Notes: a model not told the origin generated them from the sequence alone. DNA of 64,000 nucleotides from Oscillospiraceae bacterium (GCA_015069135.1 SVJE01000009.1:2033-66032); one strand, 5' to 3'. Shown: positions 1 through 64,000, counted from the first letter of the stretch. A program made the numbers and translations.

Positions 1-728
1 CTTCCTTCCGACTTAACCTGGTATTCACCACTTTCAAGATTTTCTTTGTTAAGACCTATAAGTATCTCATGTTCTTCTGCAACATAATTCTGGTCATAAC
101 TTACAGCCGGAAGTGTGCAACCGGTTTTTTCTTTAATAACATTTACAAAAGCATTTATCGTTTTGTCGCTGACACTATTCCCGTAAACAAGTCTATATTG
201 ACTTATACTATTCTCTATAATACTCATATTCTCACTTTCCGCTTTTGCGTATAAATCATATTTATTGACAAAATATCCTTTTACAACCATATAATCGGAG
301 CTTGATATCCTACCGTTATCATCTATATCAGCTGCAGCAAGTATAATATCCTCAACCGAAGTTTCAGTGTACTTTTTCATCATAAAGTAATCTACAGTTG
401 TTACTCTGCCATCTCCGGAAACGTCACCCTTTATAACTATTTGAGCTTCAGCAGACTTTACATTGTTTATATACTTAGTTACTACAGCGCCGGTGGCAAT
501 TGAATCCACCACAACATTTTGACCATACGCAAGATTAGACAGAAATACGTCAACTGAAGTTTTTTCTGTAACACCGCATATATATTCTTTTTCGTTCAGG
601 TAATACCCTGAGTCCTGTAAAAATTCCACACTGCCTTTTTGTGTATCAGTAGCAAAAATATCTATCAACGAAAACAAAGCTATAGTTGCGATTAACACTA
701 TAAAAAAACACAGACCCCTCTTAAACAT
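1..728 (-). CDS. Secreted protein with N-terminal dockerin domain (partial, runs off window start; not in ORF track)
   Basis: Own translation from ATG at 728 (SD AAGGTG): MFKRGLCFFIVLIATIALFSLIDIFA signal peptide, then duplicated Ca-binding dockerin motifs GDVSGDGRVTTVDY and ADIDDNGRISSSDY; frame open to window edge. Confidence 0.85.
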   Translation of the reverse strand, partial: MFKRGLCFFIVLIATIALFSLIDIFATDTQKGSVEFLQDSGYYLNEKEYICGVTEKTSVDVFLSNLAYGQNVVVDSIATGAVVTKYINNVKSAEAQIVIKGDVSGDGRVTTVDYFMMKKYTETSVEDIILAAADIDDNGRISSSDYMVVKGYFVNKYDLYAKAESENMSIIENSISQYRLVYGNSVSDKTINAFVNVIKEKTGCTLPAVSYDQNYVAEEHEILIGLNKENLESGEYQVKSEG

Positions 729-792
729 TGAAATCACCTTCCGACTCTTATTTGCTGATTTGATTGTATCACTTTTTTATGTGTTAGTCCAT

Positions 793-825
793 AAAAAAAA
801 CTGACCCGGCTTAAGCCAGGCCAGT
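793..825 (-). terminator. Probable intrinsic terminator after pyrE
   Basis: Imperfect GC stem CTGACCCGGC-TTAA-GCCAGGCCAG followed by a T8 run on minus strand. Confidence 0.6.
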
Positions 826-844
826 AATAAGTAATTTTATCTTA

Positions 845-1477
845 TCAAAGTTCCATCCAGGAAGGATCTGAAGGATTACTTCTGAATGCACGAAGTTTCT
901 TTTCCTGCTCAGGAAGAATATAATTTTCCTCAATAGCAGCCTCAATAAGAGCGTCGTAGTTAGAAAGAGATACATTCTTAACCTCTGCTTCTGCAAGTCT
1001 CTTTAAGCCTTTTTCGAGGCCGTAAGTAAATATTGAAGCTATGCCAAGAACTTCTGCACCTGCTTCACGAAGAACATTTACAACATCAATACAGGAACCG
1101 CCTGTGGAAATAAGGTCTTCAACAACCACCACTTTTGTACCAGGATCAACTTTACCTTCAATTTGGTTGTTTCTTCCGTGATCTTTTGCAGAACCTCTTA
1201 CATAAGCCATAGGCAAATCAAGAATATCTGCAACCAAAGCTGCATGAGCAATACCTGCTGTAGATGTACCTGCAACCAACTCACATTCCGGATAGTACTT
1301 CTTAATATTTTCAGCAATGCCCGCCTCTACAATCTTTCTTGTTTCGGGATAAGAAAGAATCAATCTGTTATCACAATAGATAGGAGATTTAATTCCACTT
1401 GCCCATGTAAAAGGATTTTCAGGACTTAAAAACACTGCTTTAATTTTTAATAATTCTTTTGCTGTTGTTTTTTCCAT
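845..1477 (-). CDS. pyrE: Orotate phosphoribosyltransferase
   Basis: [23 protein letters not shown] and PRPP-binding [12 protein letters not shown] motifs. Confidence 0.97.
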
Positions 1478-1496
1478 TTTTGTTTTCCTCCATTAA

Positions 1497-2363
1497 TTAC
1501 TCAGCTTTCAATATTTCAAGTTTGTTATATGGAATAGACAGATTATTATCAGCAAAAGCTTCTAATACGCACTGTCTGATTTCTCTTTCAACTACTACCT
1601 GATCAGGTTTCTTCACTTTTGCAACTATTCTCAATACTATAGCGGAATCAGCAAACTCTACAACACCGATAACAGTTGGCTTTTCAATAAGTTCAGCTTT
1701 CCCGGAAGAATATTTATCCATTGCTTTTTCAAGAACAGAAGTTACTTCTTCCACTGTATTCTCATAAGGCATAGGTACGTCTACCACAGCTGCCACAGCA
1801 CCTCTTGTATAGTTTGTTACGTTTGTAATATTTCCGTTTGGAATAGTATGCAACTCGCCGGAAACTGCTCTTAATTTTGTAGTACGAAGCTGCATATCTT
1901 CAACAACACCTGTAAGACCTGCAACAGTAATAACATCTCCTATCTGAATCTGTCCCTCAAAGATAAGGAACAAACCGCTGAAAAAATCTTTAATAAGACT
2001 CTGAGCGCCAAAACCAATTGCAACACCACCAATACCGGCTGTTGCAAGTAGTGAGGAAACTGTCTTACCAAGACCTACTGCACTGAGTATTGCACAAATA
2101 GCCACAAACCATACCACAATCTTACCAATATATACTATTAAAGATTGTATCGTTTCCAGACGTTTTCTGTCTTTATTATGTTTCTCAATATTTTTTGCAA
2201 ACACGGTTGTAATTATTTTGGTTACAACAGAAACCACTATTTTAGTAACAACCAAGATTATAACAATATCTAAAACAGCTGTCAGAACACCATAAAAGCC
2301 GCCTAAAGTGCCGGATAAAATCTCTTCAAATTTAGGTATAAGGGAAATAATACTCTTAGTCAT
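1497..2363 (-). CDS. mscS: Small-conductance mechanosensitive channel
   Basis: GIGGVAIGFGAQSLIKDFFSG TM3 motif, GDVI...G.VE...LRTT, IPNG; start trimmed to MTKS (SD AGGAG). Confidence 0.9.
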   Translation of the reverse strand: MTKSIISLIPKFEEILSGTLGGFYGVLTAVLDIVIILVVTKIVVSVVTKIITTVFAKNIEKHNKDRKRLETIQSLIVYIGKIVVWFVAICAILSAVGLGKTVSSLLATAGIGGVAIGFGAQSLIKDFFSGLFLIFEGQIQIGDVITVAGLTGVVEDMQLRTTKLRAVSGELHTIPNGNITNVTNYTRGAVAAVVDVPMPYENTVEEVTSVLEKAMDKYSSGKAELIEKPTVIGVVEFADSAIVLRIVAKVKKPDQVVVEREIRQCVLEAFADNNLSIPYNKLEILKAE

Positions 2364-2476
2364 AAAAGCTCTCCTTTTGCATATATATATTTTTTTGTAT
2401 TGTAACATAGGCAACAACAAAATGCAAAAAAGAACAGTGTTACATTATTCATAATATCAATGTAGCAGCAACCATT

Positions 2477-3511
2477 TCACAACTTTTTAAATATAATTTT
2501 TCGCTTTAATGTAACACTGTAATTATACTCCCCTCCAAAGCATATAGTCTGCTTTGGAAACACTTCCACCTCCTCTCCCGAGGCAAGCCTTTTTCCATCC
2601 ACATACGTACCATTTGTTGAAAAAAGATCGCGGACAAAAAGACTTTCTCCATTTTGTATAATCACTGCATGTCGGCGGCTTATTATCAGATTATCAATAT
2701 AATAATCAGCCCATTTTTCATCCCGCCCTACAGTAATTTCCTCCTTATCCATACCAGGTCCATCCTTCAGATAGCAAAATTTGTATATTTGCAGAAATTC
2801 AAGTTTAACGGGAGCCGTTAATAAAACTGCTGCAACTGAAGAAATCAACCATAACAACCATATTATAAGGCTATCTGAAACTATCCAAAAAGCTATTGCA
2901 ACTACAGAAGAACACCCTACGGCAATAACAAAGTTCTTCCATTCACGAAACATTTTTACCTTTGGTACAATTTCAGTAACAAACCCCGGGAAAGGTTCTT
3001 CCGTTTCTTCCCAAATTCCTATTTTTTCGACAGCGTTCTCGATGCAATCAAACACTTCTGAATTATCCGAAGAACATTGTATCAGTAAAATCATAAGCAT
3101 ATCCCTTACTGAATTATTATATTTGTTAAGTTTTGCTCCCGGAAGATATATAAATTCCATATTACTATCGGGACTATCCATAAATATTGCATCATAGTCA
3201 AAAAGAAAATTGTAAAACGATAAATTTGATTGCGCTGAAAGTCTCCATAATTCCTGTAAAGAATATAGCAAGTTACAAATCAAATTCTTGTCAATTTTTT
3301 CTGATTTCAGATAGTCTTTAACAGAAATTTTTCCTCGTATATGCAGTCCGTATCCATCTGCTTCTTTGGTTATCCCCCCCGGAATATATGTATATGCACC
3401 TATTTTTTCAACTTTTTCAAAAGATTCTTTAATCTGTAAGCCTGAGAATGAAGATTTTACCCTGATACGAAGACCTTTTCGTTCTCTGTTTAATACATAT
3501 TCTTTGTCCAT
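2477..3511 (-). CDS. Membrane protein with N-terminal DUF6382-like region and C-terminal FHA domain (Tad-locus associated)
   Basis: FHA motifs VGRD, ISRRHA, DLFSTNGTYVDG; two TM segments; FIYLP motif in N-terminal part. Confidence 0.8.
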   Translation of the reverse strand: MDKEYVLNRERKGLRIRVKSSFSGLQIKESFEKVEKIGAYTYIPGGITKEADGYGLHIRGKISVKDYLKSEKIDKNLICNLLYSLQELWRLSAQSNLSFYNFLFDYDAIFMDSPDSNMEFIYLPGAKLNKYNNSVRDMLMILLIQCSSDNSEVFDCIENAVEKIGIWEETEEPFPGFVTEIVPKVKMFREWKNFVIAVGCSSVVAIAFWIVSDSLIIWLLWLISSVAAVLLTAPVKLEFLQIYKFCYLKDGPGMDKEEITVGRDEKWADYYIDNLIISRRHAVIIQNGESLFVRDLFSTNGTYVDGKRLASGEEVEVFPKQTICFGGEYNYSVTLKRKIIFKKL

Positions 3512-3514
3512 AAA

Positions 3515-3691
3515 TCACAGTCCCGAAACCGCAGAACCTGCATTCTGCTCTATTTTACTGAAAATATCCTTTGCCAAATCTATAATAAATTCCTTAAATA
3601 TCAAAGCCAGTGCCACAAGTACTGCAATGATAATTACAACCTCGATAGTTCCCATACCTTTACAATCCTTAATAAATCGGCTAAACAACAT
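3515..3691 (-). CDS. flp: Flp-type (type IVc) pilin
   Basis: Class III signal KG|MGTIE with Glu at +5 followed by hydrophobic helix; 58 aa; downstream of tadC. Confidence 0.85.
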   Translation of the reverse strand: MLFSRFIKDCKGMGTIEVVIIIAVLVALALIFKEFIIDLAKDIFSKIEQNAGSAVSGL

Positions 3692-3716
3692 AAGTGTCCA
3701 CATCCTTTCTGTAAAA

Positions 3717-4406
3717 TCAAACCACATTAAGCATCATCATAGCCGGTGCAAACAACATGAGAAGTATGGCTAAAAACACCATTGCCGACGGAATCAACAA
3801 CAGATTTGAAACCCTGTTTCCCATTTCTTCTGCCATAGCTTTTCTTTCTTGTCTGCACAGATTACTTTGAAGTCTTAACACTGAAGCCAACTCCTTCTCT
3901 CCTTTTTTGGAATTTTGCACAATAGAACTTACCACCGCACTGACAGCCGGAATCTTTAATTCTTCCGCCAAAAGTTGAAGCAGAATTTCCGGATTTCCGT
4001 TTACATCCATCCCTATATTTTTTGCAAAAATCTGTCGCATTCTTTTGCATATAAGAGATTCTCCCATACCAGAAGCACATTCCACTGCATACCATAAAGG
4101 TTGTCCTGCTTCCAGAATCAATGCCACAACATCAATAAAATCCGGGATTCCCAGTTTATACTCCATTTTTCTTTCTTTGCTTTTTTGTACCAGAAGCATT
4201 TCCGGAACCGGCCATATAAGTCCCCAGGTTAGAATCACCATGCCGACGCATCCTGTCAATTTTACACCTATCGCATAACCCAATATCGGTAAAATTACTA
4301 TCAATGGCGATAAAACCTTTTTCAAGGACTGTCTTTTTTTCATAATTGTTTCTGCCGTTAATTTTCCGTACAAGAAAACATACAGTTCTTTTTTCATAAA
4401 CTTCAT
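3717..4406 (-). CDS. tadC: TadC-like type II secretion system F-family membrane protein
   Basis: PDFIDVVALILEAG motif, C-terminal LLIP TM; follows tadB. Confidence 0.8.
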   Translation of the reverse strand: MKFMKKELYVFLYGKLTAETIMKKRQSLKKVLSPLIVILPILGYAIGVKLTGCVGMVILTWGLIWPVPEMLLVQKSKERKMEYKLGIPDFIDVVALILEAGQPLWYAVECASGMGESLICKRMRQIFAKNIGMDVNGNPEILLQLLAEELKIPAVSAVVSSIVQNSKKGEKELASVLRLQSNLCRQERKAMAEEMGNRVSNLLLIPSAMVFLAILLMLFAPAMMMLNVV

Positions 4407-4427
4407 ATTCTTTCCTCTTCTTCATTT

Positions 4428-5174
4428 TTAAAACCTCGTTTTACCTATTTTCTCTCCCAACAACCAGGAGCCCGCTATAAGCACAGCAACCGCAACCATA
4501 ATCCCTCTACCGGGCCAAGAGTACAATGATTTTATGTATTCCGGAGACATTGTTTTTAAGATAAAAACAAAAGCAAATGGCATTACAGACATTATTCGGT
4601 GATTCATTTTAGGCGCTGACAATATTCTCTTTATTTCCATCTCTGTATCTTGTTTAAGTCTCAACGCACCCACACCACTTTGAAGAAGCCTTATTACATT
4701 TCCGCCTACTTCCGACGTACAGGCTAAAGCTGCCGCAATCTTTTTAATATCTTCGCTTCCACTTCTGACAGCAAAAGCCGAAAATGCATCCCTGCTGTCA
4801 TAATTAAGGCAAATCATACGATCTATAATGTAGTACTCTTTTTTCATGATGCTTTCCTCAGAAGACACTGAATCTGCCACTTCCCTGAATACATTTTCAA
4901 AAGTTGTGCCTCCGGCTAAAGCGGCCACAGTAAGTTGCATAAACCGGCAAAATTCTTCCTCCAAAGAATTAATGCGTCTATCTCTTAAATATGCAGATAG
5001 TTTTTTATAAAACAGCGGAAGTAATACCAAACCCAATACAACACCAAGCCACCATATATCAAACATTAACTCTATCACCAGGACAGCCCCTATAACAAAA
5101 ACACTTCCATACAACAACAGCTCTTTTTTATTCAATCTATATTTTCTGTAATCAGTATATTTTTCTTTTCTCAT
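4428..5174 (-). CDS. tadB: TadB-like type II secretion system F-family membrane protein
   Basis: ALAGG.TFEN, GGN motif, TM ends; overlaps cpaF stop. Confidence 0.8.
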   Translation of the reverse strand: MRKEKYTDYRKYRLNKKELLLYGSVFVIGAVLVIELMFDIWWLGVVLGLVLLPLFYKKLSAYLRDRRINSLEEEFCRFMQLTVAALAGGTTFENVFREVADSVSSEESIMKKEYYIIDRMICLNYDSRDAFSAFAVRSGSEDIKKIAAALACTSEVGGNVIRLLQSGVGALRLKQDTEMEIKRILSAPKMNHRIMSVMPFAFVFILKTMSPEYIKSLYSWPGRGIMVAVAVLIAGSWLLGEKIGKTRF

Positions 5175-6343
5175 GATAATTGTCGCTCCGTTTTATGTTT
5201 CTTCTTTGTAAGAGTACCAACTCTTATACCCTGCCGAAATAAACAATTAAGGACAACCTGGCCATTTGAATATTCAGCCACTTCCGATATTTCATGTACA
5301 TACCTTTTCATATTTTTGTCTCTTTTCAGTTGAACAATCAGGTCAACGCCCATAGCAATCTGTCTTCTTACCGCTTCACTGCTGATGTGACCTTCCCACA
5401 AGGCCATAGTTTCTAATCTTACAATCATATCCCCTGTTGAATTTGCATGACCCGTAGACATGGACCCATCATGTCCTGTACATAATGCCTGTAACATATC
5501 CAGAGCACTTTCATCTCTTACCTCGCCAATGATTATACGATCGGGTCTCATTCTTAAAGAAGATTTTATAAGCTGTCTCATGGTTACCCCGCCCACGCCT
5601 TCAGCATTGGGATTTTTTGTTTCAAGTCTGACTATATTTTTGTTGTTAAGTCTCAACTCCGCTGAATCTTCAATTGTTATAACCCGCTCATCTGCCGGTA
5701 TAAAATCAGATAGCATATTGAGAAAAGTTGTTTTACCGGTAGATGTACCGCCTGACACAAAAATATTCATGCCACAGACAACCATCTGTTTAAGAAATTC
5801 AGCTTCTTTCCCGGTCATAGTTCCGGACGAAACCATATCTTCAGCCGTAAAATTGTGTTGAGGAAATTTGCGTATTGTAACCACAGGACCATTCAGAGCC
5901 ACCGGATACAAAACAGCATTAATGCGGGAACCATCATCCAGACGACCATCCACAATAGGGGAACTTTCATTGACAGTACGGTTAGACAAGGCAGCCATAG
6001 TCTTAATAACATTATAAAGACTGTCACGATTACGAAATCGCTCTCCTGTATTTATGATACGACCTGATTTTTCTATGTATATCTCGTCCGTACCATTAAT
6101 CATTATTTCATTAACTGATATATCCTCAAGGAAAGGTTGAATAACTCCATATCGTCTTCGTCCGTTAAAAATTCTTCTCACTATGTACAGTTTTTCTTCC
6201 TCTTTCAAAGACGTTCTTTCAAAGACTTTCTCTCCGCAAGCTTCTATAATCTCCTTTAGATTACTATCACTTATGTCATTTCCGGCATCAATTTTTTCAG
6301 TTACCTGTTTGTCAATTATGTCTGCGATATAGTCCAGATTCAT
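5171..6343 (-). CDS. cpaF: CpaF/TadA pilus assembly ATPase
   Basis: EIMING, DGSRINAV, Walker A GGTSTGKTT, TIEDSAEL, LRMRPDRIIIGEVR, TGH.GS.STGHAN. Confidence 0.95.
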   Translation of the reverse strand: MNLDYIADIIDKQVTEKIDAGNDISDSNLKEIIEACGEKVFERTSLKEEEKLYIVRRIFNGRRRYGVIQPFLEDISVNEIMINGTDEIYIEKSGRIINTGERFRNRDSLYNVIKTMAALSNRTVNESSPIVDGRLDDGSRINAVLYPVALNGPVVTIRKFPQHNFTAEDMVSSGTMTGKEAEFLKQMVVCGMNIFVSGGTSTGKTTFLNMLSDFIPADERVITIEDSAELRLNNKNIVRLETKNPNAEGVGGVTMRQLIKSSLRMRPDRIIIGEVRDESALDMLQALCTGHDGSMSTGHANSTGDMIVRLETMALWEGHISSEAVRRQIAMGVDLIVQLKRDKNMKRYVHEISEVAEYSNGQVVLNCLFRQGIRVGTLTKKKHKTERQLS

Positions 6344-6386
6344 GTAAAACCACCTCTTTTCTTTATTTAATTTTTAAGGTGGACAC

Positions 6387-6415
6387 ATGCTAACACTGTA
6401 AAAACCGGAGGTCAA
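6387..6415 (-). promoter_or_regulatory. Sigma-A-type promoter of the Tad operon
   Basis: TTGACC-17 bp-TAGCAT with extended TG. Confidence 0.6.
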
Positions 6416-6420
6416 TACTT

Positions 6421-7707
6421 TTAACACAGTAATGTTCCGACACTTTCCGATGGTTCCTGACATCGTTCGATATCTGCACCAAGTTTTTCGAGTTTTTCTG
6501 ACAGATTATGATATCCTCTGTCAATATGATTAAGACCAAAAATTTTTGTTTCTCCCCTGGCACATAAGGCACCTATCACAAGAGCGGCCCCGGCTCTTAA
6601 ATCTTTTGCTGTTACAGAAGCTCCCGTAAGATGGTTACAACCTTCAATTATGGCACTTCTGCCCTCAAGCCTTATGCCTGCCCCCATACGGCAAAGTTCT
6701 CCTATATGATTAAATCTGCTTTCAAAAACTGTTTCAGTTACAACCCCAGTCCCTGTGGTAGTAGACAAAAAAGCTGTAATCTGGGCCTGTAAATCCGTTG
6801 GAAATCCCGGATAAGGCAAAGTCTTTACATCTACCGAATGAGCCTTTCTGTCGGATTCAACCTTTACAGAATTTATGCCTTCAGAAATTTTCACACCACT
6901 TTCCCGTAATTTTGCACAAATAGGTTGTAGTAAAAAAGGTTCTATTCCGGTTATTTCTACATTTCCTCCCGTTGCTGCAACTGCCAGCATATATGTTCCT
7001 GCTTCAATTCTATCCGGAAGAACACTGTGCACTGTGCCCTTTAGTTCCGACTGACCTTCTATAAGAATACACTCTGAATCAGGCATTTTAACCACCGCGC
7101 CCATTTTACAAAGAAGAGCTGCCAGGTCTCTCACCTCAGGCTCCTGGGCACAATTAAAAATCAAAGTCCGACCCTTGGCCAGACAAGCCGCCATCATAAT
7201 ATTTTCCGTAGCACCTACACTGGGAAAATCCAGATATATTTCAGCGCCATTAAGACCTGACGGTGCATATGCTTCCACGAAACCACTGTCAAAATTAATA
7301 CAGGCTCCCATTTTCTCAAAACCCTTAAGATGAAGATCAATAGGCCTGGTGCCGATGTTGCATCCACCGGGAAGAGAAATTTTCATTTTCCCGAATCTGG
7401 CCAGCATGGGACCGGCAAATAAAAAAGAAGTCCTAAGCTTACATGCACTTTCGTAAGGAATTGTTTTATTGGTAAAATACTGTCCATCCAATAAAAGGCT
7501 TCCTTTGTTATAATCACACAATCCCCCTGCCAACCTGCATATTGCCCCCATATTTCTCACATCTGAAAGATATGGCACATTAATTAATTTAACTGGTTCT
7601 TCGGTAAGCATTGCCGCTGCAATTTCAGGAAGGACAGCATTTTTTGCTCCTTCGGTCTTAATTGTTCCGTATAGTGGTTTTTCACCTTTAACTCTATAAA
7701 AATCCAT
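6421..7707 (-). CDS. murA: UDP-N-acetylglucosamine 1-carboxyvinyltransferase
   Basis: GAKNA, LPGGCNIGTRPIDLH (catalytic Cys present), SVGATEN, PDRIEAGT, PGFPTDLQ, DLRAGA. Confidence 0.97.
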   Translation of the reverse strand: MDFYRVKGEKPLYGTIKTEGAKNAVLPEIAAAMLTEEPVKLINVPYLSDVRNMGAICRLAGGLCDYNKGSLLLDGQYFTNKTIPYESACKLRTSFLFAGPMLARFGKMKISLPGGCNIGTRPIDLHLKGFEKMGACINFDSGFVEAYAPSGLNGAEIYLDFPSVGATENIMMAACLAKGRTLIFNCAQEPEVRDLAALLCKMGAVVKMPDSECILIEGQSELKGTVHSVLPDRIEAGTYMLAVAATGGNVEITGIEPFLLQPICAKLRESGVKISEGINSVKVESDRKAHSVDVKTLPYPGFPTDLQAQITAFLSTTTGTGVVTETVFESRFNHIGELCRMGAGIRLEGRSAIIEGCNHLTGASVTAKDLRAGAALVIGALCARGETKIFGLNHIDRGYHNLSEKLEKLGADIERCQEPSESVGTLLC

Positions 7708-7793
7708 AATAAAAAAGGTCCCTTCGGCATTTTAATCTGCCTTTATTATGGACCTTTTCTTTTTCAATAATTCTCTATAAAATTTTCCGTTTT

Positions 7794-8243
7794 TTATTCT
7801 TCAATTGTTTCTTCAGTATTTTCACCGTACTGTGATTTCATCATGTCTCTGATTTCAGCAAGCAAATCCTCTGTGGTAGGTTTTGCAGGAGCTGGCTCCG
7901 GAGCAGGTTCTTCTTTTTTCTTGTGAAGCTTTGAAATCAATTTCACAAATAAGAAAATTGAAATTGCAATCAGTAAGAAATCAATTACGTTCTGAATAAA
8001 AGCACCGTACAAAATAGCAGCTTCTTCTTTAACAATATTTCCTGCCGCATCAATTTCAGCAGGGCTCATAACCCATTTAAGTGTAGAAAAGTCCACACCA
8101 CCGGTTAACATACCCAGGGCAGGCATTACCAAATCATTTACAACAGATGTTACTATTTTACCAAAAGCACCACCTATAATAACACCCACAGCCATATCAA
8201 TTACATTACCTTTAAAAGCAAATTTTTTAAACTCTTGCCACAT
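7794..8243 (-). CDS. mscL: Large-conductance mechanosensitive channel
   Basis: [35 protein letters not shown]. Confidence 0.97.
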
Positions 8244-8317
8244 AAAAAGCGCCTCCTAAACTTCATTCAATTGTGTTAATTATATATTAAAATAAAAACT
8301 GTGGCAATAAGGAAACC

Positions 8318-8346
8318 TTGACACCCCTCTTTCTCAGGAATATACT
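8318..8346 (+). promoter_or_regulatory. Sigma-A-type promoter of metal ABC genes
   Basis: TTGACA-17 bp-TATACT. Confidence 0.7.
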
Positions 8347-8362
8347 TAATCCTGGTGATAAA

Positions 8363-9091
8363 ATGTCTTTATTAACTTGCGAAAATTTAACATTGGCATA
8401 CAATAATGTGCCTGTAATTAAAAGCCTTGATTTTACCGTAAAACAAGGCGATTATCTTTGTATAGTCGGAGAAAACGGTTCCGGTAAGAGTACTTTGGTA
8501 AAGGCTCTTTTAGGACTTAAGAAGCCTTCTGAAGGTTCTATAGAATTTGCTAAAGACTTAACACAGAAAGAAATAGGATACCTTCCTCAGCACAAGGATA
8601 CAAATAATGACTTCCCCGCTTCTGTATGGGAGGTTGTTTTGTCCGGTTGTCTTAATCAGCGAGGATGGAAACCCTTTTACAGTAAATCACAAAAAAGCAT
8701 GGCCCTTGAAAACATCAGGAAACTTGACATCGAACACATAAAGAATAAATCTTTCAGAGAACTTTCAGGAGGACAACAACAAAGAGTTTTATTGGCAAGA
8801 GCCCTTTGTGCCACAAAAAAGCTTCTTCTTTTAGATGAACCTGTGGCAGGTCTCGATCCTGTTGTTACAACACAACTTTATAACATAATCAAAGAAATCA
8901 ACAACGAGGGAATTACAGTTGTTATGGTATCTCACGATATATCTGCTTCTGTAAAATACGCTTCTCACATACTGCACATAAACAACCAGGAAAAGTTTTT
9001 CGGAACTTCCTACGATTATCAGCACAGTGAACTTGGCCACGCCTTTCTTTGCGGATGTGACTGTCATAAGGAGGAACATGGTCATGAGTGA
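8363..9091 (+). CDS. znuC: Zn/Mn ABC transporter ATP-binding protein
   Basis: GENGSGKST, GYLPQ, LSGGQQQRV, LLDEP, VSHD; His/Cys-rich tail; start trimmed to MSLL. Confidence 0.85.
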   Translation: MSLLTCENLTLAYNNVPVIKSLDFTVKQGDYLCIVGENGSGKSTLVKALLGLKKPSEGSIEFAKDLTQKEIGYLPQHKDTNNDFPASVWEVVLSGCLNQRGWKPFYSKSQKSMALENIRKLDIEHIKNKSFRELSGGQQQRVLLARALCATKKLLLLDEPVAGLDPVVTTQLYNIIKEINNEGITVVMVSHDISASVKYASHILHINNQEKFFGTSYDYQHSELGHAFLCGCDCHKEEHGHE

Positions 9092-9896
9092 ACTTATTGA
9101 AATGTTATCCTTTCCTTTTATGCAAAAAGCCATAATAGCAGGTGCATTGGTTGCCCTGTGTGCAGCACTTCTTGGTGTAAGTCTGGTTCTTAAGCGCTAC
9201 TCCATGATAGGTGACGGACTTTCTCATGTTGGTTTTGGCGCTTTGGCACTGGCAGCAGTGCTTAATGCCACCCCTTTACTTATTGCAATACCTGTAGTTA
9301 TTGTGGCAGCTTTCCTTTTACTTCGAATAAAGGATTCATCAAAAATTAAAGGTGATGCAGCCATAGCTGTAATTTCCACAGGTGCTTTAGCAATCGGCGT
9401 ACTTTTGGTCTCCTTAAGTAACAGTGGAAACGTGGATTTAACTAACTACATGTTTGGTAGTATTCTTGCTATGACTGACAGTGACGTATGGCTAAGTATT
9501 ATACTTTCAATTGTAGTGTTAGCTGTATATATTATTCTTTACGGTAAAATTTTTGCCGTAACCTTTGATGAAACTTTTGCCAAGGCCACCGGTGTAAAAA
9601 CAAATGCCTATAACACTGTGCTTTCTGTACTTACTGCTGTAACCATTGTACTTGGCATGAGACTTATGGGTGCCATGCTTATTTCAGCCCTTATAATATT
9701 CCCACCTCTGACATCCATGCGAGTGTTCAGAAGTTTCCGCAGTGTAGTCATTTCATCTGCCGTAGTAGCAGTAGTAAACCTAGTTGCAGGAATTATTCTT
9801 TCATACTTTTTAGGACTTCCTACAGGAGCCTGTATCGTGTGTGTAAACATAGTAGCACTATTGATTTTTAGTTTGATCGGTAAAATTAAAAATTAA
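9084..9896 (+). CDS. znuB: Zn/Mn ABC transporter permease
   Basis: SMIGDGLSH, YMFGSIL, MRLMGAMLISAL; SD AGGAGG 9 nt upstream. Confidence 0.85.
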   Translation: MSELIEMLSFPFMQKAIIAGALVALCAALLGVSLVLKRYSMIGDGLSHVGFGALALAAVLNATPLLIAIPVVIVAAFLLLRIKDSSKIKGDAAIAVISTGALAIGVLLVSLSNSGNVDLTNYMFGSILAMTDSDVWLSIILSIVVLAVYIILYGKIFAVTFDETFAKATGVKTNAYNTVLSVLTAVTIVLGMRLMGAMLISALIIFPPLTSMRVFRSFRSVVISSAVVAVVNLVAGIILSYFLGLPTGACIVCVNIVALLIFSLIGKIKN

Positions 9897-9993
9897 CAAA
9901 AAAGCTAAACTTATTATATATTTTACTTTTTCTTTCATGTTAAACTGAATACAGTTTATTTTAGTTCTAAAAAAGAATATAGAGGTGGTCTTT

Positions 9994-12897
9994 ATGAAAA
10001 AATCCTTAAAAGTTTTGTCTTTTACTATTTTATTTTTAGTAATATTCACTTCAGCCATTACTGTTTCTGCCAGAAAAAGCGAAATCAAGTTTGTAGAAAA
10101 CAGTGGTATTACTATGGTAGATAATATGTATTTTACCGGTATTCCCGAAGAAACCACGGCATATAATATTTTGAGCCGTCTTGTTGACCCTTCTGACATC
10201 GTAGTAAGAAACAATTTTGGAACAAACTGTGAAGATAACCATATTATAGGTACGGGAAGCTCTATTTCTTTGATTCAATACAATGTGATTAACAAAAAAC
10301 TTATAGCTGTTGTGCCCGGTGATACTTCCGGAGATGGAAAGGTTGCCACTGCAGACTATATTAAAATAAAAAAAGCTCTCGCAGGAGTTCATTTTCTTTC
10401 TGGTGCATATTTTATAGCTGCAGATATTAATGAAGACGGGAAAATTTCTTCTGCAGACTATATTCGTGTAAAGAAACATATCACCAATGACTATAACTTG
10501 CACACTCCCCTTCCGGAAATAACTCCGGTTGTTCCACCTTCTGCTACAGCAAATCCTAATAAATTAGGAAATTCTGTTGAATTTGCAAATCAGGTGAAAA
10601 ATCAGGTGAATGTGTATTATTCGGACGAAGACAGAACTTCTGTTATTTATGAAAATGCTACTATGAAGTTAACCCATGGACTTATGGGTAATGGCGAAAA
10701 ACAGGTACAGGAATTTGCCAACAAAGACGGTGGGGTATATTTTACAGATACTTTTGTGCCATACCTTCAGTTCCAGGATAAAACTATCTATCTTAAAGAC
10801 GGGGCTGATACCACTTCAAACGAAGGCACTCCTGCTATTCGTTTTGGTTATTACTATTATCAGAACGAAATTAGAAATGTAAATTTTGTTACTTTCAGAA
10901 CTGCTAAGGTAAGTGAAATATATAACGTATTGCCTGACAGTCTTCGTGTAAATCAGAAACTTATTGTAGAAAACAACCTTAATACATCCTATGAATATAC
11001 ATACGGCAACGAACTTAAGATTGCTATCGACACTGTAAATGCTTTGGAAATCAAGGATGCTTTGGGCACATATACAGAAATCAATGATTTTTCTTCTAAC
11101 TCTGTGGAATATGTGGCTTTTGATATAAAAGAAGCCGGTGTTGCAGCCCTTATTTTTGCTACTGATACTCTTTATGAAAATGTAAACATTACTGTTGAAG
11201 ACAGTTATTATGTAATAAGAAGTTCCATGACTATACCTTCCTTTACAGCCGGACAGATATATAACGTAGCTATGCAACTTTACAATGATACCACTCATAG
11301 CTTTGAAGGTGTAAGAAATGCTGCTTACTTAGAAAGAAATCCTGTTACAATTACTACAGGAGATCACACGTTACTTATTCCTTTACAGACTCCATTTTAC
11401 GATAGCACTACAGGTCTTTATAAAGTAAGAGCCACCTATGAAAGCGGAAATAAATACGCTTTTGAAACCCGTACTGCTACTTTAAATGTAACAGCATCTA
11501 ACGACGAAAAGGAAAGACCTATTTATATTCAGATTAATACCACAGGCGAAGCAGGTATGGCTACAGGTGTTTTGAGAGATGATAGTGGTGTCCTGGCTGC
11601 TATACCGGCAGAGTTTTGCAGGAATTTTACCGGTGATGATGCTGCTTATGAAGCAGACGTGGGCTATGGTGATATGATATATCCTCTTTACCTGGAAGAA
11701 AATCAGGAAATAACTACAATTCCAACAATTTTTTGGAACAACTGGGGTAAAACTTCTCTTATTCAATTTTCTTCAATACAGTATTATTGTATGTATACTC
11801 ACTCCTCTAAAAACACCAGTGAAACTACTTGCATCAAGCCTACCGGTGGCGGTATAGGCGGTAATATAATTGCAGACTTCCGTGGTGTCTCAGGAGATGT
11901 ATGGCCTGGCTCTAACCCACAGTACAACCATGCCGGCAGCTTCTATTTTGTAAATGAGAATAATGTTTATTGGAACAGTATGTATCGTGGCATGGATATT
12001 GATTCTGCCGGTCATAACTACATTGATGTAACACTTGACTATGTTGCCGACAGCGGAAATTATAAATACAGTCTTATACACAAAGAGTTCCCTTATGATG
12101 ATGAGACCAGAAACTATTACACAATAGACATTACATTCCTTAAGGATGTAAAATACACTGATGCCACAAGAAACTTTCAGATTCTTCAGTATTATACCAG
12201 TATGGGTGACTACACTCGTATGGCCTGGAGAGATGCAGATGGTATAGTGCAGGAGAAAAACCCCAGATATACCACTGTTTCTTTGGATTCTGATGGTGCA
12301 TTCTTTACATTTTACAATAACACTAATACCGGAACAGAAAATGTTGGTGTAATTATAAAAGACTACTCTGTAACCATGAATGGTGAAAATGCAGATCTTC
12401 CTATTGGCATGTATGTAATGGGAAGAAGTCGTGCTGCCCTTGTATTAAACCAAAAAACATTAAGCTTTAAAGCCGGAGACAGAGTTACTTTTGATGTGAT
12501 TTTGTTACCATACGGAAACCCTCAGCAAGAGCATTATGACAATGTGCTGAATGTATTCAATGATTCTGTGGTAGATCCTGTTAAAACAATTGTAACTAAA
12601 GGTACTCTTACAGAAGATGCTTTTGTACCGAAGGTTTATGCTGATAATAACCAGGCCGAATTTGTTCTTAGTGGTGGTGCTGATAATGTAGCTGTTCGTA
12701 TTGACGGATTTTCATCTGATAAAGTGCCTGTTATAGAGGAATATGTTGACGGTAGCTGGGTACCCTATATGTACTATTCTGATTTAGGTTATGATGGTTA
12801 CAGCATTTACTATAACGATGATAACACTTACGGCTTTACCTATACAATTCCTATGGAAACTGAAGGTGCTTCGAGAAAATTCAGAATAAGCCAATAA
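9994..12897 (+). CDS. Large secreted protein with N-terminal dockerin and ~780-aa domain of unknown function
   Basis: Signal peptide; dockerin motifs GDTSGDGKVATADY and ADINEDGKISSADY; P/T linker; Tyr/Asn/Thr-rich remainder. Confidence 0.8.
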   Translation: MKKSLKVLSFTILFLVIFTSAITVSARKSEIKFVENSGITMVDNMYFTGIPEETTAYNILSRLVDPSDIVVRNNFGTNCEDNHIIGTGSSISLIQYNVINKKLIAVVPGDTSGDGKVATADYIKIKKALAGVHFLSGAYFIAADINEDGKISSADYIRVKKHITNDYNLHTPLPEITPVVPPSATANPNKLGNSVEFANQVKNQVNVYYSDEDRTSVIYENATMKLTHGLMGNGEKQVQEFANKDGGVYFTDTFVPYLQFQDKTIYLKDGADTTSNEGTPAIRFGYYYYQNEIRNVNFVTFRTAKVSEIYNVLPDSLRVNQKLIVENNLNTSYEYTYGNELKIAIDTVNALEIKDALGTYTEINDFSSNSVEYVAFDIKEAGVAALIFATDTLYENVNITVEDSYYVIRSSMTIPSFTAGQIYNVAMQLYNDTTHSFEGVRNAAYLERNPVTITTGDHTLLIPLQTPFYDSTTGLYKVRATYESGNKYAFETRTATLNVTASNDEKERPIYIQINTTGEAGMATGVLRDDSGVLAAIPAEFCRNFTGDDAAYEADVGYGDMIYPLYLEENQEITTIPTIFWNNWGKTSLIQFSSIQYYCMYTHSSKNTSETTCIKPTGGGIGGNIIADFRGVSGDVWPGSNPQYNHAGSFYFVNENNVYWNSMYRGMDIDSAGHNYIDVTLDYVADSGNYKYSLIHKEFPYDDETRNYYTIDITFLKDVKYTDATRNFQILQYYTSMGDYTRMAWRDADGIVQEKNPRYTTVSLDSDGAFFTFYNNTNTGTENVGVIIKDYSVTMNGENADLPIGMYVMGRSRAALVLNQKTLSFKAGDRVTFDVILLPYGNPQQEHYDNVLNVFNDSVVDPVKTIVTKGTLTEDAFVPKVYADNNQAEFVLSGGADNVAVRIDGFSSDKVPVIEEYVDGSWVPYMYYSDLGYDGYSIYYNDDNTYGFTYTIPMETEGASRKFRISQ

Positions 12898-12910
12898 ATA
12901 ACAATACTTA

Positions 12911-12943
12911 GTTAAGGGGACGGCTTTGTTCCGTCCCCTTAAC
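12911..12943. terminator. Bidirectional terminator between convergent genes
   Basis: Perfect 13-bp stem GTTAAGGGGACGG / CCGTCCCCTTAAC. Confidence 0.75.
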
Positions 12944-12953
12944 CTTTGTTCCA

Positions 12954-13526
12954 TTAATAGAACTTTTTTGACGCCTGTATCTCCTGTACCTTTGACAAGG
13001 CTTCTCCGAACCTCTGGAAGTGTACCACTTCTCTTTCCCTCAGGAATCTTAAAGGATCCAGAACATCAGGGTCATCAATCATATCTATAAGATACTCGTA
13101 AGTTTTACGCGCCTTCTGCTCTGCTGCCATATCTTCATAAAGGTCAACAATAACATCACCCTTTGACTGAAGGTATGAAGCCGTGAAAGGAACACCAGCG
13201 GCATTTTGAGGATAGATACCAAGACCATGTTCCACATAATCCGGGTCAAATCCTGCTTCCTTCAACATTTTACAGTCAGCGCCTTTAGTAAGCTGATGAC
13301 AAATGGTACCTATCATCTCTAAGTGGGCCAACTCTTCACTTCCTATGTCATTAAGAATAGCTCGGGTTTCCTCTGTAGGCATAGCAAATCTTTGTGAAAG
13401 GTATCGCAGTGACGCAGCCAGCTCTCCATCTGCACCACCGTACTGAGTAATAATAAGCTTTGCTATTCTTGGGTTAGGCTTTTTAATTTTAACCGGATAT
13501 TCTAACTTTTTCTCATACACCCACAT
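12954..13526 (-). CDS. cotJC: Spore coat Mn-catalase-family protein CotJC
   Basis: MWVYEKKLEYPV, QYGGADGEL.ASLRYLSQ, EELAHLE, REVVHFQRFGE. Confidence 0.95.
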   Translation of the reverse strand: MWVYEKKLEYPVKIKKPNPRIAKLIITQYGGADGELAASLRYLSQRFAMPTEETRAILNDIGSEELAHLEMIGTICHQLTKGADCKMLKEAGFDPDYVEHGLGIYPQNAAGVPFTASYLQSKGDVIVDLYEDMAAEQKARKTYEYLIDMIDDPDVLDPLRFLREREVVHFQRFGEALSKVQEIQASKKFY

Positions 13527-13529
13527 CTG

Positions 13530-13796
13530 TTAACACCTCCCGTCCTTGGGTTTATTCCATGGCCAAGGGTTCTCAATCCAATCCCATGTGGAATCAGAAT
13601 TCACATATCCTCTTGGATCAATAGGACCAAACATTGTCTCATAACTCTTAACCAATTCTGTCCGCTTCTTAGAAATTACATTGTAAAGCTCAATGGAATC
13701 TTTATCATCAGGATGAGTATCCAGATACAAATTAAGGTCTGTCCCCGCAAAATCCAAAGCCATAATTTCATACAGCATAGTTTCTCTATCAATCAC
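13530..13796 (-). CDS. cotJB: Spore coat protein CotJB
   Basis: DLNLYLDTHPDD, YE..FGP, WDWIENPWPW. Confidence 0.92.
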   Translation of the reverse strand: MIDRETMLYEIMALDFAGTDLNLYLDTHPDDKDSIELYNVISKKRTELVKSYETMFGPIDPRGYVNSDSTWDWIENPWPWNKPKDGRC

Positions 13797-14013
13797 AGTG
13801 ACAACCTCCTTCCGACTTCATATCCAATTTACACTCATAAGGTTTATCCAAAACAGGATAAATAGTGCCTCTGTTTAAGCCTTCGCAGGCAGAATACATT
13901 TCGCTGCCCACACTCTGCTTTGGAACCCAAGCCTGAGCAATGCGCCACTCGGAAGATGACTCATTCTTTGCTTTAAGTTTCTTAAGTTCTGACAACGGTA
14001 TATCACAAACCAT
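13789..14013 (-). CDS. cotJA: Spore coat associated protein CotJA
   Basis: AQAWVPKQ...GLNRGTIYPVLDKPY motif; first gene of cotJ operon. Confidence 0.85.
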   Translation of the reverse strand: MVCDIPLSELKKLKAKNESSSEWRIAQAWVPKQSVGSEMYSACEGLNRGTIYPVLDKPYECKLDMKSEGGCHCD

Positions 14014-14085
14014 ACAGCTTTTCCTCCGTTTAATATTTTACAGTAATATACTATTCGACAGATTTTGATATTGTGCATCAAAAAC

Positions 14086-14253
14086 AAAAGGAACCCAATC
14101 TTAATAAAAACAGCGTATTGGATTCCTTTTATTATGTTATTCCTATAAAAAAACAAGAAAAAAGGAACCCACTGCTGTAATATTTCCGGACATTGGGTTC
14201 CCTTTTTACAGAAAAATACACCCAAAAGACTGCTTTTTCTTACAATGGGTGCC
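14086..14253. repeat. Intergenic palindrome array A (3 units, core GGAACCCA..TGG(G/A)TTCC)
   Basis: Units 14090-14126, 14164-14201, 14217-14253 (37, 38, 37 bp) with unrelated centres; same core as array at 40377. Confidence 0.85.
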
Positions 14254-14262
14254 TGCCTTTAC

Positions 14263-14297
14263 AAAAAAATACCCGGACCTTACTATGAAATCCGGGT
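14263..14297 (-). terminator. Intrinsic terminator after trkH
   Basis: ACCCGGA / TCCGGGT stem followed by T run on minus strand. Confidence 0.6.
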
Positions 14298-14320
14298 GGT
14301 AAAATACCAATATTCTTTTA

Positions 14321-15763
14321 TTACTTTTTAGACCAGACAGCCGGGGACAGTGCCAAAAGCAAAGGAAAAATTTCCAATCTTCCCAAAAGCATTGCTCCGG
14401 ACAGTACAATTTTGGACAATGATGAGTATATGCTGTAATTTGCAGCCGGGCCAACTAAACTAAGACCGGGGCCGATATTATTAAAGCAAGCCGTTACTGC
14501 GGAAAAATTTGTTTCAATGTCAAAAGATTCAAAGCACAACAAACCAAACATGATACCAAACAACACAACATATAAGGCAAAATAAACTAAAACTCCGTTT
14601 TGCATTTTTTCATCAACTTTTTTACCTTCCATTTTTACGGCACCTACAGATCTTGGATGTATCATGCGCTTAAGTTCTTTCTTTATAATCTTAAACAAAA
14701 GCATTAACCTTGAAACCTTCAGACCTCCTCCTGTGGAACCGGCACATGCTCCCACAAACATAAGAAGCATTAACACAACCTTGGAAAGTCTGGGCCATAA
14801 ATCAAAATCCGCTGTAGCAAAACCTGTTGTTGTAATAATTGAAGAAACCTGGAAGGCTGATAGTCTTAAAGAATCAGCTATGTCCTGATATATAGGATAA
14901 ATATTAGCAGTAATAACTGCAATAGAAGTTCCCACTATTCCAAAGTAGCACCACACTTCACTACTCTTGAACACCGACTTGAAATGTCGAATTAACAATA
15001 AATAGTAAATATTAAAGTTCACACCAAACAGCAACATAAATATGGTAATAACCCACTGGAGGTAGTTGCTGTAGCCGGCAATACTGTCTGCTTTAATGCC
15101 AAAGCCACCGGTACCTGCAGTACCAAAAGAATGAACAACACTATCAAAAAAGGGCATTCCGCCACACAGCAATAATATTATTTCAATAACTGTCATGGCA
15201 ACATATATAAGATACAGAATTTTAGCCGTATCTTTCATTCTCGGCACCAACTTGCCTACCACCGGACCGGGAACCTCTGCACGAAGCAAATGAATTGAAC
15301 GGTCTGAGAAGTTAGGAATAATGGCCATAACAAATACAAGAACACCCATACCGCCTATCCAGTGTGTAAAGCTACGCCAGAAAAGAAGGCCTTTACTCAT
15401 AGCTTCCACATCTGTAAGTATAGAAGCACCTGTAGTTGTAAAACCGCTTACTGTTTCAAAGAAGGCGTCGATATATGAAGGAATCTCACCGCTTATGTAA
15501 AAAGGCAATGCACCGATAAGAGACATAGCTATCCATGCACCGGCAACTATCACAAAACCTTCTTTTGCATAAATAACACGGTTTTCAGTACGGAAAAGAA
15601 TCATAAGCAGTCCCCCGACCGCTAACGCAATTCCTATGGTTATAATAAAATCCATAGAACAACTTTCTCCGTATATAAAAGAAACAATCAAAGGCAACAA
15701 TAACATTGTCGCCTCTGCCATGATTATTTTACCTATTGTGTAAAACACTCTCTTACGGTTCAT
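14321..15763 (-). CDS. trkH: Trk potassium uptake membrane protein
   Basis: FFETVSGFTTTGAS, WIGGMG, TAGTGGF, ITTTGF, GSTGGGLK, NNIGPG, LGRLE. Confidence 0.96.
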   Translation of the reverse strand: MNRKRVFYTIGKIIMAEATMLLLPLIVSFIYGESCSMDFIITIGIALAVGGLLMILFRTENRVIYAKEGFVIVAGAWIAMSLIGALPFYISGEIPSYIDAFFETVSGFTTTGASILTDVEAMSKGLLFWRSFTHWIGGMGVLVFVMAIIPNFSDRSIHLLRAEVPGPVVGKLVPRMKDTAKILYLIYVAMTVIEIILLLCGGMPFFDSVVHSFGTAGTGGFGIKADSIAGYSNYLQWVITIFMLLFGVNFNIYYLLLIRHFKSVFKSSEVWCYFGIVGTSIAVITANIYPIYQDIADSLRLSAFQVSSIITTTGFATADFDLWPRLSKVVLMLLMFVGACAGSTGGGLKVSRLMLLFKIIKKELKRMIHPRSVGAVKMEGKKVDEKMQNGVLVYFALYVVLFGIMFGLLCFESFDIETNFSAVTACFNNIGPGLSLVGPAANYSIYSSLSKIVLSGAMLLGRLEIFPLLLALSPAVWSKK

Positions 15764-15777
15764 AGTCTACCTCATAA

Positions 15778-17136
15778 TTAACTCTCAAAGATGTCTGAAA
15801 GCTCACGAATCTTTTTATCCGTAGCCACCACGATCACTCTGTCGTTTGGTAAAATAACATCGTTACCGGAAGGAATCACGGGCTTGTTACGAATAATTCC
15901 TCCTAAAAGTATATTTTCCTGTATTCTTAAGTCTTTAATAGGAATATTTGTATACTTAAAGTCAGGACCAACTTTAAACTCTAAAGCTTCAGCCTTACCA
16001 TCCATAAGCTTGTATAGAGTTTCAACTTTGCTGTCCATAGAATTTTCCAAAGCTCTTGCATATCTTACAAGAATATCAGAAATTATCTTTTTAGGTGAAA
16101 CTATACAATCAAGACCAAGTTTTTCTGCCATGGAAGAAAGTTCGTTACGATTTACCTTTGAAATAACAGTAGGAACACTATGGCTGGCAGCAAATATGGA
16201 AATAAGTATGTTTTCCTCATCCATACCTGTAAGTGCAACAAAAGCATCCAACGAATCAAGACCCTCTTCCATAAGAAGTTCCTGCTGAGCACCATCACCG
16301 TGGATAATAACAGCTTTAGGAATGGCTTCACTTAAAGCATCACAACGCTCTCTTCGTTGCTCTATTATTTTAACAGAGCTACCACCGTTAATAAGTCTTC
16401 TTGCCAAATAAAAAGCAGTACGGCTACCACCTAATATCATTACATTCTTAGCCTGTTTCTGGAATATACCCAACTCCTTAAAGAACTTCTGAAATTCAGT
16501 AAGTTCTGCAGTAATTCCAATCTTGTCACCACTTTTAAGCACAAAATTACCGTCAGGAATATATACCTTGTCATCTCTCTGAACAGTACAAATCAAAATT
16601 TTTGATTTGTATTTGTGACGAAGCTGCATCAAAGACAACCCGTCCAGAATAGAGTCAGGCTTCAATTTGATTTCTATCATTTCAAAGTTTCTGTGAGAAA
16701 ATGTTTCTATTTTAACTGCAGAAGGAAACTTTAATATGTTATATAGCTCATGGGCTGCCAGAAGTTCAGGATTTATTGCCATAGAAAGACCTAAATGCTG
16801 TTTCATAAACACCAGGCTGTTATCATTATACTCAGGGCTTCTTATTCTCGCAATCGTGTGGGCTGCTCCCATTTTGCGGGCAATAAAGCAACTTAACATA
16901 TTAAACTCGTCAGAACCTGTAACTGCCACAAAAAGTTCTGCTTTATCAACACCGGCATCAGATAAAGCATCTGTGTCGGCACCATTACCGCAAACACCTA
17001 TTACATCATAAATGTTAGTAATTTCGTCTATTATGTCAGGGTTACTGTCTATAGCAACCACATCATGCCCTTCTGCAACTAAACTTGCAAGAATTGTTGT
17101 ACCTATCTTACCTAAGCCAGCAATTATGATTTTCAT
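15778..17136 (-). CDS. trkA: Trk potassium uptake regulatory subunit
   Basis: Two RCK domains (IAGLGKIG; ILGGSR), AVTGSDEFN, ALTGMDEEN. Confidence 0.96.
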   Translation of the reverse strand: MKIIIAGLGKIGTTILASLVAEGHDVVAIDSNPDIIDEITNIYDVIGVCGNGADTDALSDAGVDKAELFVAVTGSDEFNMLSCFIARKMGAAHTIARIRSPEYNDNSLVFMKQHLGLSMAINPELLAAHELYNILKFPSAVKIETFSHRNFEMIEIKLKPDSILDGLSLMQLRHKYKSKILICTVQRDDKVYIPDGNFVLKSGDKIGITAELTEFQKFFKELGIFQKQAKNVMILGGSRTAFYLARRLINGGSSVKIIEQRRERCDALSEAIPKAVIIHGDGAQQELLMEEGLDSLDAFVALTGMDEENILISIFAASHSVPTVISKVNRNELSSMAEKLGLDCIVSPKKIISDILVRYARALENSMDSKVETLYKLMDGKAEALEFKVGPDFKYTNIPIKDLRIQENILLGGIIRNKPVIPSGNDVILPNDRVIVVATDKKIRELSDIFES

Positions 17137-17231
17137 TACTATCTTCCTCTGATACTCAAAATTTATATCAGGCTTATTATACTAAATAATATCTGATAAT
17201 GCTATACCTATTGTAATATCTTAGCCAGCCC

Positions 17232-17792
17232 TTAACCGAAAGATATTATTTTTCCGCCACACTTTGTAGCTTCATCCTCATTATGGGTAACCATAATCAC
17301 AAGATTTTCTTTAGCATACTCTTTTATTATTCCATACATATTGTGCTTCAATTCTTCATCCAGGCCATTAAAAGGTTCATCCAGAAGTAAAATACCACCT
17401 CTTGCTATAGCCCTTGCCAAAGAAACTCTTCTTTGCATACCTCCGGAAAGCTGATCAGGGTATAGATCAGAATCAGCCAAAAGTTCCATTTTACCAAGTA
17501 AATCCTGTGCTTTCTTTTCTGAAACACCTGCAATCTCTGTTATATTCTCCTTAGCTGTAAGCCATGGGAAAAGTAAAGAATCCTGGAATAAAAAAGATAT
17601 TTTATCACCGATTGATATTTTACCGCTGTCGGGCTTTTCCAAGCCTGCAATCAATCTTAACAAGGTAGTTTTACCGTAGCCTGAAGGAGCCATTAAAGCA
17701 AAGACCCCACTCTCCGGAAAATCAAGAGAAATATTATCAAGCACCATTTTACCGTCAAAAGTTTTTGTAACATTTTTAAGTTCTATGCCCAC
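17232..17792 (-). CDS. NitT/TauT family ABC transporter ATP-binding protein
   Basis: APSGYGKTT, LFPWLT, LSGGMQRRV, LLDEPF. Confidence 0.88.
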   Translation of the reverse strand: MGIELKNVTKTFDGKMVLDNISLDFPESGVFALMAPSGYGKTTLLRLIAGLEKPDSGKISIGDKISFLFQDSLLFPWLTAKENITEIAGVSEKKAQDLLGKMELLADSDLYPDQLSGGMQRRVSLARAIARGGILLLDEPFNGLDEELKHNMYGIIKEYAKENLVIMVTHNEDEATKCGGKIISFG

Positions 17793-18546
17793 GGACAGCC
17801 ACCACCTTTCTGATTATGTATGCCAGTAATTTTTCGATTATAAAGCTAAGTACAATAACCACCAATGTCCATGCAAACACATCGGTTGTTTCCAGATAAA
17901 TTTTTGCTGAATATAGCTGCTCCCCTATAGAATTTTTAGGGGTACACAATACCTCTGCCGCAATTCCGGCCTTCCATCCAAGTCCAAGACCAGTAAGTAA
18001 GGCAGATGAAAAGAATGGAAGTACAGAAGGTATGTAAAGTTTTGAAATTCGCTTTGATAAAGGCATTTCGTATACTTTAGCCACCTCTTTAAGGCCTTTA
18101 TTAACTTGCTTTATACCTTGATGAACATTTCCCCACACTATAGGAAACACCATAAGAAAAGATGTGAAAGAAGGTATGTTTCCTTTATCAATCCACACAA
18201 GGGCAAGTATTATAAAAGAAGCTACCGGTGTTGCCTTAATAACTGCTGTCAATGGTGAAAAAAGTGCATTCACAGTTTCTAACCTAGAAGTTAGACACGC
18301 CATTAAAGTTCCGGCCAAAACTGCCAGAATAAAACCAAACAGTATACGAAGCACTGAGGTTCCGGTGGATATCCAGAAATCACTTGTGGCACCCAGGTCT
18401 AAAAGCCTTTTTACCACTGTAAAAGGATCTGCTACCAAAACCTCCTTATTGACAGCAAGGGCTGCTATCTCCCAGACAGCAACCCAAAAAACTGCAACTA
18501 TAAAACCTTTTAATATTTTCTTAGCCCATGTAGTAGAACGCTTCAT
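17776..18546 (-). CDS. NitT/TauT family ABC transporter permease
   Basis: TPVASFIIL, GWKAGIAAEV, multiple TMs. Confidence 0.88.
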   Translation of the reverse strand: MKRSTTWAKKILKGFIVAVFWVAVWEIAALAVNKEVLVADPFTVVKRLLDLGATSDFWISTGTSVLRILFGFILAVLAGTLMACLTSRLETVNALFSPLTAVIKATPVASFIILALVWIDKGNIPSFTSFLMVFPIVWGNVHQGIKQVNKGLKEVAKVYEMPLSKRISKLYIPSVLPFFSSALLTGLGLGWKAGIAAEVLCTPKNSIGEQLYSAKIYLETTDVFAWTLVVIVLSFIIEKLLAYIIRKVVAVRGHRT

Positions 18547-19528
18547 CAGGCATTGTTCCTCCTATGGATTTAGGATCTGCATCAAACATTACCTTTAAGA
18601 ATCCCCCTGCAGCAGACTTCATTTCATCTCCTGCCATAAATGTCATATTACATCCCGGGATAGCTTTTTTAGCCACCGGCGCTGCAGGAATAATACCATG
18701 CTTTGCTACAAGCTGGGAACCCTTTTCCACATCACCGTTTACATAGTTTATTGATGCCTCGTACTGTTTAAGGAACAAATCCAAGTCATCTTTATGATTC
18801 TCAGCAAAATCCTTGCTTACTATAATACAACCCATTGTAAGTTTACTGTTATTCTCAGCCACCTTGTCCCACTCATCAGAAAGATCAATAGCGTCTCTTA
18901 CTTCTGCATTTTTAGCTATTGTCTGTGTTACGAAAGGTTCCGGTAAAATGCCCAGGGTTACATCTCCTGAGATCATCTGAGCAGATAATTCAGCGTGTTC
19001 TGAAAGATAAACTATCTCAATGTCTTTTGCAGGATCAATACCATTTTGGGTAAGAATATAGTTAAGTGCATATTCAGGTGTAGACCCTTTACCTGTGTAA
19101 TATACTGTCTTACCTTTAAGATCACTTATAGAATTTATCGTATTGCCTTTTTCAACAACGTGAAGTGTACCCAATGTGTTAATGGCTGCAATTTTAATTT
19201 CACCTTTTGTTTTCTGATAAAGGGTAGCTGCTAAGTTTACAGGCACAGCAGCAATATCAACATTTCCTTTAATAACTTCAGGTGCAACTAGTGTAGGGTC
19301 TCCTACCAATTCGATTTCATAGCCGTCTTCCATTAACTTTGCCATGCCCATACCTGTAGGTCCTTTAAGAGCAATAATTTTTGCATCAACAGGTGTTGTA
19401 GGAACCGCTGTTGCCTCCGGTACACTTGTAGGTGCCTTTGTAGGGGCAATATCATCACCTGCTTTGTTACAAGCAACAAAGCTTAATACCATAGCTAAAG
19501 CCAATACTAACATCAATACTTTTTTCAT
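18521..19528 (-). CDS. NitT/TauT family ABC substrate-binding lipoprotein
   Basis: Lipobox FVAC; LKGPTGMG, DLKGK, LPEPFVT. Confidence 0.88.
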   Translation of the reverse strand: MKKVLMLVLALAMVLSFVACNKAGDDIAPTKAPTSVPEATAVPTTPVDAKIIALKGPTGMGMAKLMEDGYEIELVGDPTLVAPEVIKGNVDIAAVPVNLAATLYQKTKGEIKIAAINTLGTLHVVEKGNTINSISDLKGKTVYYTGKGSTPEYALNYILTQNGIDPAKDIEIVYLSEHAELSAQMISGDVTLGILPEPFVTQTIAKNAEVRDAIDLSDEWDKVAENNSKLTMGCIIVSKDFAENHKDDLDLFLKQYEASINYVNGDVEKGSQLVAKHGIIPAAPVAKKAIPGCNMTFMAGDEMKSAAGGFLKVMFDADPKSIGGTMPDEAFYYMG

Positions 19529-19547
19529 TTTGTTTATCTCCTGTCTT

Positions 19548-20216
19548 TTATTGATTGTTTATTTTAACGGTCTTACCATTTTTAATGGCAATCCCGTCAT
19601 TTTCCAATTCTTCAAAGGCTCTGTATAAAGAAGCTCTGCCCATATTAAGACTTTCCGCCAATTGCTGACAGCTTATTGGCAAAGTAACATCACCTTCTGA
19701 TACATCCTGCTGCTCCGCCAAATTCATCAGATATCTTAAAAGTTTACTTTTAGCGCTGTCTGCAGTATATGTGGCAATCTTCTTATTAAGAAACCTTATT
19801 CTGTCAGATAGAAAAGTTACATAGTTAAGCATTGCTGCCCTTTCTCTGAAAAGCAAATCTTGTATAAGGCTTTCAGAAAAAAATATAACCTTACAGTCTT
19901 TACCTGCCACAACTTTACTACAGTAGGTATTCTCTCCCCCGAACAGTGATGCTAAACCAAAAACACCATTTTCAGAAATTATGTTTATAAGAGAATCACT
20001 GTCCCCGCTGTAAGCTTTAATACTTCCTTCTGTAACTAAACCTAACTTCTTTTCAAAGCTGTCAGGTGAGAATATAACATCACCTTGGTTAAAGGTTTCT
20101 ATACTGCATCCTTCTTTGCTCATATAGCTTCCAATGGTGTGTTTATCAATTCCCTTAAAAAGAAACATATGGGATACTTTGTCTATGTAGTTTCTGATTT
20201 CCGTTTCTGTTGTCAT
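19548..20216 (-). CDS. Crp/Fnr family transcriptional regulator
   Basis: cNMP-binding fold plus C-terminal HTH LAESLNMGRASLYR. Confidence 0.9.
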   Translation of the reverse strand: MTTETEIRNYIDKVSHMFLFKGIDKHTIGSYMSKEGCSIETFNQGDVIFSPDSFEKKLGLVTEGSIKAYSGDSDSLINIISENGVFGLASLFGGENTYCSKVVAGKDCKVIFFSESLIQDLLFRERAAMLNYVTFLSDRIRFLNKKIATYTADSAKSKLLRYLMNLAEQQDVSEGDVTLPISCQQLAESLNMGRASLYRAFEELENDGIAIKNGKTVKINNQ

Positions 20217-20239
20217 TTGTTTATAGCCTTTTTAATTTT

Positions 20240-20289
20240 TGTCTCATTTAAGACACTTTTATTATATATCTATTATTTAGCTTAGTCAA
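20240..20289 (-). promoter_or_regulatory. Promoter and Crp/Fnr-type box of the crp-NitT/TauT operon
   Basis: TTGACT-17-TATAAT (20289-20261); palindrome TGTCT-N6-AGACA at 20240-20255 with CRP-box geometry. Confidence 0.6.
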
Positions 20290-20299
20290 TACAAAAATG

Positions 20300-20341
20300 T
20301 TTCATCCCTGCTTTGCAGCTTTTTGTTTTTGAGGGATGAAA
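20300..20341. repeat. Single inverted-repeat unit TTTCATCCCT-N22-AGGGATGAAA
   Basis: Perfect 10-bp arms between two divergent promoters. Confidence 0.6.
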
Positions 20342-20367
20342 AAAACACCCCCAAAAAAGCAGTTTAC

Positions 20368-20430
20368 TTGACGAACACTGAAACATGATATATAATGTAT
20401 GTTATATACCAGCTGTTATCCACGATAACA
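20368..20430 (+). promoter_or_regulatory. Promoter and candidate TetR operator
   Basis: TTGACG-17-TATAAT; palindrome TGTTATC-CAC-GATAACA at 20414-20430. Confidence 0.55.
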
Positions 20431-20478
20431 CGGGGCTTTCAGCTATATTTTACAGAAGAAAAAAGGAGCGGTTATTTA

Positions 20479-21072
20479 ATGCCCCCGGCACAGAAAATTA
20501 CTAAAGAAGCAATTAAAGAAGAAGCTTTTCGAATAGTCCAAATGAATGGTGCTGATGCACTTAATGCAAGATTACTGGCTAAAAATTTAGGGTGCTCTAC
20601 CCAACCAATATTCAGTTCATATCCAAATATGGAAGCTCTTTATGAGGATGTAATCAAAAAAGCAGAAGAACTTTACAACATTTATTTAGCAGAAGGTTTA
20701 AGAAGTGTAAACGCCCTTAAAGGTGTTGGACACTACTACATTTCCTTTGCTCAGGAAGAACCCTATCTTTTCAAGGCATTATTTATAGACGACAGTCGTG
20801 GTGAACTCCACGGAGTATTAGACGGTGATGAAAGTTACCGTAAAATTATTCGTTCCATAGAACACAACACAGGACTTCCCGTAGAAAAATGCGAAAGACT
20901 CTATTTTGAATACTGGATTTTTACCCATGGTATTGCCACAATGACAGCCACAGGAATGCTTAGTTTTACAGAAAAACAGGCAGCAAGTGTATTAGATGAT
21001 GCTTACACAGGTTTGTGGCAGAAACTATCAGGTATGTCTGAACCAGAAAACCCATACAAATATTCCAATTGA
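20479..21072 (+). CDS. TetR/AcrR family regulator (WHG-type C-terminus)
   Basis: MPP..KIT, LNAR.LAKNLGCSTQPIF HTH, WIFTHGIA; SD AAGGAG. Confidence 0.9.
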   Translation: MPPAQKITKEAIKEEAFRIVQMNGADALNARLLAKNLGCSTQPIFSSYPNMEALYEDVIKKAEELYNIYLAEGLRSVNALKGVGHYYISFAQEEPYLFKALFIDDSRGELHGVLDGDESYRKIIRSIEHNTGLPVEKCERLYFEYWIFTHGIATMTATGMLSFTEKQAASVLDDAYTGLWQKLSGMSEPENPYKYSN

Positions 21073-21095
21073 ATGAGAAAAACCTTCTATAAAGC

Positions 21096-21136
21096 AAAAA
21101 TACCCGATGAGTCCTGAAAAGCTCACGGGTGTTTTT
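21096..21136. terminator. Bidirectional terminator
   Basis: AAAAATACCCG..GAG / CTCACGGGTGTTTTT stem between convergent genes. Confidence 0.65.
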
Positions 21137-21139
21137 GTT

Positions 21140-22789
21140 TTATTTGAGAAAATCATCTTCGATCTTAACAACTTTTCTATCGTAACTTATAAGTCCGTTA
21201 GTTTCATCTTCCACATCGGAAAGTTGTGTGTAAACAGCTGCACAAAGTCCTTTGGGAATAGCAGGATAAATTTCCTCATTATACAGTTTTTTAAGAGCTG
21301 CCTTAAATTCTTCTATTTCCTTAAAAAATCTGTAACCATATGTGTTTTCCTTATTAAACACATGGCCTTCCGGTTTATACGAATAACCGCCAAATTCAGA
21401 AAGTACCACAGGGCGTTTGCCACGCTTTGGCATCTTAAACTTCTTAAAATACACATGTAAACTTTCCACATCACTTTCTCCACCGGAGAACCAACCCGAA
21501 GCAGAATCTATAAAACGGGAGCTATCCAAAGCCTTTAGTTTATGATACATTTCCGTACTTGAAAATTGTCCCCAACCTTCATTAAATATAGTCCAATAAC
21601 AAATACAAGGATGGTTATATAAATCTTTTACCGTAGATTCCATAGCTTCACAAAAAGCCTTGCGGCTTTCAGGGTTAGTATGCATTTTCTTATCACACAA
21701 ACGTTTCAGACCTATGGTGGGTAACGCCGTATCTCTTATAAATGAATACTTACCATTATTAACCATGTCCTGAAACACAACCATACCAAAGCGATCACAA
21801 TCATAATAGAACTGCTCTGGTTCCACTTTAATATGCTTACGAAGCATATTAAATCCCAAAGATTTAGCAATCTTTATTTCACTTTCAAAACATACAGGAT
21901 CTGCCGGGGTAAATATTCCGTCACTATAATAACCTTGATCCAAAAGACCGTTAAAGAAATATGGTTCCCCATTAAGACAAAGTCTCGGCACTCCATCAAT
22001 TTTCTTTATTTCCAAAGTTCTGAGAGCAAAATACGACTCTACTCTATCCTTACCGCTTTCTAACACAAAATAGTAAAGATACGGATGCTCTGGTGACCAA
22101 AGACAAGGCTCCAAAATATCAACTTCGGCAACTCCATTTACCAGCTTGGAAACAAGGATACCTTGTGGCGTGGTGACAGATATTTTACCATCATACACAC
22201 CATCAGCCCATATTCGCGCAAAGTCTGTCCCCACATCAATTTTGAGACTTTTTACATAGTGCTCAGGAACACTTTCAATCCACACAGTCTGCCAGATACC
22301 GGACACAGGTGTGTACCACATTCCCCCACGTTTTAAAGTCTGCTTTCCGTAAGGTAAAATATTGTCTCCCAGGTTATCCCAGGCCTTAACTTCCAGCACA
22401 TTTTCATCCTTTAAAAAGTCTGTTATCTCAAAGGTAAAATGCTCATACCCACCTTTGTGGTCGCCAATAAATTCACCGTTCAGGTACACTTCACACTCCT
22501 GATCCACTGCTCCGAAATGAAGAAGTACCCTATCTTTCACAAAACCTTCCGGCAGAGTAAAATTTTTACTATATTGCATAAGTGTCCCGGGGGGAATCTC
22601 CATATCAAGTCCTGACAACAAAGACTCCGGCGGAAAAGGTACATTTATTTCAAAATTCTTTTCATCAACGGTAAAATCCCACAATCCATTTAGGTTGTAA
22701 AACGATTTTCTTTTAAGTTGTGGTCTCGGGTAAACCTGCCATGGCTGTCCCTGTAAAAGTTCACCTTCCGGTGTATATAACTTTTCCAT
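21140..22789 (-). CDS. Glycoside hydrolase family 2
   Basis: YPRPQ, LNGLWDF, LHFGAVD, SGIWQTVW, RKHIKVE, NHP.I..W..FNEGWGQ, LSEFGG, YTQLSDVE.E.NG. Confidence 0.92.
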   Translation of the reverse strand: MEKLYTPEGELLQGQPWQVYPRPQLKRKSFYNLNGLWDFTVDEKNFEINVPFPPESLLSGLDMEIPPGTLMQYSKNFTLPEGFVKDRVLLHFGAVDQECEVYLNGEFIGDHKGGYEHFTFEITDFLKDENVLEVKAWDNLGDNILPYGKQTLKRGGMWYTPVSGIWQTVWIESVPEHYVKSLKIDVGTDFARIWADGVYDGKISVTTPQGILVSKLVNGVAEVDILEPCLWSPEHPYLYYFVLESGKDRVESYFALRTLEIKKIDGVPRLCLNGEPYFFNGLLDQGYYSDGIFTPADPVCFESEIKIAKSLGFNMLRKHIKVEPEQFYYDCDRFGMVVFQDMVNNGKYSFIRDTALPTIGLKRLCDKKMHTNPESRKAFCEAMESTVKDLYNHPCICYWTIFNEGWGQFSSTEMYHKLKALDSSRFIDSASGWFSGGESDVESLHVYFKKFKMPKRGKRPVVLSEFGGYSYKPEGHVFNKENTYGYRFFKEIEEFKAALKKLYNEEIYPAIPKGLCAAVYTQLSDVEDETNGLISYDRKVVKIEDDFLK

Positions 22790-24085
22790 TTAAAATTCCT
22801 TCTTTTTTAACATTCTGAATAATGGCAATAAAACTACTACCAGAACTATTGTTGCAACCAAAGCTGCCGCATAAATATTTTCATTTGGCACAAAAGATTC
22901 TGTACCATCGTTATTTACTATTGTTTCTGCATTTTTAAGAACCAGAGATCCTATGTACGGACCTATTATTCCCGGAATTAATACTTGTCCTACAATACGA
23001 AGGCCCTGGAACATTCCGGCTTTACCCTCCGGTGTATAGTCTCTTATCATTGCCCCGAAAACTGCCATACCTGATAAATATCCGCACATCATAAACAGGG
23101 AACCTACAAATACCATAGCTGTATTCTTAAACAAAAACAGTATGATAAATCCGCCGGCAAGCGCAAGAACTGCCGGTATAACGGATATCTTAAAGCCTTT
23201 TTTATCGTAAAACCTTCCATAAAAAGCAGTTACTACCGAAGCAATTATTACAGCCGGTGCCATAATGAGAACATAGTTATCCATACCAAGGCTTACATTG
23301 TAGTAAAGAATCAGATAAGGCATGAAAATTTGTATTGCTATGCCGAAAACAGCAAAGGCCGCTAAAGTTACGTACAAAACCACATTACTTTTTACCACCG
23401 ATAGTTTGAAACCGTAAAGAATGTTGTTAAAATAGTTGTTGTTTTCAGAACGTTTTACCACTGTATCTTTTATTAAAAATATACCAAGTATACCTATAAC
23501 AGCCACAGCACCACCAATTACAAGAAATATGGTAGTCCAACTTTCTTCTTTATCAAGATTAAATGACATAAAGCCACCGAAAACTGCCAGTATTGCAACC
23601 AAGGGCATCATGGCATTAATTCCCTCTGCCGCACCCCTGTTGGTAGAATCAGTTGAATCTGTAAGCCAGGCGTTAAAGCAGGCATCATTGGCGGTGGAAC
23701 CTAAAAAGGTCATAACACAGTCCATGACTATAACTGTTGTAACGCCTATGGCCGCTACTGAAGTTGCCATAGGAAACAAAGAACTAATTACATCATTTCT
23801 TATAAAGGCAAAGCTACCAATAGACATACCCCACAGAATATATCCGCCGCAAATAAATATTTTACGCTTTCCTAGTTTATCAGACAAAGCACCCATTATA
23901 ATTGTAGTAAGTGTTGCAGCAACAGCACTGGCCGCTACCATAAGAGAAATATTCTCTGCACTTGCATTAAACATTTTATAAATAAAAACGTTAAAATACA
24001 TATTTTCAACAACCCAGGCAATTTGTCCTGTTAAGCTAAATATGGTTAATGCCAGCCAAAAACCTGCAGATTTCTTTGTTTTCAT
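22790..24085 (-). CDS. MFS transporter (probable sugar)
   Basis: Motif A GALSDKLGKRK; ~12 TM; coupled to GH2. Confidence 0.88.
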   Translation of the reverse strand: MKTKKSAGFWLALTIFSLTGQIAWVVENMYFNVFIYKMFNASAENISLMVAASAVAATLTTIIMGALSDKLGKRKIFICGGYILWGMSIGSFAFIRNDVISSLFPMATSVAAIGVTTVIVMDCVMTFLGSTANDACFNAWLTDSTDSTNRGAAEGINAMMPLVAILAVFGGFMSFNLDKEESWTTIFLVIGGAVAVIGILGIFLIKDTVVKRSENNNYFNNILYGFKLSVVKSNVVLYVTLAAFAVFGIAIQIFMPYLILYYNVSLGMDNYVLIMAPAVIIASVVTAFYGRFYDKKGFKISVIPAVLALAGGFIILFLFKNTAMVFVGSLFMMCGYLSGMAVFGAMIRDYTPEGKAGMFQGLRIVGQVLIPGIIGPYIGSLVLKNAETIVNNDGTESFVPNENIYAAALVATIVLVVVLLPLFRMLKKKEF

Positions 24086-24348
24086 TAAGCATCTCCTGTT
24101 GTTTTGTTATAAGCTTCCCTTACTGCCATTGCCAATTGATCAGCACATGATGTAGGTCTTGGACCACAGGTATTACCTTTAAGCTTTTCTTCGATAGCTT
24201 CAACTGTCATGCCATCAACTAATTTCCCGATAGCTTTAAGATTGCCGTTACAACCGCCATAGAAAACCACATTTGTTATTACGTTCCCTTCGATATCAAA
24301 ACTGATTTCCATAGAGCAAGTACCCTTTGTTCTGTATTTGTATTCCAT
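24085..24348 (-). CDS. TSCPD-domain protein (TIGR03905-like)
   Basis: GTCS, GGCNGN, CGPRPTSCADQLA motifs. Confidence 0.85.
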   Translation of the reverse strand: MEYKYRTKGTCSMEISFDIEGNVITNVVFYGGCNGNLKAIGKLVDGMTVEAIEEKLKGNTCGPRPTSCADQLAMAVREAYNKTTGDA

Positions 24349-24472
24349 AGTAAAACAACCTTTCTGTACATGTTATATAACGGATTATATCATAATCCTG
24401 TTTATTTGACACCTGCTCTGTATATATACTAAAATTATACTTAAATAAAATACTATTTTAAGGAGCAATTTT

Positions 24473-25207
24473 ATGGAATTCAATGTAAACAGTCCCATTT
24501 TATTTGTACTTGTTGCAATTATAATATTAGTCGTATTGGGACAATCTGTATTTTTTCTTGTTCGCGCTATTAAAAGAGCAAAAGAAATAGGAATGGATAT
24601 GACAGTTATCAAAAAGACAATTTCATCCTCAGCTGTATTTACTATTGCGCCAGCTATTTCAATTTTAGTCGGTGTAATTGCATTGTCAAAAAGTTTAGGA
24701 ATTGCTATTCCCTGGATGAGATTATCTGTAATAGGATCTCTTTCCTATGAAACAATTGCCGCAGGAACCACTTTAGAACAGGTAGGTTCAAGTGTCGGCA
24801 CCGAAGTTACTGACCCTTCTATATTTATAACTGTTTTGTGGGTAATGACATTAGGTATTATATTAGGACTTATTCTTACTCCTGTTCTCACGAAGAAAAT
24901 ACAGTCAGGAATGGTTAAAATAGAACAAAAAGACAAGAAATGGGGAGATATTCTTTCCAACGCCATGTTTTTAGGTATGATTTCCGCTTTCTTAGGTTAT
25001 GTTTTCTGTGATGTTTCACTGGTATTTCAGGGGAACACAAAAGGACTTATTCCTGTTGCCGTTATGTTTGTATCAGCCGTGGTAATGGCCGTTCTCGGTA
25101 TACTTTCCAAGAAACTTAATGTTCGCTGGATTACAGACTATGCCCTTCCATTAAGTTTGATTATAGGAATGGCATCATCCATCCCGATTACAAACTGGTT
25201 AGGTTAA
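24473..25207 (+). CDS. DUF5058-like membrane protein
   Basis: PWMRLSVIGSLSYE motif, ~6 TM. Confidence 0.75.
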   Translation: MEFNVNSPILFVLVAIIILVVLGQSVFFLVRAIKRAKEIGMDMTVIKKTISSSAVFTIAPAISILVGVIALSKSLGIAIPWMRLSVIGSLSYETIAAGTTLEQVGSSVGTEVTDPSIFITVLWVMTLGIILGLILTPVLTKKIQSGMVKIEQKDKKWGDILSNAMFLGMISAFLGYVFCDVSLVFQGNTKGLIPVAVMFVSAVVMAVLGILSKKLNVRWITDYALPLSLIIGMASSIPITNWLG

Positions 25208-25226
25208 GGAAAGGAGGAATTTTACC

Positions 25227-25892
25227 ATGAAAAAAGAAATGACTTATTTAGAAAGTGTACATAAATACGGACGAATCTGGGGATTTGTAATTTTCACACT
25301 TATTATGCTCTTCCCTTTGGCACTATCTTTCATATTCCAGGCTATACCTGACTGGGCTGCTTTAGGTAAGGGTTTAATTTCTATTTTGCCTATGTATTGG
25401 GCGGTTGGTTTAGTTGAAGTATTTACTTATGTTCCAATGCTTGGTGCCGGTGGTGCTTACCTCTCTTTTGTTACAGGTAATATTGCCAACCTTAAACTTC
25501 CTTGTGCATTAGATGCCATGGAAAAAGCCAATGTTAAAGCTAACTCTGAAGAGGGTGAAATAATCTCCACTATCTCAATTGCGGTTTCAAGTATTGTTAC
25601 AACTTTGATTATAGTTGTAGGTGTTATTTTGATAGTACCCCTTACTCCTATCCTGGAAGCAGATGTACTCAACAGCGCTTTTGACCAAATGCTTCCTGCA
25701 TTATTCGGAGGTCTTGCTGTAGTATTTATTTCAAAGAATGTAAAGCTTGCAATTGCACCGATTATCCTTATGCTTATCCTCTTTATATTCGTTCCTTTCC
25801 TGAATGCTTCTACAGTTGGAATTATGGTGCCTGTAGGTGTACTTTTCACATTGGCAGTTGCCCGTATCCTATACAAAAAAGGTATTATTTAA
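25227..25892 (+). CDS. Membrane protein, partner of DUF5058
   Basis: YVPMLGAGGAYLSFVTGNIANLKLPCA, LPALFGGL. Confidence 0.7.
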   Translation: MKKEMTYLESVHKYGRIWGFVIFTLIMLFPLALSFIFQAIPDWAALGKGLISILPMYWAVGLVEVFTYVPMLGAGGAYLSFVTGNIANLKLPCALDAMEKANVKANSEEGEIISTISIAVSSIVTTLIIVVGVILIVPLTPILEADVLNSAFDQMLPALFGGLAVVFISKNVKLAIAPIILMLILFIFVPFLNASTVGIMVPVGVLFTLAVARILYKKGII

Positions 25893-25904
25893 GGAGGTCT
25901 TGTT

Positions 25905-27344
25905 GTGACTTATGTTTTAATTGCTATATCCTCTATAGTTGTAATTTTCTTAAGTGTGGTACTTATCAGAACCCTTATGTTCACACCTAAGAAAAGTGCT
26001 GAAGTTTTTGATGAGGAAATAACTTTTGAAGAAGATAAGGCTATCACAAATCTTCAAAGACTTATTCGGTTCAAAACCATATCATACAACGATCCAAATT
26101 TAGAAGACGATGCAGAATTCAGGAAACTTATTGATGCATTACCGGAGCTTTATCCTAACGTTTTTAAAACCTGTACTTTTACAGAACTTCCTGACAGAGC
26201 TTTACTTTTTAAATGGGAAGGTAAAAATCATACAGAACCTTCTGTTATGATGGCTCACTATGATGTGGTTCCGGTTAATGAAGATCAGTGGGATAAACCT
26301 GCTTTTGAAGGAATTATAGAAAATGATGTACTCTGGGGACGCGGTTCATTGGATACAAAAGTAACTTTTAACGGAGTTCTTTTTGCAGCAGAACATCTTA
26401 TAGCGCAAAATTTTGTACCTGAAAACGACATTTACTTCGCCTTCTCCGGTGGTGAAGAAATAAATGGTCCCGGAGCATCTAACATTGTGGACTATTTTGA
26501 ATCTAATAAAATCGAACCTGCCATTGTAGTTGATGAAGGTGGCGCCGTTGTTGAAAATGTATTCCCAGGTGTTAAAGAACCTTGCGGAATGATAGGCATT
26601 GCCGAAAAAGGTATGATGAATGTGGAATACACCGTAGCTTCACAGGGTGGCCATGCATCAGCGCCAAAGCCACACACTCCTGTAGGTATACTTTCACAGG
26701 CATGCTGTAAAATAGAAAACAACCCATTCAAGATGCACCTTACAAAACCGGTAGCGGAAATGTTTGACACATTGGGGCGTCACTCTACTTTTGTTTACCG
26801 CATGATTTTTGCTAACCTGTGGTGTTTCAAGTGGGTACTTGATATTATCTGTAAAACCAGTGGTGGTGAAATGAATGCACTTATGCGTACCACTGTAGCT
26901 TTTACTCAGATGGCAGGAAGTAGTGCTCCAAATGTAATTCCTCCGGAGGCTAAAATGGTTTCTAATATAAGGCTTAATCCGGAAGATAATATTGACAGTG
27001 CTTTGGAATATCTTAACAAAGTTGTGGATAACAAAGATGTCAAAATAAAAACTCTTTACGCTATGAACCCAAGTCGTATTTCTGAAACTTATTGTACTGC
27101 CTGGGATAAGGTAGCTTCCAGTGTAGTATCTACCTGGAAAGGTACAATTGCAACACCCTATCTTATGGTGCAGTGTTCTGACAGTCGCCATTACGGTCGT
27201 ATTTCTGATAAGGTGTACAGATTCTCTGCTATGGATTTAACTTCTGAAGAAAGATCAACTATTCATGGTAATAATGAAAGAATACGTTTAAGTTGTGCAA
27301 AGAAAGCGGTTGAGTTTTATATAAGACTTATGAAACAATGTTGA
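25905..27344 (+). CDS. Membrane-anchored M20 family peptidase/amidohydrolase (carboxypeptidase S / PM20D1-like)
   Basis: N-terminal TM; AHYDVVP, WGRGSLDTK, GGEE, VDEGG, GGHAS, IHGNNE. Confidence 0.88.
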   Translation: MTYVLIAISSIVVIFLSVVLIRTLMFTPKKSAEVFDEEITFEEDKAITNLQRLIRFKTISYNDPNLEDDAEFRKLIDALPELYPNVFKTCTFTELPDRALLFKWEGKNHTEPSVMMAHYDVVPVNEDQWDKPAFEGIIENDVLWGRGSLDTKVTFNGVLFAAEHLIAQNFVPENDIYFAFSGGEEINGPGASNIVDYFESNKIEPAIVVDEGGAVVENVFPGVKEPCGMIGIAEKGMMNVEYTVASQGGHASAPKPHTPVGILSQACCKIENNPFKMHLTKPVAEMFDTLGRHSTFVYRMIFANLWCFKWVLDIICKTSGGEMNALMRTTVAFTQMAGSSAPNVIPPEAKMVSNIRLNPEDNIDSALEYLNKVVDNKDVKIKTLYAMNPSRISETYCTAWDKVASSVVSTWKGTIATPYLMVQCSDSRHYGRISDKVYRFSAMDLTSEERSTIHGNNERIRLSCAKKAVEFYIRLMKQC

Positions 27345-27356
27345 TTATAACAAAGC

Positions 27357-27396
27357 AAAGGGAATGGTTCTGTTTTAAGGAACCATTCCCTTTTTT
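27357..27396 (+). terminator. Intrinsic terminator
   Basis: AAAGGGAATGGTTC / GAACCATTCCCTTT plus T run. Confidence 0.8.
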
Positions 27397-27405
27397 ATTT
27401 TACTC

Positions 27406-28308
27406 TCATTTTACACTTTCATTCGCTCTGAACTCACCAGGTGTCATCCCTGTCTTTTCTTTAAAAATTTTGAGGAAGTTTCCGTAGTTTCCAAATCCAC
27501 AAGAGCTTGCCACACCTTTAAGTGAATCTTTAAAATCACCAAGCATTTCACAGGCCATTTCAATTCTATAATCTAAAAGATATTCATAAGGAGCCTGACC
27601 TAACTGTCTGTTAAAACACCTTGTGCACTCACTTTCACTCACTTCTCCGGCTTCAGCTATGTCTTTGACCTCTATTTTACCGCTATAATTTTCTTTAATA
27701 AGCCCAAGCATCTGTTTTATTCTTTGTTCATCAGCGCAATGAATTTCAGGCTTTTTAGGAGCTACACGAACAACATTCATAAGTTCCAACCACAAATAAG
27801 CTAATTTTTCACGAGTTTTAATTTCATAAGCAAAATCTCTTTCTGTAAAAGTACTCTCTATATCTTGCATCATCTCTATAATATCCTTAGCAAACTGAGA
27901 ACCTGCCGGAAACTTGAGTACATCAATCCTTTTTTCATCAGTCACCGGTGACACATATTTCTTATCAATGGCGCTTCCCTGCATACCCCCTATAAAATGA
28001 GGCATGAATATAAAAACTTTTTGTTTACATGTATCTTCTTTGTTACAACTTGTGTAATGCAAAAGTTCTGAATTCACAAAACCTGCATCACCTTTCTCAA
28101 ATACATATATTCCTCTTGCAGTACGGTACTCCATTCTGCCTTCAAGCATATAAAAAAGCTCAACCTCAGGATGCCACTGCCACGAAATTCTATTATCTCT
28201 GTAATTATGTAAATCTCTCACAGAAATCATAAACGGCATTTCAGAAGTCATTTCCTGAATTGTTTCATGTAACCCTATATCATTAAATATAATCGGCATA
28301 TTTTTCAT
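27406..28308 (-). CDS. AraC family transcriptional regulator
   Basis: Cupin WQWHPEVE; C-terminal double HTH CGF.NY.NF...FKEKTGMTP..FR. Confidence 0.92.
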   Translation of the reverse strand: MKNMPIIFNDIGLHETIQEMTSEMPFMISVRDLHNYRDNRISWQWHPEVELFYMLEGRMEYRTARGIYVFEKGDAGFVNSELLHYTSCNKEDTCKQKVFIFMPHFIGGMQGSAIDKKYVSPVTDEKRIDVLKFPAGSQFAKDIIEMMQDIESTFTERDFAYEIKTREKLAYLWLELMNVVRVAPKKPEIHCADEQRIKQMLGLIKENYSGKIEVKDIAEAGEVSESECTRCFNRQLGQAPYEYLLDYRIEMACEMLGDFKDSLKGVASSCGFGNYGNFLKIFKEKTGMTPGEFRANESVK

Positions 28309-28430
28309 ATCTCATACTGCCTTTTCACGAATTTTCTTACTTTAATAAAGTATACCAAAAAAACAATACACTAACAATAGCAATAATATGTGTGTTTTAT
28401 AATAATATTTTTTAATAATATATAATATAT

Positions 28431-28599
28431 GGGGTTTGACCCCTGTCTTTTATTTTAAAATGGGAAATACAACATTTTCGTAGTAATGCAACATACTTCA
28501 ATACAAATAAGCTGTTTTTATGTCGAAAATAATAAAATTTGGGGAAATAGGGTCTGCCCCCCGTCTTGTGTTTTCAAGACAGGGGCAGACCCTATTTCC
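28431..28599. repeat. REP-like GGGG(T/C)(C/T)TG(A/C)CCCC motif: one lone copy and one inverted pair
   Basis: GGGGTTTGACCCCTGTCTT at 28431-28449; 25-bp inverted pair 28543-28568 / 28575-28599. Confidence 0.6.
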
Positions 28600-28629
28600 T
28601 GCTAAAACTTATTTCCTGTTTTCATCAAC

Positions 28630-28661
28630 AAAAAAAGGGCCGCTCTTTTAAAGCGACCCTT
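28630..28661 (-). terminator. Intrinsic terminator after oppA
   Basis: GGGTCGCT / AGCGGCCC stem followed by T7 on minus strand. Confidence 0.75.
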
Positions 28662-28679
28662 GAAACAGTCATATATTAA

Positions 28680-30449
28680 TTATTTAACTGTTGTATACAT
28701 GAAGTATTTGTAACCGAGTGGGTTAGAATAGAAACCTTCGATGCTAGAATCGATCATGTACAAGTCTGTATAGAAGTACAATGGAACGATACATCCGGAT
28801 TCCATCAACATATCCTCAGCAACGTGCATCATGTCATAACGCTTAGCTGCATCTGAACAACCCTTGATTGTAGAAATCAATACGTCGTAAGTTTCAGCCC
28901 ATGTACCATTTTCAACCTTTACATCATAACCAAATGAAGTAAGATCCAAATTGAACATAGCCAAATCTTTGTGAGCGCCTTTACCGAACTGAACGTCGTT
29001 GTTACCTGAAATAGATGTCCACATATCTAAGAAACAGATAGGATCATTGTAGTCAGCCAACCAACCGTTACGAGCGATAGAATAGTCACCATTCTTACGA
29101 GTGTTAAGGAATGTGTTCCACTCCTGTGTTTCAAGGTTCATTGTAATACCAACAGCTGCCAAAGCACCCTGGAGATATTCACCGATAGCCTTATGACCTT
29201 CACCTTCATTGTAAAGGTATGTCAAAGAAGGAACATTTGTAAACTTCTTTGTAGCATCATCATACTTGTAATATTTCTGCAATGTAGCAATAGCTTCGTC
29301 AAAGTTAGACTGCATAGCGTCTTTAGATACATCATAGTAACCATCAAACTTGTCACTAGAACCAGCGTTCTTATAGAACTCGGAACCATCTTCTTCAGTC
29401 ATACCCATAGCTACGAAAGAGGAAGCAGGAACCTGACCACCCTGAGCGATAGCTTCAACAATGTGGTTTCTGTCGAACAACAATCCGATAGCATTACGGA
29501 TTTCAGCCTTAGCCTTTTCAGCTTCAGCGCCTGTCTTTGTGCTGTCAGCTGGAAGAATATTTTCGTTAACATTCCAACATACATAATATGTACCAATCTG
29601 ACCAGATACTACAAATTCATCAGGATACTGTGTCTTAAGGTTAGCAATTTCGTTTGTAGGAACGTCGTCAATTAACAACCAGTCACCATTCTTGAAGTTA
29701 GATAACATGTTGTTAGCATCGTCAGAGAGATAGAATTCCAATGTTTCCATTGTAACGTCTGCCTTGTCGATGTAATTGTCGTTCTTCTTCAATGTGATAA
29801 CACTGTCATGTTCCCAAGATGAAATTACATAAGGTCCGTTACATACATATGTAGCAGCCTCTGTAGCCCAACCTTCATCAGCAACAACATCTTCTCTTAC
29901 AGGGAAGTATGTTGGGAATGCCAACAATTCATTCCAGTAAGCAACAGAGTTAGCCAATGTAACAACCAAAGTTTTGTCGTCAGTAGCCTTAACGTTCAAT
30001 TCAGCGCCATAACCGTCAACAACTTCGAACATGTAACCATAGTCAGCACCGAGGTCAGCACTTGCAGCACGTTTCCAAGAATATTCGAAATCCTTTGCTG
30101 TAAGATCCTTACCGTCGGACCACTTAAGGCCATCTCTCAAAGTGTAAGTGTAAGTTACTGTGCCGTCTTCGTTAACAACACCTTCAACCAATTCCTTTGC
30201 AGCATCAGCAACGATTTCCAATGTGCCATCTTCTTTCTGAGCCCATTTAGCAAGACCAGAGAACAAGTGAGCGATCATTGTAGCACCGTCAACTGCAGAG
30301 TTAAGTGCAGGGTCAAGTGTATCAGGCTCAGAAGCCAAACATACTGCCAAAGACTTAACTGTTTCTTTGTCGTCATCCTTGTTGTCGCCACATGCTGTGA
30401 AGCATACTAACATAACAACAACCAACATTAATGATAAAAACTTTTTCAT
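28680..30449 (-). CDS. oppA: Oligopeptide ABC transporter substrate-binding lipoprotein
   Basis: Lipobox FTAC; EPDTLDP, YTYTLRDGLKWSDG..LTAKDF.YSW, NGPY, GWLADYNDP. Confidence 0.93.
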   Translation of the reverse strand: MKKFLSLMLVVVMLVCFTACGDNKDDDKETVKSLAVCLASEPDTLDPALNSAVDGATMIAHLFSGLAKWAQKEDGTLEIVADAAKELVEGVVNEDGTVTYTYTLRDGLKWSDGKDLTAKDFEYSWKRAASADLGADYGYMFEVVDGYGAELNVKATDDKTLVVTLANSVAYWNELLAFPTYFPVREDVVADEGWATEAATYVCNGPYVISSWEHDSVITLKKNDNYIDKADVTMETLEFYLSDDANNMLSNFKNGDWLLIDDVPTNEIANLKTQYPDEFVVSGQIGTYYVCWNVNENILPADSTKTGAEAEKAKAEIRNAIGLLFDRNHIVEAIAQGGQVPASSFVAMGMTEEDGSEFYKNAGSSDKFDGYYDVSKDAMQSNFDEAIATLQKYYKYDDATKKFTNVPSLTYLYNEGEGHKAIGEYLQGALAAVGITMNLETQEWNTFLNTRKNGDYSIARNGWLADYNDPICFLDMWTSISGNNDVQFGKGAHKDLAMFNLDLTSFGYDVKVENGTWAETYDVLISTIKGCSDAAKRYDMMHVAEDMLMESGCIVPLYFYTDLYMIDSSIEGFYSNPLGYKYFMYTTVK

Positions 30450-30532
30450 ATACATCTTCCTTTCTAAAGATAAATATATATATCTAACACCCCGACGCTA
30501 GAACGTCTCCGCCGGCATGTTTGATACCAAAA

Positions 30533-31516
30533 TTAATTATTTGCTTTATCCAGATTGTGACAAGCAACAAAATGTCCGGGCTTAACTTCTTTAAACTCAG
30601 GCATTGATTCTGCACAAGCTTCTGTTGCATAAGGGCAACGTGTACGGAACGGACAACCAGAAGGAGCATTCAACGGACTTGGAATATCTCCGGAAAGTAC
30701 AATACGCTGATTACTTCTTGCAACAACAGGATCCGGTACAGGTACTGCAGATAACAAAGACTGAGAATAAGGATGCATCGGATTATCATATATTTCAGCT
30801 GCATCAGCAAGCTCAACCATTTTACCCAAATACATAACTGCGATTCGATCACTGATATGTCTTACAACCAAAAGGTCATGAGCAATAAACAAATATGTAA
30901 GACCCAATTTATCCTGAAGCTCATCCAACATATTAATAACCTGGGCCTGAATAGACACGTCCAAAGCAGATACAGGTTCATCACAAACAATAAAGTCAGG
31001 CTCTAATGCCAAAGCTCTTGCAATACCGATTCTCTGTCTCTGTCCACCGGAGAATTCATGAGCGTAACGTGAAGCATGTTCACTGTTAAGACCAACCTTC
31101 TCCATAAGGTCTAGAATCTTTTCCATTCTTTCTTTTTTATTAGCGTACATTTTATGTACATCCAAAGGCTCACCAATAATATCGGAAATAGTCATTCTTG
31201 GATTCAAAGATGAGTAGGGATCCTGGAATACCATTGTAGCCTTCTTACGGAAGTTTTTAATATCTTCCTTTGTCTTAATCTGTTTGCCATTGTACCACAC
31301 TTCGCCGTCAGTTGGCTTATATAAGTGTAAAATGGTACGTCCTACAGTTGTTTTACCGCAACCGGATTCACCAACCAGACCTAATGTTTCACCCTTTTTA
31401 ATAGCAAATGAAACATCGTCAACAGCCTTAAGTGGTTTGCTCTTGAACAAACCCATGTTTATGTTAAAATACTGTTTTAAATTCTTAATTTCTATAAGTG
31501 GCTGACCGTTACTCAT
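30533..31516 (-). CDS. oppF: Oligopeptide ABC transporter ATP-binding protein
   Basis: [42 protein letters not shown]. Confidence 0.93.
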
Positions 31517-32550
31517 TCTGCGTCACCCTCCTTTTCAACTTCTTCGTCAAGCTGACTACTCAATGTCATGGAACCATCTTCCACACCTGCTTTAACATTC
31601 ATCCAGCAAGCCGCCATATGATTTTCATTAATTGTCATACGCTGACAACGCTCATCCAGACAAATCTTCATAGCTGCGTCACATCTTGGAGCAAAAGGAC
31701 AACCTTTAGGCATATTCAAAAGGTCAATAGGAGTACCTGTTATAGGCTGCAATCGCTGGCCTGCTGTATTTGCAGTAGGAATAGATCTTAACAAGCCTTT
31801 TGTGTACTCATGTTTCGGATTATAAAAAATCTCATCAGCAGTACCCTGCTCACAGATAGAGCCAGCATACATAACAATTACTTCATCACAAAGCTGAGCC
31901 ACAACACCCAGATCATGAGTAATCATAATAATCGCCATACCTAATTCTTTCTGCAAATCTTTCATAAGTTCAAGAATCTGGGCCTGAATTGTAACGTCAA
32001 GAGCAGTTGTAGGTTCATCGGCAATAAGGATATCCGGCTCACAAGCCAAAGCCATAGCAATCATTATACGCTGTCTCATTCCACCTGATAACTCATGCGG
32101 ATACTGCTTCATTCGTTTTTCCGGCTCATTAATATTAACGAGACGAATCATTTCGATTGCTCTTTCACGAGCCTGTTGTTTATTTCTATTTGTATGCAAC
32201 AAAATTGCCTCAGTTAACTGATGGCCAATAGTATATGTTGGATTCAAAGATGTCATAGGATCCTGGAAGATAATAGAAATTTTGTTACCACGGACGGTCT
32301 TCATAACCTTTTCACCGGAGTTAACCAGCTCTTCTCCATCTAACTTGATAGAACCACCTACAATCTTACCTGTACTGGCAAGAATCTGCATTATGGAGTA
32401 AGCCGTAACTGATTTACCTGAACCGGACTCACCTACGATTCCTAATACTTTTCCTCTTTCCAAATTAAATGAAACACCGTTTACAGCCCTAACCTCACCT
32501 GCAGGGGTGAAAAAGGATGTTCTTAAATCTTTAACTTCTAATAATGCCAT
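31513..32550 (-). CDS. oppD: Oligopeptide ABC transporter ATP-binding protein
   Basis: GESGSGKSVT, FQDPMTSLNP, LSGGMRQR, ADEPTTALDVTIQAQ. Confidence 0.93.
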   Translation of the reverse strand: MALLEVKDLRTSFFTPAGEVRAVNGVSFNLERGKVLGIVGESGSGKSVTAYSIMQILASTGKIVGGSIKLDGEELVNSGEKVMKTVRGNKISIIFQDPMTSLNPTYTIGHQLTEAILLHTNRNKQQARERAIEMIRLVNINEPEKRMKQYPHELSGGMRQRIMIAMALACEPDILIADEPTTALDVTIQAQILELMKDLQKELGMAIIMITHDLGVVAQLCDEVIVMYAGSICEQGTADEIFYNPKHEYTKGLLRSIPTANTAGQRLQPITGTPIDLLNMPKGCPFAPRCDAAMKICLDERCQRMTINENHMAACWMNVKAGVEDGSMTLSSQLDEEVEKEGDAE

Positions 32551-32570
32551 ACTTCTTCACTTCCTTTCAA

Positions 32571-33623
32571 TTATCTAAGTTTAGGGTCAAATGCGTCTCT
32601 TAATCCATCACCTAACAAGTTAAGTGAAAGAACTATAAGCGAAATAACAATTGCGGGGATGATAAGTCTTGAAGGATAAGACTGCAATCCGTTAAGTGCG
32701 TCAGATGCCAAAGAGCCCAAAGATGGCATTGGTGCATTTACACCTAATCCAAGGAAGGACAAATAGCTTTCTGTAAAAATAGCACTTGGAATCTGCAATG
32801 CAGTAGAAATAATTACCACACTGATACAGTTAGGAATCAGGTGCTTAGTAATAATCCAACGACTCTTAGCACCTACAGCCTGAGCTGCAAGTACATATTC
32901 CTGCTCACGTAAAGCCAAAATTTGACCTCTGATAAGACGGGACATGGAAACCCAATACAAAAGTCCAAAAACAATAAACAAACTAATCATGTTACTTCCA
33001 AGCTTAGCAAGTATAGTACCTTCAATAACCGGTTCCAATGTAGTCTTAAGCACTGTTGATAAAAGGATTACCATCAGCATATCCGGCAATGAGTAAATAA
33101 TGTCAACTAATCTCATGATTATAATATCCACTTTACCACCAATATATCCTGCCAAAGAACCTATGGTAAGACCAATGATAAGTACTATAATACTAGCAAA
33201 GAAACCTACGGCCAATGAAATTCTGGTTCCGTATACTACACGGATAAAATAATCTCGACCCTGATTATCTGTACCAAAAACATGAGGAAATACATCCTCA
33301 CCTGCATCAAGCATTGCCTGCTCTGTTGCACCGTATTCAAAAGGCCCCAGATTATTATATGAACTATCTACCGGTTTACCAGGTGTAATTCCCAACATGG
33401 TATCATACTGGTATGGCCAGAAAAAAGGAAGAATTATTGATGAAAGTGCAATTATTATCACAATAAACAAACTTACTGTAGCCACTTTGTTCTTAAGGAG
33501 TCTCTTAATACCATCCTTAAGGAATGTAGATGACTCTCGCATCTGGACCATATATTTTTTATCATCTTCTGTTGCCGGAATAAAGGCATCTAAATCTGTA
33601 TGCAGACTGAAAATTTTCTTCAT
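32571..33623 (-). CDS. oppC: Oligopeptide ABC transporter permease
   Basis: FGTDNQGRD, EYVLAAQAVGA, ESYLSFLGLG, GDGLRDAFDPK. Confidence 0.93.
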   Translation of the reverse strand: MKKIFSLHTDLDAFIPATEDDKKYMVQMRESSTFLKDGIKRLLKNKVATVSLFIVIIIALSSIILPFFWPYQYDTMLGITPGKPVDSSYNNLGPFEYGATEQAMLDAGEDVFPHVFGTDNQGRDYFIRVVYGTRISLAVGFFASIIVLIIGLTIGSLAGYIGGKVDIIIMRLVDIIYSLPDMLMVILLSTVLKTTLEPVIEGTILAKLGSNMISLFIVFGLLYWVSMSRLIRGQILALREQEYVLAAQAVGAKSRWIITKHLIPNCISVVIISTALQIPSAIFTESYLSFLGLGVNAPMPSLGSLASDALNGLQSYPSRLIIPAIVISLIVLSLNLLGDGLRDAFDPKLR

Positions 33624-33643
33624 AATAGCTCACCTCTCTTCGC

Positions 33644-34573
33644 TTATTCCAGATTGATTCTTGGGTCAACAACCTTATAAAGAATATCACTTACAAGGTT
33701 CATAACCACAATCAGGATAGCCAATACAATAGTAGTTCCCATAATCATAGGATAGTCTCTGTCATTAATACTGCTTACAAAAGCACGTCCGATACCCGGA
33801 ACTGCAAAGATTCTCTCTACAACCAAAGAACCTGTAACTATATAGGCAAGCATTGGTCCGAAATATGTAATAACCGGAATCAAAGAATTCTTAAGAGCGT
33901 GTCCGAAGATAATCTTCCATTTAGAAACACCTTTTGCTCTCGCTGTTCTTATATAATCCTGACCAAGAACATCCAACATGGAAGATCTGGTCAATCTGGT
34001 AATATACGCCATAGGATATAAGGCCAACGTAATAATCGGCAATATAAGTCCACCATCTGCTGCACCGTTAGCCGGTACCCAACCTAAGGTAACAGCAAAC
34101 AACATTAGTAAAAGAACACCCATTACAAAAGAAGGCATAGATACAAACGCTGTTGTAATAACCATTATAACCTTATCTATAATCTTATTACGACGAAGTG
34201 CCGCTACAGCACCTAACACAATACCTGTAATCAGTGCACTGAAGGCCGCAGTAAGACCCAAAGGAATGGAAGTCTCCATGCCGTCAACAATAATCTCAAT
34301 TACGTCTCTACCACGATTTTTGATGGATGGACCAAAATCAAATGCAGTCACTATATCCTTAAGATATGTTGTATACTGTTCAAAAACCGGTTTATCCAAA
34401 CCATATTTAGCTTCCAAAGCAGCCTGCGCCTCAGCAGAAATAGCTTTTTCACTCATAAAAGGACCACCCGGTATTGCACGTGTAACAAAAAACGTTACAG
34501 TGATAACTACCCAAACTGTTAATATTGCAAGTAACAACCTTTTTAAAATGTATTGCAATGTCTTACTATTCAA
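33644..34573 (-). CDS. oppB: Oligopeptide ABC transporter permease
   Basis: PGGPF, YGLDKP, DYIRTARAKG, HALKNS, RDYP, DPRI. Confidence 0.93.
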   Translation of the reverse strand: MNSKTLQYILKRLLLAILTVWVVITVTFFVTRAIPGGPFMSEKAISAEAQAALEAKYGLDKPVFEQYTTYLKDIVTAFDFGPSIKNRGRDVIEIIVDGMETSIPLGLTAAFSALITGIVLGAVAALRRNKIIDKVIMVITTAFVSMPSFVMGVLLLMLFAVTLGWVPANGAADGGLILPIITLALYPMAYITRLTRSSMLDVLGQDYIRTARAKGVSKWKIIFGHALKNSLIPVITYFGPMLAYIVTGSLVVERIFAVPGIGRAFVSSINDRDYPMIMGTTIVLAILIVVMNLVSDILYKVVDPRINLE

Positions 34574-34893
34574 AAAAATCCCGCCAATTCATTTAATAAT
34601 ATAATAATTCGTTCCGACCTGTTACATTACACACAAACCCGAACGATAATAATTCTCAACAATTATAATACAAATATGACTAAAAGGCAAATTTTTTTTT
34701 ACCACTTTAATGTGAAAAAATATTCTTCATTCAATACTCTCATTAAATTTAACCATATGTATAATAATCTCGCTTTTGTCGTTTGTATTGAAAAAATTCT
34801 CTGAAACACCTTAATTTCCTTCCACTTCTTTTCAAGTTTTATGAAACCAGAGTATAGAAATTAATTTTATTCGTTTACTTTCAATAATGTCCA

Positions 34894-35532
34894 CTAATTT
34901 TCAACCTTTGATTTTGGTAAACTCCATCTAAAATGTGCCGCAAGAAAACGCAAAACAATTACTACAACACTACCTGTAATCATAGCCAACACTTCTCCGG
35001 TAAAATTCCACACCAGGCAACAGACCAGAGCACCTATTATAGAGGCACAGGCATAAAAATGTTTTACAAATACATATGGAGTGTTGCCGGCCAGAATATC
35101 ACGAAGAATTCCACCGCCCACACCGGTAATAACGCCTACAAAAACCAGAAGAAATATACTGTGGTCAGAGGACTGCCCGTAAGCAGTACGGATTCCTATT
35201 ACAGTAAAAATTCCCAGTCCCAGAGAATCCATTATCAGCATTGTCAAATCATATATGCGATAATTTTTATTGAACATTTTCTGGACAAAAGGAAAAAACA
35301 CAATTATCGCCGCGCAAATGGCAACAAGGGCATAAGTCGGATTGCAGAAAGTTGCAGGTGGCGTAATTCCTAACACCAAATCTCTTATAACGCCACCACC
35401 AACAGCTGTAACAAGCCCCAGAAGAGTAACGCCCAATATGTCCATATTCTTTTTAAGACCGGTCATTGCACCTGACACAGCAAAAGCAATAGTACCAATT
35501 ATTTCAAAAGCCAAAACCAAAGTTTCAAACAT
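34894..35532 (-). CDS. Trimeric intracellular cation channel / UPF0126 family membrane protein
   Basis: Duplicated TAVGGGVIRD / TGVGGGILRD repeats. Confidence 0.88.
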   Translation of the reverse strand: MFETLVLAFEIIGTIAFAVSGAMTGLKKNMDILGVTLLGLVTAVGGGVIRDLVLGITPPATFCNPTYALVAICAAIIVFFPFVQKMFNKNYRIYDLTMLIMDSLGLGIFTVIGIRTAYGQSSDHSIFLLVFVGVITGVGGGILRDILAGNTPYVFVKHFYACASIIGALVCCLVWNFTGEVLAMITGSVVVIVLRFLAAHFRWSLPKSKVEN

Positions 35533-35640
35533 TATATTCCCCTGTTTTTCATAAATAATACAATAATATAATATGACACAACCAGCCCTGAATCAATATA
35601 AAAAAGAGACCTCCCACAAGAAGCCCCTTTGATAAACATA

Positions 35641-36648
35641 TTACAACAGTCTGATTCCGTTTTCTTTACAAATTCTGTGGGTCTCTTCATCCCACAATGA
35701 AACCTGAACTTCCCCGATATGAGCCTTATCCAACAGTAACATAGAAAGTCTTGACTGACCAATACCGCCACCCATTGTTAAAGGTAACTTACCTTCCAGA
35801 AGTTGTTTATGGAAAGGAAGATTTCTTCTATCATCAGCACCGGCTTCCCTTAATTGTCTGTCCATGGACTCTTCATCAACTCTTATGCCCATTGAAGAGA
35901 TCTCCAATGCAGCATCTAATTTTTCATCCCAGAAGAAAATATCCCCGTTAAGTTCCCAGTCATCATAGTCAGGAGCTCTACCGTCATGCTTTTCACCGGA
36001 GCGAAGCACCTTACCAATCTGCATTATAAACGCAGTCTTGTGTTCCTTAACGTAAAGATTCTCTCTCTCCTTAGAAGTCTTATCAGGATACATATCCTCA
36101 AGTTCCTGTGCTGTGATAAATGATACTTCCCTTTCCAGATTAACATTCAACTGGGGATAACGACACTTTAAAATATCCAGTGTTTCGCAAATAGCACCTA
36201 CAATACACTTTACAACATTTTTAAGATACTCTGTGTTACGGGTTTCTTTTGTAATAATTTTCTCCCAATCCCACTGATCTGTATAAACAGAATGAGTATT
36301 ATCAAGAACCTCGTCGCGGCGGATAGCATTCATATCTGCATATAAACCTTCTCCCGGACCAAACTCATAATCTCTTAAAGCAATTCTCTTCCATTTAGCC
36401 AGAGAATGCACAATAACTGCAGGAATATCTGTTTCTTTAATGCTGAACTCAACAGGTCTCTCAACACCACTCAAGTCATCATTCATACCTGTCGTGGGGT
36501 TTACAAACAAAGGAGCAGAAACACGCTTAAGATTAAGAGCCAGACAAAGCTTCTCTTCAAAAGTTCTTTTCAGTATACCTATAGCAGTCTGGGTATCATA
36601 AATATCCAGCACCGGCTTATAGTCCTTTGGTACATATACCTTACTCAT
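35641..36648 (-). CDS. asnA: Aspartate-ammonia ligase (asparagine synthetase A)
   Basis: VHSLAKWKR, HSVYTDQWDWEK, HDGRAPDYDDW, GGGIGQSR, HIGEVQ. Confidence 0.97.
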   Translation of the reverse strand: MSKVYVPKDYKPVLDIYDTQTAIGILKRTFEEKLCLALNLKRVSAPLFVNPTTGMNDDLSGVERPVEFSIKETDIPAVIVHSLAKWKRIALRDYEFGPGEGLYADMNAIRRDEVLDNTHSVYTDQWDWEKIITKETRNTEYLKNVVKCIVGAICETLDILKCRYPQLNVNLEREVSFITAQELEDMYPDKTSKERENLYVKEHKTAFIMQIGKVLRSGEKHDGRAPDYDDWELNGDIFFWDEKLDAALEISSMGIRVDEESMDRQLREAGADDRRNLPFHKQLLEGKLPLTMGGGIGQSRLSMLLLDKAHIGEVQVSLWDEETHRICKENGIRLL

Positions 36649-36660
36649 AAGACCTCCATT

Positions 36661-38037
36661 TTACAGGCTACCAACTGTTCTTGGGAACAACAATGTATCT
36701 CTGATGTTCTGAACACCTGTAATATACATAAGCATACGGTCAAAACCAAGACCGAAACCGGCGTGAGGAACACTACCGTATTTTCTGGTATCAAGATATT
36801 CCTGATACATTTCAACAGGCATGTTACGCTTCTCCATAGCTTCAATAAGCTTATCGTAATCAGCTTCTCTTTCGCTACAACCGATGATTTCACCAATTCC
36901 CGGAACCAGAAGGTCTGTAGCAGCAACTGTCTTTCCGTCAGGATTTTGCTTCATGTAAAATGACTTAATGTCTTTAGGATAATTAACAACGAACACAGGT
37001 TTTTTAAAATGTTCTTCTGTCAGATACTTTTCATGCTCTGTCTGAAGGTCTGCCCCCCACTCAACAGCATACTTAAAGTCCTGACCGGATGCTTTAAGAA
37101 TTTCAACAGCATCTGTATAGTCTAATTTAACAAAGTCATTAGCAATAACTGTGTTAAGCTTATCTTTAAGACCTTTTTCAACCCACGCATCAAAGAAATC
37201 AATTTCTTCAGGACAGTTATCCATTACGTCCTTGATGATGTATTTAATAAAGTCTTCAGCAATTTCAATAATATCGTTAATATCACAGAAACAAACTTCA
37301 GGTTCAACGTGCCAGAACTCCGCTGCATGTCTTGTAGTATTACTGTGCTCTGCACGGAATGTAGGTCCGAAGGTATAAATCTTACCAAGACCCATAGCAG
37401 CCATCTCGCCTTCCAGCTGAGCAGATACTGTAAGGCCGGCCTTTTTACCAAAGAAATCGTCAGCATAGTACTCATCCTCTTTTGTATACTCTGTTGCCCA
37501 AGGATGTGTTGTTACTCTGAACATTTCACCTGCGCCCTCACAGTCACTACCTGTGATAATAGGAGCATGAATATACTTGTATCCGTTCTTGTGGAAATAA
37601 TTGTGTATAGAAATTGAAAGCTGATGTCTTACAGCAAAAACAGCTTCAAAATATCTGGCTCTCACACGAAGATGAGGAATAGTGCGCAAATATTCCAATG
37701 TATGTCTCTTCTTCTGTAAAGGATACTCAGGAGGACAAGTCCCCAGCACTGTAATATCAGTGATGTTTATTTCATAACCATTTTTAGGAGAAGGAATAAA
37801 CACACCCTTTACACACAAAGATGTACCAACCATCAAAGCTTCCTTTAAATTATCAGTATTAACCTTGTCTTTTTCAACAATCAGCTGAATATTCTTTAGA
37901 CAGGTTCCGTCATTAAGCTCTATGAAAGATATGCCCTTGGAGTCTCTCGCTGTTCTGACCCAACCGCATACTGTTACATTCTTATTAACAAAATCTTCTG
38001 CTTTTTCAAAAAGTACTTTAACATCAATATGCTTCAT
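36661..38037 (-). CDS. asnS: Asparagine-tRNA ligase
   Basis: GWVRT.R, YPLQKK, LTVSAQL, FGPTFRAE.S.T.RH.AEFW, DLQTEHE, FYMKQN, PHAGFGLG; start trimmed to MKH (SD GGAGGTG). Confidence 0.96.
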   Translation of the reverse strand: MKHIDVKVLFEKAEDFVNKNVTVCGWVRTARDSKGISFIELNDGTCLKNIQLIVEKDKVNTDNLKEALMVGTSLCVKGVFIPSPKNGYEINITDITVLGTCPPEYPLQKKRHTLEYLRTIPHLRVRARYFEAVFAVRHQLSISIHNYFHKNGYKYIHAPIITGSDCEGAGEMFRVTTHPWATEYTKEDEYYADDFFGKKAGLTVSAQLEGEMAAMGLGKIYTFGPTFRAEHSNTTRHAAEFWHVEPEVCFCDINDIIEIAEDFIKYIIKDVMDNCPEEIDFFDAWVEKGLKDKLNTVIANDFVKLDYTDAVEILKASGQDFKYAVEWGADLQTEHEKYLTEEHFKKPVFVVNYPKDIKSFYMKQNPDGKTVAATDLLVPGIGEIIGCSEREADYDKLIEAMEKRNMPVEMYQEYLDTRKYGSVPHAGFGLGFDRMLMYITGVQNIRDTLLFPRTVGSL

Positions 38038-38112
38038 TTTAAGCACCTCCATTTAGTGTAAGAAGCAATTTTACAATTTATCCTGTAATTATATCCCTTT
38101 TTTATCCATAAA

Positions 38113-39354
38113 TCAACATTTTCTGAAGTAGCTATAGTAAAGCCATAACACAGTATATCTGTCCTTAAGATCTTTGGCATACAAAACACCATCTCTGATT
38201 TTACTTTCACCGTAAAATTCCTTGAATTTCTCAAAATCAAGATTCACCTTTTCAAGCATCGCCATAACTTTTTCTGGTGTGGGTGCTTCCTGTAAAATAG
38301 CATAAATTTGTTTGCGTTTTTTCTTTATTGTTTCTCTATCATCCATTGTATACCAGCCCAATTTATTCTGAAGACTTATCACTCCCGGTGCAACCGGACC
38401 GTATATATTTTTAATAGCGGTTTCCCATTTTCCTTTTGAAAATTCCCGTTTAACAGGTTTGTTCTCTAAAATAGTCTGTCTTAACTCTGCAGTAATTACA
38501 GAAGAATATGCCACATCTATTCCATGAGGATAGTATTTCTCTCCATTAACAATTCCTGTAATCTCAAAATAATGTGACAAATGATGTTCGCTTCCTGACG
38601 CAGGTCTGGAATTTCCTACATAGCTCATGGCAACACCAACATCCAAAAGAGCCTTCATAAGAGTTTCCACACTTTCAGGATCTCTTTTCAGAACGCCTGC
38701 TCCTAAAGATTCAACTTTTTTCGCAGCTTCATATGTCATGTTATATATTTCCTCACAGAAATATTCTTCATTTATCAAGGCACTGAGTTTCCAGTCGTTA
38801 AGACACGAATATTTGCCAATTATATCTCCATAACCGGCCTGAAGCATCTCCATAGGAGCTTTCACAAGCACATCTGTATCGGCTATTACCACTAAAGGTG
38901 GCCTTGCGTTAAGGGTAACTTTCATACCTTCAAGAATAAGTGCTGCCCCAACAGAAACATAACCGTCCATAGACGGGGCTGTTGCAACTATATAATATGG
39001 CAGATCATGCTGAAAACTTATGTGCTTACAAAGGTCGTTTATTACACCTGAGCCAACACCTACAATCAAATCTGTGTCAGTTTTTTCAAGTTCCGATTCC
39101 AGCTCTGCAATAGCTTTTTCATCCGGCACCAGGACTTTACCTTTATTGTAAAATGTATAATTATAAGCCAACTTGTCTTCCAACAAAGAAAAAACCTTTT
39201 TACCGCAAACCTCCCAAGTGTTTTCATCAGATACAAGAAGGATTTTACTATAATCTTTGCACAGTTCATGAAGCTTAGCTAAAGCCCCTGCCCCTGTCTC
39301 AATATGTTCTACAGGGCATGTGTGTATCATACCGCAATTACATTTTTTTATCAT
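38113..39354 (-). CDS. egsA: sn-glycerol-1-phosphate dehydrogenase (AraM/EgsA family)
   Basis: CNCG..H N-terminus, GVGSGVINDLCK, TAPSMDGY, AGYGDIIGK, SRPASGSEHHLSHY, HG. Confidence 0.85.
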   Translation of the reverse strand: MIKKCNCGMIHTCPVEHIETGAGALAKLHELCKDYSKILLVSDENTWEVCGKKVFSLLEDKLAYNYTFYNKGKVLVPDEKAIAELESELEKTDTDLIVGVGSGVINDLCKHISFQHDLPYYIVATAPSMDGYVSVGAALILEGMKVTLNARPPLVVIADTDVLVKAPMEMLQAGYGDIIGKYSCLNDWKLSALINEEYFCEEIYNMTYEAAKKVESLGAGVLKRDPESVETLMKALLDVGVAMSYVGNSRPASGSEHHLSHYFEITGIVNGEKYYPHGIDVAYSSVITAELRQTILENKPVKREFSKGKWETAIKNIYGPVAPGVISLQNKLGWYTMDDRETIKKKRKQIYAILQEAPTPEKVMAMLEKVNLDFEKFKEFYGESKIRDGVLYAKDLKDRYTVLWLYYSYFRKC

Positions 39355-40307
39355 TGTAACACCTCTGTAAAATTGCCATTTTCATATTTGTAAAGCTGCA
39401 CGTTGGTACCGTACCCTTTTTCATTTTTAAAGTCTCTTGAAAAATAGAAATATCCGTCACCTAAAGAAATCATACCTGTTGCACCATATGGAAAAAATGA
39501 ACCCGGAATATTCTTTTTATCTGAGCTCCAATTTATATGGAACATTGTGTAATTAGGAAACTGTGGTTTTTCACCTCTGTATACGGCAGCAAACATGGTA
39601 TCGGTATATGGGTCATACTCTAAGTTCTGAATACCATAAACAGTGTTTCCTGTGTAGACAAAATATTTATAATCAGGTTTTTCAGGACCGGATTTATGCA
39701 TAGCATTCTGATTAAGAGGTTTTGCATATTTGTCCCAGTTTCCCACGTCGTATTTCAGTATTATCTGATTATCGTTATCATCACGGTTAACATCACCATA
39801 AATACCGTATGCAACATGAAGATACATTTTACCGTGAAGATTTCCCGGGTCAGGAGCAAAAGTTGTACCGTCAATCCCACTACAACCATAACGGTGTCCA
39901 TCTGCCAGATAGTCATCACATACTTCCTTTAAGTACACAGCTTTCATAACTCCATCTTTTTCAGCATCCATACCGGGACAATTAATTTTATCAACATCAA
40001 ATATGGTCATATAGAAACCTTCTTCCGGTTTGGTTTCAAGACCTAGACCTGCAAGAATTCCGGCTCCGATGCAATCATTTTTAAATTCCAAAGAGCCGTA
40101 AACTTTTCCATCGTCATAGTTATAGGCTATACAACCAAGATGCCCCACTAAACCTTCAACAGTACCTATTATATTACCCTTCATATCTGTTTTAACCAAA
40201 CAGGTGGTGAAAGAAAAATACATATATTCTCTACTTTTATCAATAGCAATTCCCTGAACATGACCGCCTTTAAAACCTTCAACTGTTAAATTGTTAATAT
40301 ATTCCAT
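39351..40307 (-). CDS. Hypothetical protein (beta-propeller-like)
   Basis: Open frame with SD GGGAGG; HVQGIA, GHLGC, YGCSGIDG, YGIQNLEYD motifs; ATGA-coupled to G1P dehydrogenase. Confidence 0.7.
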   Translation of the reverse strand: MEYINNLTVEGFKGGHVQGIAIDKSREYMYFSFTTCLVKTDMKGNIIGTVEGLVGHLGCIAYNYDDGKVYGSLEFKNDCIGAGILAGLGLETKPEEGFYMTIFDVDKINCPGMDAEKDGVMKAVYLKEVCDDYLADGHRYGCSGIDGTTFAPDPGNLHGKMYLHVAYGIYGDVNRDDNDNQIILKYDVGNWDKYAKPLNQNAMHKSGPEKPDYKYFVYTGNTVYGIQNLEYDPYTDTMFAAVYRGEKPQFPNYTMFHINWSSDKKNIPGSFFPYGATGMISLGDGYFYFSRDFKNEKGYGTNVQLYKYENGNFTEVLQ

Positions 40308-40376
40308 AAAAGCCCTCCCGTATGTGTATTTTATAACATCACAGAAAGGTAGTGTCAACTTTGTAACATTAATGTT

Positions 40377-40548
40377 TACACCCAAAACGATAAAAAAACA
40401 TCTTGGGTTCCCTTTTGGTCAAAAAATCGTTGATTTTGCTAAATTACAGGAACCCATACAAAACAATCCAGGGTGTTTGGATGCCTTTTTTTCTTTGTTT
40501 TTTTTAAAAAAGGAACCCAAAAGCCACTTTCTGTAACTATTGGATTCC
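40377..40548. repeat. Intergenic palindrome array B (3 units, same core as array A)
   Basis: Units 40377-40411, 40449-40485, 40512-40548 (35, 37, 37 bp). Confidence 0.85.
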
Positions 40549-40560
40549 CTTCAAATCAAA

Positions 40561-41409
40561 TCAATATCTTGCCGTATACTTTTGAACTCCAAGTATTGTC
40601 TCTCCGTCAATTTGTAATGCTCTCGGACTTGTAAACTCAACTGTTATTTCATGGCCGGTAATAACCTCTACCATCTTAGTGCGCTTAACATGTTCACCCT
40701 TAAATATCGAAGGAAAAACTATCAATGTTCTGAGTTTACCGCTGCCATGAAACATAACTAAAGAAAGTAGCTTATCACTGTTATTTCTTTTCTGTTCCGG
40801 AGCTGCATTCATACCACCGCCATAGAACCTTCCGTGCATAGTAGGAGCAATCCATACCTTTTTATACTTTTTGGTTACCCCATCTACAGTTACTACAGCA
40901 TCTGTTGGCTTGTAACCATACAAAAGACCTTTAATTGCAATAGAAGTATAATTCACTTTATCAGCGCCTTCTGCTTTCAGCTTGTCACCAACTTCACAGC
41001 AATAACCATCTATGCCGTAACCTACTCCGTTAATAAAACGATATGTTTTTCCTTTGACTTCTACAGTTGGTAGATCCGTTAAGTATTCTTTGACAGAAAA
41101 AGGTGCACAAGCTTTTTTCTTTCCTAAATCCAAAGCAAAATCATTTCCTGTTCCTACAGGGAAATAAAGAATTTCACCTTTGTAATCTAGAGCTTCCGTA
41201 TCGTTCACAAAACGATTTAATGTGCCGTCGCCTCCACAGATTATAATAAACTCATTTTCCTCAAGCCCTGACAAGAATACTTTATAGTTTGTAATTTTAT
41301 TAATTTCAATATATTCAAGTTCTGCTTCCGTAAGAGTAGCCAGGGCTTTAATCTCTTCTATAACGTTGTTACCGGCCTTTGTGTTATAAAGTACATATCC
41401 TTTTTTCAT
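40561..41409 (-). CDS. Diacylglycerol/lipid kinase family protein
   Basis: GGDGTLN, P.GTGNDF, GRFYGGG, QIDGE. Confidence 0.9.
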   Translation of the reverse strand: MKKGYVLYNTKAGNNVIEEIKALATLTEAELEYIEINKITNYKVFLSGLEENEFIIICGGDGTLNRFVNDTEALDYKGEILYFPVGTGNDFALDLGKKKACAPFSVKEYLTDLPTVEVKGKTYRFINGVGYGIDGYCCEVGDKLKAEGADKVNYTSIAIKGLLYGYKPTDAVVTVDGVTKKYKKVWIAPTMHGRFYGGGMNAAPEQKRNNSDKLLSLVMFHGSGKLRTLIVFPSIFKGEHVKRTKMVEVITGHEITVEFTSPRALQIDGETILGVQKYTARY

Positions 41410-41410
41410 T

Positions 41411-41950
41411 TTAATTGCTCCTTATCATTTCTATATTTCTTATTCCGTATAAAACTGCAGATGTAAGCATCATAATCGTGCATAAAAATATACTAATGTC
41501 TGAAATTCTTTCTGGAATATTAAACCATACAATATGTAAAGCCATCATGGAATAAAGAAGTACTGTAGTCAGTTTTCCATGCCATACAGCGCCCATTACT
41601 TTCCCCGTTTTTCTTATAGTAATAAGCCCGGTGATTCCTGCAAAAAGCTCTTTTACAACAAGAATAACCAAAGGAATTTTCATAAAAGAAAATCTTTTAA
41701 CAAGACAAAACATAACCCCTATCTGTGTGAGTTTATCTGCCACAGGATCAAAGGCTTTACCGAAATCACTTACCATGTTAAATTTTCGGGCGATGAAACC
41801 GTCTGCTACATCTGTAATACCTGACAAAACAAGTACCAACAACGTCATAAAATAATTCTCCTCATAACAATAAAGCCATATCATTATCGGTATGAGAAGA
41901 AGTCGTAACAAAGACAGTATATTTGGTATGGTTAATATTTTGTGCTCCAA
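41411..41950 (-). CDS. CDP-alcohol phosphatidyltransferase family protein
   Basis: TIPNILS..R, DVADGFIARK...SDFGKAFDPVADK signature. Confidence 0.92.
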   Translation of the reverse strand: MEHKILTIPNILSLLRLLLIPIMIWLYCYEENYFMTLLVLVLSGITDVADGFIARKFNMVSDFGKAFDPVADKLTQIGVMFCLVKRFSFMKIPLVILVVKELFAGITGLITIRKTGKVMGAVWHGKLTTVLLYSMMALHIVWFNIPERISDISIFLCTIMMLTSAVLYGIRNIEMIRSN

Positions 41951-41985
41951 CTTAGACTACATCTCCTGTTTAAGTTTACAAGAGA

Positions 41986-42030
41986 ATTGTAGGAAACAAT
42001 TTACAACCAAACTTCAACTATACTTCAATT
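41986..42030 (-). promoter_or_regulatory. Candidate OmpR-family response regulator binding site and -10 box
   Basis: Three direct repeats ending CAA at 42004, 42015, 42026 (11-bp period); TACAAT at 41991-41986 without a well-spaced -35. Confidence 0.5.
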
Positions 42031-42042
42031 TTTGTTGATTTT

Positions 42043-43086
42043 TTAGAAAATTATGGTAAAAAGGCAACCGCCATCAAGAACATTCTCTGCCTTTATTTCA
42101 CCACCTGTTATATAAAGAATTCTTTTTACCAAAGATAGCCCAAGACCATTACCTTCCTGTTTATGAGAACTATCTCCTTGGTAAAATTTATCAAAAATAT
42201 GCTTTTTAGCTTCATCAGACAGTCCGGAACCATTGTCTCTCACTGAAAAGAATATTTTACCATCTTGCTTATACAGTCTTATCTGTACTTTACCATTTTT
42301 CGGACTGAACTTAATAGCATTACCTATTACATTATCCCATACATGATGCATTAGATTTTCACTGCCATAAAAATCCACATTTTCCAAATCTATATCAAAT
42401 TCTATGTTTTTTGCACTCCACTCAGGTTCCAAAGCCAGAATAGACTGTCTGATTTGCTCATCCAGCCTGAACATGATTTTATTTGTATTTATTGTTTGGT
42501 TTTCTATTTTTGAAAGCAACAAAATATTTCCTACCAGAGAAGACAGCCTTTTGGTATTAAAAAGAATCTTTTCCACATACTCCTTTTGTTCCGGATCTCC
42601 ACTGTAATCCTGCAACAGTGTGGCGTAGCCCTCTATGGCATTTATAGGGGTTTTAAATTCATGAGATACATTAGAAACAAAATCAGACTGGAGTATTTCC
42701 GTTGCTTCCAGTTCCTGTACCATCATATTAAAACCGGCAAACATTTCCTGCATTTCCAATGAAGATGACTTCGTCTGAAGTCTTACGGTAAAATCTCCTT
42801 CTGAAACCTTCCCCATTCCTTCTCTCAACTTCTTAACAGGATCAAAAAACACTTTCGCAAACAGCCTTGTAGCAATGGCCACAAATATCAGACTGAAAAA
42901 ACCAATCTGAATAAATTCCGGCACTTTATGTAAAACAGGAAACAACCAACCAAGAAGTTGTACAATGCCAAAAGCTATTCCGAAGCTTAGCAAAAGTGCT
43001 ACTGTAACTAAAACTGTAAGTCTGGCCTTAAGGGAAAACTTTATTTTTCTGTTTTTAAACTCATAGAAATGGTCTTTCGCTTTCAT
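42043..43086 (-). CDS. HAMP-domain sensor histidine kinase
   Basis: SNVSHEFKTP H-box, NAIKFS, DNGSG, FDKFYQ, GNGLGL. Confidence 0.95.
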   Translation of the reverse strand: MKAKDHFYEFKNRKIKFSLKARLTVLVTVALLLSFGIAFGIVQLLGWLFPVLHKVPEFIQIGFFSLIFVAIATRLFAKVFFDPVKKLREGMGKVSEGDFTVRLQTKSSSLEMQEMFAGFNMMVQELEATEILQSDFVSNVSHEFKTPINAIEGYATLLQDYSGDPEQKEYVEKILFNTKRLSSLVGNILLLSKIENQTINTNKIMFRLDEQIRQSILALEPEWSAKNIEFDIDLENVDFYGSENLMHHVWDNVIGNAIKFSPKNGKVQIRLYKQDGKIFFSVRDNGSGLSDEAKKHIFDKFYQGDSSHKQEGNGLGLSLVKRILYITGGEIKAENVLDGGCLFTIIF

Positions 43087-43754
43087 ATTTTAACCACCTT
43101 ATAGCCAACACCTCTCATGGTTACTATTTTGAAATCTTCATTTGTACGAAAGCGATCTCTCAGTCTTCCTATATGTACATCAACAGTGTGAGTATCACTG
43201 TCAGATTCATATCCCCACACATCATCCATTAGTTGTTGTCTGGTAAATATTTTACCGGGATAAGAAGCCATTTTGTACAAAAGCATAAATTCCTTCTGAG
43301 GCAGCACCACTGTCTCAGAAGGAGTTTTTACACTGAATGTGTCACACTCTAATATGGTATTTCCCATTGTAATTCTACGATCATTAATCATTTGTGCCCT
43401 TCTTAATAAAGCACCTACTCTAAGTACCATTTCGTTTACATTAACAGGTTTCACCATGTAATCATCGGTTCCGGATAAAAAGCCTAATCGCATATCATCA
43501 AAAGCATCTTTAGCAGTAATCATCATAACCGGAGTAGTATTTCCGGCATCTCTAAGACTTCTCACCAATTCATAACCATCCGTTACCGGCATCATAATAT
43601 CAGATATGATAAGGTCAAAATATTCTTTTTCTATAGCGTCGAGAGCTTCTTTACCATCTGCAACTTCAGTTACTATGTAACCTTGTTTAATAAGCACATG
43701 AGCAAACAGTCTTCTTAATTCGCGATCATCTTCTGCAATCAGTATCTTCAGCAT
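43083..43754 (-). CDS. OmpR-family response regulator
   Basis: IAEDD, DIMMP, ITAK, DDYMVKP, winged-helix TVDVHI.RLR; start trimmed to MLKI. Confidence 0.95.
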   Translation of the reverse strand: MLKILIAEDDRELRRLFAHVLIKQGYIVTEVADGKEALDAIEKEYFDLIISDIMMPVTDGYELVRSLRDAGNTTPVMMITAKDAFDDMRLGFLSGTDDYMVKPVNVNEMVLRVGALLRRAQMINDRRITMGNTILECDTFSVKTPSETVVLPQKEFMLLYKMASYPGKIFTRQQLMDDVWGYESDSDTHTVDVHIGRLRDRFRTNEDFKIVTMRGVGYKVVKI

Positions 43755-43764
43755 AGTTGTCACC

Positions 43765-43813
43765 TTTCATGTTATCTACATGAAATGATACTTGTGACAA
43801 AAAAACATGTCAA
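43765..43813 (-). promoter_or_regulatory. Promoter of two-component operon with downstream palindrome
   Basis: TTGACA-17-TATCAT (43813-43785); TTTCATGT-N5-ACATGAAA at 43765-43785. Confidence 0.6.
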
Positions 43814-45387
43814 GTCAAACCTTTATCTGCAAGAATACTTTCAGCTTTCATTCTGGGGAAAGTTATCTTCCAGATGGATTCGGTTGTTTCCTCTGTTTTA
43901 TAGGTCGAAGCAATTAAATAAAGCTTGTTGCAAACTCGATTATAAACCCAGTCATCCTTATCTGCTTTTTTGTCTGTAAAATCAGTACCCTGTTTCTCAT
44001 CATAATATTCTGCCAGTTTAATCATAGCCGGCACTGCAGCATCTCCCAGTTCATATAAAGATTCCACATCTATAATATCTGTCTTTCCTGAAACATATCT
44101 TTCCACATTGTAATTTGCGATTATATTTTCCACATTGGAAAAGGCCAATCCTCCGAAAGCAACTATCAGAACAAGAACGGAAACAGCAATAACCTTAACT
44201 TTATTTACAAACTGCTTTATTACCAGCAAAACAAAAATCAAAGTCAGTACCAACATAAACCAGGTAGCATAAATTCTCTTCTGAGTAAGTCCGTAAACAT
44301 CAATATACAATACCATTTTAGAAATTGCAGTAGCAATTAAAATCAAAGTAAAAACGGAAAAAACAGTAACCAGTACTTTCTGAATTATACTTGGCTTTGC
44401 AGTTTCGCGGCACATAAACATGGAGATTACAATCAGTATTATAAAATTAATTACAGAAACAGTGCAAAGTTGGAAAAATCCTTCTCTGGCATATTCTGCG
44501 TAAATTGTATCCACCGGTAAAATACCTTTGAATCCCGAAACATAGTATTGCCACTGAGAAATAAAGAAAATTATATAAACAATCAGAACAGGTAGTGTTG
44601 CAGCAATTATTGTACTTACAGGTGCTTTTTTTGCTTTCATTGAAGCATTGCGACAGCTTTCTGCTACCATAATATCTTTTGTTTTATTTTCCACTGAAGA
44701 GAAAAATATTCCATACGCATACATTCCAACAGGAACACCAAATGTAATGCAAAAAATATCAGAGAAAACATCCCAATCTGCAAATATCTTGTCAATTATA
44801 TTACTGAAATTGCTGTCATAAGAAAGCAACACCACAATTACTACTGTAGGTATGATAGCAATAGCCACACCCAACAACACCTTAAGTACAACTTTGCCTC
44901 TACCTTTTTCACTGCTGGAAAAAGCCGCAGGGAATATATACCCTAAAGACATAAAAGGAACGATAAACAGTATTTTAAAGAAGTCTATCAGTATAAGATC
45001 GCTTAACCCTTTTTCGGTCTGATTTCCAAAGGCTATATACATAAAATAGCCATAAGCTAACAGGCAATACATATATGAAAAAAACTGTATTGTAGCATTG
45101 GAAGTAACAACCATTGATGCAGACATGAGCAATGCTGACCCTGCTACCAAATAAGCATTTAAGCCTAAAGTAGCTTTTTTCACCTTAACAACCACAAAAC
45201 TTGTAATAATTAAAGCTACTATAAACAAGAAAGCGCCTAAAGGATTTTCCGCTGCAGAAAAAACCTTACAAAACCCATAACCTATTACAAAGCATAACCA
45301 AGCATAGGCTATTTCAACTTTTGAAAATTTGCGTACAGCTCCCAAGGACTGATGGTTCTCCTCCAGCCAAGTTACGTTATTGTCCAT
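43810..45387 (-). CDS. DUF4173/DUF4153-like multi-pass membrane protein
   Basis: YAEYAREGFFQL, KMVLYIDVYGLT.KR motifs; many TMs. Confidence 0.8.
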   Translation of the reverse strand: MDNNVTWLEENHQSLGAVRKFSKVEIAYAWLCFVIGYGFCKVFSAAENPLGAFLFIVALIITSFVVVKVKKATLGLNAYLVAGSALLMSASMVVTSNATIQFFSYMYCLLAYGYFMYIAFGNQTEKGLSDLILIDFFKILFIVPFMSLGYIFPAAFSSSEKGRGKVVLKVLLGVAIAIIPTVVIVVLLSYDSNFSNIIDKIFADWDVFSDIFCITFGVPVGMYAYGIFFSSVENKTKDIMVAESCRNASMKAKKAPVSTIIAATLPVLIVYIIFFISQWQYYVSGFKGILPVDTIYAEYAREGFFQLCTVSVINFIILIVISMFMCRETAKPSIIQKVLVTVFSVFTLILIATAISKMVLYIDVYGLTQKRIYATWFMLVLTLIFVLLVIKQFVNKVKVIAVSVLVLIVAFGGLAFSNVENIIANYNVERYVSGKTDIIDVESLYELGDAAVPAMIKLAEYYDEKQGTDFTDKKADKDDWVYNRVCNKLYLIASTYKTEETTESIWKITFPRMKAESILADKGLT

Positions 45388-45403
45388 TCTTAACAACTCC
45401 TTT

Positions 45404-45607
45404 TTATTCTTTTATATATTCGATGATATCTTCAACTTTACAGTCAAGTGCTTCACATATGGCTTCTAAAGTTGAGAACCTTATAGCCTTAGCTTTGTTG
45501 TTTTTTAATATAGAAAGATTAGCAAGTGTAATACCTACTTTTTCCGACAATTCATTAAGAGACATTTTTCTTTTTGCCATCATTACATCAAGGTTAATCA
45601 CTATCAT
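45404..45607 (-). CDS. XRE-family HTH regulator (YozG-like)
   Basis: GITLANLSILKNNKAKAIRFSTLEAICEALDC. Confidence 0.92.
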   Translation of the reverse strand: MIVINLDVMMAKRKMSLNELSEKVGITLANLSILKNNKAKAIRFSTLEAICEALDCKVEDIIEYIKE

Positions 45608-45618
45608 ACTCGCACCTC

Positions 45619-46077
45619 TCAGATGGTAAAATCATTTTCTGCTTTTATCCGTGTAGCTTCTTCAATTACATTTTTCACTACTCTTAAACTTATTCCAAAG
45701 AATATACAGGCAAAAGATACAAAGAAGGAAATATAGAAATATATACCCAAAAGTGCGAACACGGGGCAAAGAATCATTGCACACCAGGAAATACATCTTA
45801 TGTATGCAACACTCTTAACTGTGAAAACTTTGCCTTCCTTTACCAGTTTCAAAAGTCTGAACAAAAATACGTCCGCCAAGGCCATAATTAACAAAATCAA
45901 ATAAGCAAGAACAATTATAAAAATTCTTGCACTCTGTGTTTCAACTTTATGAATCAAATCAATAAATATATTTGCCTGTGTTGGCATTATAACTGCACCT
46001 GCTATAAGCACAATGAAAAAGAGCACTGACAAAGCAAGTGAAATCATAACTGATACTTTCGAAGGTATTTTTAACAT
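45619..46077 (-). CDS. DUF2975-like membrane protein
   Basis: 4 TM, VFT..SV..IR.I, C-terminal KAENDFTI; directly upstream of YozG-like gene. Confidence 0.85.
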   Translation of the reverse strand: MLKIPSKVSVMISLALSVLFFIVLIAGAVIMPTQANIFIDLIHKVETQSARIFIIVLAYLILLIMALADVFLFRLLKLVKEGKVFTVKSVAYIRCISWCAMILCPVFALLGIYFYISFFVSFACIFFGISLRVVKNVIEEATRIKAENDFTI

Positions 46078-46144
46078 ATAGATTACCGCCTTTTGTATTT
46101 TCACGACTATAATATACCATCTTTTTTTGTTTGTCAATACTTTT

Positions 46145-46161
46145 TTATTGTTTTTCGATAA
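46145..46161. promoter_or_regulatory. Candidate operator of the DUF2975-HTH operon
   Basis: Palindrome TTATTG-N5-CGATAA just upstream of a TTGACA -35 on minus strand. Confidence 0.5.
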
Positions 46162-46165
46162 ATTT

Positions 46166-46903
46166 TTATTTATTTACATATTCAACAAAGTCCTGACGAC
46201 TTCCATTGAAGACATTCATGTCAATATATTTTTCCTCTCCGTTATAGCCACCCAAAGTTTCTCTGTTAGTATACTGCCAGAATGTCCACTTCTTTCCATC
46301 GGACAGTTTAGGTTTTGCCACCACATCTCTTATCCATATATCGTACTCTTTATAATCTTCCGAAAAAAACTTCTCATAAAAATCTTCTGTAGTATAAATT
46401 ATCGGCTTTTTATTGTAATGGTTCTCAAGAATATCTAACATAGATTTAAGCTCTTTTGAAAGATTCTCTCTGGTAGGAGTGTTTTTACTTTTGTAGTACT
46501 CCACATCTATCACCGGCGGCAACATGTCATCATAGCCTTCAACAGTATTTATAAAGTTCTCTGCCTGTGTCTCACCGGCACTGTCAAAACTGAAAAAGTG
46601 ATATGCACCTGCATAAAGTTTTGTTTTTCTTGCTTCTTCATAGTTGTAGTCAAAACATATATCTTTGTGACTACTTCCTTCAGTAGCTTTTATAAATGCA
46701 AAATCAATGCCTTGGGAAGCCAAAACTTGCCAATCAATTTTACCCTGATAGCGGGAAACATCCACACCTCTTACCGGGTACTTATTCCTTGATGGATTAT
46801 TAAGCTGAATTACGCCATTCCACAATAATACAGCCAATACGCCGCCACATACCGCTAAAGCAGTAAAAACAATAAGCAATTTAAGCCACAGTTTCTTTTT
46901 CAC
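46166..46903 (-). CDS. GH25 family lysozyme/muramidase, membrane anchored
   Basis: GVDVSRYQG.IDW, FIKATEG, GAYHFF, PPVIDVE, WTFWQY, IDMN. Confidence 0.92.
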   Translation of the reverse strand: MKKKLWLKLLIVFTALAVCGGVLAVLLWNGVIQLNNPSRNKYPVRGVDVSRYQGKIDWQVLASQGIDFAFIKATEGSSHKDICFDYNYEEARKTKLYAGAYHFFSFDSAGETQAENFINTVEGYDDMLPPVIDVEYYKSKNTPTRENLSKELKSMLDILENHYNKKPIIYTTEDFYEKFFSEDYKEYDIWIRDVVAKPKLSDGKKWTFWQYTNRETLGGYNGEEKYIDMNVFNGSRQDFVEYVNK

Positions 46904-46905
46904 AT

Positions 46906-48297
46906 TCAATTCTCCTTCCGGTTTAAAGGATTCCATTTCCCTCTTACAAAAGTAATAAGATACATAACAAACAGCAATAGATTATGTGCAATCATACAGG
47001 CCCAGGCAGAAATCAAATCCAGACCCAATAAGTTTATGCATATAAATGTGCCTATAATACGAATGCCCCACATACCTATAACATTATAAACAAAAGGCTG
47101 TCTAGTCTTTCCTACTCCCTGCATCATACCCTCAATTACAATAGGAAGTCCATAAAAAGGTTCTGATACTGCCACCATTCTTAATACCGTTATACCCAAA
47201 GTCATAACTTCTTTGTTATCTGCAAAGAGACTTACAAGCCAAGGAGCCATAAAGAAAAGAGCAGCCCCTGATAATGTCATTAATATTATCTCTATAGGCA
47301 AAAACATATTTGCTATAGATTTCATTCGCTTGTTATCTTTTGCTCCGTATGCATTTCCGGTCAGTGTGGCTGCCGCAGCCTGCATTCCGTATCCCGGAAT
47401 GTAAAATGCTGACTCTACTGTATTAGCCACTGTGTGGGCCGCTGTGGATACCTCTCCTAAAGAATTAATCATAGCCGCGAAGGCAACATAGCCCAAAGTG
47501 GTGGCAAAACGCTGTAACATATTAGGAAGTGCTATTCTTAGACAGGGCTTTAATATGGTTTTATCAGGTTTTAAAGAGTATCCCTTAGGTGAAACCATTT
47601 TATGATTCCATAGAGCTACTGTAATCAATATACCACCAACAAAAAATGCTATGGCACTGGCTGTTGCCGCTCCAATTACACCAAAACCTGCTCCGGGTAT
47701 TGTAACGAGAGCTGAAAAACATTTTACCGTTCGGGTTTCATATATAAGGAAGAAGTTCAATACCACGTTTATAACATTTACCAAAGCCCCAACTTTCATA
47801 GGTGTTTTAGTATCGCCTGCAGCTCTTAACACTGTGCCAAAAATAGCAGTAGCAGCCCTTGGCAGCATTGGCATATATAATATAAAAAAGTATTGGGACG
47901 TTATAATTCTGATATTGGGGTCCACCTGCATAAGAGTTGGTATGTAGGGACTTACGCTCAATAGAATAATAGTAAATAAAACCCCTGATATAAGAGTCAC
48001 AAGTACTGATTGAGCTGTAGTTTTTTTAGCACTTTCCCTATCTCCTGCACCACATGCTTTGGCAATGTAAGAAAGAAAACCTATACCTAATGCCGTAGTT
48101 GTACTATTAACAAGCCAACCTAATGTGGTTGTAGCACCCACTGCCGCAGTGGCATAGGTACCTAAACTTCCCACCATTGCAGTATCTATATATTGAACCG
48201 CTGTTTGCATAACCTGCTCTAAAATAGTAGGCCAGGCCAGGGATAAAATTATACCAATAGTGGTCCATTTGCTTTTTTCAGTAAAATTTTTATTCAT
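46906..48297 (-). CDS. MATE family efflux transporter
   Basis: DTAMVG.LG, LRAAGDTKTPM, GAATA, 12 TM. Confidence 0.92.
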   Translation of the reverse strand: MNKNFTEKSKWTTIGIILSLAWPTILEQVMQTAVQYIDTAMVGSLGTYATAAVGATTTLGWLVNSTTTALGIGFLSYIAKACGAGDRESAKKTTAQSVLVTLISGVLFTIILLSVSPYIPTLMQVDPNIRIITSQYFFILYMPMLPRAATAIFGTVLRAAGDTKTPMKVGALVNVINVVLNFFLIYETRTVKCFSALVTIPGAGFGVIGAATASAIAFFVGGILITVALWNHKMVSPKGYSLKPDKTILKPCLRIALPNMLQRFATTLGYVAFAAMINSLGEVSTAAHTVANTVESAFYIPGYGMQAAAATLTGNAYGAKDNKRMKSIANMFLPIEIILMTLSGAALFFMAPWLVSLFADNKEVMTLGITVLRMVAVSEPFYGLPIVIEGMMQGVGKTRQPFVYNVIGMWGIRIIGTFICINLLGLDLISAWACMIAHNLLLFVMYLITFVRGKWNPLNRKEN

Positions 48298-48319
48298 GTG
48301 CTTAATTATACAGGATTTT

Positions 48320-48540
48320 TTACACTGACAAAAGTCTTTGTTTTTTAATTTTTGTCAGTAATTACACTGACTTGTATTCCAACATTTCATTGTTTAGCAG
48401 TGTAAAATCCGGAAAAACATAAATATTTAAGAGTTTTAAGGCTGTTTGGAATCAATTTACACTGACAAAGTTTTTACATCTAAGTTAAATATCAGTGTAA
48501 TTACTGACAAATCAATGCAAAAAACACAAAATAGCAGTAA
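48320..48540. repeat. Intergenic palindrome array C (4 units, core ACTGAC..CAGT)
   Basis: ACTG..CAGT spans 48324-48359, 48366-48401, 48461-48496, 48503-48538, all 36 bp; gaps 6, 59, 6. Confidence 0.9.
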
Positions 48541-48546
48541 CAACTT

Positions 48547-49677
48547 TTACACACCGGAAACTATTTTTACCAAAAACATCACACCCAGCAATAGAATCAA
48601 AAAACCATAATTAAATGCTGAAAACAAAAAAACATAGTGCCTTGATTTACCGGGATTATGACTCATATATTCACGATATGTAATCAAACTGGCAAGAGAA
48701 GCTATAAGACTTCCTACTCCACCAATGTTAACACCAATAAGCAAATCCCTATAATTTTCAGTAAACTGTGATAGCAACACTGCAGATGGTACGTTACTTA
48801 TAACCTGGCAAGACAAAGTACTGAACAATAACGTACTCTTATTAAGTAAAAACGAAAACACATCCCTTACCACATCAATACGGCTCATATTGCCGGCAAA
48901 CACAAAGAAAAACACAAATGTAAGCAACAGCGGGTAATCCACCATTTTGAGGGCCCGCCAGTCCATGAATAAAAGCACAACAGGAATCACAATCAAGCCT
49001 ACTCCATATGGAATACCTCTGAATACAATTGCAATTGATAAAGCAAAAAGGATCAGATATATAATAGTTCTTGCCGGCGGAAGTTTTCTTTCTATAGGAT
49101 TTATCTCTAATGCGTCCTTTTTCACAAAAACAAAGCAACACACTGTTATCAATAACACTGACACTGCAAAAGGAATTACCATTATTCCCATAAAGTCCAT
49201 AGTGGGAATGTTAAATTTCGTATAAAGATAAAGATTCTGTGGATTTCCGAAAGGTGTCAACATCCCACCTAAGTTAGCTGCAATATTTTGCATAATAAAG
49301 GTAAAAGCCATGTATTTTTCTTTTTGGGTAGAACTTAAGACAAAATATCCCAAAGGCAGAAAAGTCAAAAGCGCCATATCATTGGCAATAAGCATGGATC
49401 CTATAAAAGTTATGTACACCAAAGCAAGAATGCTCATACGTGCATTTTTAAAACATTTTACAATTTTCTGTGCAATCAGATAGAAGAATCTTATATTTTT
49501 AAGAGCACACACCACTGCCAATACGCAAAAAAGGCAGGTCAGCGTCTTAAAATCAAAATAGCCTAAATACTCCCTGTCAGGTGGTACGAAAAACATGGTT
49601 ACGATCGCAGCCAGAAAGGCTATACACATTACCACGTTGGTTTTTATAAAGTTTTTGATAAAATTCAAAAATTTCAT
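48547..49677 (-). CDS. Ion-transporter superfamily anion permease (CitMHS/SLC13/ArsB-like)
   Basis: SMLIAND, AANLGGMLTPFGNPQNLYL, ISNVP, NIGG.G.LIASLA. Confidence 0.82.
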   Translation of the reverse strand: MKFLNFIKNFIKTNVVMCIAFLAAIVTMFFVPPDREYLGYFDFKTLTCLFCVLAVVCALKNIRFFYLIAQKIVKCFKNARMSILALVYITFIGSMLIANDMALLTFLPLGYFVLSSTQKEKYMAFTFIMQNIAANLGGMLTPFGNPQNLYLYTKFNIPTMDFMGIMVIPFAVSVLLITVCCFVFVKKDALEINPIERKLPPARTIIYLILFALSIAIVFRGIPYGVGLIVIPVVLLFMDWRALKMVDYPLLLTFVFFFVFAGNMSRIDVVRDVFSFLLNKSTLLFSTLSCQVISNVPSAVLLSQFTENYRDLLIGVNIGGVGSLIASLASLITYREYMSHNPGKSRHYVFLFSAFNYGFLILLLGVMFLVKIVSGV

Positions 49678-50456
49678 TTCCACAAATTCTCCGGGATTTC
49701 TCTATGTTCTAAAAATATATCACTTTCTGCCCCAAGGAAGATTTTCAGAATTAAATCACGGCATTTACCGGCATCCACTACTCTTACGATAGCATCTCCT
49801 ATTTTACCGAAATACTGACAACCCATTTCAGTCAGAGGCCTATCAAAATTGGTAAAATACTGAGACACATCATCAGTCTCTGTACAATAGTGTGGTCTGT
49901 TTCTCACCCATTCTTCCTTACCGTGGGAATTTATAATTTTAACTTCATAAGCTTCTCCAATACGATTTGGAAGTTTCGCTCTTTCTTCCACAGAATGTAT
50001 AAAAGTATTTTTGTTATTGCCAACACCAATAAGTAAAATCTTAGCACCAATATCTCCCAGCTTATCCCAGAAATATCCTACTGCTCCCGGGGTATGAGCA
50101 TATTCCTCATTTTTAGTAAGCTCCTCAGCCATTTTACCATGCACCCATACAGAGTGCGTAGGATGAAGAGATCTTATGCCATCTTTACGGAAAGCTGCAG
50201 TACGTGGCACTACACCAATATTAGGAACAGTCTTTCTTACATCAAAAACATTGTTATCTTTATTAATAACACCCCATGTATGGGTAGGTACTATAAAAGT
50301 ACCCTCTGATAAATATTCGCAAAAAACATCAATAAAACCATCAGGACCCTCTTCTACGTCTCCCACTGCTTTGAAAGATGTGTGAATCAGTACTATGTCG
50401 TTTGGTAAAATTCCCAGTTCTTTAAGTTGTTTTTTAATTTCTGTCTTAGTAATCAT
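49674..50456 (-). CDS. AAC(3)-family N-acetyltransferase
   Basis: VLIHTSFKAVG, VPTHTW, RSLHPTHS, ILLIGVG...NTFIH..EE; start trimmed to MITK. Confidence 0.88.
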   Translation of the reverse strand: MITKTEIKKQLKELGILPNDIVLIHTSFKAVGDVEEGPDGFIDVFCEYLSEGTFIVPTHTWGVINKDNNVFDVRKTVPNIGVVPRTAAFRKDGIRSLHPTHSVWVHGKMAEELTKNEEYAHTPGAVGYFWDKLGDIGAKILLIGVGNNKNTFIHSVEERAKLPNRIGEAYEVKIINSHGKEEWVRNRPHYCTETDDVSQYFTNFDRPLTEMGCQYFGKIGDAIVRVVDAGKCRDLILKIFLGAESDIFLEHREIPENLWK

Positions 50457-50509
50457 AACAGCAGTAATTATGCCACAAAGAAGACATGGGTGCAATAACC
50501 GCGGTGGAA

Positions 50510-50744
50510 TCGCCGACAAAATTAAAAAATTCGTAATTTGTCGGTGAAAGTATAAAAAACTCGCCGATAATTACACTTGTACAGCATATTCGTCGGCGAC
50601 TTTTTAGATAAAATTGGCTTTTTTAGCCCGTTTGTAACCCATACAAGCCAAAAGTCGCCGACAAAGTTCTCAATCATAATCGTCTGTCGGCGAAAAAATG
50701 TACAAGTCGTCGACAAGTCTGCAAAACTCTCTTTTTGTCGGCGA
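50510..50744. repeat. Intergenic palindrome array D (4 units, core TCGCCGACAA..TTGTCGGCGA)
   Basis: Units 50510-50547, 50561-50599, 50655-50693, 50707-50744 (38, 39, 39, 38 bp); gaps 13, 55, 13. Confidence 0.9.
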
Positions 50745-50752
50745 TTCTCGCA

Positions 50753-50781
50753 TTGACCCTACTTATATGCCGTGATAAAAT
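50753..50781 (+). promoter_or_regulatory. Sigma-A-type promoter of GH36 gene
   Basis: TTGACC-17-TAAAAT with extended TG. Confidence 0.6.
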
Positions 50782-50811
50782 ATCCCCAGCATACAGATGA
50801 GAGGTTACATT

Positions 50812-52728
50812 ATGAATTACATACTTTCCGTGGAGCTTACAGATAAAAGTCCTGTGAAATTACATCTCACCACAGAAGACAACTATCCTATAAAAATTTC
50901 TGTGGAAGAAATTGATTTTACCATTAAAAAATCAACCAACTACACATTACCTGAATACACAATTTCTTTTGTGCCACAAAAAAAAATCTCCATGTACGCT
51001 GTAAGGGTATTACTTCCCTATAATGAAAACAAGACAGGTGACACCTCTCCCATATATTTTTATGACAACAACATCTGCACCAATGCATTTGCTGACATAA
51101 AGGAAATAGCAGCAGAAACACCCTACACCTACCGTTCCAGAGAAATTGTACTTGCTCAAAATAATAGTGGCAGACTTAATATTGCCTTTACAACATTCAA
51201 CCGTTTCTACACGGAATTTGGCACCAACAAAAAAGATATAGCCGCTTCAATATATTTAGAAAACAAGCCTGTAAAGAAAGGTGAGTTATATACCCTTGAA
51301 ACAATAGCCATGGATGACTCCACCCCTGGCTTGGAGTTTTTCGAAGAATACACTGAAATTCTCAGCAAAAAACACACTGTGGTTTTACCTGAATCAATTC
51401 CTGTCGGTTGGTCTTCCTGGTCATGTCTTTACGGTAGTGTTACACAGAACGAAGTACTAAAACAAGCCGGAGAGCTTGCAACCCATTGGAAAGAAAAAGG
51501 CGCTGACCTTATACAAATCGATGACGGATGGCAGGAAGGTGGTTCTTTTGCATCAATCTGGACAAATAACAAAAACACTTTCCCGGACGACATTCCCCAG
51601 CTTAAAGAAGAACTTAACAAACTTGGACTTCGTCTTGGACTGTGGCTCTCTCCCGGATTGATTATAGACAAATCAGAAGCCTTCGAAAACTTCCGCCCCT
51701 ACATTAACACAGTGGACGGTAAAATGGTTAAACATTTCGGTGGAGATGACACTTTAGCAGCTGATATAAACGGTTCAGTTTACGGTTTACGCCTTGATGA
51801 TAAGTATGTTCTTGATTATATAAAAGAAGTATTCCATAAATGTAAAGATGAATATGGTGCCTGCTATTTTAAGCTGGACTTTTTGATTAACCTTTTAATT
51901 CGTCTGGGAAATGGTGCATCAAGAGTTGAATATACCACCGGATATGCTGTAGAAGTATATAGAAATTTCATACATGAAATAAGAAAAACTGTAGGAGAAG
52001 ATTCTTTTCTTTTAGCCTGTGGTTCACCTGTGGGCGAATCTATAGGAATATATGATTCCATACGTATTTCCAATGACATAACCTGGGAAGGAGCCGGAAA
52101 TCCCGGTAGCATAAGCCCTTGGCTTATTATGTGGAAGGATGCTCAGAGTGCATTTTTAAGAAGCCCTTTCCACAAAAAGGTATTCATAAACGACCCTGAT
52201 GCTTTGTTGGTAAGGGATTTTGACTCAGGTCATAACGACGGGCTTAATTTAACTTATGAGGAAGCAAAAATGTGGGCGACGGTAGTTGCTATGACAGGAG
52301 GACAGATTTTAATTAACGAAGAAATACACAAGCTTTCAGAAGAAAGAAAGGCTTTGATTGATAATATTTTACCGCCTCTAGGTCTGGCAGCCCGTCCTCG
52401 TAATTTCTTTGAATTCCCTAAATGTACAGAAACATTCATTAACTTTGATGAAAACTCACAACTTTGCGCTTTGTACAACTGGGACGAAGAAGAAATAACC
52501 AAAGAATTTAAGAATCCTTTTGAAAAAAAAGCCATAATGATAGATTGCTGGAGCCACGAAATAATTGGGGAAATTGAAACCACCTACACCTTTACCTTTC
52601 CGCCACACACCTGTAAAGCTATGTTGGTAAAACGCATTCCTTCTCCGGGTGAGTTTCTCTATAACGACGGAAACTTTTATTTGGGACTGGGAGAAAGAAA
52701 TGGAAAAGACTATTATTACAAAGCATGA
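50812..52728 (+). CDS. Alpha-galactosidase, GH36 (clan D)
   Basis: GWSSW, IQIDDGWQ, GLWLSP, YFKLDFL nucleophile, RISND, NDPD. Confidence 0.88.
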   Translation: MNYILSVELTDKSPVKLHLTTEDNYPIKISVEEIDFTIKKSTNYTLPEYTISFVPQKKISMYAVRVLLPYNENKTGDTSPIYFYDNNICTNAFADIKEIAAETPYTYRSREIVLAQNNSGRLNIAFTTFNRFYTEFGTNKKDIAASIYLENKPVKKGELYTLETIAMDDSTPGLEFFEEYTEILSKKHTVVLPESIPVGWSSWSCLYGSVTQNEVLKQAGELATHWKEKGADLIQIDDGWQEGGSFASIWTNNKNTFPDDIPQLKEELNKLGLRLGLWLSPGLIIDKSEAFENFRPYINTVDGKMVKHFGGDDTLAADINGSVYGLRLDDKYVLDYIKEVFHKCKDEYGACYFKLDFLINLLIRLGNGASRVEYTTGYAVEVYRNFIHEIRKTVGEDSFLLACGSPVGESIGIYDSIRISNDITWEGAGNPGSISPWLIMWKDAQSAFLRSPFHKKVFINDPDALLVRDFDSGHNDGLNLTYEEAKMWATVVAMTGGQILINEEIHKLSEERKALIDNILPPLGLAARPRNFFEFPKCTETFINFDENSQLCALYNWDEEEITKEFKNPFEKKAIMIDCWSHEIIGEIETTYTFTFPPHTCKAMLVKRIPSPGEFLYNDGNFYLGLGERNGKDYYYKA

Positions 52729-52731
52729 GAA

Positions 52732-52761
52732 AAGCCCGGAGGCACATACGCTACCGGGCTT
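52732..52761. terminator. Bidirectional terminator
   Basis: AAGCCCGG / CCGGGCTT stem between convergent GH36 and hpt. Confidence 0.65.
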
Positions 52762-52772
52762 CTGAATTTCTG

Positions 52773-53324
52773 TTATTCACCATACTCTGCTATGTAAGGA
52801 AGATTTCTATACTTTTCTCCACAATCAAGACCATATCCGATTACAAAATGATCAGGAATCGTAAACAATGAAATATCCGCTTTGAAATCAACCAATCGTC
52901 TGGATGGTTTATCCAACAAAGTTACCACACGGAGAGATATAGGATTTCTTGTCTTCAGCATATCAACCACATCGTTAAGAGTTCTTCCTGTATCAATAAT
53001 ATCCTCAACAATAATTACATGATATTTGCTGATATCCTGATCCAGGTCCAGAGTTATCTTAACAACACCTGTTGAAACTGTACCGCTAAAATAACTTTTA
53101 GCGCACATAAAACCTATTTCACAGGGAACTGTAATAGCCCGGCACAAATCCGCCATAAAAACAAAAGCACCCTTAAGAATACTTACCAACAAAATGGGGC
53201 GACCATCATATGAATCACTTATTTCTTTGCCTGCTTTCTTAATAGCATCCTGAATTTCTTTTTCTGTAATAAGTACTCTTTTTATCTTATTATCATATTC
53301 TTCAATACATTTAATAGGGTCCAT
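52773..53324 (-). CDS. hpt: Hypoxanthine phosphoribosyltransferase
   Basis: ILKGAFVFMADL, IVEDIIDTG.TL, LLDKPSRR, FVIGYGLD..E.YRNLPYI. Confidence 0.96.
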   Translation of the reverse strand: MDPIKCIEEYDNKIKRVLITEKEIQDAIKKAGKEISDSYDGRPILLVSILKGAFVFMADLCRAITVPCEIGFMCAKSYFSGTVSTGVVKITLDLDQDISKYHVIIVEDIIDTGRTLNDVVDMLKTRNPISLRVVTLLDKPSRRLVDFKADISLFTIPDHFVIGYGLDCGEKYRNLPYIAEYGE

Positions 53325-53361
53325 TATTTACAACGCCTCCTGCATTTATTCACCTTTTTTA

Positions 53362-54930
53362 TTATAATAAATTTTCAATTAACAGTCTATATATTTCCTC
53401 AAATACATCTGTATCCGTATCGTAATCAGTAAATGATCTTACACATTTCTTAACTAACTCCATTGCTGTTTCAGGAGATTTTTCAGCTAACATCATTAAG
53501 AGCTCATAATCTTCTATACCGGAACGCATTGCCTCCAGCCGAACACTTCTAAGTACTATTTTACCCTTAGGATAAACGATGTGTGTGTCCCCTGCCGGAA
53601 GGATCTGCCCCATATGACCATCTACAAGGTCTCCTGCCAGCACAAAGGGGTTATCTCCGTTTGTATGATAATAGCTGAAGCCCCAATGTAAATACCCGGT
53701 AAAACCATACAGATAATTAGCCCAGTGAAGATATCTTGTTCTTATTAAATCAAGATCAAGAAGACGATTTAAGTATGTACCTCCCGGGAAACAACATGTA
53801 TAGTACCAACATTCCATATCCTTTTTAAGTCTGTCATAGCCTTCCCTGTCATTTACATATCCTATAGACTTCGGAACACAAATATCGATAGCTCCATCAA
53901 TATTGGTGGTTTCCACTGCATCAACCAAAGGGATACCGGGGAGAATTTCTTTAAATATTTTTGCAAGTTTACAATAATCTTCTGCGCAGCCATCATGTGG
54001 TTCATCTGCCACATGTTGAGTAGCATTATCCAGCCAATTATTTTCCTTGAGAAAAACATACCACTGAGAGTAGTAACTTTTTATAAGCTTAAGTCCTTCT
54101 TCCGAAAGTGCCGGATATTTTTCTTTTCCCCAGCGAACCAAAAATTCCGAAGAACCCCAGTTGGCACGGCACACCATGGTTTCACCCTCAATGTTTGTAA
54201 AACCTTCAGACAAAAAAATCTCAATAAATCTTTTCGTTCTGGTAAAATCAAATACATACTCACCATCAGACGTTACCGTTCTGGTGGCCAACTTACAATG
54301 GGTCATAAAATCAGTTTGTCTGCAAACTCTCATGGTTTTTGCATATTCTTTAATCATTTCCCAGTGTTCTTCCGACCAGCGTTCTACACCATGGAAATCA
54401 GCCATATCATTTAAGTCGTACCAATTTGTTACTCTCAGCTTTCCATTTTCAGGCACAGACACAGCTGAAACATTTATTGTTACAGGAATTGTCAGAATTT
54501 CTTCGGGATTCGTAATAATGAGACATCCGCTATATTTTCCGGCGCCTATACCTTTGGTACACCATTTGATATACAAAGCAGCTACTCTCTTTTCACCCGG
54601 TAAAATATTACCAGCTACAGGTTCCATAGGGTCAAAAACTTCAAAAGGAGCTTGTTTTGTAGCATGCGGCGCAGGTGTGCCCGGAGCCACAATAGTCTCC
54701 CACCCATCAGCACAATTTTTCTCCACTCTGACAGGTATCAGTTGATTTATTTCCGGCTCCAAGAAGGAATCTCCTGACCATTTTACCGTCAGACTTTCAA
54801 CACATTCACATAATACCTGAACACAGCCATAACTGTTTCCTACACAGTTAAGACTTATTTCTTTTTTTCCTTCTTTAGGATCAATATCCGGATATATCCA
54901 TTGATTCTGACTAAAAACACCGTAATTCAT
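53362..54930 (-). CDS. DUF4091-domain protein (GH123-like putative glycoside hydrolase)
   Basis: VADEP, WYYTCC.P, GYLHWG, GD..IVYP, SVRLE.MR.GIEDYELL. Confidence 0.78.
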   Translation of the reverse strand: MNYGVFSQNQWIYPDIDPKEGKKEISLNCVGNSYGCVQVLCECVESLTVKWSGDSFLEPEINQLIPVRVEKNCADGWETIVAPGTPAPHATKQAPFEVFDPMEPVAGNILPGEKRVAALYIKWCTKGIGAGKYSGCLIITNPEEILTIPVTINVSAVSVPENGKLRVTNWYDLNDMADFHGVERWSEEHWEMIKEYAKTMRVCRQTDFMTHCKLATRTVTSDGEYVFDFTRTKRFIEIFLSEGFTNIEGETMVCRANWGSSEFLVRWGKEKYPALSEEGLKLIKSYYSQWYVFLKENNWLDNATQHVADEPHDGCAEDYCKLAKIFKEILPGIPLVDAVETTNIDGAIDICVPKSIGYVNDREGYDRLKKDMECWYYTCCFPGGTYLNRLLDLDLIRTRYLHWANYLYGFTGYLHWGFSYYHTNGDNPFVLAGDLVDGHMGQILPAGDTHIVYPKGKIVLRSVRLEAMRSGIEDYELLMMLAEKSPETAMELVKKCVRSFTDYDTDTDVFEEIYRLLIENLL

Positions 54931-54934
54931 ATGT

Positions 54935-55738
54935 TCACCTTTCAAATATAGGGTACTCTTTAAGAGACTCCGCTACTTTGTATTCATCGTCTCCTTTTAC
55001 TGTCCATACAAATTTTACCGCCCTATGAAGACCGATGGCTAACTTAACAGGTAAGCGGTTTCTATCCACTTTGTTGTAAGCAATAAAATCAGGTCTTGAT
55101 ATGAAATTAAATACCATAGCTGTCAGTAAAATGTTAATAACAGATTTTTTATTTTTTTCTCTGCAGACATTTGTATAGAGCTGTCCGTAAAATGCATCCG
55201 GCAGATATTTTTTCATAGTTTTGATAAGTAACGGATTAAAAGATTCAATGCAATAGGGGCCCTTGTACGCTTTAAGTAAATTTGCTACCTTTACACAAAG
55301 CGATGTATTAAAATCTTCTCCTTTAAGTTCAACCAGCAAAGGAACCCTTCCGTCAACAAAACCCAGTACTTCCTTAAATGTAGGAATCTTTTCATCAGTA
55401 CCTGCTAATGAAAGCTGTTGTAACTCTTCTCCCGTTAATTCACAGACCTTCTTATCACTCTCTGTCATACGACCCAAAAGATAATCATGGTAAACCATAA
55501 CCTGACCGTCTTTTGAAAGCTGTACATCCAGTTCAATACCATATTCCTCTGCCACAGCCTTTTCAAAAGCTGCCAGGGAGTTTTCAGGTATATTTCCACC
55601 ATGTAACCCTCTATGAGCATAAGCTGTAAAAAGTCTTTCATCAGAAGGTATTCTTCCTCTTGGGGCCACCAGAACAAAAACATACAGTCCCAACAGTACA
55701 AGTAGTATCAATAATATAATTAAAATAACACTCAGCAT
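54935..55738 (-). CDS. Glycerophosphodiester phosphodiesterase
   Basis: AHRGLH, PENSLAAF, GIELDV, YHD, IPTF.EVL, VELK, SFNP, WTV. Confidence 0.92.
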   Translation of the reverse strand: MLSVILIILLILLVLLGLYVFVLVAPRGRIPSDERLFTAYAHRGLHGGNIPENSLAAFEKAVAEEYGIELDVQLSKDGQVMVYHDYLLGRMTESDKKVCELTGEELQQLSLAGTDEKIPTFKEVLGFVDGRVPLLVELKGEDFNTSLCVKVANLLKAYKGPYCIESFNPLLIKTMKKYLPDAFYGQLYTNVCREKNKKSVINILLTAMVFNFISRPDFIAYNKVDRNRLPVKLAIGLHRAVKFVWTVKGDDEYKVAESLKEYPIFER

Positions 55739-55740
55739 AA

Positions 55741-57111
55741 TCAATCAACATCCATGTGCTCTAAAGCACTTTTCTTTTCAACAGGAATAGAATCTCCGTG
55801 TTTAACAAAAAACATTGTAATAAATGAAAATACCACAAACAGGGCTCCAAATGTAAAGAATACATAACGCATTCCCAATAAATCATACAAAATACCGGAA
55901 AGTATAGGTGCTACTATCTGTGCTGACATAGAAGCTGTGTAATAGTAGCCGGTATATTTTCCTACATCACCATGTTTTGCAAGTTCAACAACCATAGGGA
56001 AAGAGTTTACATTTATTGTTGCCCAACCGATACCTGCCAATACAAACACAGGTATCATAATAACTTCAGGTGTTTTGGGAGTAATAAATATTCCGGCAGC
56101 AAATGCTGATGCCAAAATAAGCACACCTGCTAATATTGTTTTCTTTCTTCCTACTTTTGATGCAATAATTCCCACAGGAATATATGAGACTATAGCTGCT
56201 GCCTGAGCAATTATTAAAGTAAAATTAAAATCAAACCCTAAAATATTTGATGCATATACAGAATATTTACTGGTTATGGAGTTGTATCCAATAAACCAGA
56301 GCATTACTGAAGCAAGAATAAGTAAAAGTGATTTAAGTTCTGCCTTTGAAAGTTTGTTATTTGTTGTAGCTTCGTTGAAATTTTCCTCAACTAAACCCAA
56401 TTCAACAGAATCCCTTTCCATCTCTTCAGCCCATTTTTTCTCTTTTACACAAAGGAGAAAAATAACGAAGCCTGCAAGCATAACTAAGCAAACAGCAATT
56501 ACATAACCGGTGTATTCCATGTAAGGATTTTTTGATGTGGCAAATACCATACCTAAAACTAAAACTATAATACCACCGGCTGTACCTGTAAGATTTATAA
56601 TTGCATTTGCTTTGGAACGAAGTGGTTTCGGTGTTACGTCAGGCATTAATGCCACCGCCGGTGAACGGAAGGTTGCCATAGCAACCAACACTACTAAAAG
56701 GGTAGCTATGAAACCTATTAATGGTAAAGGATTGCTCAATGTTAGATCTAATGTTAATTTTCTTACTGATTCTGAACCTGGTATACCTGCTGCAATTACT
56801 TTGGAAATCTGATAGTTGTCAACTAATGTGAGACCTATAAAAGAGATTACTGCAATAATTGTTCCAAAAAAAATAAATGGAGTACGCTTTCCGAATCTTG
56901 TATTCACTTTATCTGAAATCGCACCAAATATAGGAAGCATAAATACTGCCAATATGTTATCAAAAGACATTACCGCTCCTGAAATTGTCTGCGGAAGTCC
57001 GAAATGATTTGTAAGTATAAGTGGAACTATTGCATCATAAGCCTGCCAAAATGCACTTATAAGAAAGAATGCCATTCCTACAAGCATAGTGCGTTTGTAA
57101 TTAAGTTTCAT
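55741..57111 (-). CDS. MFS transporter (maltose/sucrose-like)
   Basis: GAISDK..TRFGKRTPF, RSPAVALMPD, GRKKT; start trimmed to MKLNYK. Confidence 0.88.
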   Translation of the reverse strand: MKLNYKRTMLVGMAFFLISAFWQAYDAIVPLILTNHFGLPQTISGAVMSFDNILAVFMLPIFGAISDKVNTRFGKRTPFIFFGTIIAVISFIGLTLVDNYQISKVIAAGIPGSESVRKLTLDLTLSNPLPLIGFIATLLVVLVAMATFRSPAVALMPDVTPKPLRSKANAIINLTGTAGGIIVLVLGMVFATSKNPYMEYTGYVIAVCLVMLAGFVIFLLCVKEKKWAEEMERDSVELGLVEENFNEATTNNKLSKAELKSLLLILASVMLWFIGYNSITSKYSVYASNILGFDFNFTLIIAQAAAIVSYIPVGIIASKVGRKKTILAGVLILASAFAAGIFITPKTPEVIMIPVFVLAGIGWATINVNSFPMVVELAKHGDVGKYTGYYYTASMSAQIVAPILSGILYDLLGMRYVFFTFGALFVVFSFITMFFVKHGDSIPVEKKSALEHMDVD

Positions 57112-57267
57112 AGTATATCCCTTTCCCGGAAAAATTAAAATTATCTTATTGGTAAATATATCACATTTATAGGTAATATTGCAATTTTTCTTTATACCTG
57201 TTATTGATTTCAAATATATGTCACTGTAAAATAAACTTAAAAGCATACTTTTTACGGAGTTATGATT

Positions 57268-57948
57268 ATGAAAGATGAATGTTTGATTTGCGGAGCACCA
57301 CTTAAATATTTGGAAAACGACAAAGAGATGGAGTGCAGTATTTGCCATAAAAAAGGAAGAAGCAACACTGTATGTGAAAAGGGGCATTATGTATGTGACC
57401 AATGCCACACCGGAGGTGTAGATGAAATTATTGGGACATGCCTTAGAGAAACCTCAAAGAACCCTGTTGAAATTCTGAAAAAACTAATGGAATTGCCTTT
57501 CTGTCATATGCACGGACCGGAACATCATATAATGGTAGGTTCTGCACTACTTACAGCTTACAAAAACTCCGGAGGAGATTTTGACCTTAATAAGGCGCTT
57601 TCTGAAATGCAGGCCAGAGGTAAAAAAGTTCCCGGAGGAGCCTGTGGTTTTTGGGGGGCCTGTGGAGCCGGCATCAGCGCCGGGATGTTTATTTCAATCG
57701 TTACAGGCTCAACACCACTGAAGAATAAAGAGTGGGGATTGTCCAACGCCATGACCTCAGAAGCTTTAGGTGCTATTGCTGCCTTAGGAGGTCCTCGTTG
57801 TTGTAAAAGAAATTCCTACACAGCCATTGTTAAGGCGGTGGAATTTGTCAAAGTCAATCTGGGTATTGAGATGGAACTTGGTAAAATACAATGTACTCAT
57901 TCGGAAGAAAACAATCAGTGTATAATGGAAAGGTGCCCCTTTAAATGA
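57268..57948 (+). CDS. Cys-rich DUF5714-like protein with N-terminal zinc ribbon
   Basis: CLICGA, CSIC, C.KGHYVCDQCH, HMHGPEHH, GACGFWGACGAG, GPRCCKR. Confidence 0.75.
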   Translation: MKDECLICGAPLKYLENDKEMECSICHKKGRSNTVCEKGHYVCDQCHTGGVDEIIGTCLRETSKNPVEILKKLMELPFCHMHGPEHHIMVGSALLTAYKNSGGDFDLNKALSEMQARGKKVPGGACGFWGACGAGISAGMFISIVTGSTPLKNKEWGLSNAMTSEALGAIAALGGPRCCKRNSYTAIVKAVEFVKVNLGIEMELGKIQCTHSEENNQCIMERCPFK

Positions 57949-58334
57949 AAAAAATAATAGCTTTTATATGTGTACATAATTCTTGTCGTAGCCAGATTGC
58001 TGAAGCTTTGGGCAAATTTTTTTGTGGTGATAAATATGATTTTTATTCTGCAGGAACCGAAACCAAGCCCCAGATAAATCAAGACGCAGTACGTCTTATA
58101 AAACAGCTTTACGGTATTGATATGGAGAAAACACAGTATAGTAAGACCTTCGATAAAATCCCAACACCTGATATTGCAATTTCAATGGGTTGTGATGTTG
58201 GTTGTCCCTTTATAGGAAGAAATTTTGATGAAAATTGGGAGCTGTTAGATCCTACAGGTAATAGTGATAAGGTTTTTATTCAGGTTATAAAAGAGATAGA
58301 GAAAAAAGTAAAGGGACTGTCTTATTTTTATTGA
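57945..58334 (+). CDS. arsC: Arsenate reductase / LMW-PTP family
   Basis: CVHNSCRSQIAE P-loop, SAGTE, MGC...CP, W.L.DP. Confidence 0.85.
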   Translation: MKKIIAFICVHNSCRSQIAEALGKFFCGDKYDFYSAGTETKPQINQDAVRLIKQLYGIDMEKTQYSKTFDKIPTPDIAISMGCDVGCPFIGRNFDENWELLDPTGNSDKVFIQVIKEIEKKVKGLSYFY

Positions 58335-59152
58335 TTCATATTCACCTTTACAAAATCTTTATATTCTCTGACTTCTTCCCTATCTTTTAAACCATAAGTA
58401 TCGTAACTGACGGTTTCTTCTCTGACCAACCGATTAAGCTCGTCGTAATAATACGTACACTCCGAATTGCTTGTGGCTTCTCCACGCTCATTGTAGCTGG
58501 TTGTTTTGTCATGGATCAACTTGCCGGAATCATCATAGGTGTAATCTGTCTCAAATCCGATATAATACAAATTGAATTCGCTCATATTAATCATTTTTTT
58601 CATTTTGATTAGTTTGTTTTCTAAGTCATACTCATATATGTATTCATGATTTATGTCTTCTTCTGCAGTACCATGAGAATAGTATTCAGTCTTTTTAATA
58701 CAATTGTCACGGTCATCATATTCATATTTAAATCCGTCAGAGTTATTGTCTTTTTTGATTAACTGTCCTTTTTCGTTATATAAGTATTCATATTCCTTTT
58801 CACGGGTATAATGCTCGTCTGTAAAATTTGTAGAGAAATGTTCTTCCTTTATATATTCTTTTAATACTTTTCCATCTTCATCGAAAGTATATGTTGTGTC
58901 AAAACAAGAATCCCTTTCGTAGAACAGCTCCTTTGTATAGCATTGTTCTTTTATAATATTCCCATATGAATCATACTTGTATGTGTTTTTGTATTCTCCT
59001 TGAAAACCTCCGGAATCTTTAATGGTATATATTTCAGTCTTTGGTAAATATTTGTACCCTGAATCCGAATCTAAGTTTTTGGGACTACAGCCAAAAAGTC
59101 CTGATAACATAATAAAGGATAAAATAATTAAAAATACTTTTTTAGCACACAC
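58328..59152 (-). CDS. Lipoprotein with YD/RHS-like repeats
   Basis: Lipobox LFGC; repeated Y.YD..G....K units; GTG start after AAAGGCGGTG. Confidence 0.75.
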   Translation of the reverse strand: MCAKKVFLIILSFIMLSGLFGCSPKNLDSDSGYKYLPKTEIYTIKDSGGFQGEYKNTYKYDSYGNIIKEQCYTKELFYERDSCFDTTYTFDEDGKVLKEYIKEEHFSTNFTDEHYTREKEYEYLYNEKGQLIKKDNNSDGFKYEYDDRDNCIKKTEYYSHGTAEEDINHEYIYEYDLENKLIKMKKMINMSEFNLYYIGFETDYTYDDSGKLIHDKTTSYNERGEATSNSECTYYYDELNRLVREETVSYDTYGLKDREEVREYKDFVKVNMNQ

Positions 59153-59197
59153 AATTACCACCGCCTTTACTACAGTGTAGCACGAAAAAATAAATAT

Positions 59198-59236
59198 AGC
59201 AAAAAACCTCGTGCTTTCGTACGAGGTTTCTTTGCT
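59198..59236 (-). terminator. Intrinsic terminator after TetR gene
   Basis: AAACCTCGT / ACGAGGTTT stem with T runs on both strands. Confidence 0.7.
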
Positions 59237-59272
59237 GTTACAAACCATTTAGATACCACTTTGGTTTAACAT

Positions 59273-59791
59273 TTATCTGCCTCTATATTCCTGTTTTAGA
59301 ACCGCAGCCATTTCTTCGGGAGCTTCCTGACAACCATTGGCAAGCCACAACTTAATAATAGCATTAAGACCATTTCTAAAGAATTCAATATGATATTTGA
59401 TGTTGCTATCAATATGTTCTTTTTTTGCTCGCCTTGTGTCGTATATTGAAACAAGGTGTTTGTCGTCATAGCACAGCTTGAAATAAGTTTTGTAAAAAAT
59501 TTGGTTTTCTTTAATGTGTTTGAACATTTTTAGCGCACCTGTGCGCTCATTAAAATAATCGTAATCTGCAAACAAATTGCTGAAATCATTTTCGAGTTTT
59601 TCTCTTGTCTTGTCCGCAAGATCAAATATATCAATATAATTTGCATAAAAAGTACTGCGATTAAGCCCTGTTGTTTTTATAAGATTTGAAACGGTAATGT
59701 CCTTAATTTCACATGTTTGTAGCAGTTCTATAAATGCCCGTTCGATTTTCTCTTGCGACTCTCTGCGTCGCTTGTTGTTCTTTACATTCAT
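59273..59791 (-). CDS. TetR/AcrR family regulator
   Basis: ITVS.L....GLNRSTFYANY.DIFDL HTH; LWL.NG..E.PEEMA. Confidence 0.9.
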   Translation of the reverse strand: MNVKNNKRRRESQEKIERAFIELLQTCEIKDITVSNLIKTTGLNRSTFYANYIDIFDLADKTREKLENDFSNLFADYDYFNERTGALKMFKHIKENQIFYKTYFKLCYDDKHLVSIYDTRRAKKEHIDSNIKYHIEFFRNGLNAIIKLWLANGCQEAPEEMAAVLKQEYRGR

Positions 59792-59851
59792 AAGCATTCT
59801 CCATTATTCCAACATTTTTAGCCATCATGATGGTCACGTCTTCTTTTATTT

Positions 59852-59931
59852 CAACACTTGTCGTTTAATTGTCGATTGTTTTGCTTTAGCACGAATATTA
59901 TACTATAAGCACAATAAAAGCACAATTGTTG
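59852..59931. promoter_or_regulatory. Candidate TetR operators in divergent promoter region
   Basis: CAACACTTGTCG (59852-59863) and GCACAATTGTTG (59920-59931) resemble palindrome CAACAATTGTTG. Confidence 0.45.
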
Positions 59932-59954
59932 GTTTAATAAAAGGAGATTTAAAA

Positions 59955-60323
59955 ATGAAAAAGAGTAGTTTTGTTGCATTGATATTAGGAACTGTAAGTG
60001 GAGTGCTTTTCGCGCTCGGAATGTGTATGGCACTTTTACCTGAATGGGATGCCTTCACAAAGGGTATAATTTTCGGAGTTATCGGCATTGTGCTCAGCAT
60101 TGTTACTGCACTTATTTGGTGCAAAATGGAAAATAAAAAGCTTCCAAAGATGAATGGAAAAAATGTATTACGTATCATGTATGCCATTATTTCCGCTTTA
60201 GTTTTGGGCGTAGGTATGTGTATGTGCCTTGTGTGGCAGCAAATCATTTGGGGCACACTCGTCGGTTTGCTTGGTATCATTATGCTGATTGCTCTCATTC
60301 CGATGGTTAAGGGTATCAAATGA
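59955..60323 (+). CDS. Small 4-TM membrane protein
   Basis: SD AAGGAG; internal repeat LGMCMAL / VGMCMCL. Confidence 0.75.
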   Translation: MKKSSFVALILGTVSGVLFALGMCMALLPEWDAFTKGIIFGVIGIVLSIVTALIWCKMENKKLPKMNGKNVLRIMYAIISALVLGVGMCMCLVWQQIIWGTLVGLLGIIMLIALIPMVKGIK

Positions 60324-61138
60324 AAGTATTAAATCTTGTAAGAAGTCCTTATACAAGCCTTGCGTTTAATGTTACTTATGCGCTCGGCAACTGTATTATA
60401 GGTTTTCTTGCACATTCGTGGTGGTTTATTACAGTAGGTGCGTATTATACCGTGCTTGCAATCACAAGGTTTTCTGTGTTGCAGGTCAGACGAAAAGCAA
60501 GCGGCAATTATGATACCGAGCTTTTTGCACGGCGCATTACGGGAACTTTATTGGTTGTGCTTTCGTTCTGCATAGTAGGTGTAAACATAATGGCTGCTAT
60601 TAAAGATAGAGGCACCGCCTTTCATGAAATTGTAATGATCACCATTGCCACATACACATTCACTAAAATCACTATCGCAATTATCGGCATGGTGAAAGCA
60701 AAAAGTTCTGCTTCTCTGGTGCTAAAAACACTCCGTAATATATCTCTCGCTGATGCGTGTGTTTCCATTTACACAATGCAAAGATCAATGCTTATGTCCT
60801 TTCCGGGTATGGAAGCTACGAAAATCTTATTACTAAACATATTTACGGGAACAACAGTATGGATTGTTGTACTGCTTCTCGGAATCAATCTGATTGGAGG
60901 GAAATATACAGATATGGCTAAATCAAAGATTGTAAAAGCAAATGAAAAAATCGCTGAAGTAGTAGCCGGCGGTTACAAGAAAATAGAAAAAAGAGTTGTA
61001 GACGGATACAAAAAAATCGAGCAAGGCGTTGTTGGTAGTTACACCAATCTCGAAGATAAGTTCGTTGATGCTTACCTCACTAAAGACGGCGAAACCTTAG
61101 AGGAAGCAAAAGCAAGACTAAAAAAAGACAGCAAATAA
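60320..61138 (+). CDS. Membrane protein with C-terminal charged repeat domain
   Basis: ~6 TM then MAKSK..GYKKIE..GYKKIE tail; ATGA-coupled to upstream gene. Confidence 0.7.
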   Translation: MKVLNLVRSPYTSLAFNVTYALGNCIIGFLAHSWWFITVGAYYTVLAITRFSVLQVRRKASGNYDTELFARRITGTLLVVLSFCIVGVNIMAAIKDRGTAFHEIVMITIATYTFTKITIAIIGMVKAKSSASLVLKTLRNISLADACVSIYTMQRSMLMSFPGMEATKILLLNIFTGTTVWIVVLLLGINLIGGKYTDMAKSKIVKANEKIAEVVAGGYKKIEKRVVDGYKKIEQGVVGSYTNLEDKFVDAYLTKDGETLEEAKARLKKDSK

Positions 61139-61140
61139 GC

Positions 61141-61187
61141 AACAGGGGGCTTTGGTAAAATCAATTACTAAAGCCCCCTGTTTGTTT
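61141..61187 (+). terminator. Intrinsic terminator
   Basis: AACAGGGGGCTTTGGTAA / TTACTAAAGCCCCCTGTT stem then TGTTT. Confidence 0.8.
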
Positions 61188-61258
61188 GATGCTATGCAAA
61201 TAAAAATCCCAATTCTTGCGAACGAAAATTATTGACTGTTAGAACCATTTACATGCCA

Positions 61259-61444
61259 TTATTGCTTTTGGGCTTTCATTCGTTTTATAACAATAAGCCA
61301 AAGAATAATCGAAACGAAAATTAAAAAGGTAGCAATTACAGAAATTATTATATGTACATCGATAAAGAGTTCAACAATGTTGATAATCGAACCTATCAAA
61401 AGGCAAACCGAAGCCATCAAATCAACTACTTTTACTCTATTCAT
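61259..61444 (-). CDS. Small 2-TM hypothetical protein (61 aa)
   Basis: ATG after AAAGGCGGTG; own TTGTTT-17-TATAAT promoter; two hydrophobic helices and basic tail. Confidence 0.6.
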   Translation of the reverse strand: MNRVKVVDLMASVCLLIGSIINIVELFIDVHIIISVIATFLIFVSIILWLIVIKRMKAQKQ

Positions 61445-61668
61445 ACTTATCACCGCCTTTAACTCATTATAGAGTAAAACTATAAATGAAACAATATACA
61501 AATGATTTCAATCTTTCGAATTCATCTTAACAGAGAATTTAAATGATATTGTACTTATGGCGTAGTAATATTATATTCGCTGCCTGAACTGCCAAAATAG
61601 CTATATAAGTAAGCTTTATCCGAATATTACCGGAAAGGAAGATAACTCGCCGAAGGTGAATATAACTG

Positions 61669-61700
61669 AAAAAAGCACTCGCTATTGCAAGTGCTTTTTT
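61669..61700 (-). terminator. Terminator of tRNA operon
   Basis: AAAAAAGCACT / AGTGCTTTTTT stem directly after tRNA-Tyr. Confidence 0.8.
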
Positions 61701-61702
61701 CT

Positions 61703-61787
61703 TGGTGGGAGAAGATGGATTCGAACCATCGAAGTCAGTGACAACAGATTTACAGTCTGCCCCCTTTGGCCGCTCGGGAATTCTCCC
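61703..61787 (-). tRNA. tRNA-Tyr(GTA)
   Basis: Acceptor GGGAGAA/TTCTCCC, anticodon arm GCAGA-CTGTAAA-TCTGT, long variable arm, GGTTCGAATCC, encoded CCA. Confidence 0.97.
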
Positions 61788-61863
<76 letters not shown>

Positions 61864-61904
61864 ATACCAGCTAATTTTCAACGCCTTTTTCAAAGCGCTC
61901 GATT

Positions 61905-61933
61905 ATAATACCATGGTGGCAGAGTAATGTCAA
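61905..61933 (-). promoter_or_regulatory. Promoter of tRNA operon
   Basis: TTGACA-17-TATTAT with extended TG. Confidence 0.7.
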
Positions 61934-62046
61934 TACCAAAATGAAAAAATTTTTCATCAAATTTTATAAAATAATTTTAGTTTTTTCTGTGTTGACAATG
62001 CACTACTTCTACTGCTACCATTACTTCATGAAATCAGGAGGCTACT

Positions 62047-62841
62047 ATGAATAACACTGATAAAAATTCATCTAACCCATATCTGAATATTAAATTGCCT
62101 GAAGGATACAATTTAATATTCTTTTCTGAGATTGATTCCACAAATACATACATTAAAGAAAATGCCTCCACTTTGCAAGAAGGCACCGTTGTTGTTGCCA
62201 ACCATCAAATAAAAGGAAGAGGCAGGCTGGGACGTAGTTTCTACTCTCCTTCCGATACAGGCCTTTATTTCAGTATTTTATTAAAACCTCACATTAATGT
62301 ATCAGAAGCCTTGAATATTACTGTCGCCGCAGCTGTTGCTGTATCAAAAGCAATAGAAACATCCACCGGAGAAAAAGCTTTAATCAAATGGGTAAATGAC
62401 ATATACATGAATGGTCGCAAGGTTTCCGGAATATTAACCGAAGCTTCCATGAGTGGTCAGAATAACACTTTAAATCATATAGTATTGGGAATTGGCATTA
62501 ACCTGTCTATTCCTGAAGGTGGCTTTCCTGAAGATATAAAAGACAAGGCAGGTGCCATTTCTGATAATTCAGATTTAACTTTTAAAACCTATCTTTTAGA
62601 AAACGCCCTTGAAGAATTCAATAAAATCTATATGAACTATTCTGATAAATCATTTATTGAAGAATACCGTACACGTTCCTGTGTTATTGGCAAAACGGTT
62701 ACTGTGCTTCAAGGAGATATTACCTACTCTGCCGAAGTTCTGGATATCTCTTCTGACTGTAGCCTTAAAGTCCTCTTATCTGACGGAACGATAAAATATT
62801 TATCTTCCGGTGAAATTTCTTTGCAAGGGGATTTCTCATGA
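62047..62841 (+). CDS. birA: Biotin-protein ligase without N-terminal HTH
   Basis: IDSTN, QIKGRGRLGRSFYSP, IKW.ND, KVSGILTE, GIGIN, SGEIS. Confidence 0.94.
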   Translation: MNNTDKNSSNPYLNIKLPEGYNLIFFSEIDSTNTYIKENASTLQEGTVVVANHQIKGRGRLGRSFYSPSDTGLYFSILLKPHINVSEALNITVAAAVAVSKAIETSTGEKALIKWVNDIYMNGRKVSGILTEASMSGQNNTLNHIVLGIGINLSIPEGGFPEDIKDKAGAISDNSDLTFKTYLLENALEEFNKIYMNYSDKSFIEEYRTRSCVIGKTVTVLQGDITYSAEVLDISSDCSLKVLLSDGTIKYLSSGEISLQGDFS

Positions 62842-63383
62842 AAACAAAAAAGCTTATACTTTCAGCCCTTTTTACAGCTTTAATAATTGTGGGAAGTTTT
62901 ATTAAAATCCCTTTCCCGGTTATGCCTATGACATTACAATTTGCGGTTGTACTTTTATCAGGTATTTTACTGGGACCCTATCTTGGACTTGCCTCTGTAT
63001 TCATATATATTTTACTGGGCCTAACAGGACTCCCTGTTTTTGCCACAGGTGGCGGTATAGGCTATGTACTTATACCAAGTTTCGGATATGTACTGGGCTT
63101 TTTACCGGCTGTTTTTGTGGCAGGAGTAATAACAAAAAACAAAGCTGCAACATTCAACCGACTTTTTGTCAGTTCTGTTACAGCTTTAGCAATAACATAT
63201 TTTATTGGATTGGTGTATTTTACCCTTATCAAAACTCTCTATCTGGGGGAAACAGTTAATTTATGGCAGCTCCTTTACAGCCAGGTTTTGTTTATGCTTC
63301 CTAAAGATATTCTTTTGTGCCTGTTGTGCTCTTTTCTTGGTAAAAGGCTTCAGTTCATTATGGCAATGGACAAATTTAAGTAA
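62838..63383 (+). CDS. bioY: Biotin transporter BioY
   Basis: PMTLQ, YILLGL.GLPVFA.GGG, PSFGY.LGF. Confidence 0.93.
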   Translation: MKTKKLILSALFTALIIVGSFIKIPFPVMPMTLQFAVVLLSGILLGPYLGLASVFIYILLGLTGLPVFATGGGIGYVLIPSFGYVLGFLPAVFVAGVITKNKAATFNRLFVSSVTALAITYFIGLVYFTLIKTLYLGETVNLWQLLYSQVLFMLPKDILLCLLCSFLGKRLQFIMAMDKFK

Positions 63384-63829
63384 GCGGCAAAGGTCACCCA
63401 CAATAGGTACGGTATCTGTAACCAGGCGGCAATGGGTTTAACTTTTTTAAACTCTACTATCATAAGTATAATTAACAGCCATAGTACAAGAAGCCATATA
63501 AAAGCGAAGGTATACATTCTTCCGTTAAAGAAAAGCAATGACCATACAAAGTTAAATATCAGTTGTAAGGCAAATGCTAGTAAGGCTGCCGGTCTGTAGG
63601 GACTGTTACTTTTATATACTAAGTACAAAGATACACCCATCAGCGTATAAAGTATGGTCCATACTATGGGGAAAAGTATGCCCGGTGGTGCCAAGGGTGG
63701 CTTGTTAATAGTCTGGTATACATCCATTGAATTTTTAGTAAGAAGGGCCGCTAATCCTCCTACTGTCAATGGTATTAGTATACATACAATCAGCGTTATT
63801 AAGTTTTTGGTATCAAATTTCTTTTTCAT
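63350..63829 (-). CDS. tspO: TspO/MBR family protein
   Basis: KPPLAPPG.LFPIVWTILY.LMG, NFVWS.LFF, PYLLWVTFAAYLN. Confidence 0.93.
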   Translation of the reverse strand: MKKKFDTKNLITLIVCILIPLTVGGLAALLTKNSMDVYQTINKPPLAPPGILFPIVWTILYTLMGVSLYLVYKSNSPYRPAALLAFALQLIFNFVWSLLFFNGRMYTFAFIWLLVLWLLIILMIVEFKKVKPIAAWLQIPYLLWVTFAAYLNLSIAIMN

Positions 63830-63895
63830 GTTTGTAGTTTATGACAGTTTGTGGTAATATATTCGTTAATGATTTAACTAAAAGGAGTTACCTTT

Positions 63896-64000
63896 ATGAC
63901 AGAAAAAAATTTAGCAATGCTTTGTGACTTTTATGAGTTTACAATGAGCAACGGTTACTTCAAAAACGGATTTTACAAAAAGAACACCTATTTTGATGTA
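63896..64000 (+). CDS. pncB: Nicotinate phosphoribosyltransferase (partial, runs off window end; not in ORF track)
   Basis: Own translation MTEKNLAMLCDFYEFTMSNGYF...YFDV matches the PncB N-terminal DxYxxTM motif; SD AAGGAG. Confidence 0.75.
   Translation, partial: MTEKNLAMLCDFYEFTMSNGYFKNGFYKKNTYFDV

Follow-up and report, generated by a model that had tools for sequence, protein, structure and literature searches.

Intergenic palindrome arrays and adjacent paralogous nuclease-like genes in an Oscillospiraceae bacterium and other Clostridia

Palindrome Arrays in the Window

The window, by which we mean the whole 64,000-nucleotide stretch of an Oscillospiraceae genome analysed here, had been predicted to carry inverted arms at five intergenic sites, and the arms were found at all five (Table 1). 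Site 1 lies between trkH and a small ORF, with unit centres 74 bp apart, and a classic terminator of trkH at 14297-14271(-) separates that gene from the array. Site 2 includes a hybrid unit at 40377-40411 (TACACCCA ... TGGGTTCC). At site 3, flanked by a MatE gene and a CitMHS gene, the arms read TTACACTGAC ... GTCAGTGTAA, together with TTACTGCTAA-type variants. The units of site 4 follow the form AAAAS-TCGCCGACAA-N18/19-TTGTCGGCGA-STTTT with centre-to-centre distances of 51.5, 94 and 51.5 bp, and a promoter-like site for a melibiase-like gene is located nearby (50753-50781). Arrays 2-4 are covered without any difference by contigs of two other sequencing runs (four runs of the same strain, at low coverage, were compared), such as a contig of run X8 that spans 40381-40898 at site 2 with 0 differences, and are therefore not assembly artefacts.

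Table 1. Palindrome arrays and the single palindrome of the window, in window coordinates
Feature	Position	Strand	Units or sequence
Site 1, family A/A2 array (core ACCCA ... TGGGT)	14090..14253	.	3 units
Site 1, unit 1	14090-14126		GGAACCCAA-N19-TTGGATTCC
Site 1, unit 2	14164-14201		GGAACCCAC-N20-TTGGGTTCC
Site 1, unit 3	14217-14253		TACACCCA-N21-TGGGTGCC
Site 2, family A/A2 array	40377..40548	.	3 units: 40377-40411, 40449-40485, 40512-40548
Site 3, family B array	48320..48540	.	4 units: 48320-48361, 48362-48405, 48457-48500, 48500-48540
Site 4, family C array	50510..50744	.	4 units: 50510-50547, 50561-50599, 50655-50693, 50707-50744
Site 5, single palindrome	20300..20341	.	TTTCATCCCT-N22-AGGGATGAAA

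The single palindrome of site 5, which had been counted as a member of the same family, is flanked by two divergent promoters, one belonging to a Crp-family gene and the other to a TetR-family gene (each an 11-of-12 match). Its arm is not enriched (24 occurrences vs ~44 expected), and it is unrelated to the repeat families and stands outside them.

Repeat Families Across the Genome

Four of the five window sites are real, far beyond chance, and belong to repeat families dispersed over the 1.9-Mb genome. A strict detector, which demands at least two units with similar arms and a similar gap, returned 28 unit pairs at 16 loci of the whole genome and 0 pairs in either of two locally shuffled genomes. 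The family C arm TCGCCGACAA occurs 22 times against ~1.5 expected, and the family A pattern yields 12 units against 0 for a reversed-pattern control. With a medium-strict detector the density was 0.020 per kb in the source genome (G000) vs 0.025 per kb in the background, which may itself contain such arrays, or false matches.

Each unit consists of two inverted 7-12-bp arms, not themselves palindromes, that flank a centre of fixed length, with A-rich sequence on the left and T-rich sequence on the right. The fixed geometry that had been proposed holds within a family (+/-1 bp), but not as one common span, as spans range from ~30 to 45 bp and arm spacing differs by up to ~14 bp between families. 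Arrays reach 12 units, within which the orientation of the arms alternates. The arms GGAACCCA and TACACCCA are mixed within units and within arrays of family A/A2, and the shared core is therefore ACCCA. Hybrid arms, in which an outer base lacks its complement, were seen in 5 of 27 non-coding units. The spacing of units follows multiples of ~10.4 bp (period 10.3-10.4 bp) with a vector strength of 0.86, a value reached by none of 5000 random sets; array periods in other genomes are partly not whole helical turns (60, 61, 65, 81, and 83 bp). The A-tract polarity of family C centres shows only a weak trend with gene direction and GC skew.

The centres proved as unconserved as had been claimed. 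Folding energies of units compared with the same units carrying shuffled centres gave mean z values of -0.7 to +0.2 per family, and within these centres of 14-25 nt pairing is not beyond chance. BLAST among 52 array segments revealed similarity beyond the arms in only two pairs, one of family E and one of family F. The two family E arrays are homologous copies of ~150 bp, centres included, whereas arrays of families A-D have the arms alone in common. MITE copies are alike over their whole length, including the interior, and carry target-site duplications; with only those two pairs alike beyond the arms, a MITE assignment was rejected. Simple copy-and-paste of whole units does not explain the arms-only similarity within a family; likeness confined to the arms at different loci would be in keeping with binding sites selected where they stand. 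If the arms alone were renewed while the centres turn over, the spread would be unlike every described transposon, REP or homing mechanism.

Genomic Placement and the Nature of the Units

The arrays are confined to intergenic DNA. A general link to gene starts, as first suggested, was not borne out, for among 24 arrays 18 lie between co-directional, four between convergent and two between divergent genes, and a gene 3' end is present on at least one side in 22. Pfam assignments of 29 proteins from the window and of 76 flanking ones revealed no common functional theme, and no recurrent regulator gene was found among the proteins flanking arrays.

This placement beside gene 3' ends, the A-rich left and T-rich right flanks, and possible predicted stems of -5 to -20 kcal/mol would all suit RNA hairpins, acting as terminators or as REP-type mRNA stabilisers, with the gene family described below being coincidental or involved in RNA processing. 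We regard this as very improbable. The loops, at 14-25 nt, show no more pairing than chance, and the stem is interrupted wherever arms are hybrid; two of the arrays are set between divergent genes, and trkH is already served by a classic terminator ahead of the array; a 10.4-bp phasing is meaningless for RNA, and an Rfam match is absent. Intrinsic terminators comprise a GC-rich stem, a loop of 3-8 nt and a T run, and a terminator scan listed no array unit, the junction 48354-48371 being the sole exception. At the gathering score the only Rfam matches in the window are two tRNAs. In CRISPR loci, direct repeats (23-50 bp) are separated by unique spacers and accompanied by cas genes; here the orientation of the arms alternates, and no cas gene occurs among 105 flanking proteins. 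The earlier exclusion of CRISPR, integron attC sites and ordinary terminators is thus upheld by the lack of an Rfam match, the unpaired centres and the separate trkH terminator. Because the centres are unpaired, hybrid arms occur and the spacing is helically phased, we infer that it is as double-stranded DNA, and not as RNA, that the repeats act.

Among readings at the DNA level, the units could be operators of ordinary transcription factors, with one regulon per arm family and no relation to the nuclease-like genes. Cooperative repressors typically have several phased copies of inverted half-sites at fixed spacing, and some arrays abut promoter-like sites. We nevertheless give this reading hardly any credence: the flanking genes share no function and no recurrent regulator gene, arrays run to 12 units, the arm families are species-specific, and the pairing with a nuclease-like gene in several genomes would be left unexplained.

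A Paralogous Gene Family Beside the Arrays

The source genome encodes an unannotated ~250-aa protein in exactly seven paralogous forms. An array stands within ~300 bp of every one, and its arms differ from paralog to paralog (families F, E, B, C, I, D, and G/H, assigned by eye; two of the seven pairings were seen by eye only). A blind detector placed an array within 300 bp of five of the seven (P per gene 0.03, binomial 5e-7). Family B arms, as at site 3, adjoin the paralog G000:C4:195044-195787, and family C arms, as at site 4, are found at the 3' end of the paralog G000:C6:49672-50418. For family A/A2, represented by two window arrays, no own paralog was found in the 92.7%-complete assembly; as a guess, this family may use the family E paralog through the ACCCA core. 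A promoter-like motif is common to the upstream regions of six of the seven paralogs, which hints at common control.

The association extends to other Clostridia, in which an array is present within 1 kb at 21 of 47 homolog loci vs 2.8 expected from 1.15 Mb of background (Poisson 4e-12); at the remaining 26 loci the detector found no array. Gene-adjacent arms recur in G395 (27 units at six loci, control 0) and in G004 (15 units at six loci, control 0). The adjacent arms differ in all four of the G395 paralogs examined, an adjacent array accompanies four of the six G004 paralogs, and at two loci, L155 and L212, arrays lie on both sides of the gene. Gene and arrays also go together in the close relative G001, which has only a broken gene copy and no array in the 275 kb sampled. 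The original prediction had proposed one undescribed class of element, either binding platforms or REP/MITE-like elements with subfamilies, and had expected a gene family to be repeatedly flanked by the arrays. Both proposals gain support from the seven paralogs, each beside an array with differing arms, and from the homologs in other Clostridia; the presence of such a gene family merges the two alternatives into REP-type dispersed repeats that are likely paralog binding sites. The HUH/RAYT enzyme named first among the candidates was not the one found: three Y1_Tnp genes are present in the genome, their flanks are free of these arrays, and the flanked family is of PD-(D/E)xK type.

The protein has no Pfam or NCBIfam family above curated cut-offs, and the source names it only 'hypothetical protein'. 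A literature search, with supplementary files outside its scope, did not find the gene-array pairing, and 'DUF6788' occurred in 0 papers.

Predicted Structure of the Nuclease-Like Protein

The predicted fold (pLDDT 94.5) begins with a long helical hairpin whose tip carries a three-stranded sheet, and a PD-(D/E)xK nuclease domain comes after the hairpin. E143, D173, and E188 are invariant in 111 sequences and H189 is near-invariant, and PADLOC PD-DEXK models match the C-terminal domain down to 8e-32. The closest folds to the C-terminal domain are TnsA (1t0f_A; Z 9.1, rmsd 3.2, 111 aligned) and I-Bth0305I (3r3p_B; Z 8.8, rmsd 2.8, 89 aligned). The N-terminal half gave generic long-helix matches only (Z ~8), a sequence search of the PDB returned only coiled-coil noise, and Foldseek against the PDB found nothing at E <= 0.001.

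The protein is predicted to be a homodimer with a nuclease fold. The dimer score was 0.57, against 0.02 for the best control. Among proteins solved as pairs 20 of 30 attain the mark set by this dimer score, and among those solved as single chains one of 23 does. Three dimer runs agreed in 100% of contacts, with a partner pLDDT of at least 88, and the predicted interface is formed by residues 2-18 and 81-99. Paralog lengths differ little, and arm spacing showed no clear relation to protein length.

Proposed Explanation and Phylogenetic Distribution

We contend, with a probability of about 0.62, that the arrays are dispersed, lineage-specific repeats, with every arm family serving one paralog as its cognate DNA site. 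The pairing is one of adjacency, observed in three genomes and at many loci; binding, a ruler function, cleavage, and mobility are what we infer. In the modeled dimer, two long helical hairpins would be joined at their bases, each with a small three-stranded sheet on its tip and a PD-(D/E)xK domain after the hairpin, near the dimer centre. The two sheet tips would read the two inverted arms and the hairpins would serve as a ruler, which could be why the length of the centre is kept and its sequence is not. The nuclease domains would then be placed over the unit centre in a FokI-type geometry, and with units at whole helical turns all bound dimers would face the same side of the helix and might be in contact. 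Gene and repeats would co-evolve and spread within the genome as a selfish or half-domesticated system, like REP/BIME with RAYT. Points against this reading are the homolog loci at which no array was detected, the missing paralog of family A/A2, the arms-only likeness between loci, the array periods elsewhere that are not whole turns, the small differences in paralog length despite differing arm spacing, and the similar array densities of G000 and the background. In addition, a nuclease that is active must be kept under some form of control if its own genome contains tens of intact sites.

The opposing reading at this level, which we judge rather unlikely, is that the host maintains the arrays as binding platforms, immobile and selected in place, with the paralogs domesticated to architectural or regulatory tasks such as looping, insulation or supercoil barriers. 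It would account for conserved arms between centres and linkers randomised from locus to locus, for spacing that tracks the helical repeat, for the restriction to intergenic DNA, and for the hint of common control in the motif upstream of six paralogs. The flanking genes, however, are functionally unrelated and thus form no regulon, convergent genes surround four of the arrays, the catalytic-type residues do not vary, and two arrays are recent copies. The distribution also argues against it. None of the order's 45 other genomes contains these arm families, arrays are missing at the orthologous gene in eight of 11 species of another genus, and the nuclease-like gene has a patchy, multi-copy distribution (59 of 399 genomes, often at least six copies).

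Filled and empty sites were compared in genus g76, but the two genes flanking the G395:C8 array are not adjacent in its other species, so no insertion boundary is readable there. For a comparison of strains, a metagenome scan with the CitMHS protein retrieved only relatives of at most 76% identity, and their 879 kb held a single strict detector match, a coding tandem repeat.

Comparison with Known Systems

A REP repeat is in itself an imperfect, stem-loop-forming palindrome, short and GC-rich, and RAYTs are IS200/IS605-like Y1 HUH tyrosine transposases; to our knowledge these are the only kind of partner enzyme known for REP-type repeats. REP/BIME-RAYT systems and REPINs are described as short intergenic repeats in classes that each lie beside their own enzyme gene, with an inverted doublet as the replicative unit (Nunvar et al. 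2010, PMC2817692; Bertels and Rainey 2011, PMC3116915). The palindrome arrays and their cognate nuclease-like genes resemble REP/RAYT in that a genome holds several repeat classes, each adjoining an enzyme gene particular to it, that genes and repeats vary together and are both species-specific, and that intergenic arrays hold regularly spaced copies of alternating orientation; the inverted doublet with a less conserved spacer as a unit recalls REPINs. Both enzyme and repeat are nevertheless of a different kind. The enzyme here is PD-(D/E)xK-type with a helical-hairpin N-terminal half instead of a Y1 HUH transposase, the arms are not palindromes, the unpaired centre is kept only in length, the spacing follows the DNA helical repeat, and copies number in the tens, whereas theirs reach hundreds.

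EDxHD homing genes encode a Vsr-like catalytic fold with residues conserved in that family and lie inside a self-splicing intron or intein, or at their own disrupted target. Such a placement was rejected for the paralogs, which are free-standing amid ordinary genes with intact units alongside (SpoIIE, BioY, a glycosyltransferase, and a GH4 enzyme by Pfam at two loci, L024 and L032). The prototype I-Bth0305I, encoded in a phage group I intron, is described as a homodimer with a ~60 bp footprint that reads a 14-bp core at the cleavage site (Taylor et al. 2011, PMC3239194). Our protein resembles it in the predicted fold of the catalytic domain, in the multidomain homodimer (here predicted) and in the long footprint that it would have on a pseudo-palindromic site. 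It differs in that its genes are free-standing and chromosomal, with no relative found in viral contigs, the conserved bases are at the outer arms and not in a central core, and sequence similarity is undetectable.

TnsA is the endonuclease subunit of Tn7 and works with the neighboring TnsB and TnsC genes and the transposon ends. No other structure matches the C-terminal domain as well as TnsA, a nuclease of a mobile element, but the N-terminal half differs and the repeats here are not transposon ends with TnsB-type sites. No TnsB- or TnsC-type genes lie beside the two paralogs scanned (L024 and L032), and a Tn7-like transposon was rejected. FokI-type dimeric nucleases and TALEN/ZFN pairs use two inverted half-sites at a set spacer over which the nuclease domains meet; the arrays resemble them in geometry alone, through inverted sites around a centre of constant length, and the recognition domain is different.

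Significance

Small repeats of Firmicutes are, as far as we know, mostly without known origin, and the arrays would explain part of the intergenic 'dark matter' in gut and rumen Clostridia. A broader version of our reading, which we put forward tentatively and think may well prove too wide, is that of a widespread, undescribed Bacillota class of repeats and enzymes, in which a dimeric ruler nuclease would recognise two arms 20-35 bp apart and act on an unconstrained centre, while paralogs within one genome diverge in arm specificity and each establishes a separate set of helically phased arrays. If true, these would be natural long-spacer, sequence-specific nucleases with swappable specificity, and the paralogs could possibly be used as nucleases that read two distant half-sites. 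They would also form a natural set of different DNA specificities on one scaffold, useful for learning the recognition code, and the arrays can mark rapid genomic change among closely related species. A protein family of 7848 cluster representatives, named only as hypothetical, thereby gains a proposed DNA partner, a structural rationale and a role that can be tested.

Repeat arrays and their reality

The evidence supports the view that the arrays and a set of nuclease-like genes are dispersed repeats with a cognate enzyme. Repeats of that kind are already known; what is new here is the pairing with a protein of PD-(D/E)xK type, whose function, together with the spread of the repeats, we infer.

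The inverted arms of the original prediction were confirmed in the sequence at all five sites, and the observation was largely right. Within the assembly containing the window, a MAG from an uncultured member of the gut or rumen Clostridia (1.9 Mb, 11 contigs, 37% GC), a genome-wide count gave 22 occurrences of the family C arm against about 1.5 expected, and a word search found clusters of all three main arm words on other contigs as well. An unbiased genome scan for inverted 8-mers revealed a broad excess of such pairs where the gap is 5-26 bp, and further families emerged (Table). With a strict detector, defined as at least two units with like arms and a like gap within 250 bp, 28 unit pairs at 16 loci were recovered versus 0 pairs in each of two shuffled genomes. 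Window arrays 2-4 show zero differences in contigs from two other sequencing runs and are therefore not assembly artefacts.

The single geometry that had been proposed for all sites was not borne out, since the span differs among families from about 30 to 45 bp and the gap is constant (+/-1 bp) only within any one family. Arm orientation alternates along an array, and A and A2 arms, with their common core ACCCA, are mixed within one unit. Among 27 non-coding units with an exact ACCCA/TGGGT core, three outer bases are complementary in 14 and none in 5, and pairing within the centres is not above that of shuffled centres (mean z -0.7 to +0.2 per family). Neighbouring unit centres lie 41-43, 50-53, 62.5-63, 74-75, 84, 93-95 or 104-106 bp apart. 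For 40 such distances, excluding the 12-unit tandem array on contig C7, the vector strength for a 10.3-10.4-bp period was 0.86 (0/5000 random sets as high), with the same result for the 20 distinct distance values alone; such phasing suggests a property of DNA in its double-stranded form.

In the excluded array, at least 12 family C units, of two alternating subtypes, form direct tandem repeats with a period of 51-53 bp, in which right arms are degenerate and centres alike. The array fills the 900 bp from which a GH3 gene and a NAGPA-domain gene diverge, and it looks like a recent tandem expansion. Family F elements (~170-250 bp), with nested inverted repeats (outer arms CCCCTAACT, inner GGGGAAATACCCTA), look MITE-like, and one copy abuts a nuclease-like gene. 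A separate family of GC-rich hairpins of the AAGACGGGGGTCAGACCCCCGTCTT type is also present, as are three genes for IS200-like Y1 transposases.

Locations of arrays, partner genes and associated features (G000, the genome containing the window; C, contigs; L, loci; G152 and G196, other genomes)
Feature	Location	Arm family	Arms
Site 1	window 14090..14253	A/A2	GGAACCCAA or TACACCCAA
Site 2	window 40377..40548	A/A2
Site 3	window 48320..48540	B	TTACACTGAC
Site 4	window 50510..50744	C	TCGCCGACAA
Single palindrome	window 20300..20341		TTTCATCCCT-N22-AGGGATGAAA
Paralog	G000:C4:195044-195787	B
Paralog	G000:C6:49672-50418	C
Paralog	G000:C7:192686-193435	D	ACAGTGTTT
Paralog	G000:C2:140211-140954	E	TGGGTTGG ... 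CCAACCCA
Paralog	G000:C1:48878-49630	F	CCCCTAAC (longer nested element)
Paralog	G000:C9:11876-12625	G/H	CCAACCT or CCTACCT
Paralog	G000:C6:64110-64868	I	CCACCC
Tandem array	G000:C7:125740-126403 (L020 about 11540-12200)	C
Family F copies	G000:C1:48640-48900, C2:153220-153470, C7:244340-244600, C3:9280-9470, C9:48280-48470, C2:15430-15700	F
GC-rich hairpins	G000:C4:6514, 11465, 166872; C7:2092, 70031, 90073, 91655 and others
Promoter-like motif (examples)	G000:C6:50440-50520, C4:194950-195040
tRNA-like sequence	G000:C4:194870-194950 (L139 about 1070-1150)
Domain in long proteins (examples)	G196:C48:5279-5599, G152:C69:62550-62870
Bracketing segments	L155:4620-4860 and 5843-6060		GACAGAC-N24-GTCTGTC

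Partner gene family

The more general idea that the sites represent one undescribed class of element was supported, and the check suggested with it, a search for a gene family flanked by arrays, led to the partner gene. Self-comparison of all ORFs revealed a seven-member family of about 250 aa, and a profile search in six frames of the genome confirmed exactly seven copies, each adjoining an array whose arms differ from paralog to paralog. A medium-strict detector placed an array within 300 bp of 5 of the 7 (per-gene chance 0.03; binomial 5e-7), the other two pairings being recognised by eye. Through the pairings on C4 and C6, partner genes at other places in the genome can thus be named for window families B and C. 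None of the seven copies is a paralog proper to family A/A2; because family E arrays have the same ACCCA core and core spacing, our guess is that the C2 paralog may serve both.

Upstream of six of the seven paralogs lies a promoter-like motif, TTCGACGGACA followed 17-20 nt on by GATATAGT-type -10 boxes, which suggests that the paralogs may be under common control. Because of a tRNA-like sequence between the family B array and its paralog, the longest ORF called for that gene is 60 codons too long.

The nuclease-like protein

No Pfam or NCBIfam family scored above cut-off for the protein, with weak hints below cut-off toward Bax1-type nucleases. PADLOC PD-DEXK models match its last 120 residues, PDC-S68 down to 8e-32 and, more weakly, HEAT_CxxC_PD-DEXK and PDC-S69, and E143, Y159, P172, D173, F174, E188, G191 and Y197 are invariant in 111 aligned sequences. 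The AlphaFold model (pLDDT 94.5, pTM 0.82) predicts a helix (3-28), three strands (33-39, 42-51, 54-60) and a second helix (66-106), followed by an alpha/beta domain. In an all-against-all structure search, the top match was TnsA (1t0f_A; Z 9.1, rmsd 3.2, 111 aligned), followed by the catalytic domain of I-Bth0305I (3r3p_B; Z 8.8, rmsd 2.8, 89 aligned); Bax1 was matched at Z 7.9, and matches to the N-terminal half were limited to generic helical hairpins. Foldseek had no hit with E <= 0.001, and its weak hits were again PD-(D/E)xK nucleases.

Homodimer prediction scored 0.57 versus 0.02 for the best control; among proteins with solved structures, this mark is attained by 20 of the 30 that are pairs and by 1 of the 23 that are single chains. 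The dimer runs, with 100% contact agreement and partner pLDDT of at least 88, place the predicted interface at residues 2-18 and 81-99, at the hairpin base, and the model supports a homodimer.

The nuclease domain is also found C-terminally in proteins of ~940-1240 aa, and two shorter homologs have precomputed Pfam assignments to UvrD_C_2 and viral helicase domains. Together with a match of the domain to the end of PADLOC PDC-S68, this indicates that it is shared with candidate defence helicase-nucleases.

Homologs and arrays in other genomes

The protein profile matched 7848 cluster representatives with an E value of 0.001 or lower, of which 5048 remained at a limit of 1e-10; where source names are given, they are 'hypothetical protein', from Clostridia. 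Of 399 genomes scored in the class, 59 contain a gene match, and in many of these the copy number is six or higher. In G001, from the same family as the window genome, there is only a broken copy, and no arrays were found in the 275 kb of it sampled.

The detector found an array at 21 of 47 homolog loci (112 kb), where 1.15 Mb of background sequence predicts 2.8; these arrays are similar in look, with periods of 51-53, 60-65, 73 and 81-83 bp. Gene-adjacent arms recur in two further genomes: TCAACAGA-N20-TCTGTTGA in G395 (27 units, 6 loci; control 0), where adjacent arms were all different at the 4/4 paralogs examined, and GTTTCTGC-N25-GCAGAAAC in G004 (15 units, 6 loci; control 0), where an array adjoins 4 of 6 paralogs and flanks the gene on both sides at one. 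Within the order of the window genome, family A arms occurred in none of 45 other genomes and family C arms at control level in 40. For one orthologous gene compared across genus g76, 8 of 11 other species lack a downstream array.

At L155, a locus from a Firmicutes MAG (GTDB record), a homolog is bracketed by ~240-bp near-identical direct segments, each with two inverted units, and these may be the boundaries of a mobile unit.

Proposed mechanism and known systems

The observed repeat families, fixed spacing, phasing and gene-array pairing can be set beside the predicted nuclease-type fold and dimer in a tentative mechanism. Hairpins joined at their bases would leave the two sheet tips pointing apart. 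An estimate from helix lengths puts these tips several tens of angstroms from each other, comparable to the 22-34 bp that separate arm centres. Each arm would be read by a tip, with the nuclease domains placed over the centre, an arrangement under which centre length would be kept and centre sequence left free. Dimers on units whole turns apart would face one side of the DNA and could interact.

As to spread, two family E arrays are homologous copies of ~150 bp in which the centres too are shared, one family F pair has 90% identity over 173 bp, and long arrays have grown by tandem duplication. Arrays of families A-D at separate loci have only arms in common; these families may either be old, with arms under selection, or have had their arms renewed by some process.

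Pairing of gene and repeat class, co-variation and species specificity are described in two papers on REP/BIME sequences with RAYT and on REPINs, as are alternating, regularly spaced copies and a unit that is an inverted doublet (PMC2817692, PMC3116915). All of these are present here too. However, the enzyme of RAYT systems is a Y1 transposase and REP repeats are stem-loops, neither of which applies here, and the present system therefore falls outside that family. The nearest folds to the nuclease domain are TnsA and I-Bth0305I, an EDxHD homing endonuclease. I-Bth0305I is a homodimer of several domains whose footprint covers about 60 bp (PMC3239194), and it differs from the paralogs in gene context and position of conserved bases. 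Literature searches, covering material other than supplementary files, found no published description of this repeat-nuclease gene pairing.

Genomic context

No gene with a family match contains an array. Array placement (n=24) is between co-directional genes in 18 cases, convergent in 4 and divergent in 2, and the flanking genes are unrelated housekeeping genes, including tyrS, pheT, dnaE, nrdDG, fusA, priA, spoIIE, HU, PFK and PTS. At site 1 a classic trkH terminator (14297-14271, minus strand) separates trkH from the array, so that the array itself is ruled out as the terminator.

The lone palindrome at 20300 had been counted with the repeat set, yet its arm is without enrichment, and we regard it as separate, perhaps an operator. 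A Crp-family gene and a TetR-family gene diverge from this interval (window 20261-20396), each with an 11-of-12 promoter match, and the palindrome sits between the two -35 boxes.
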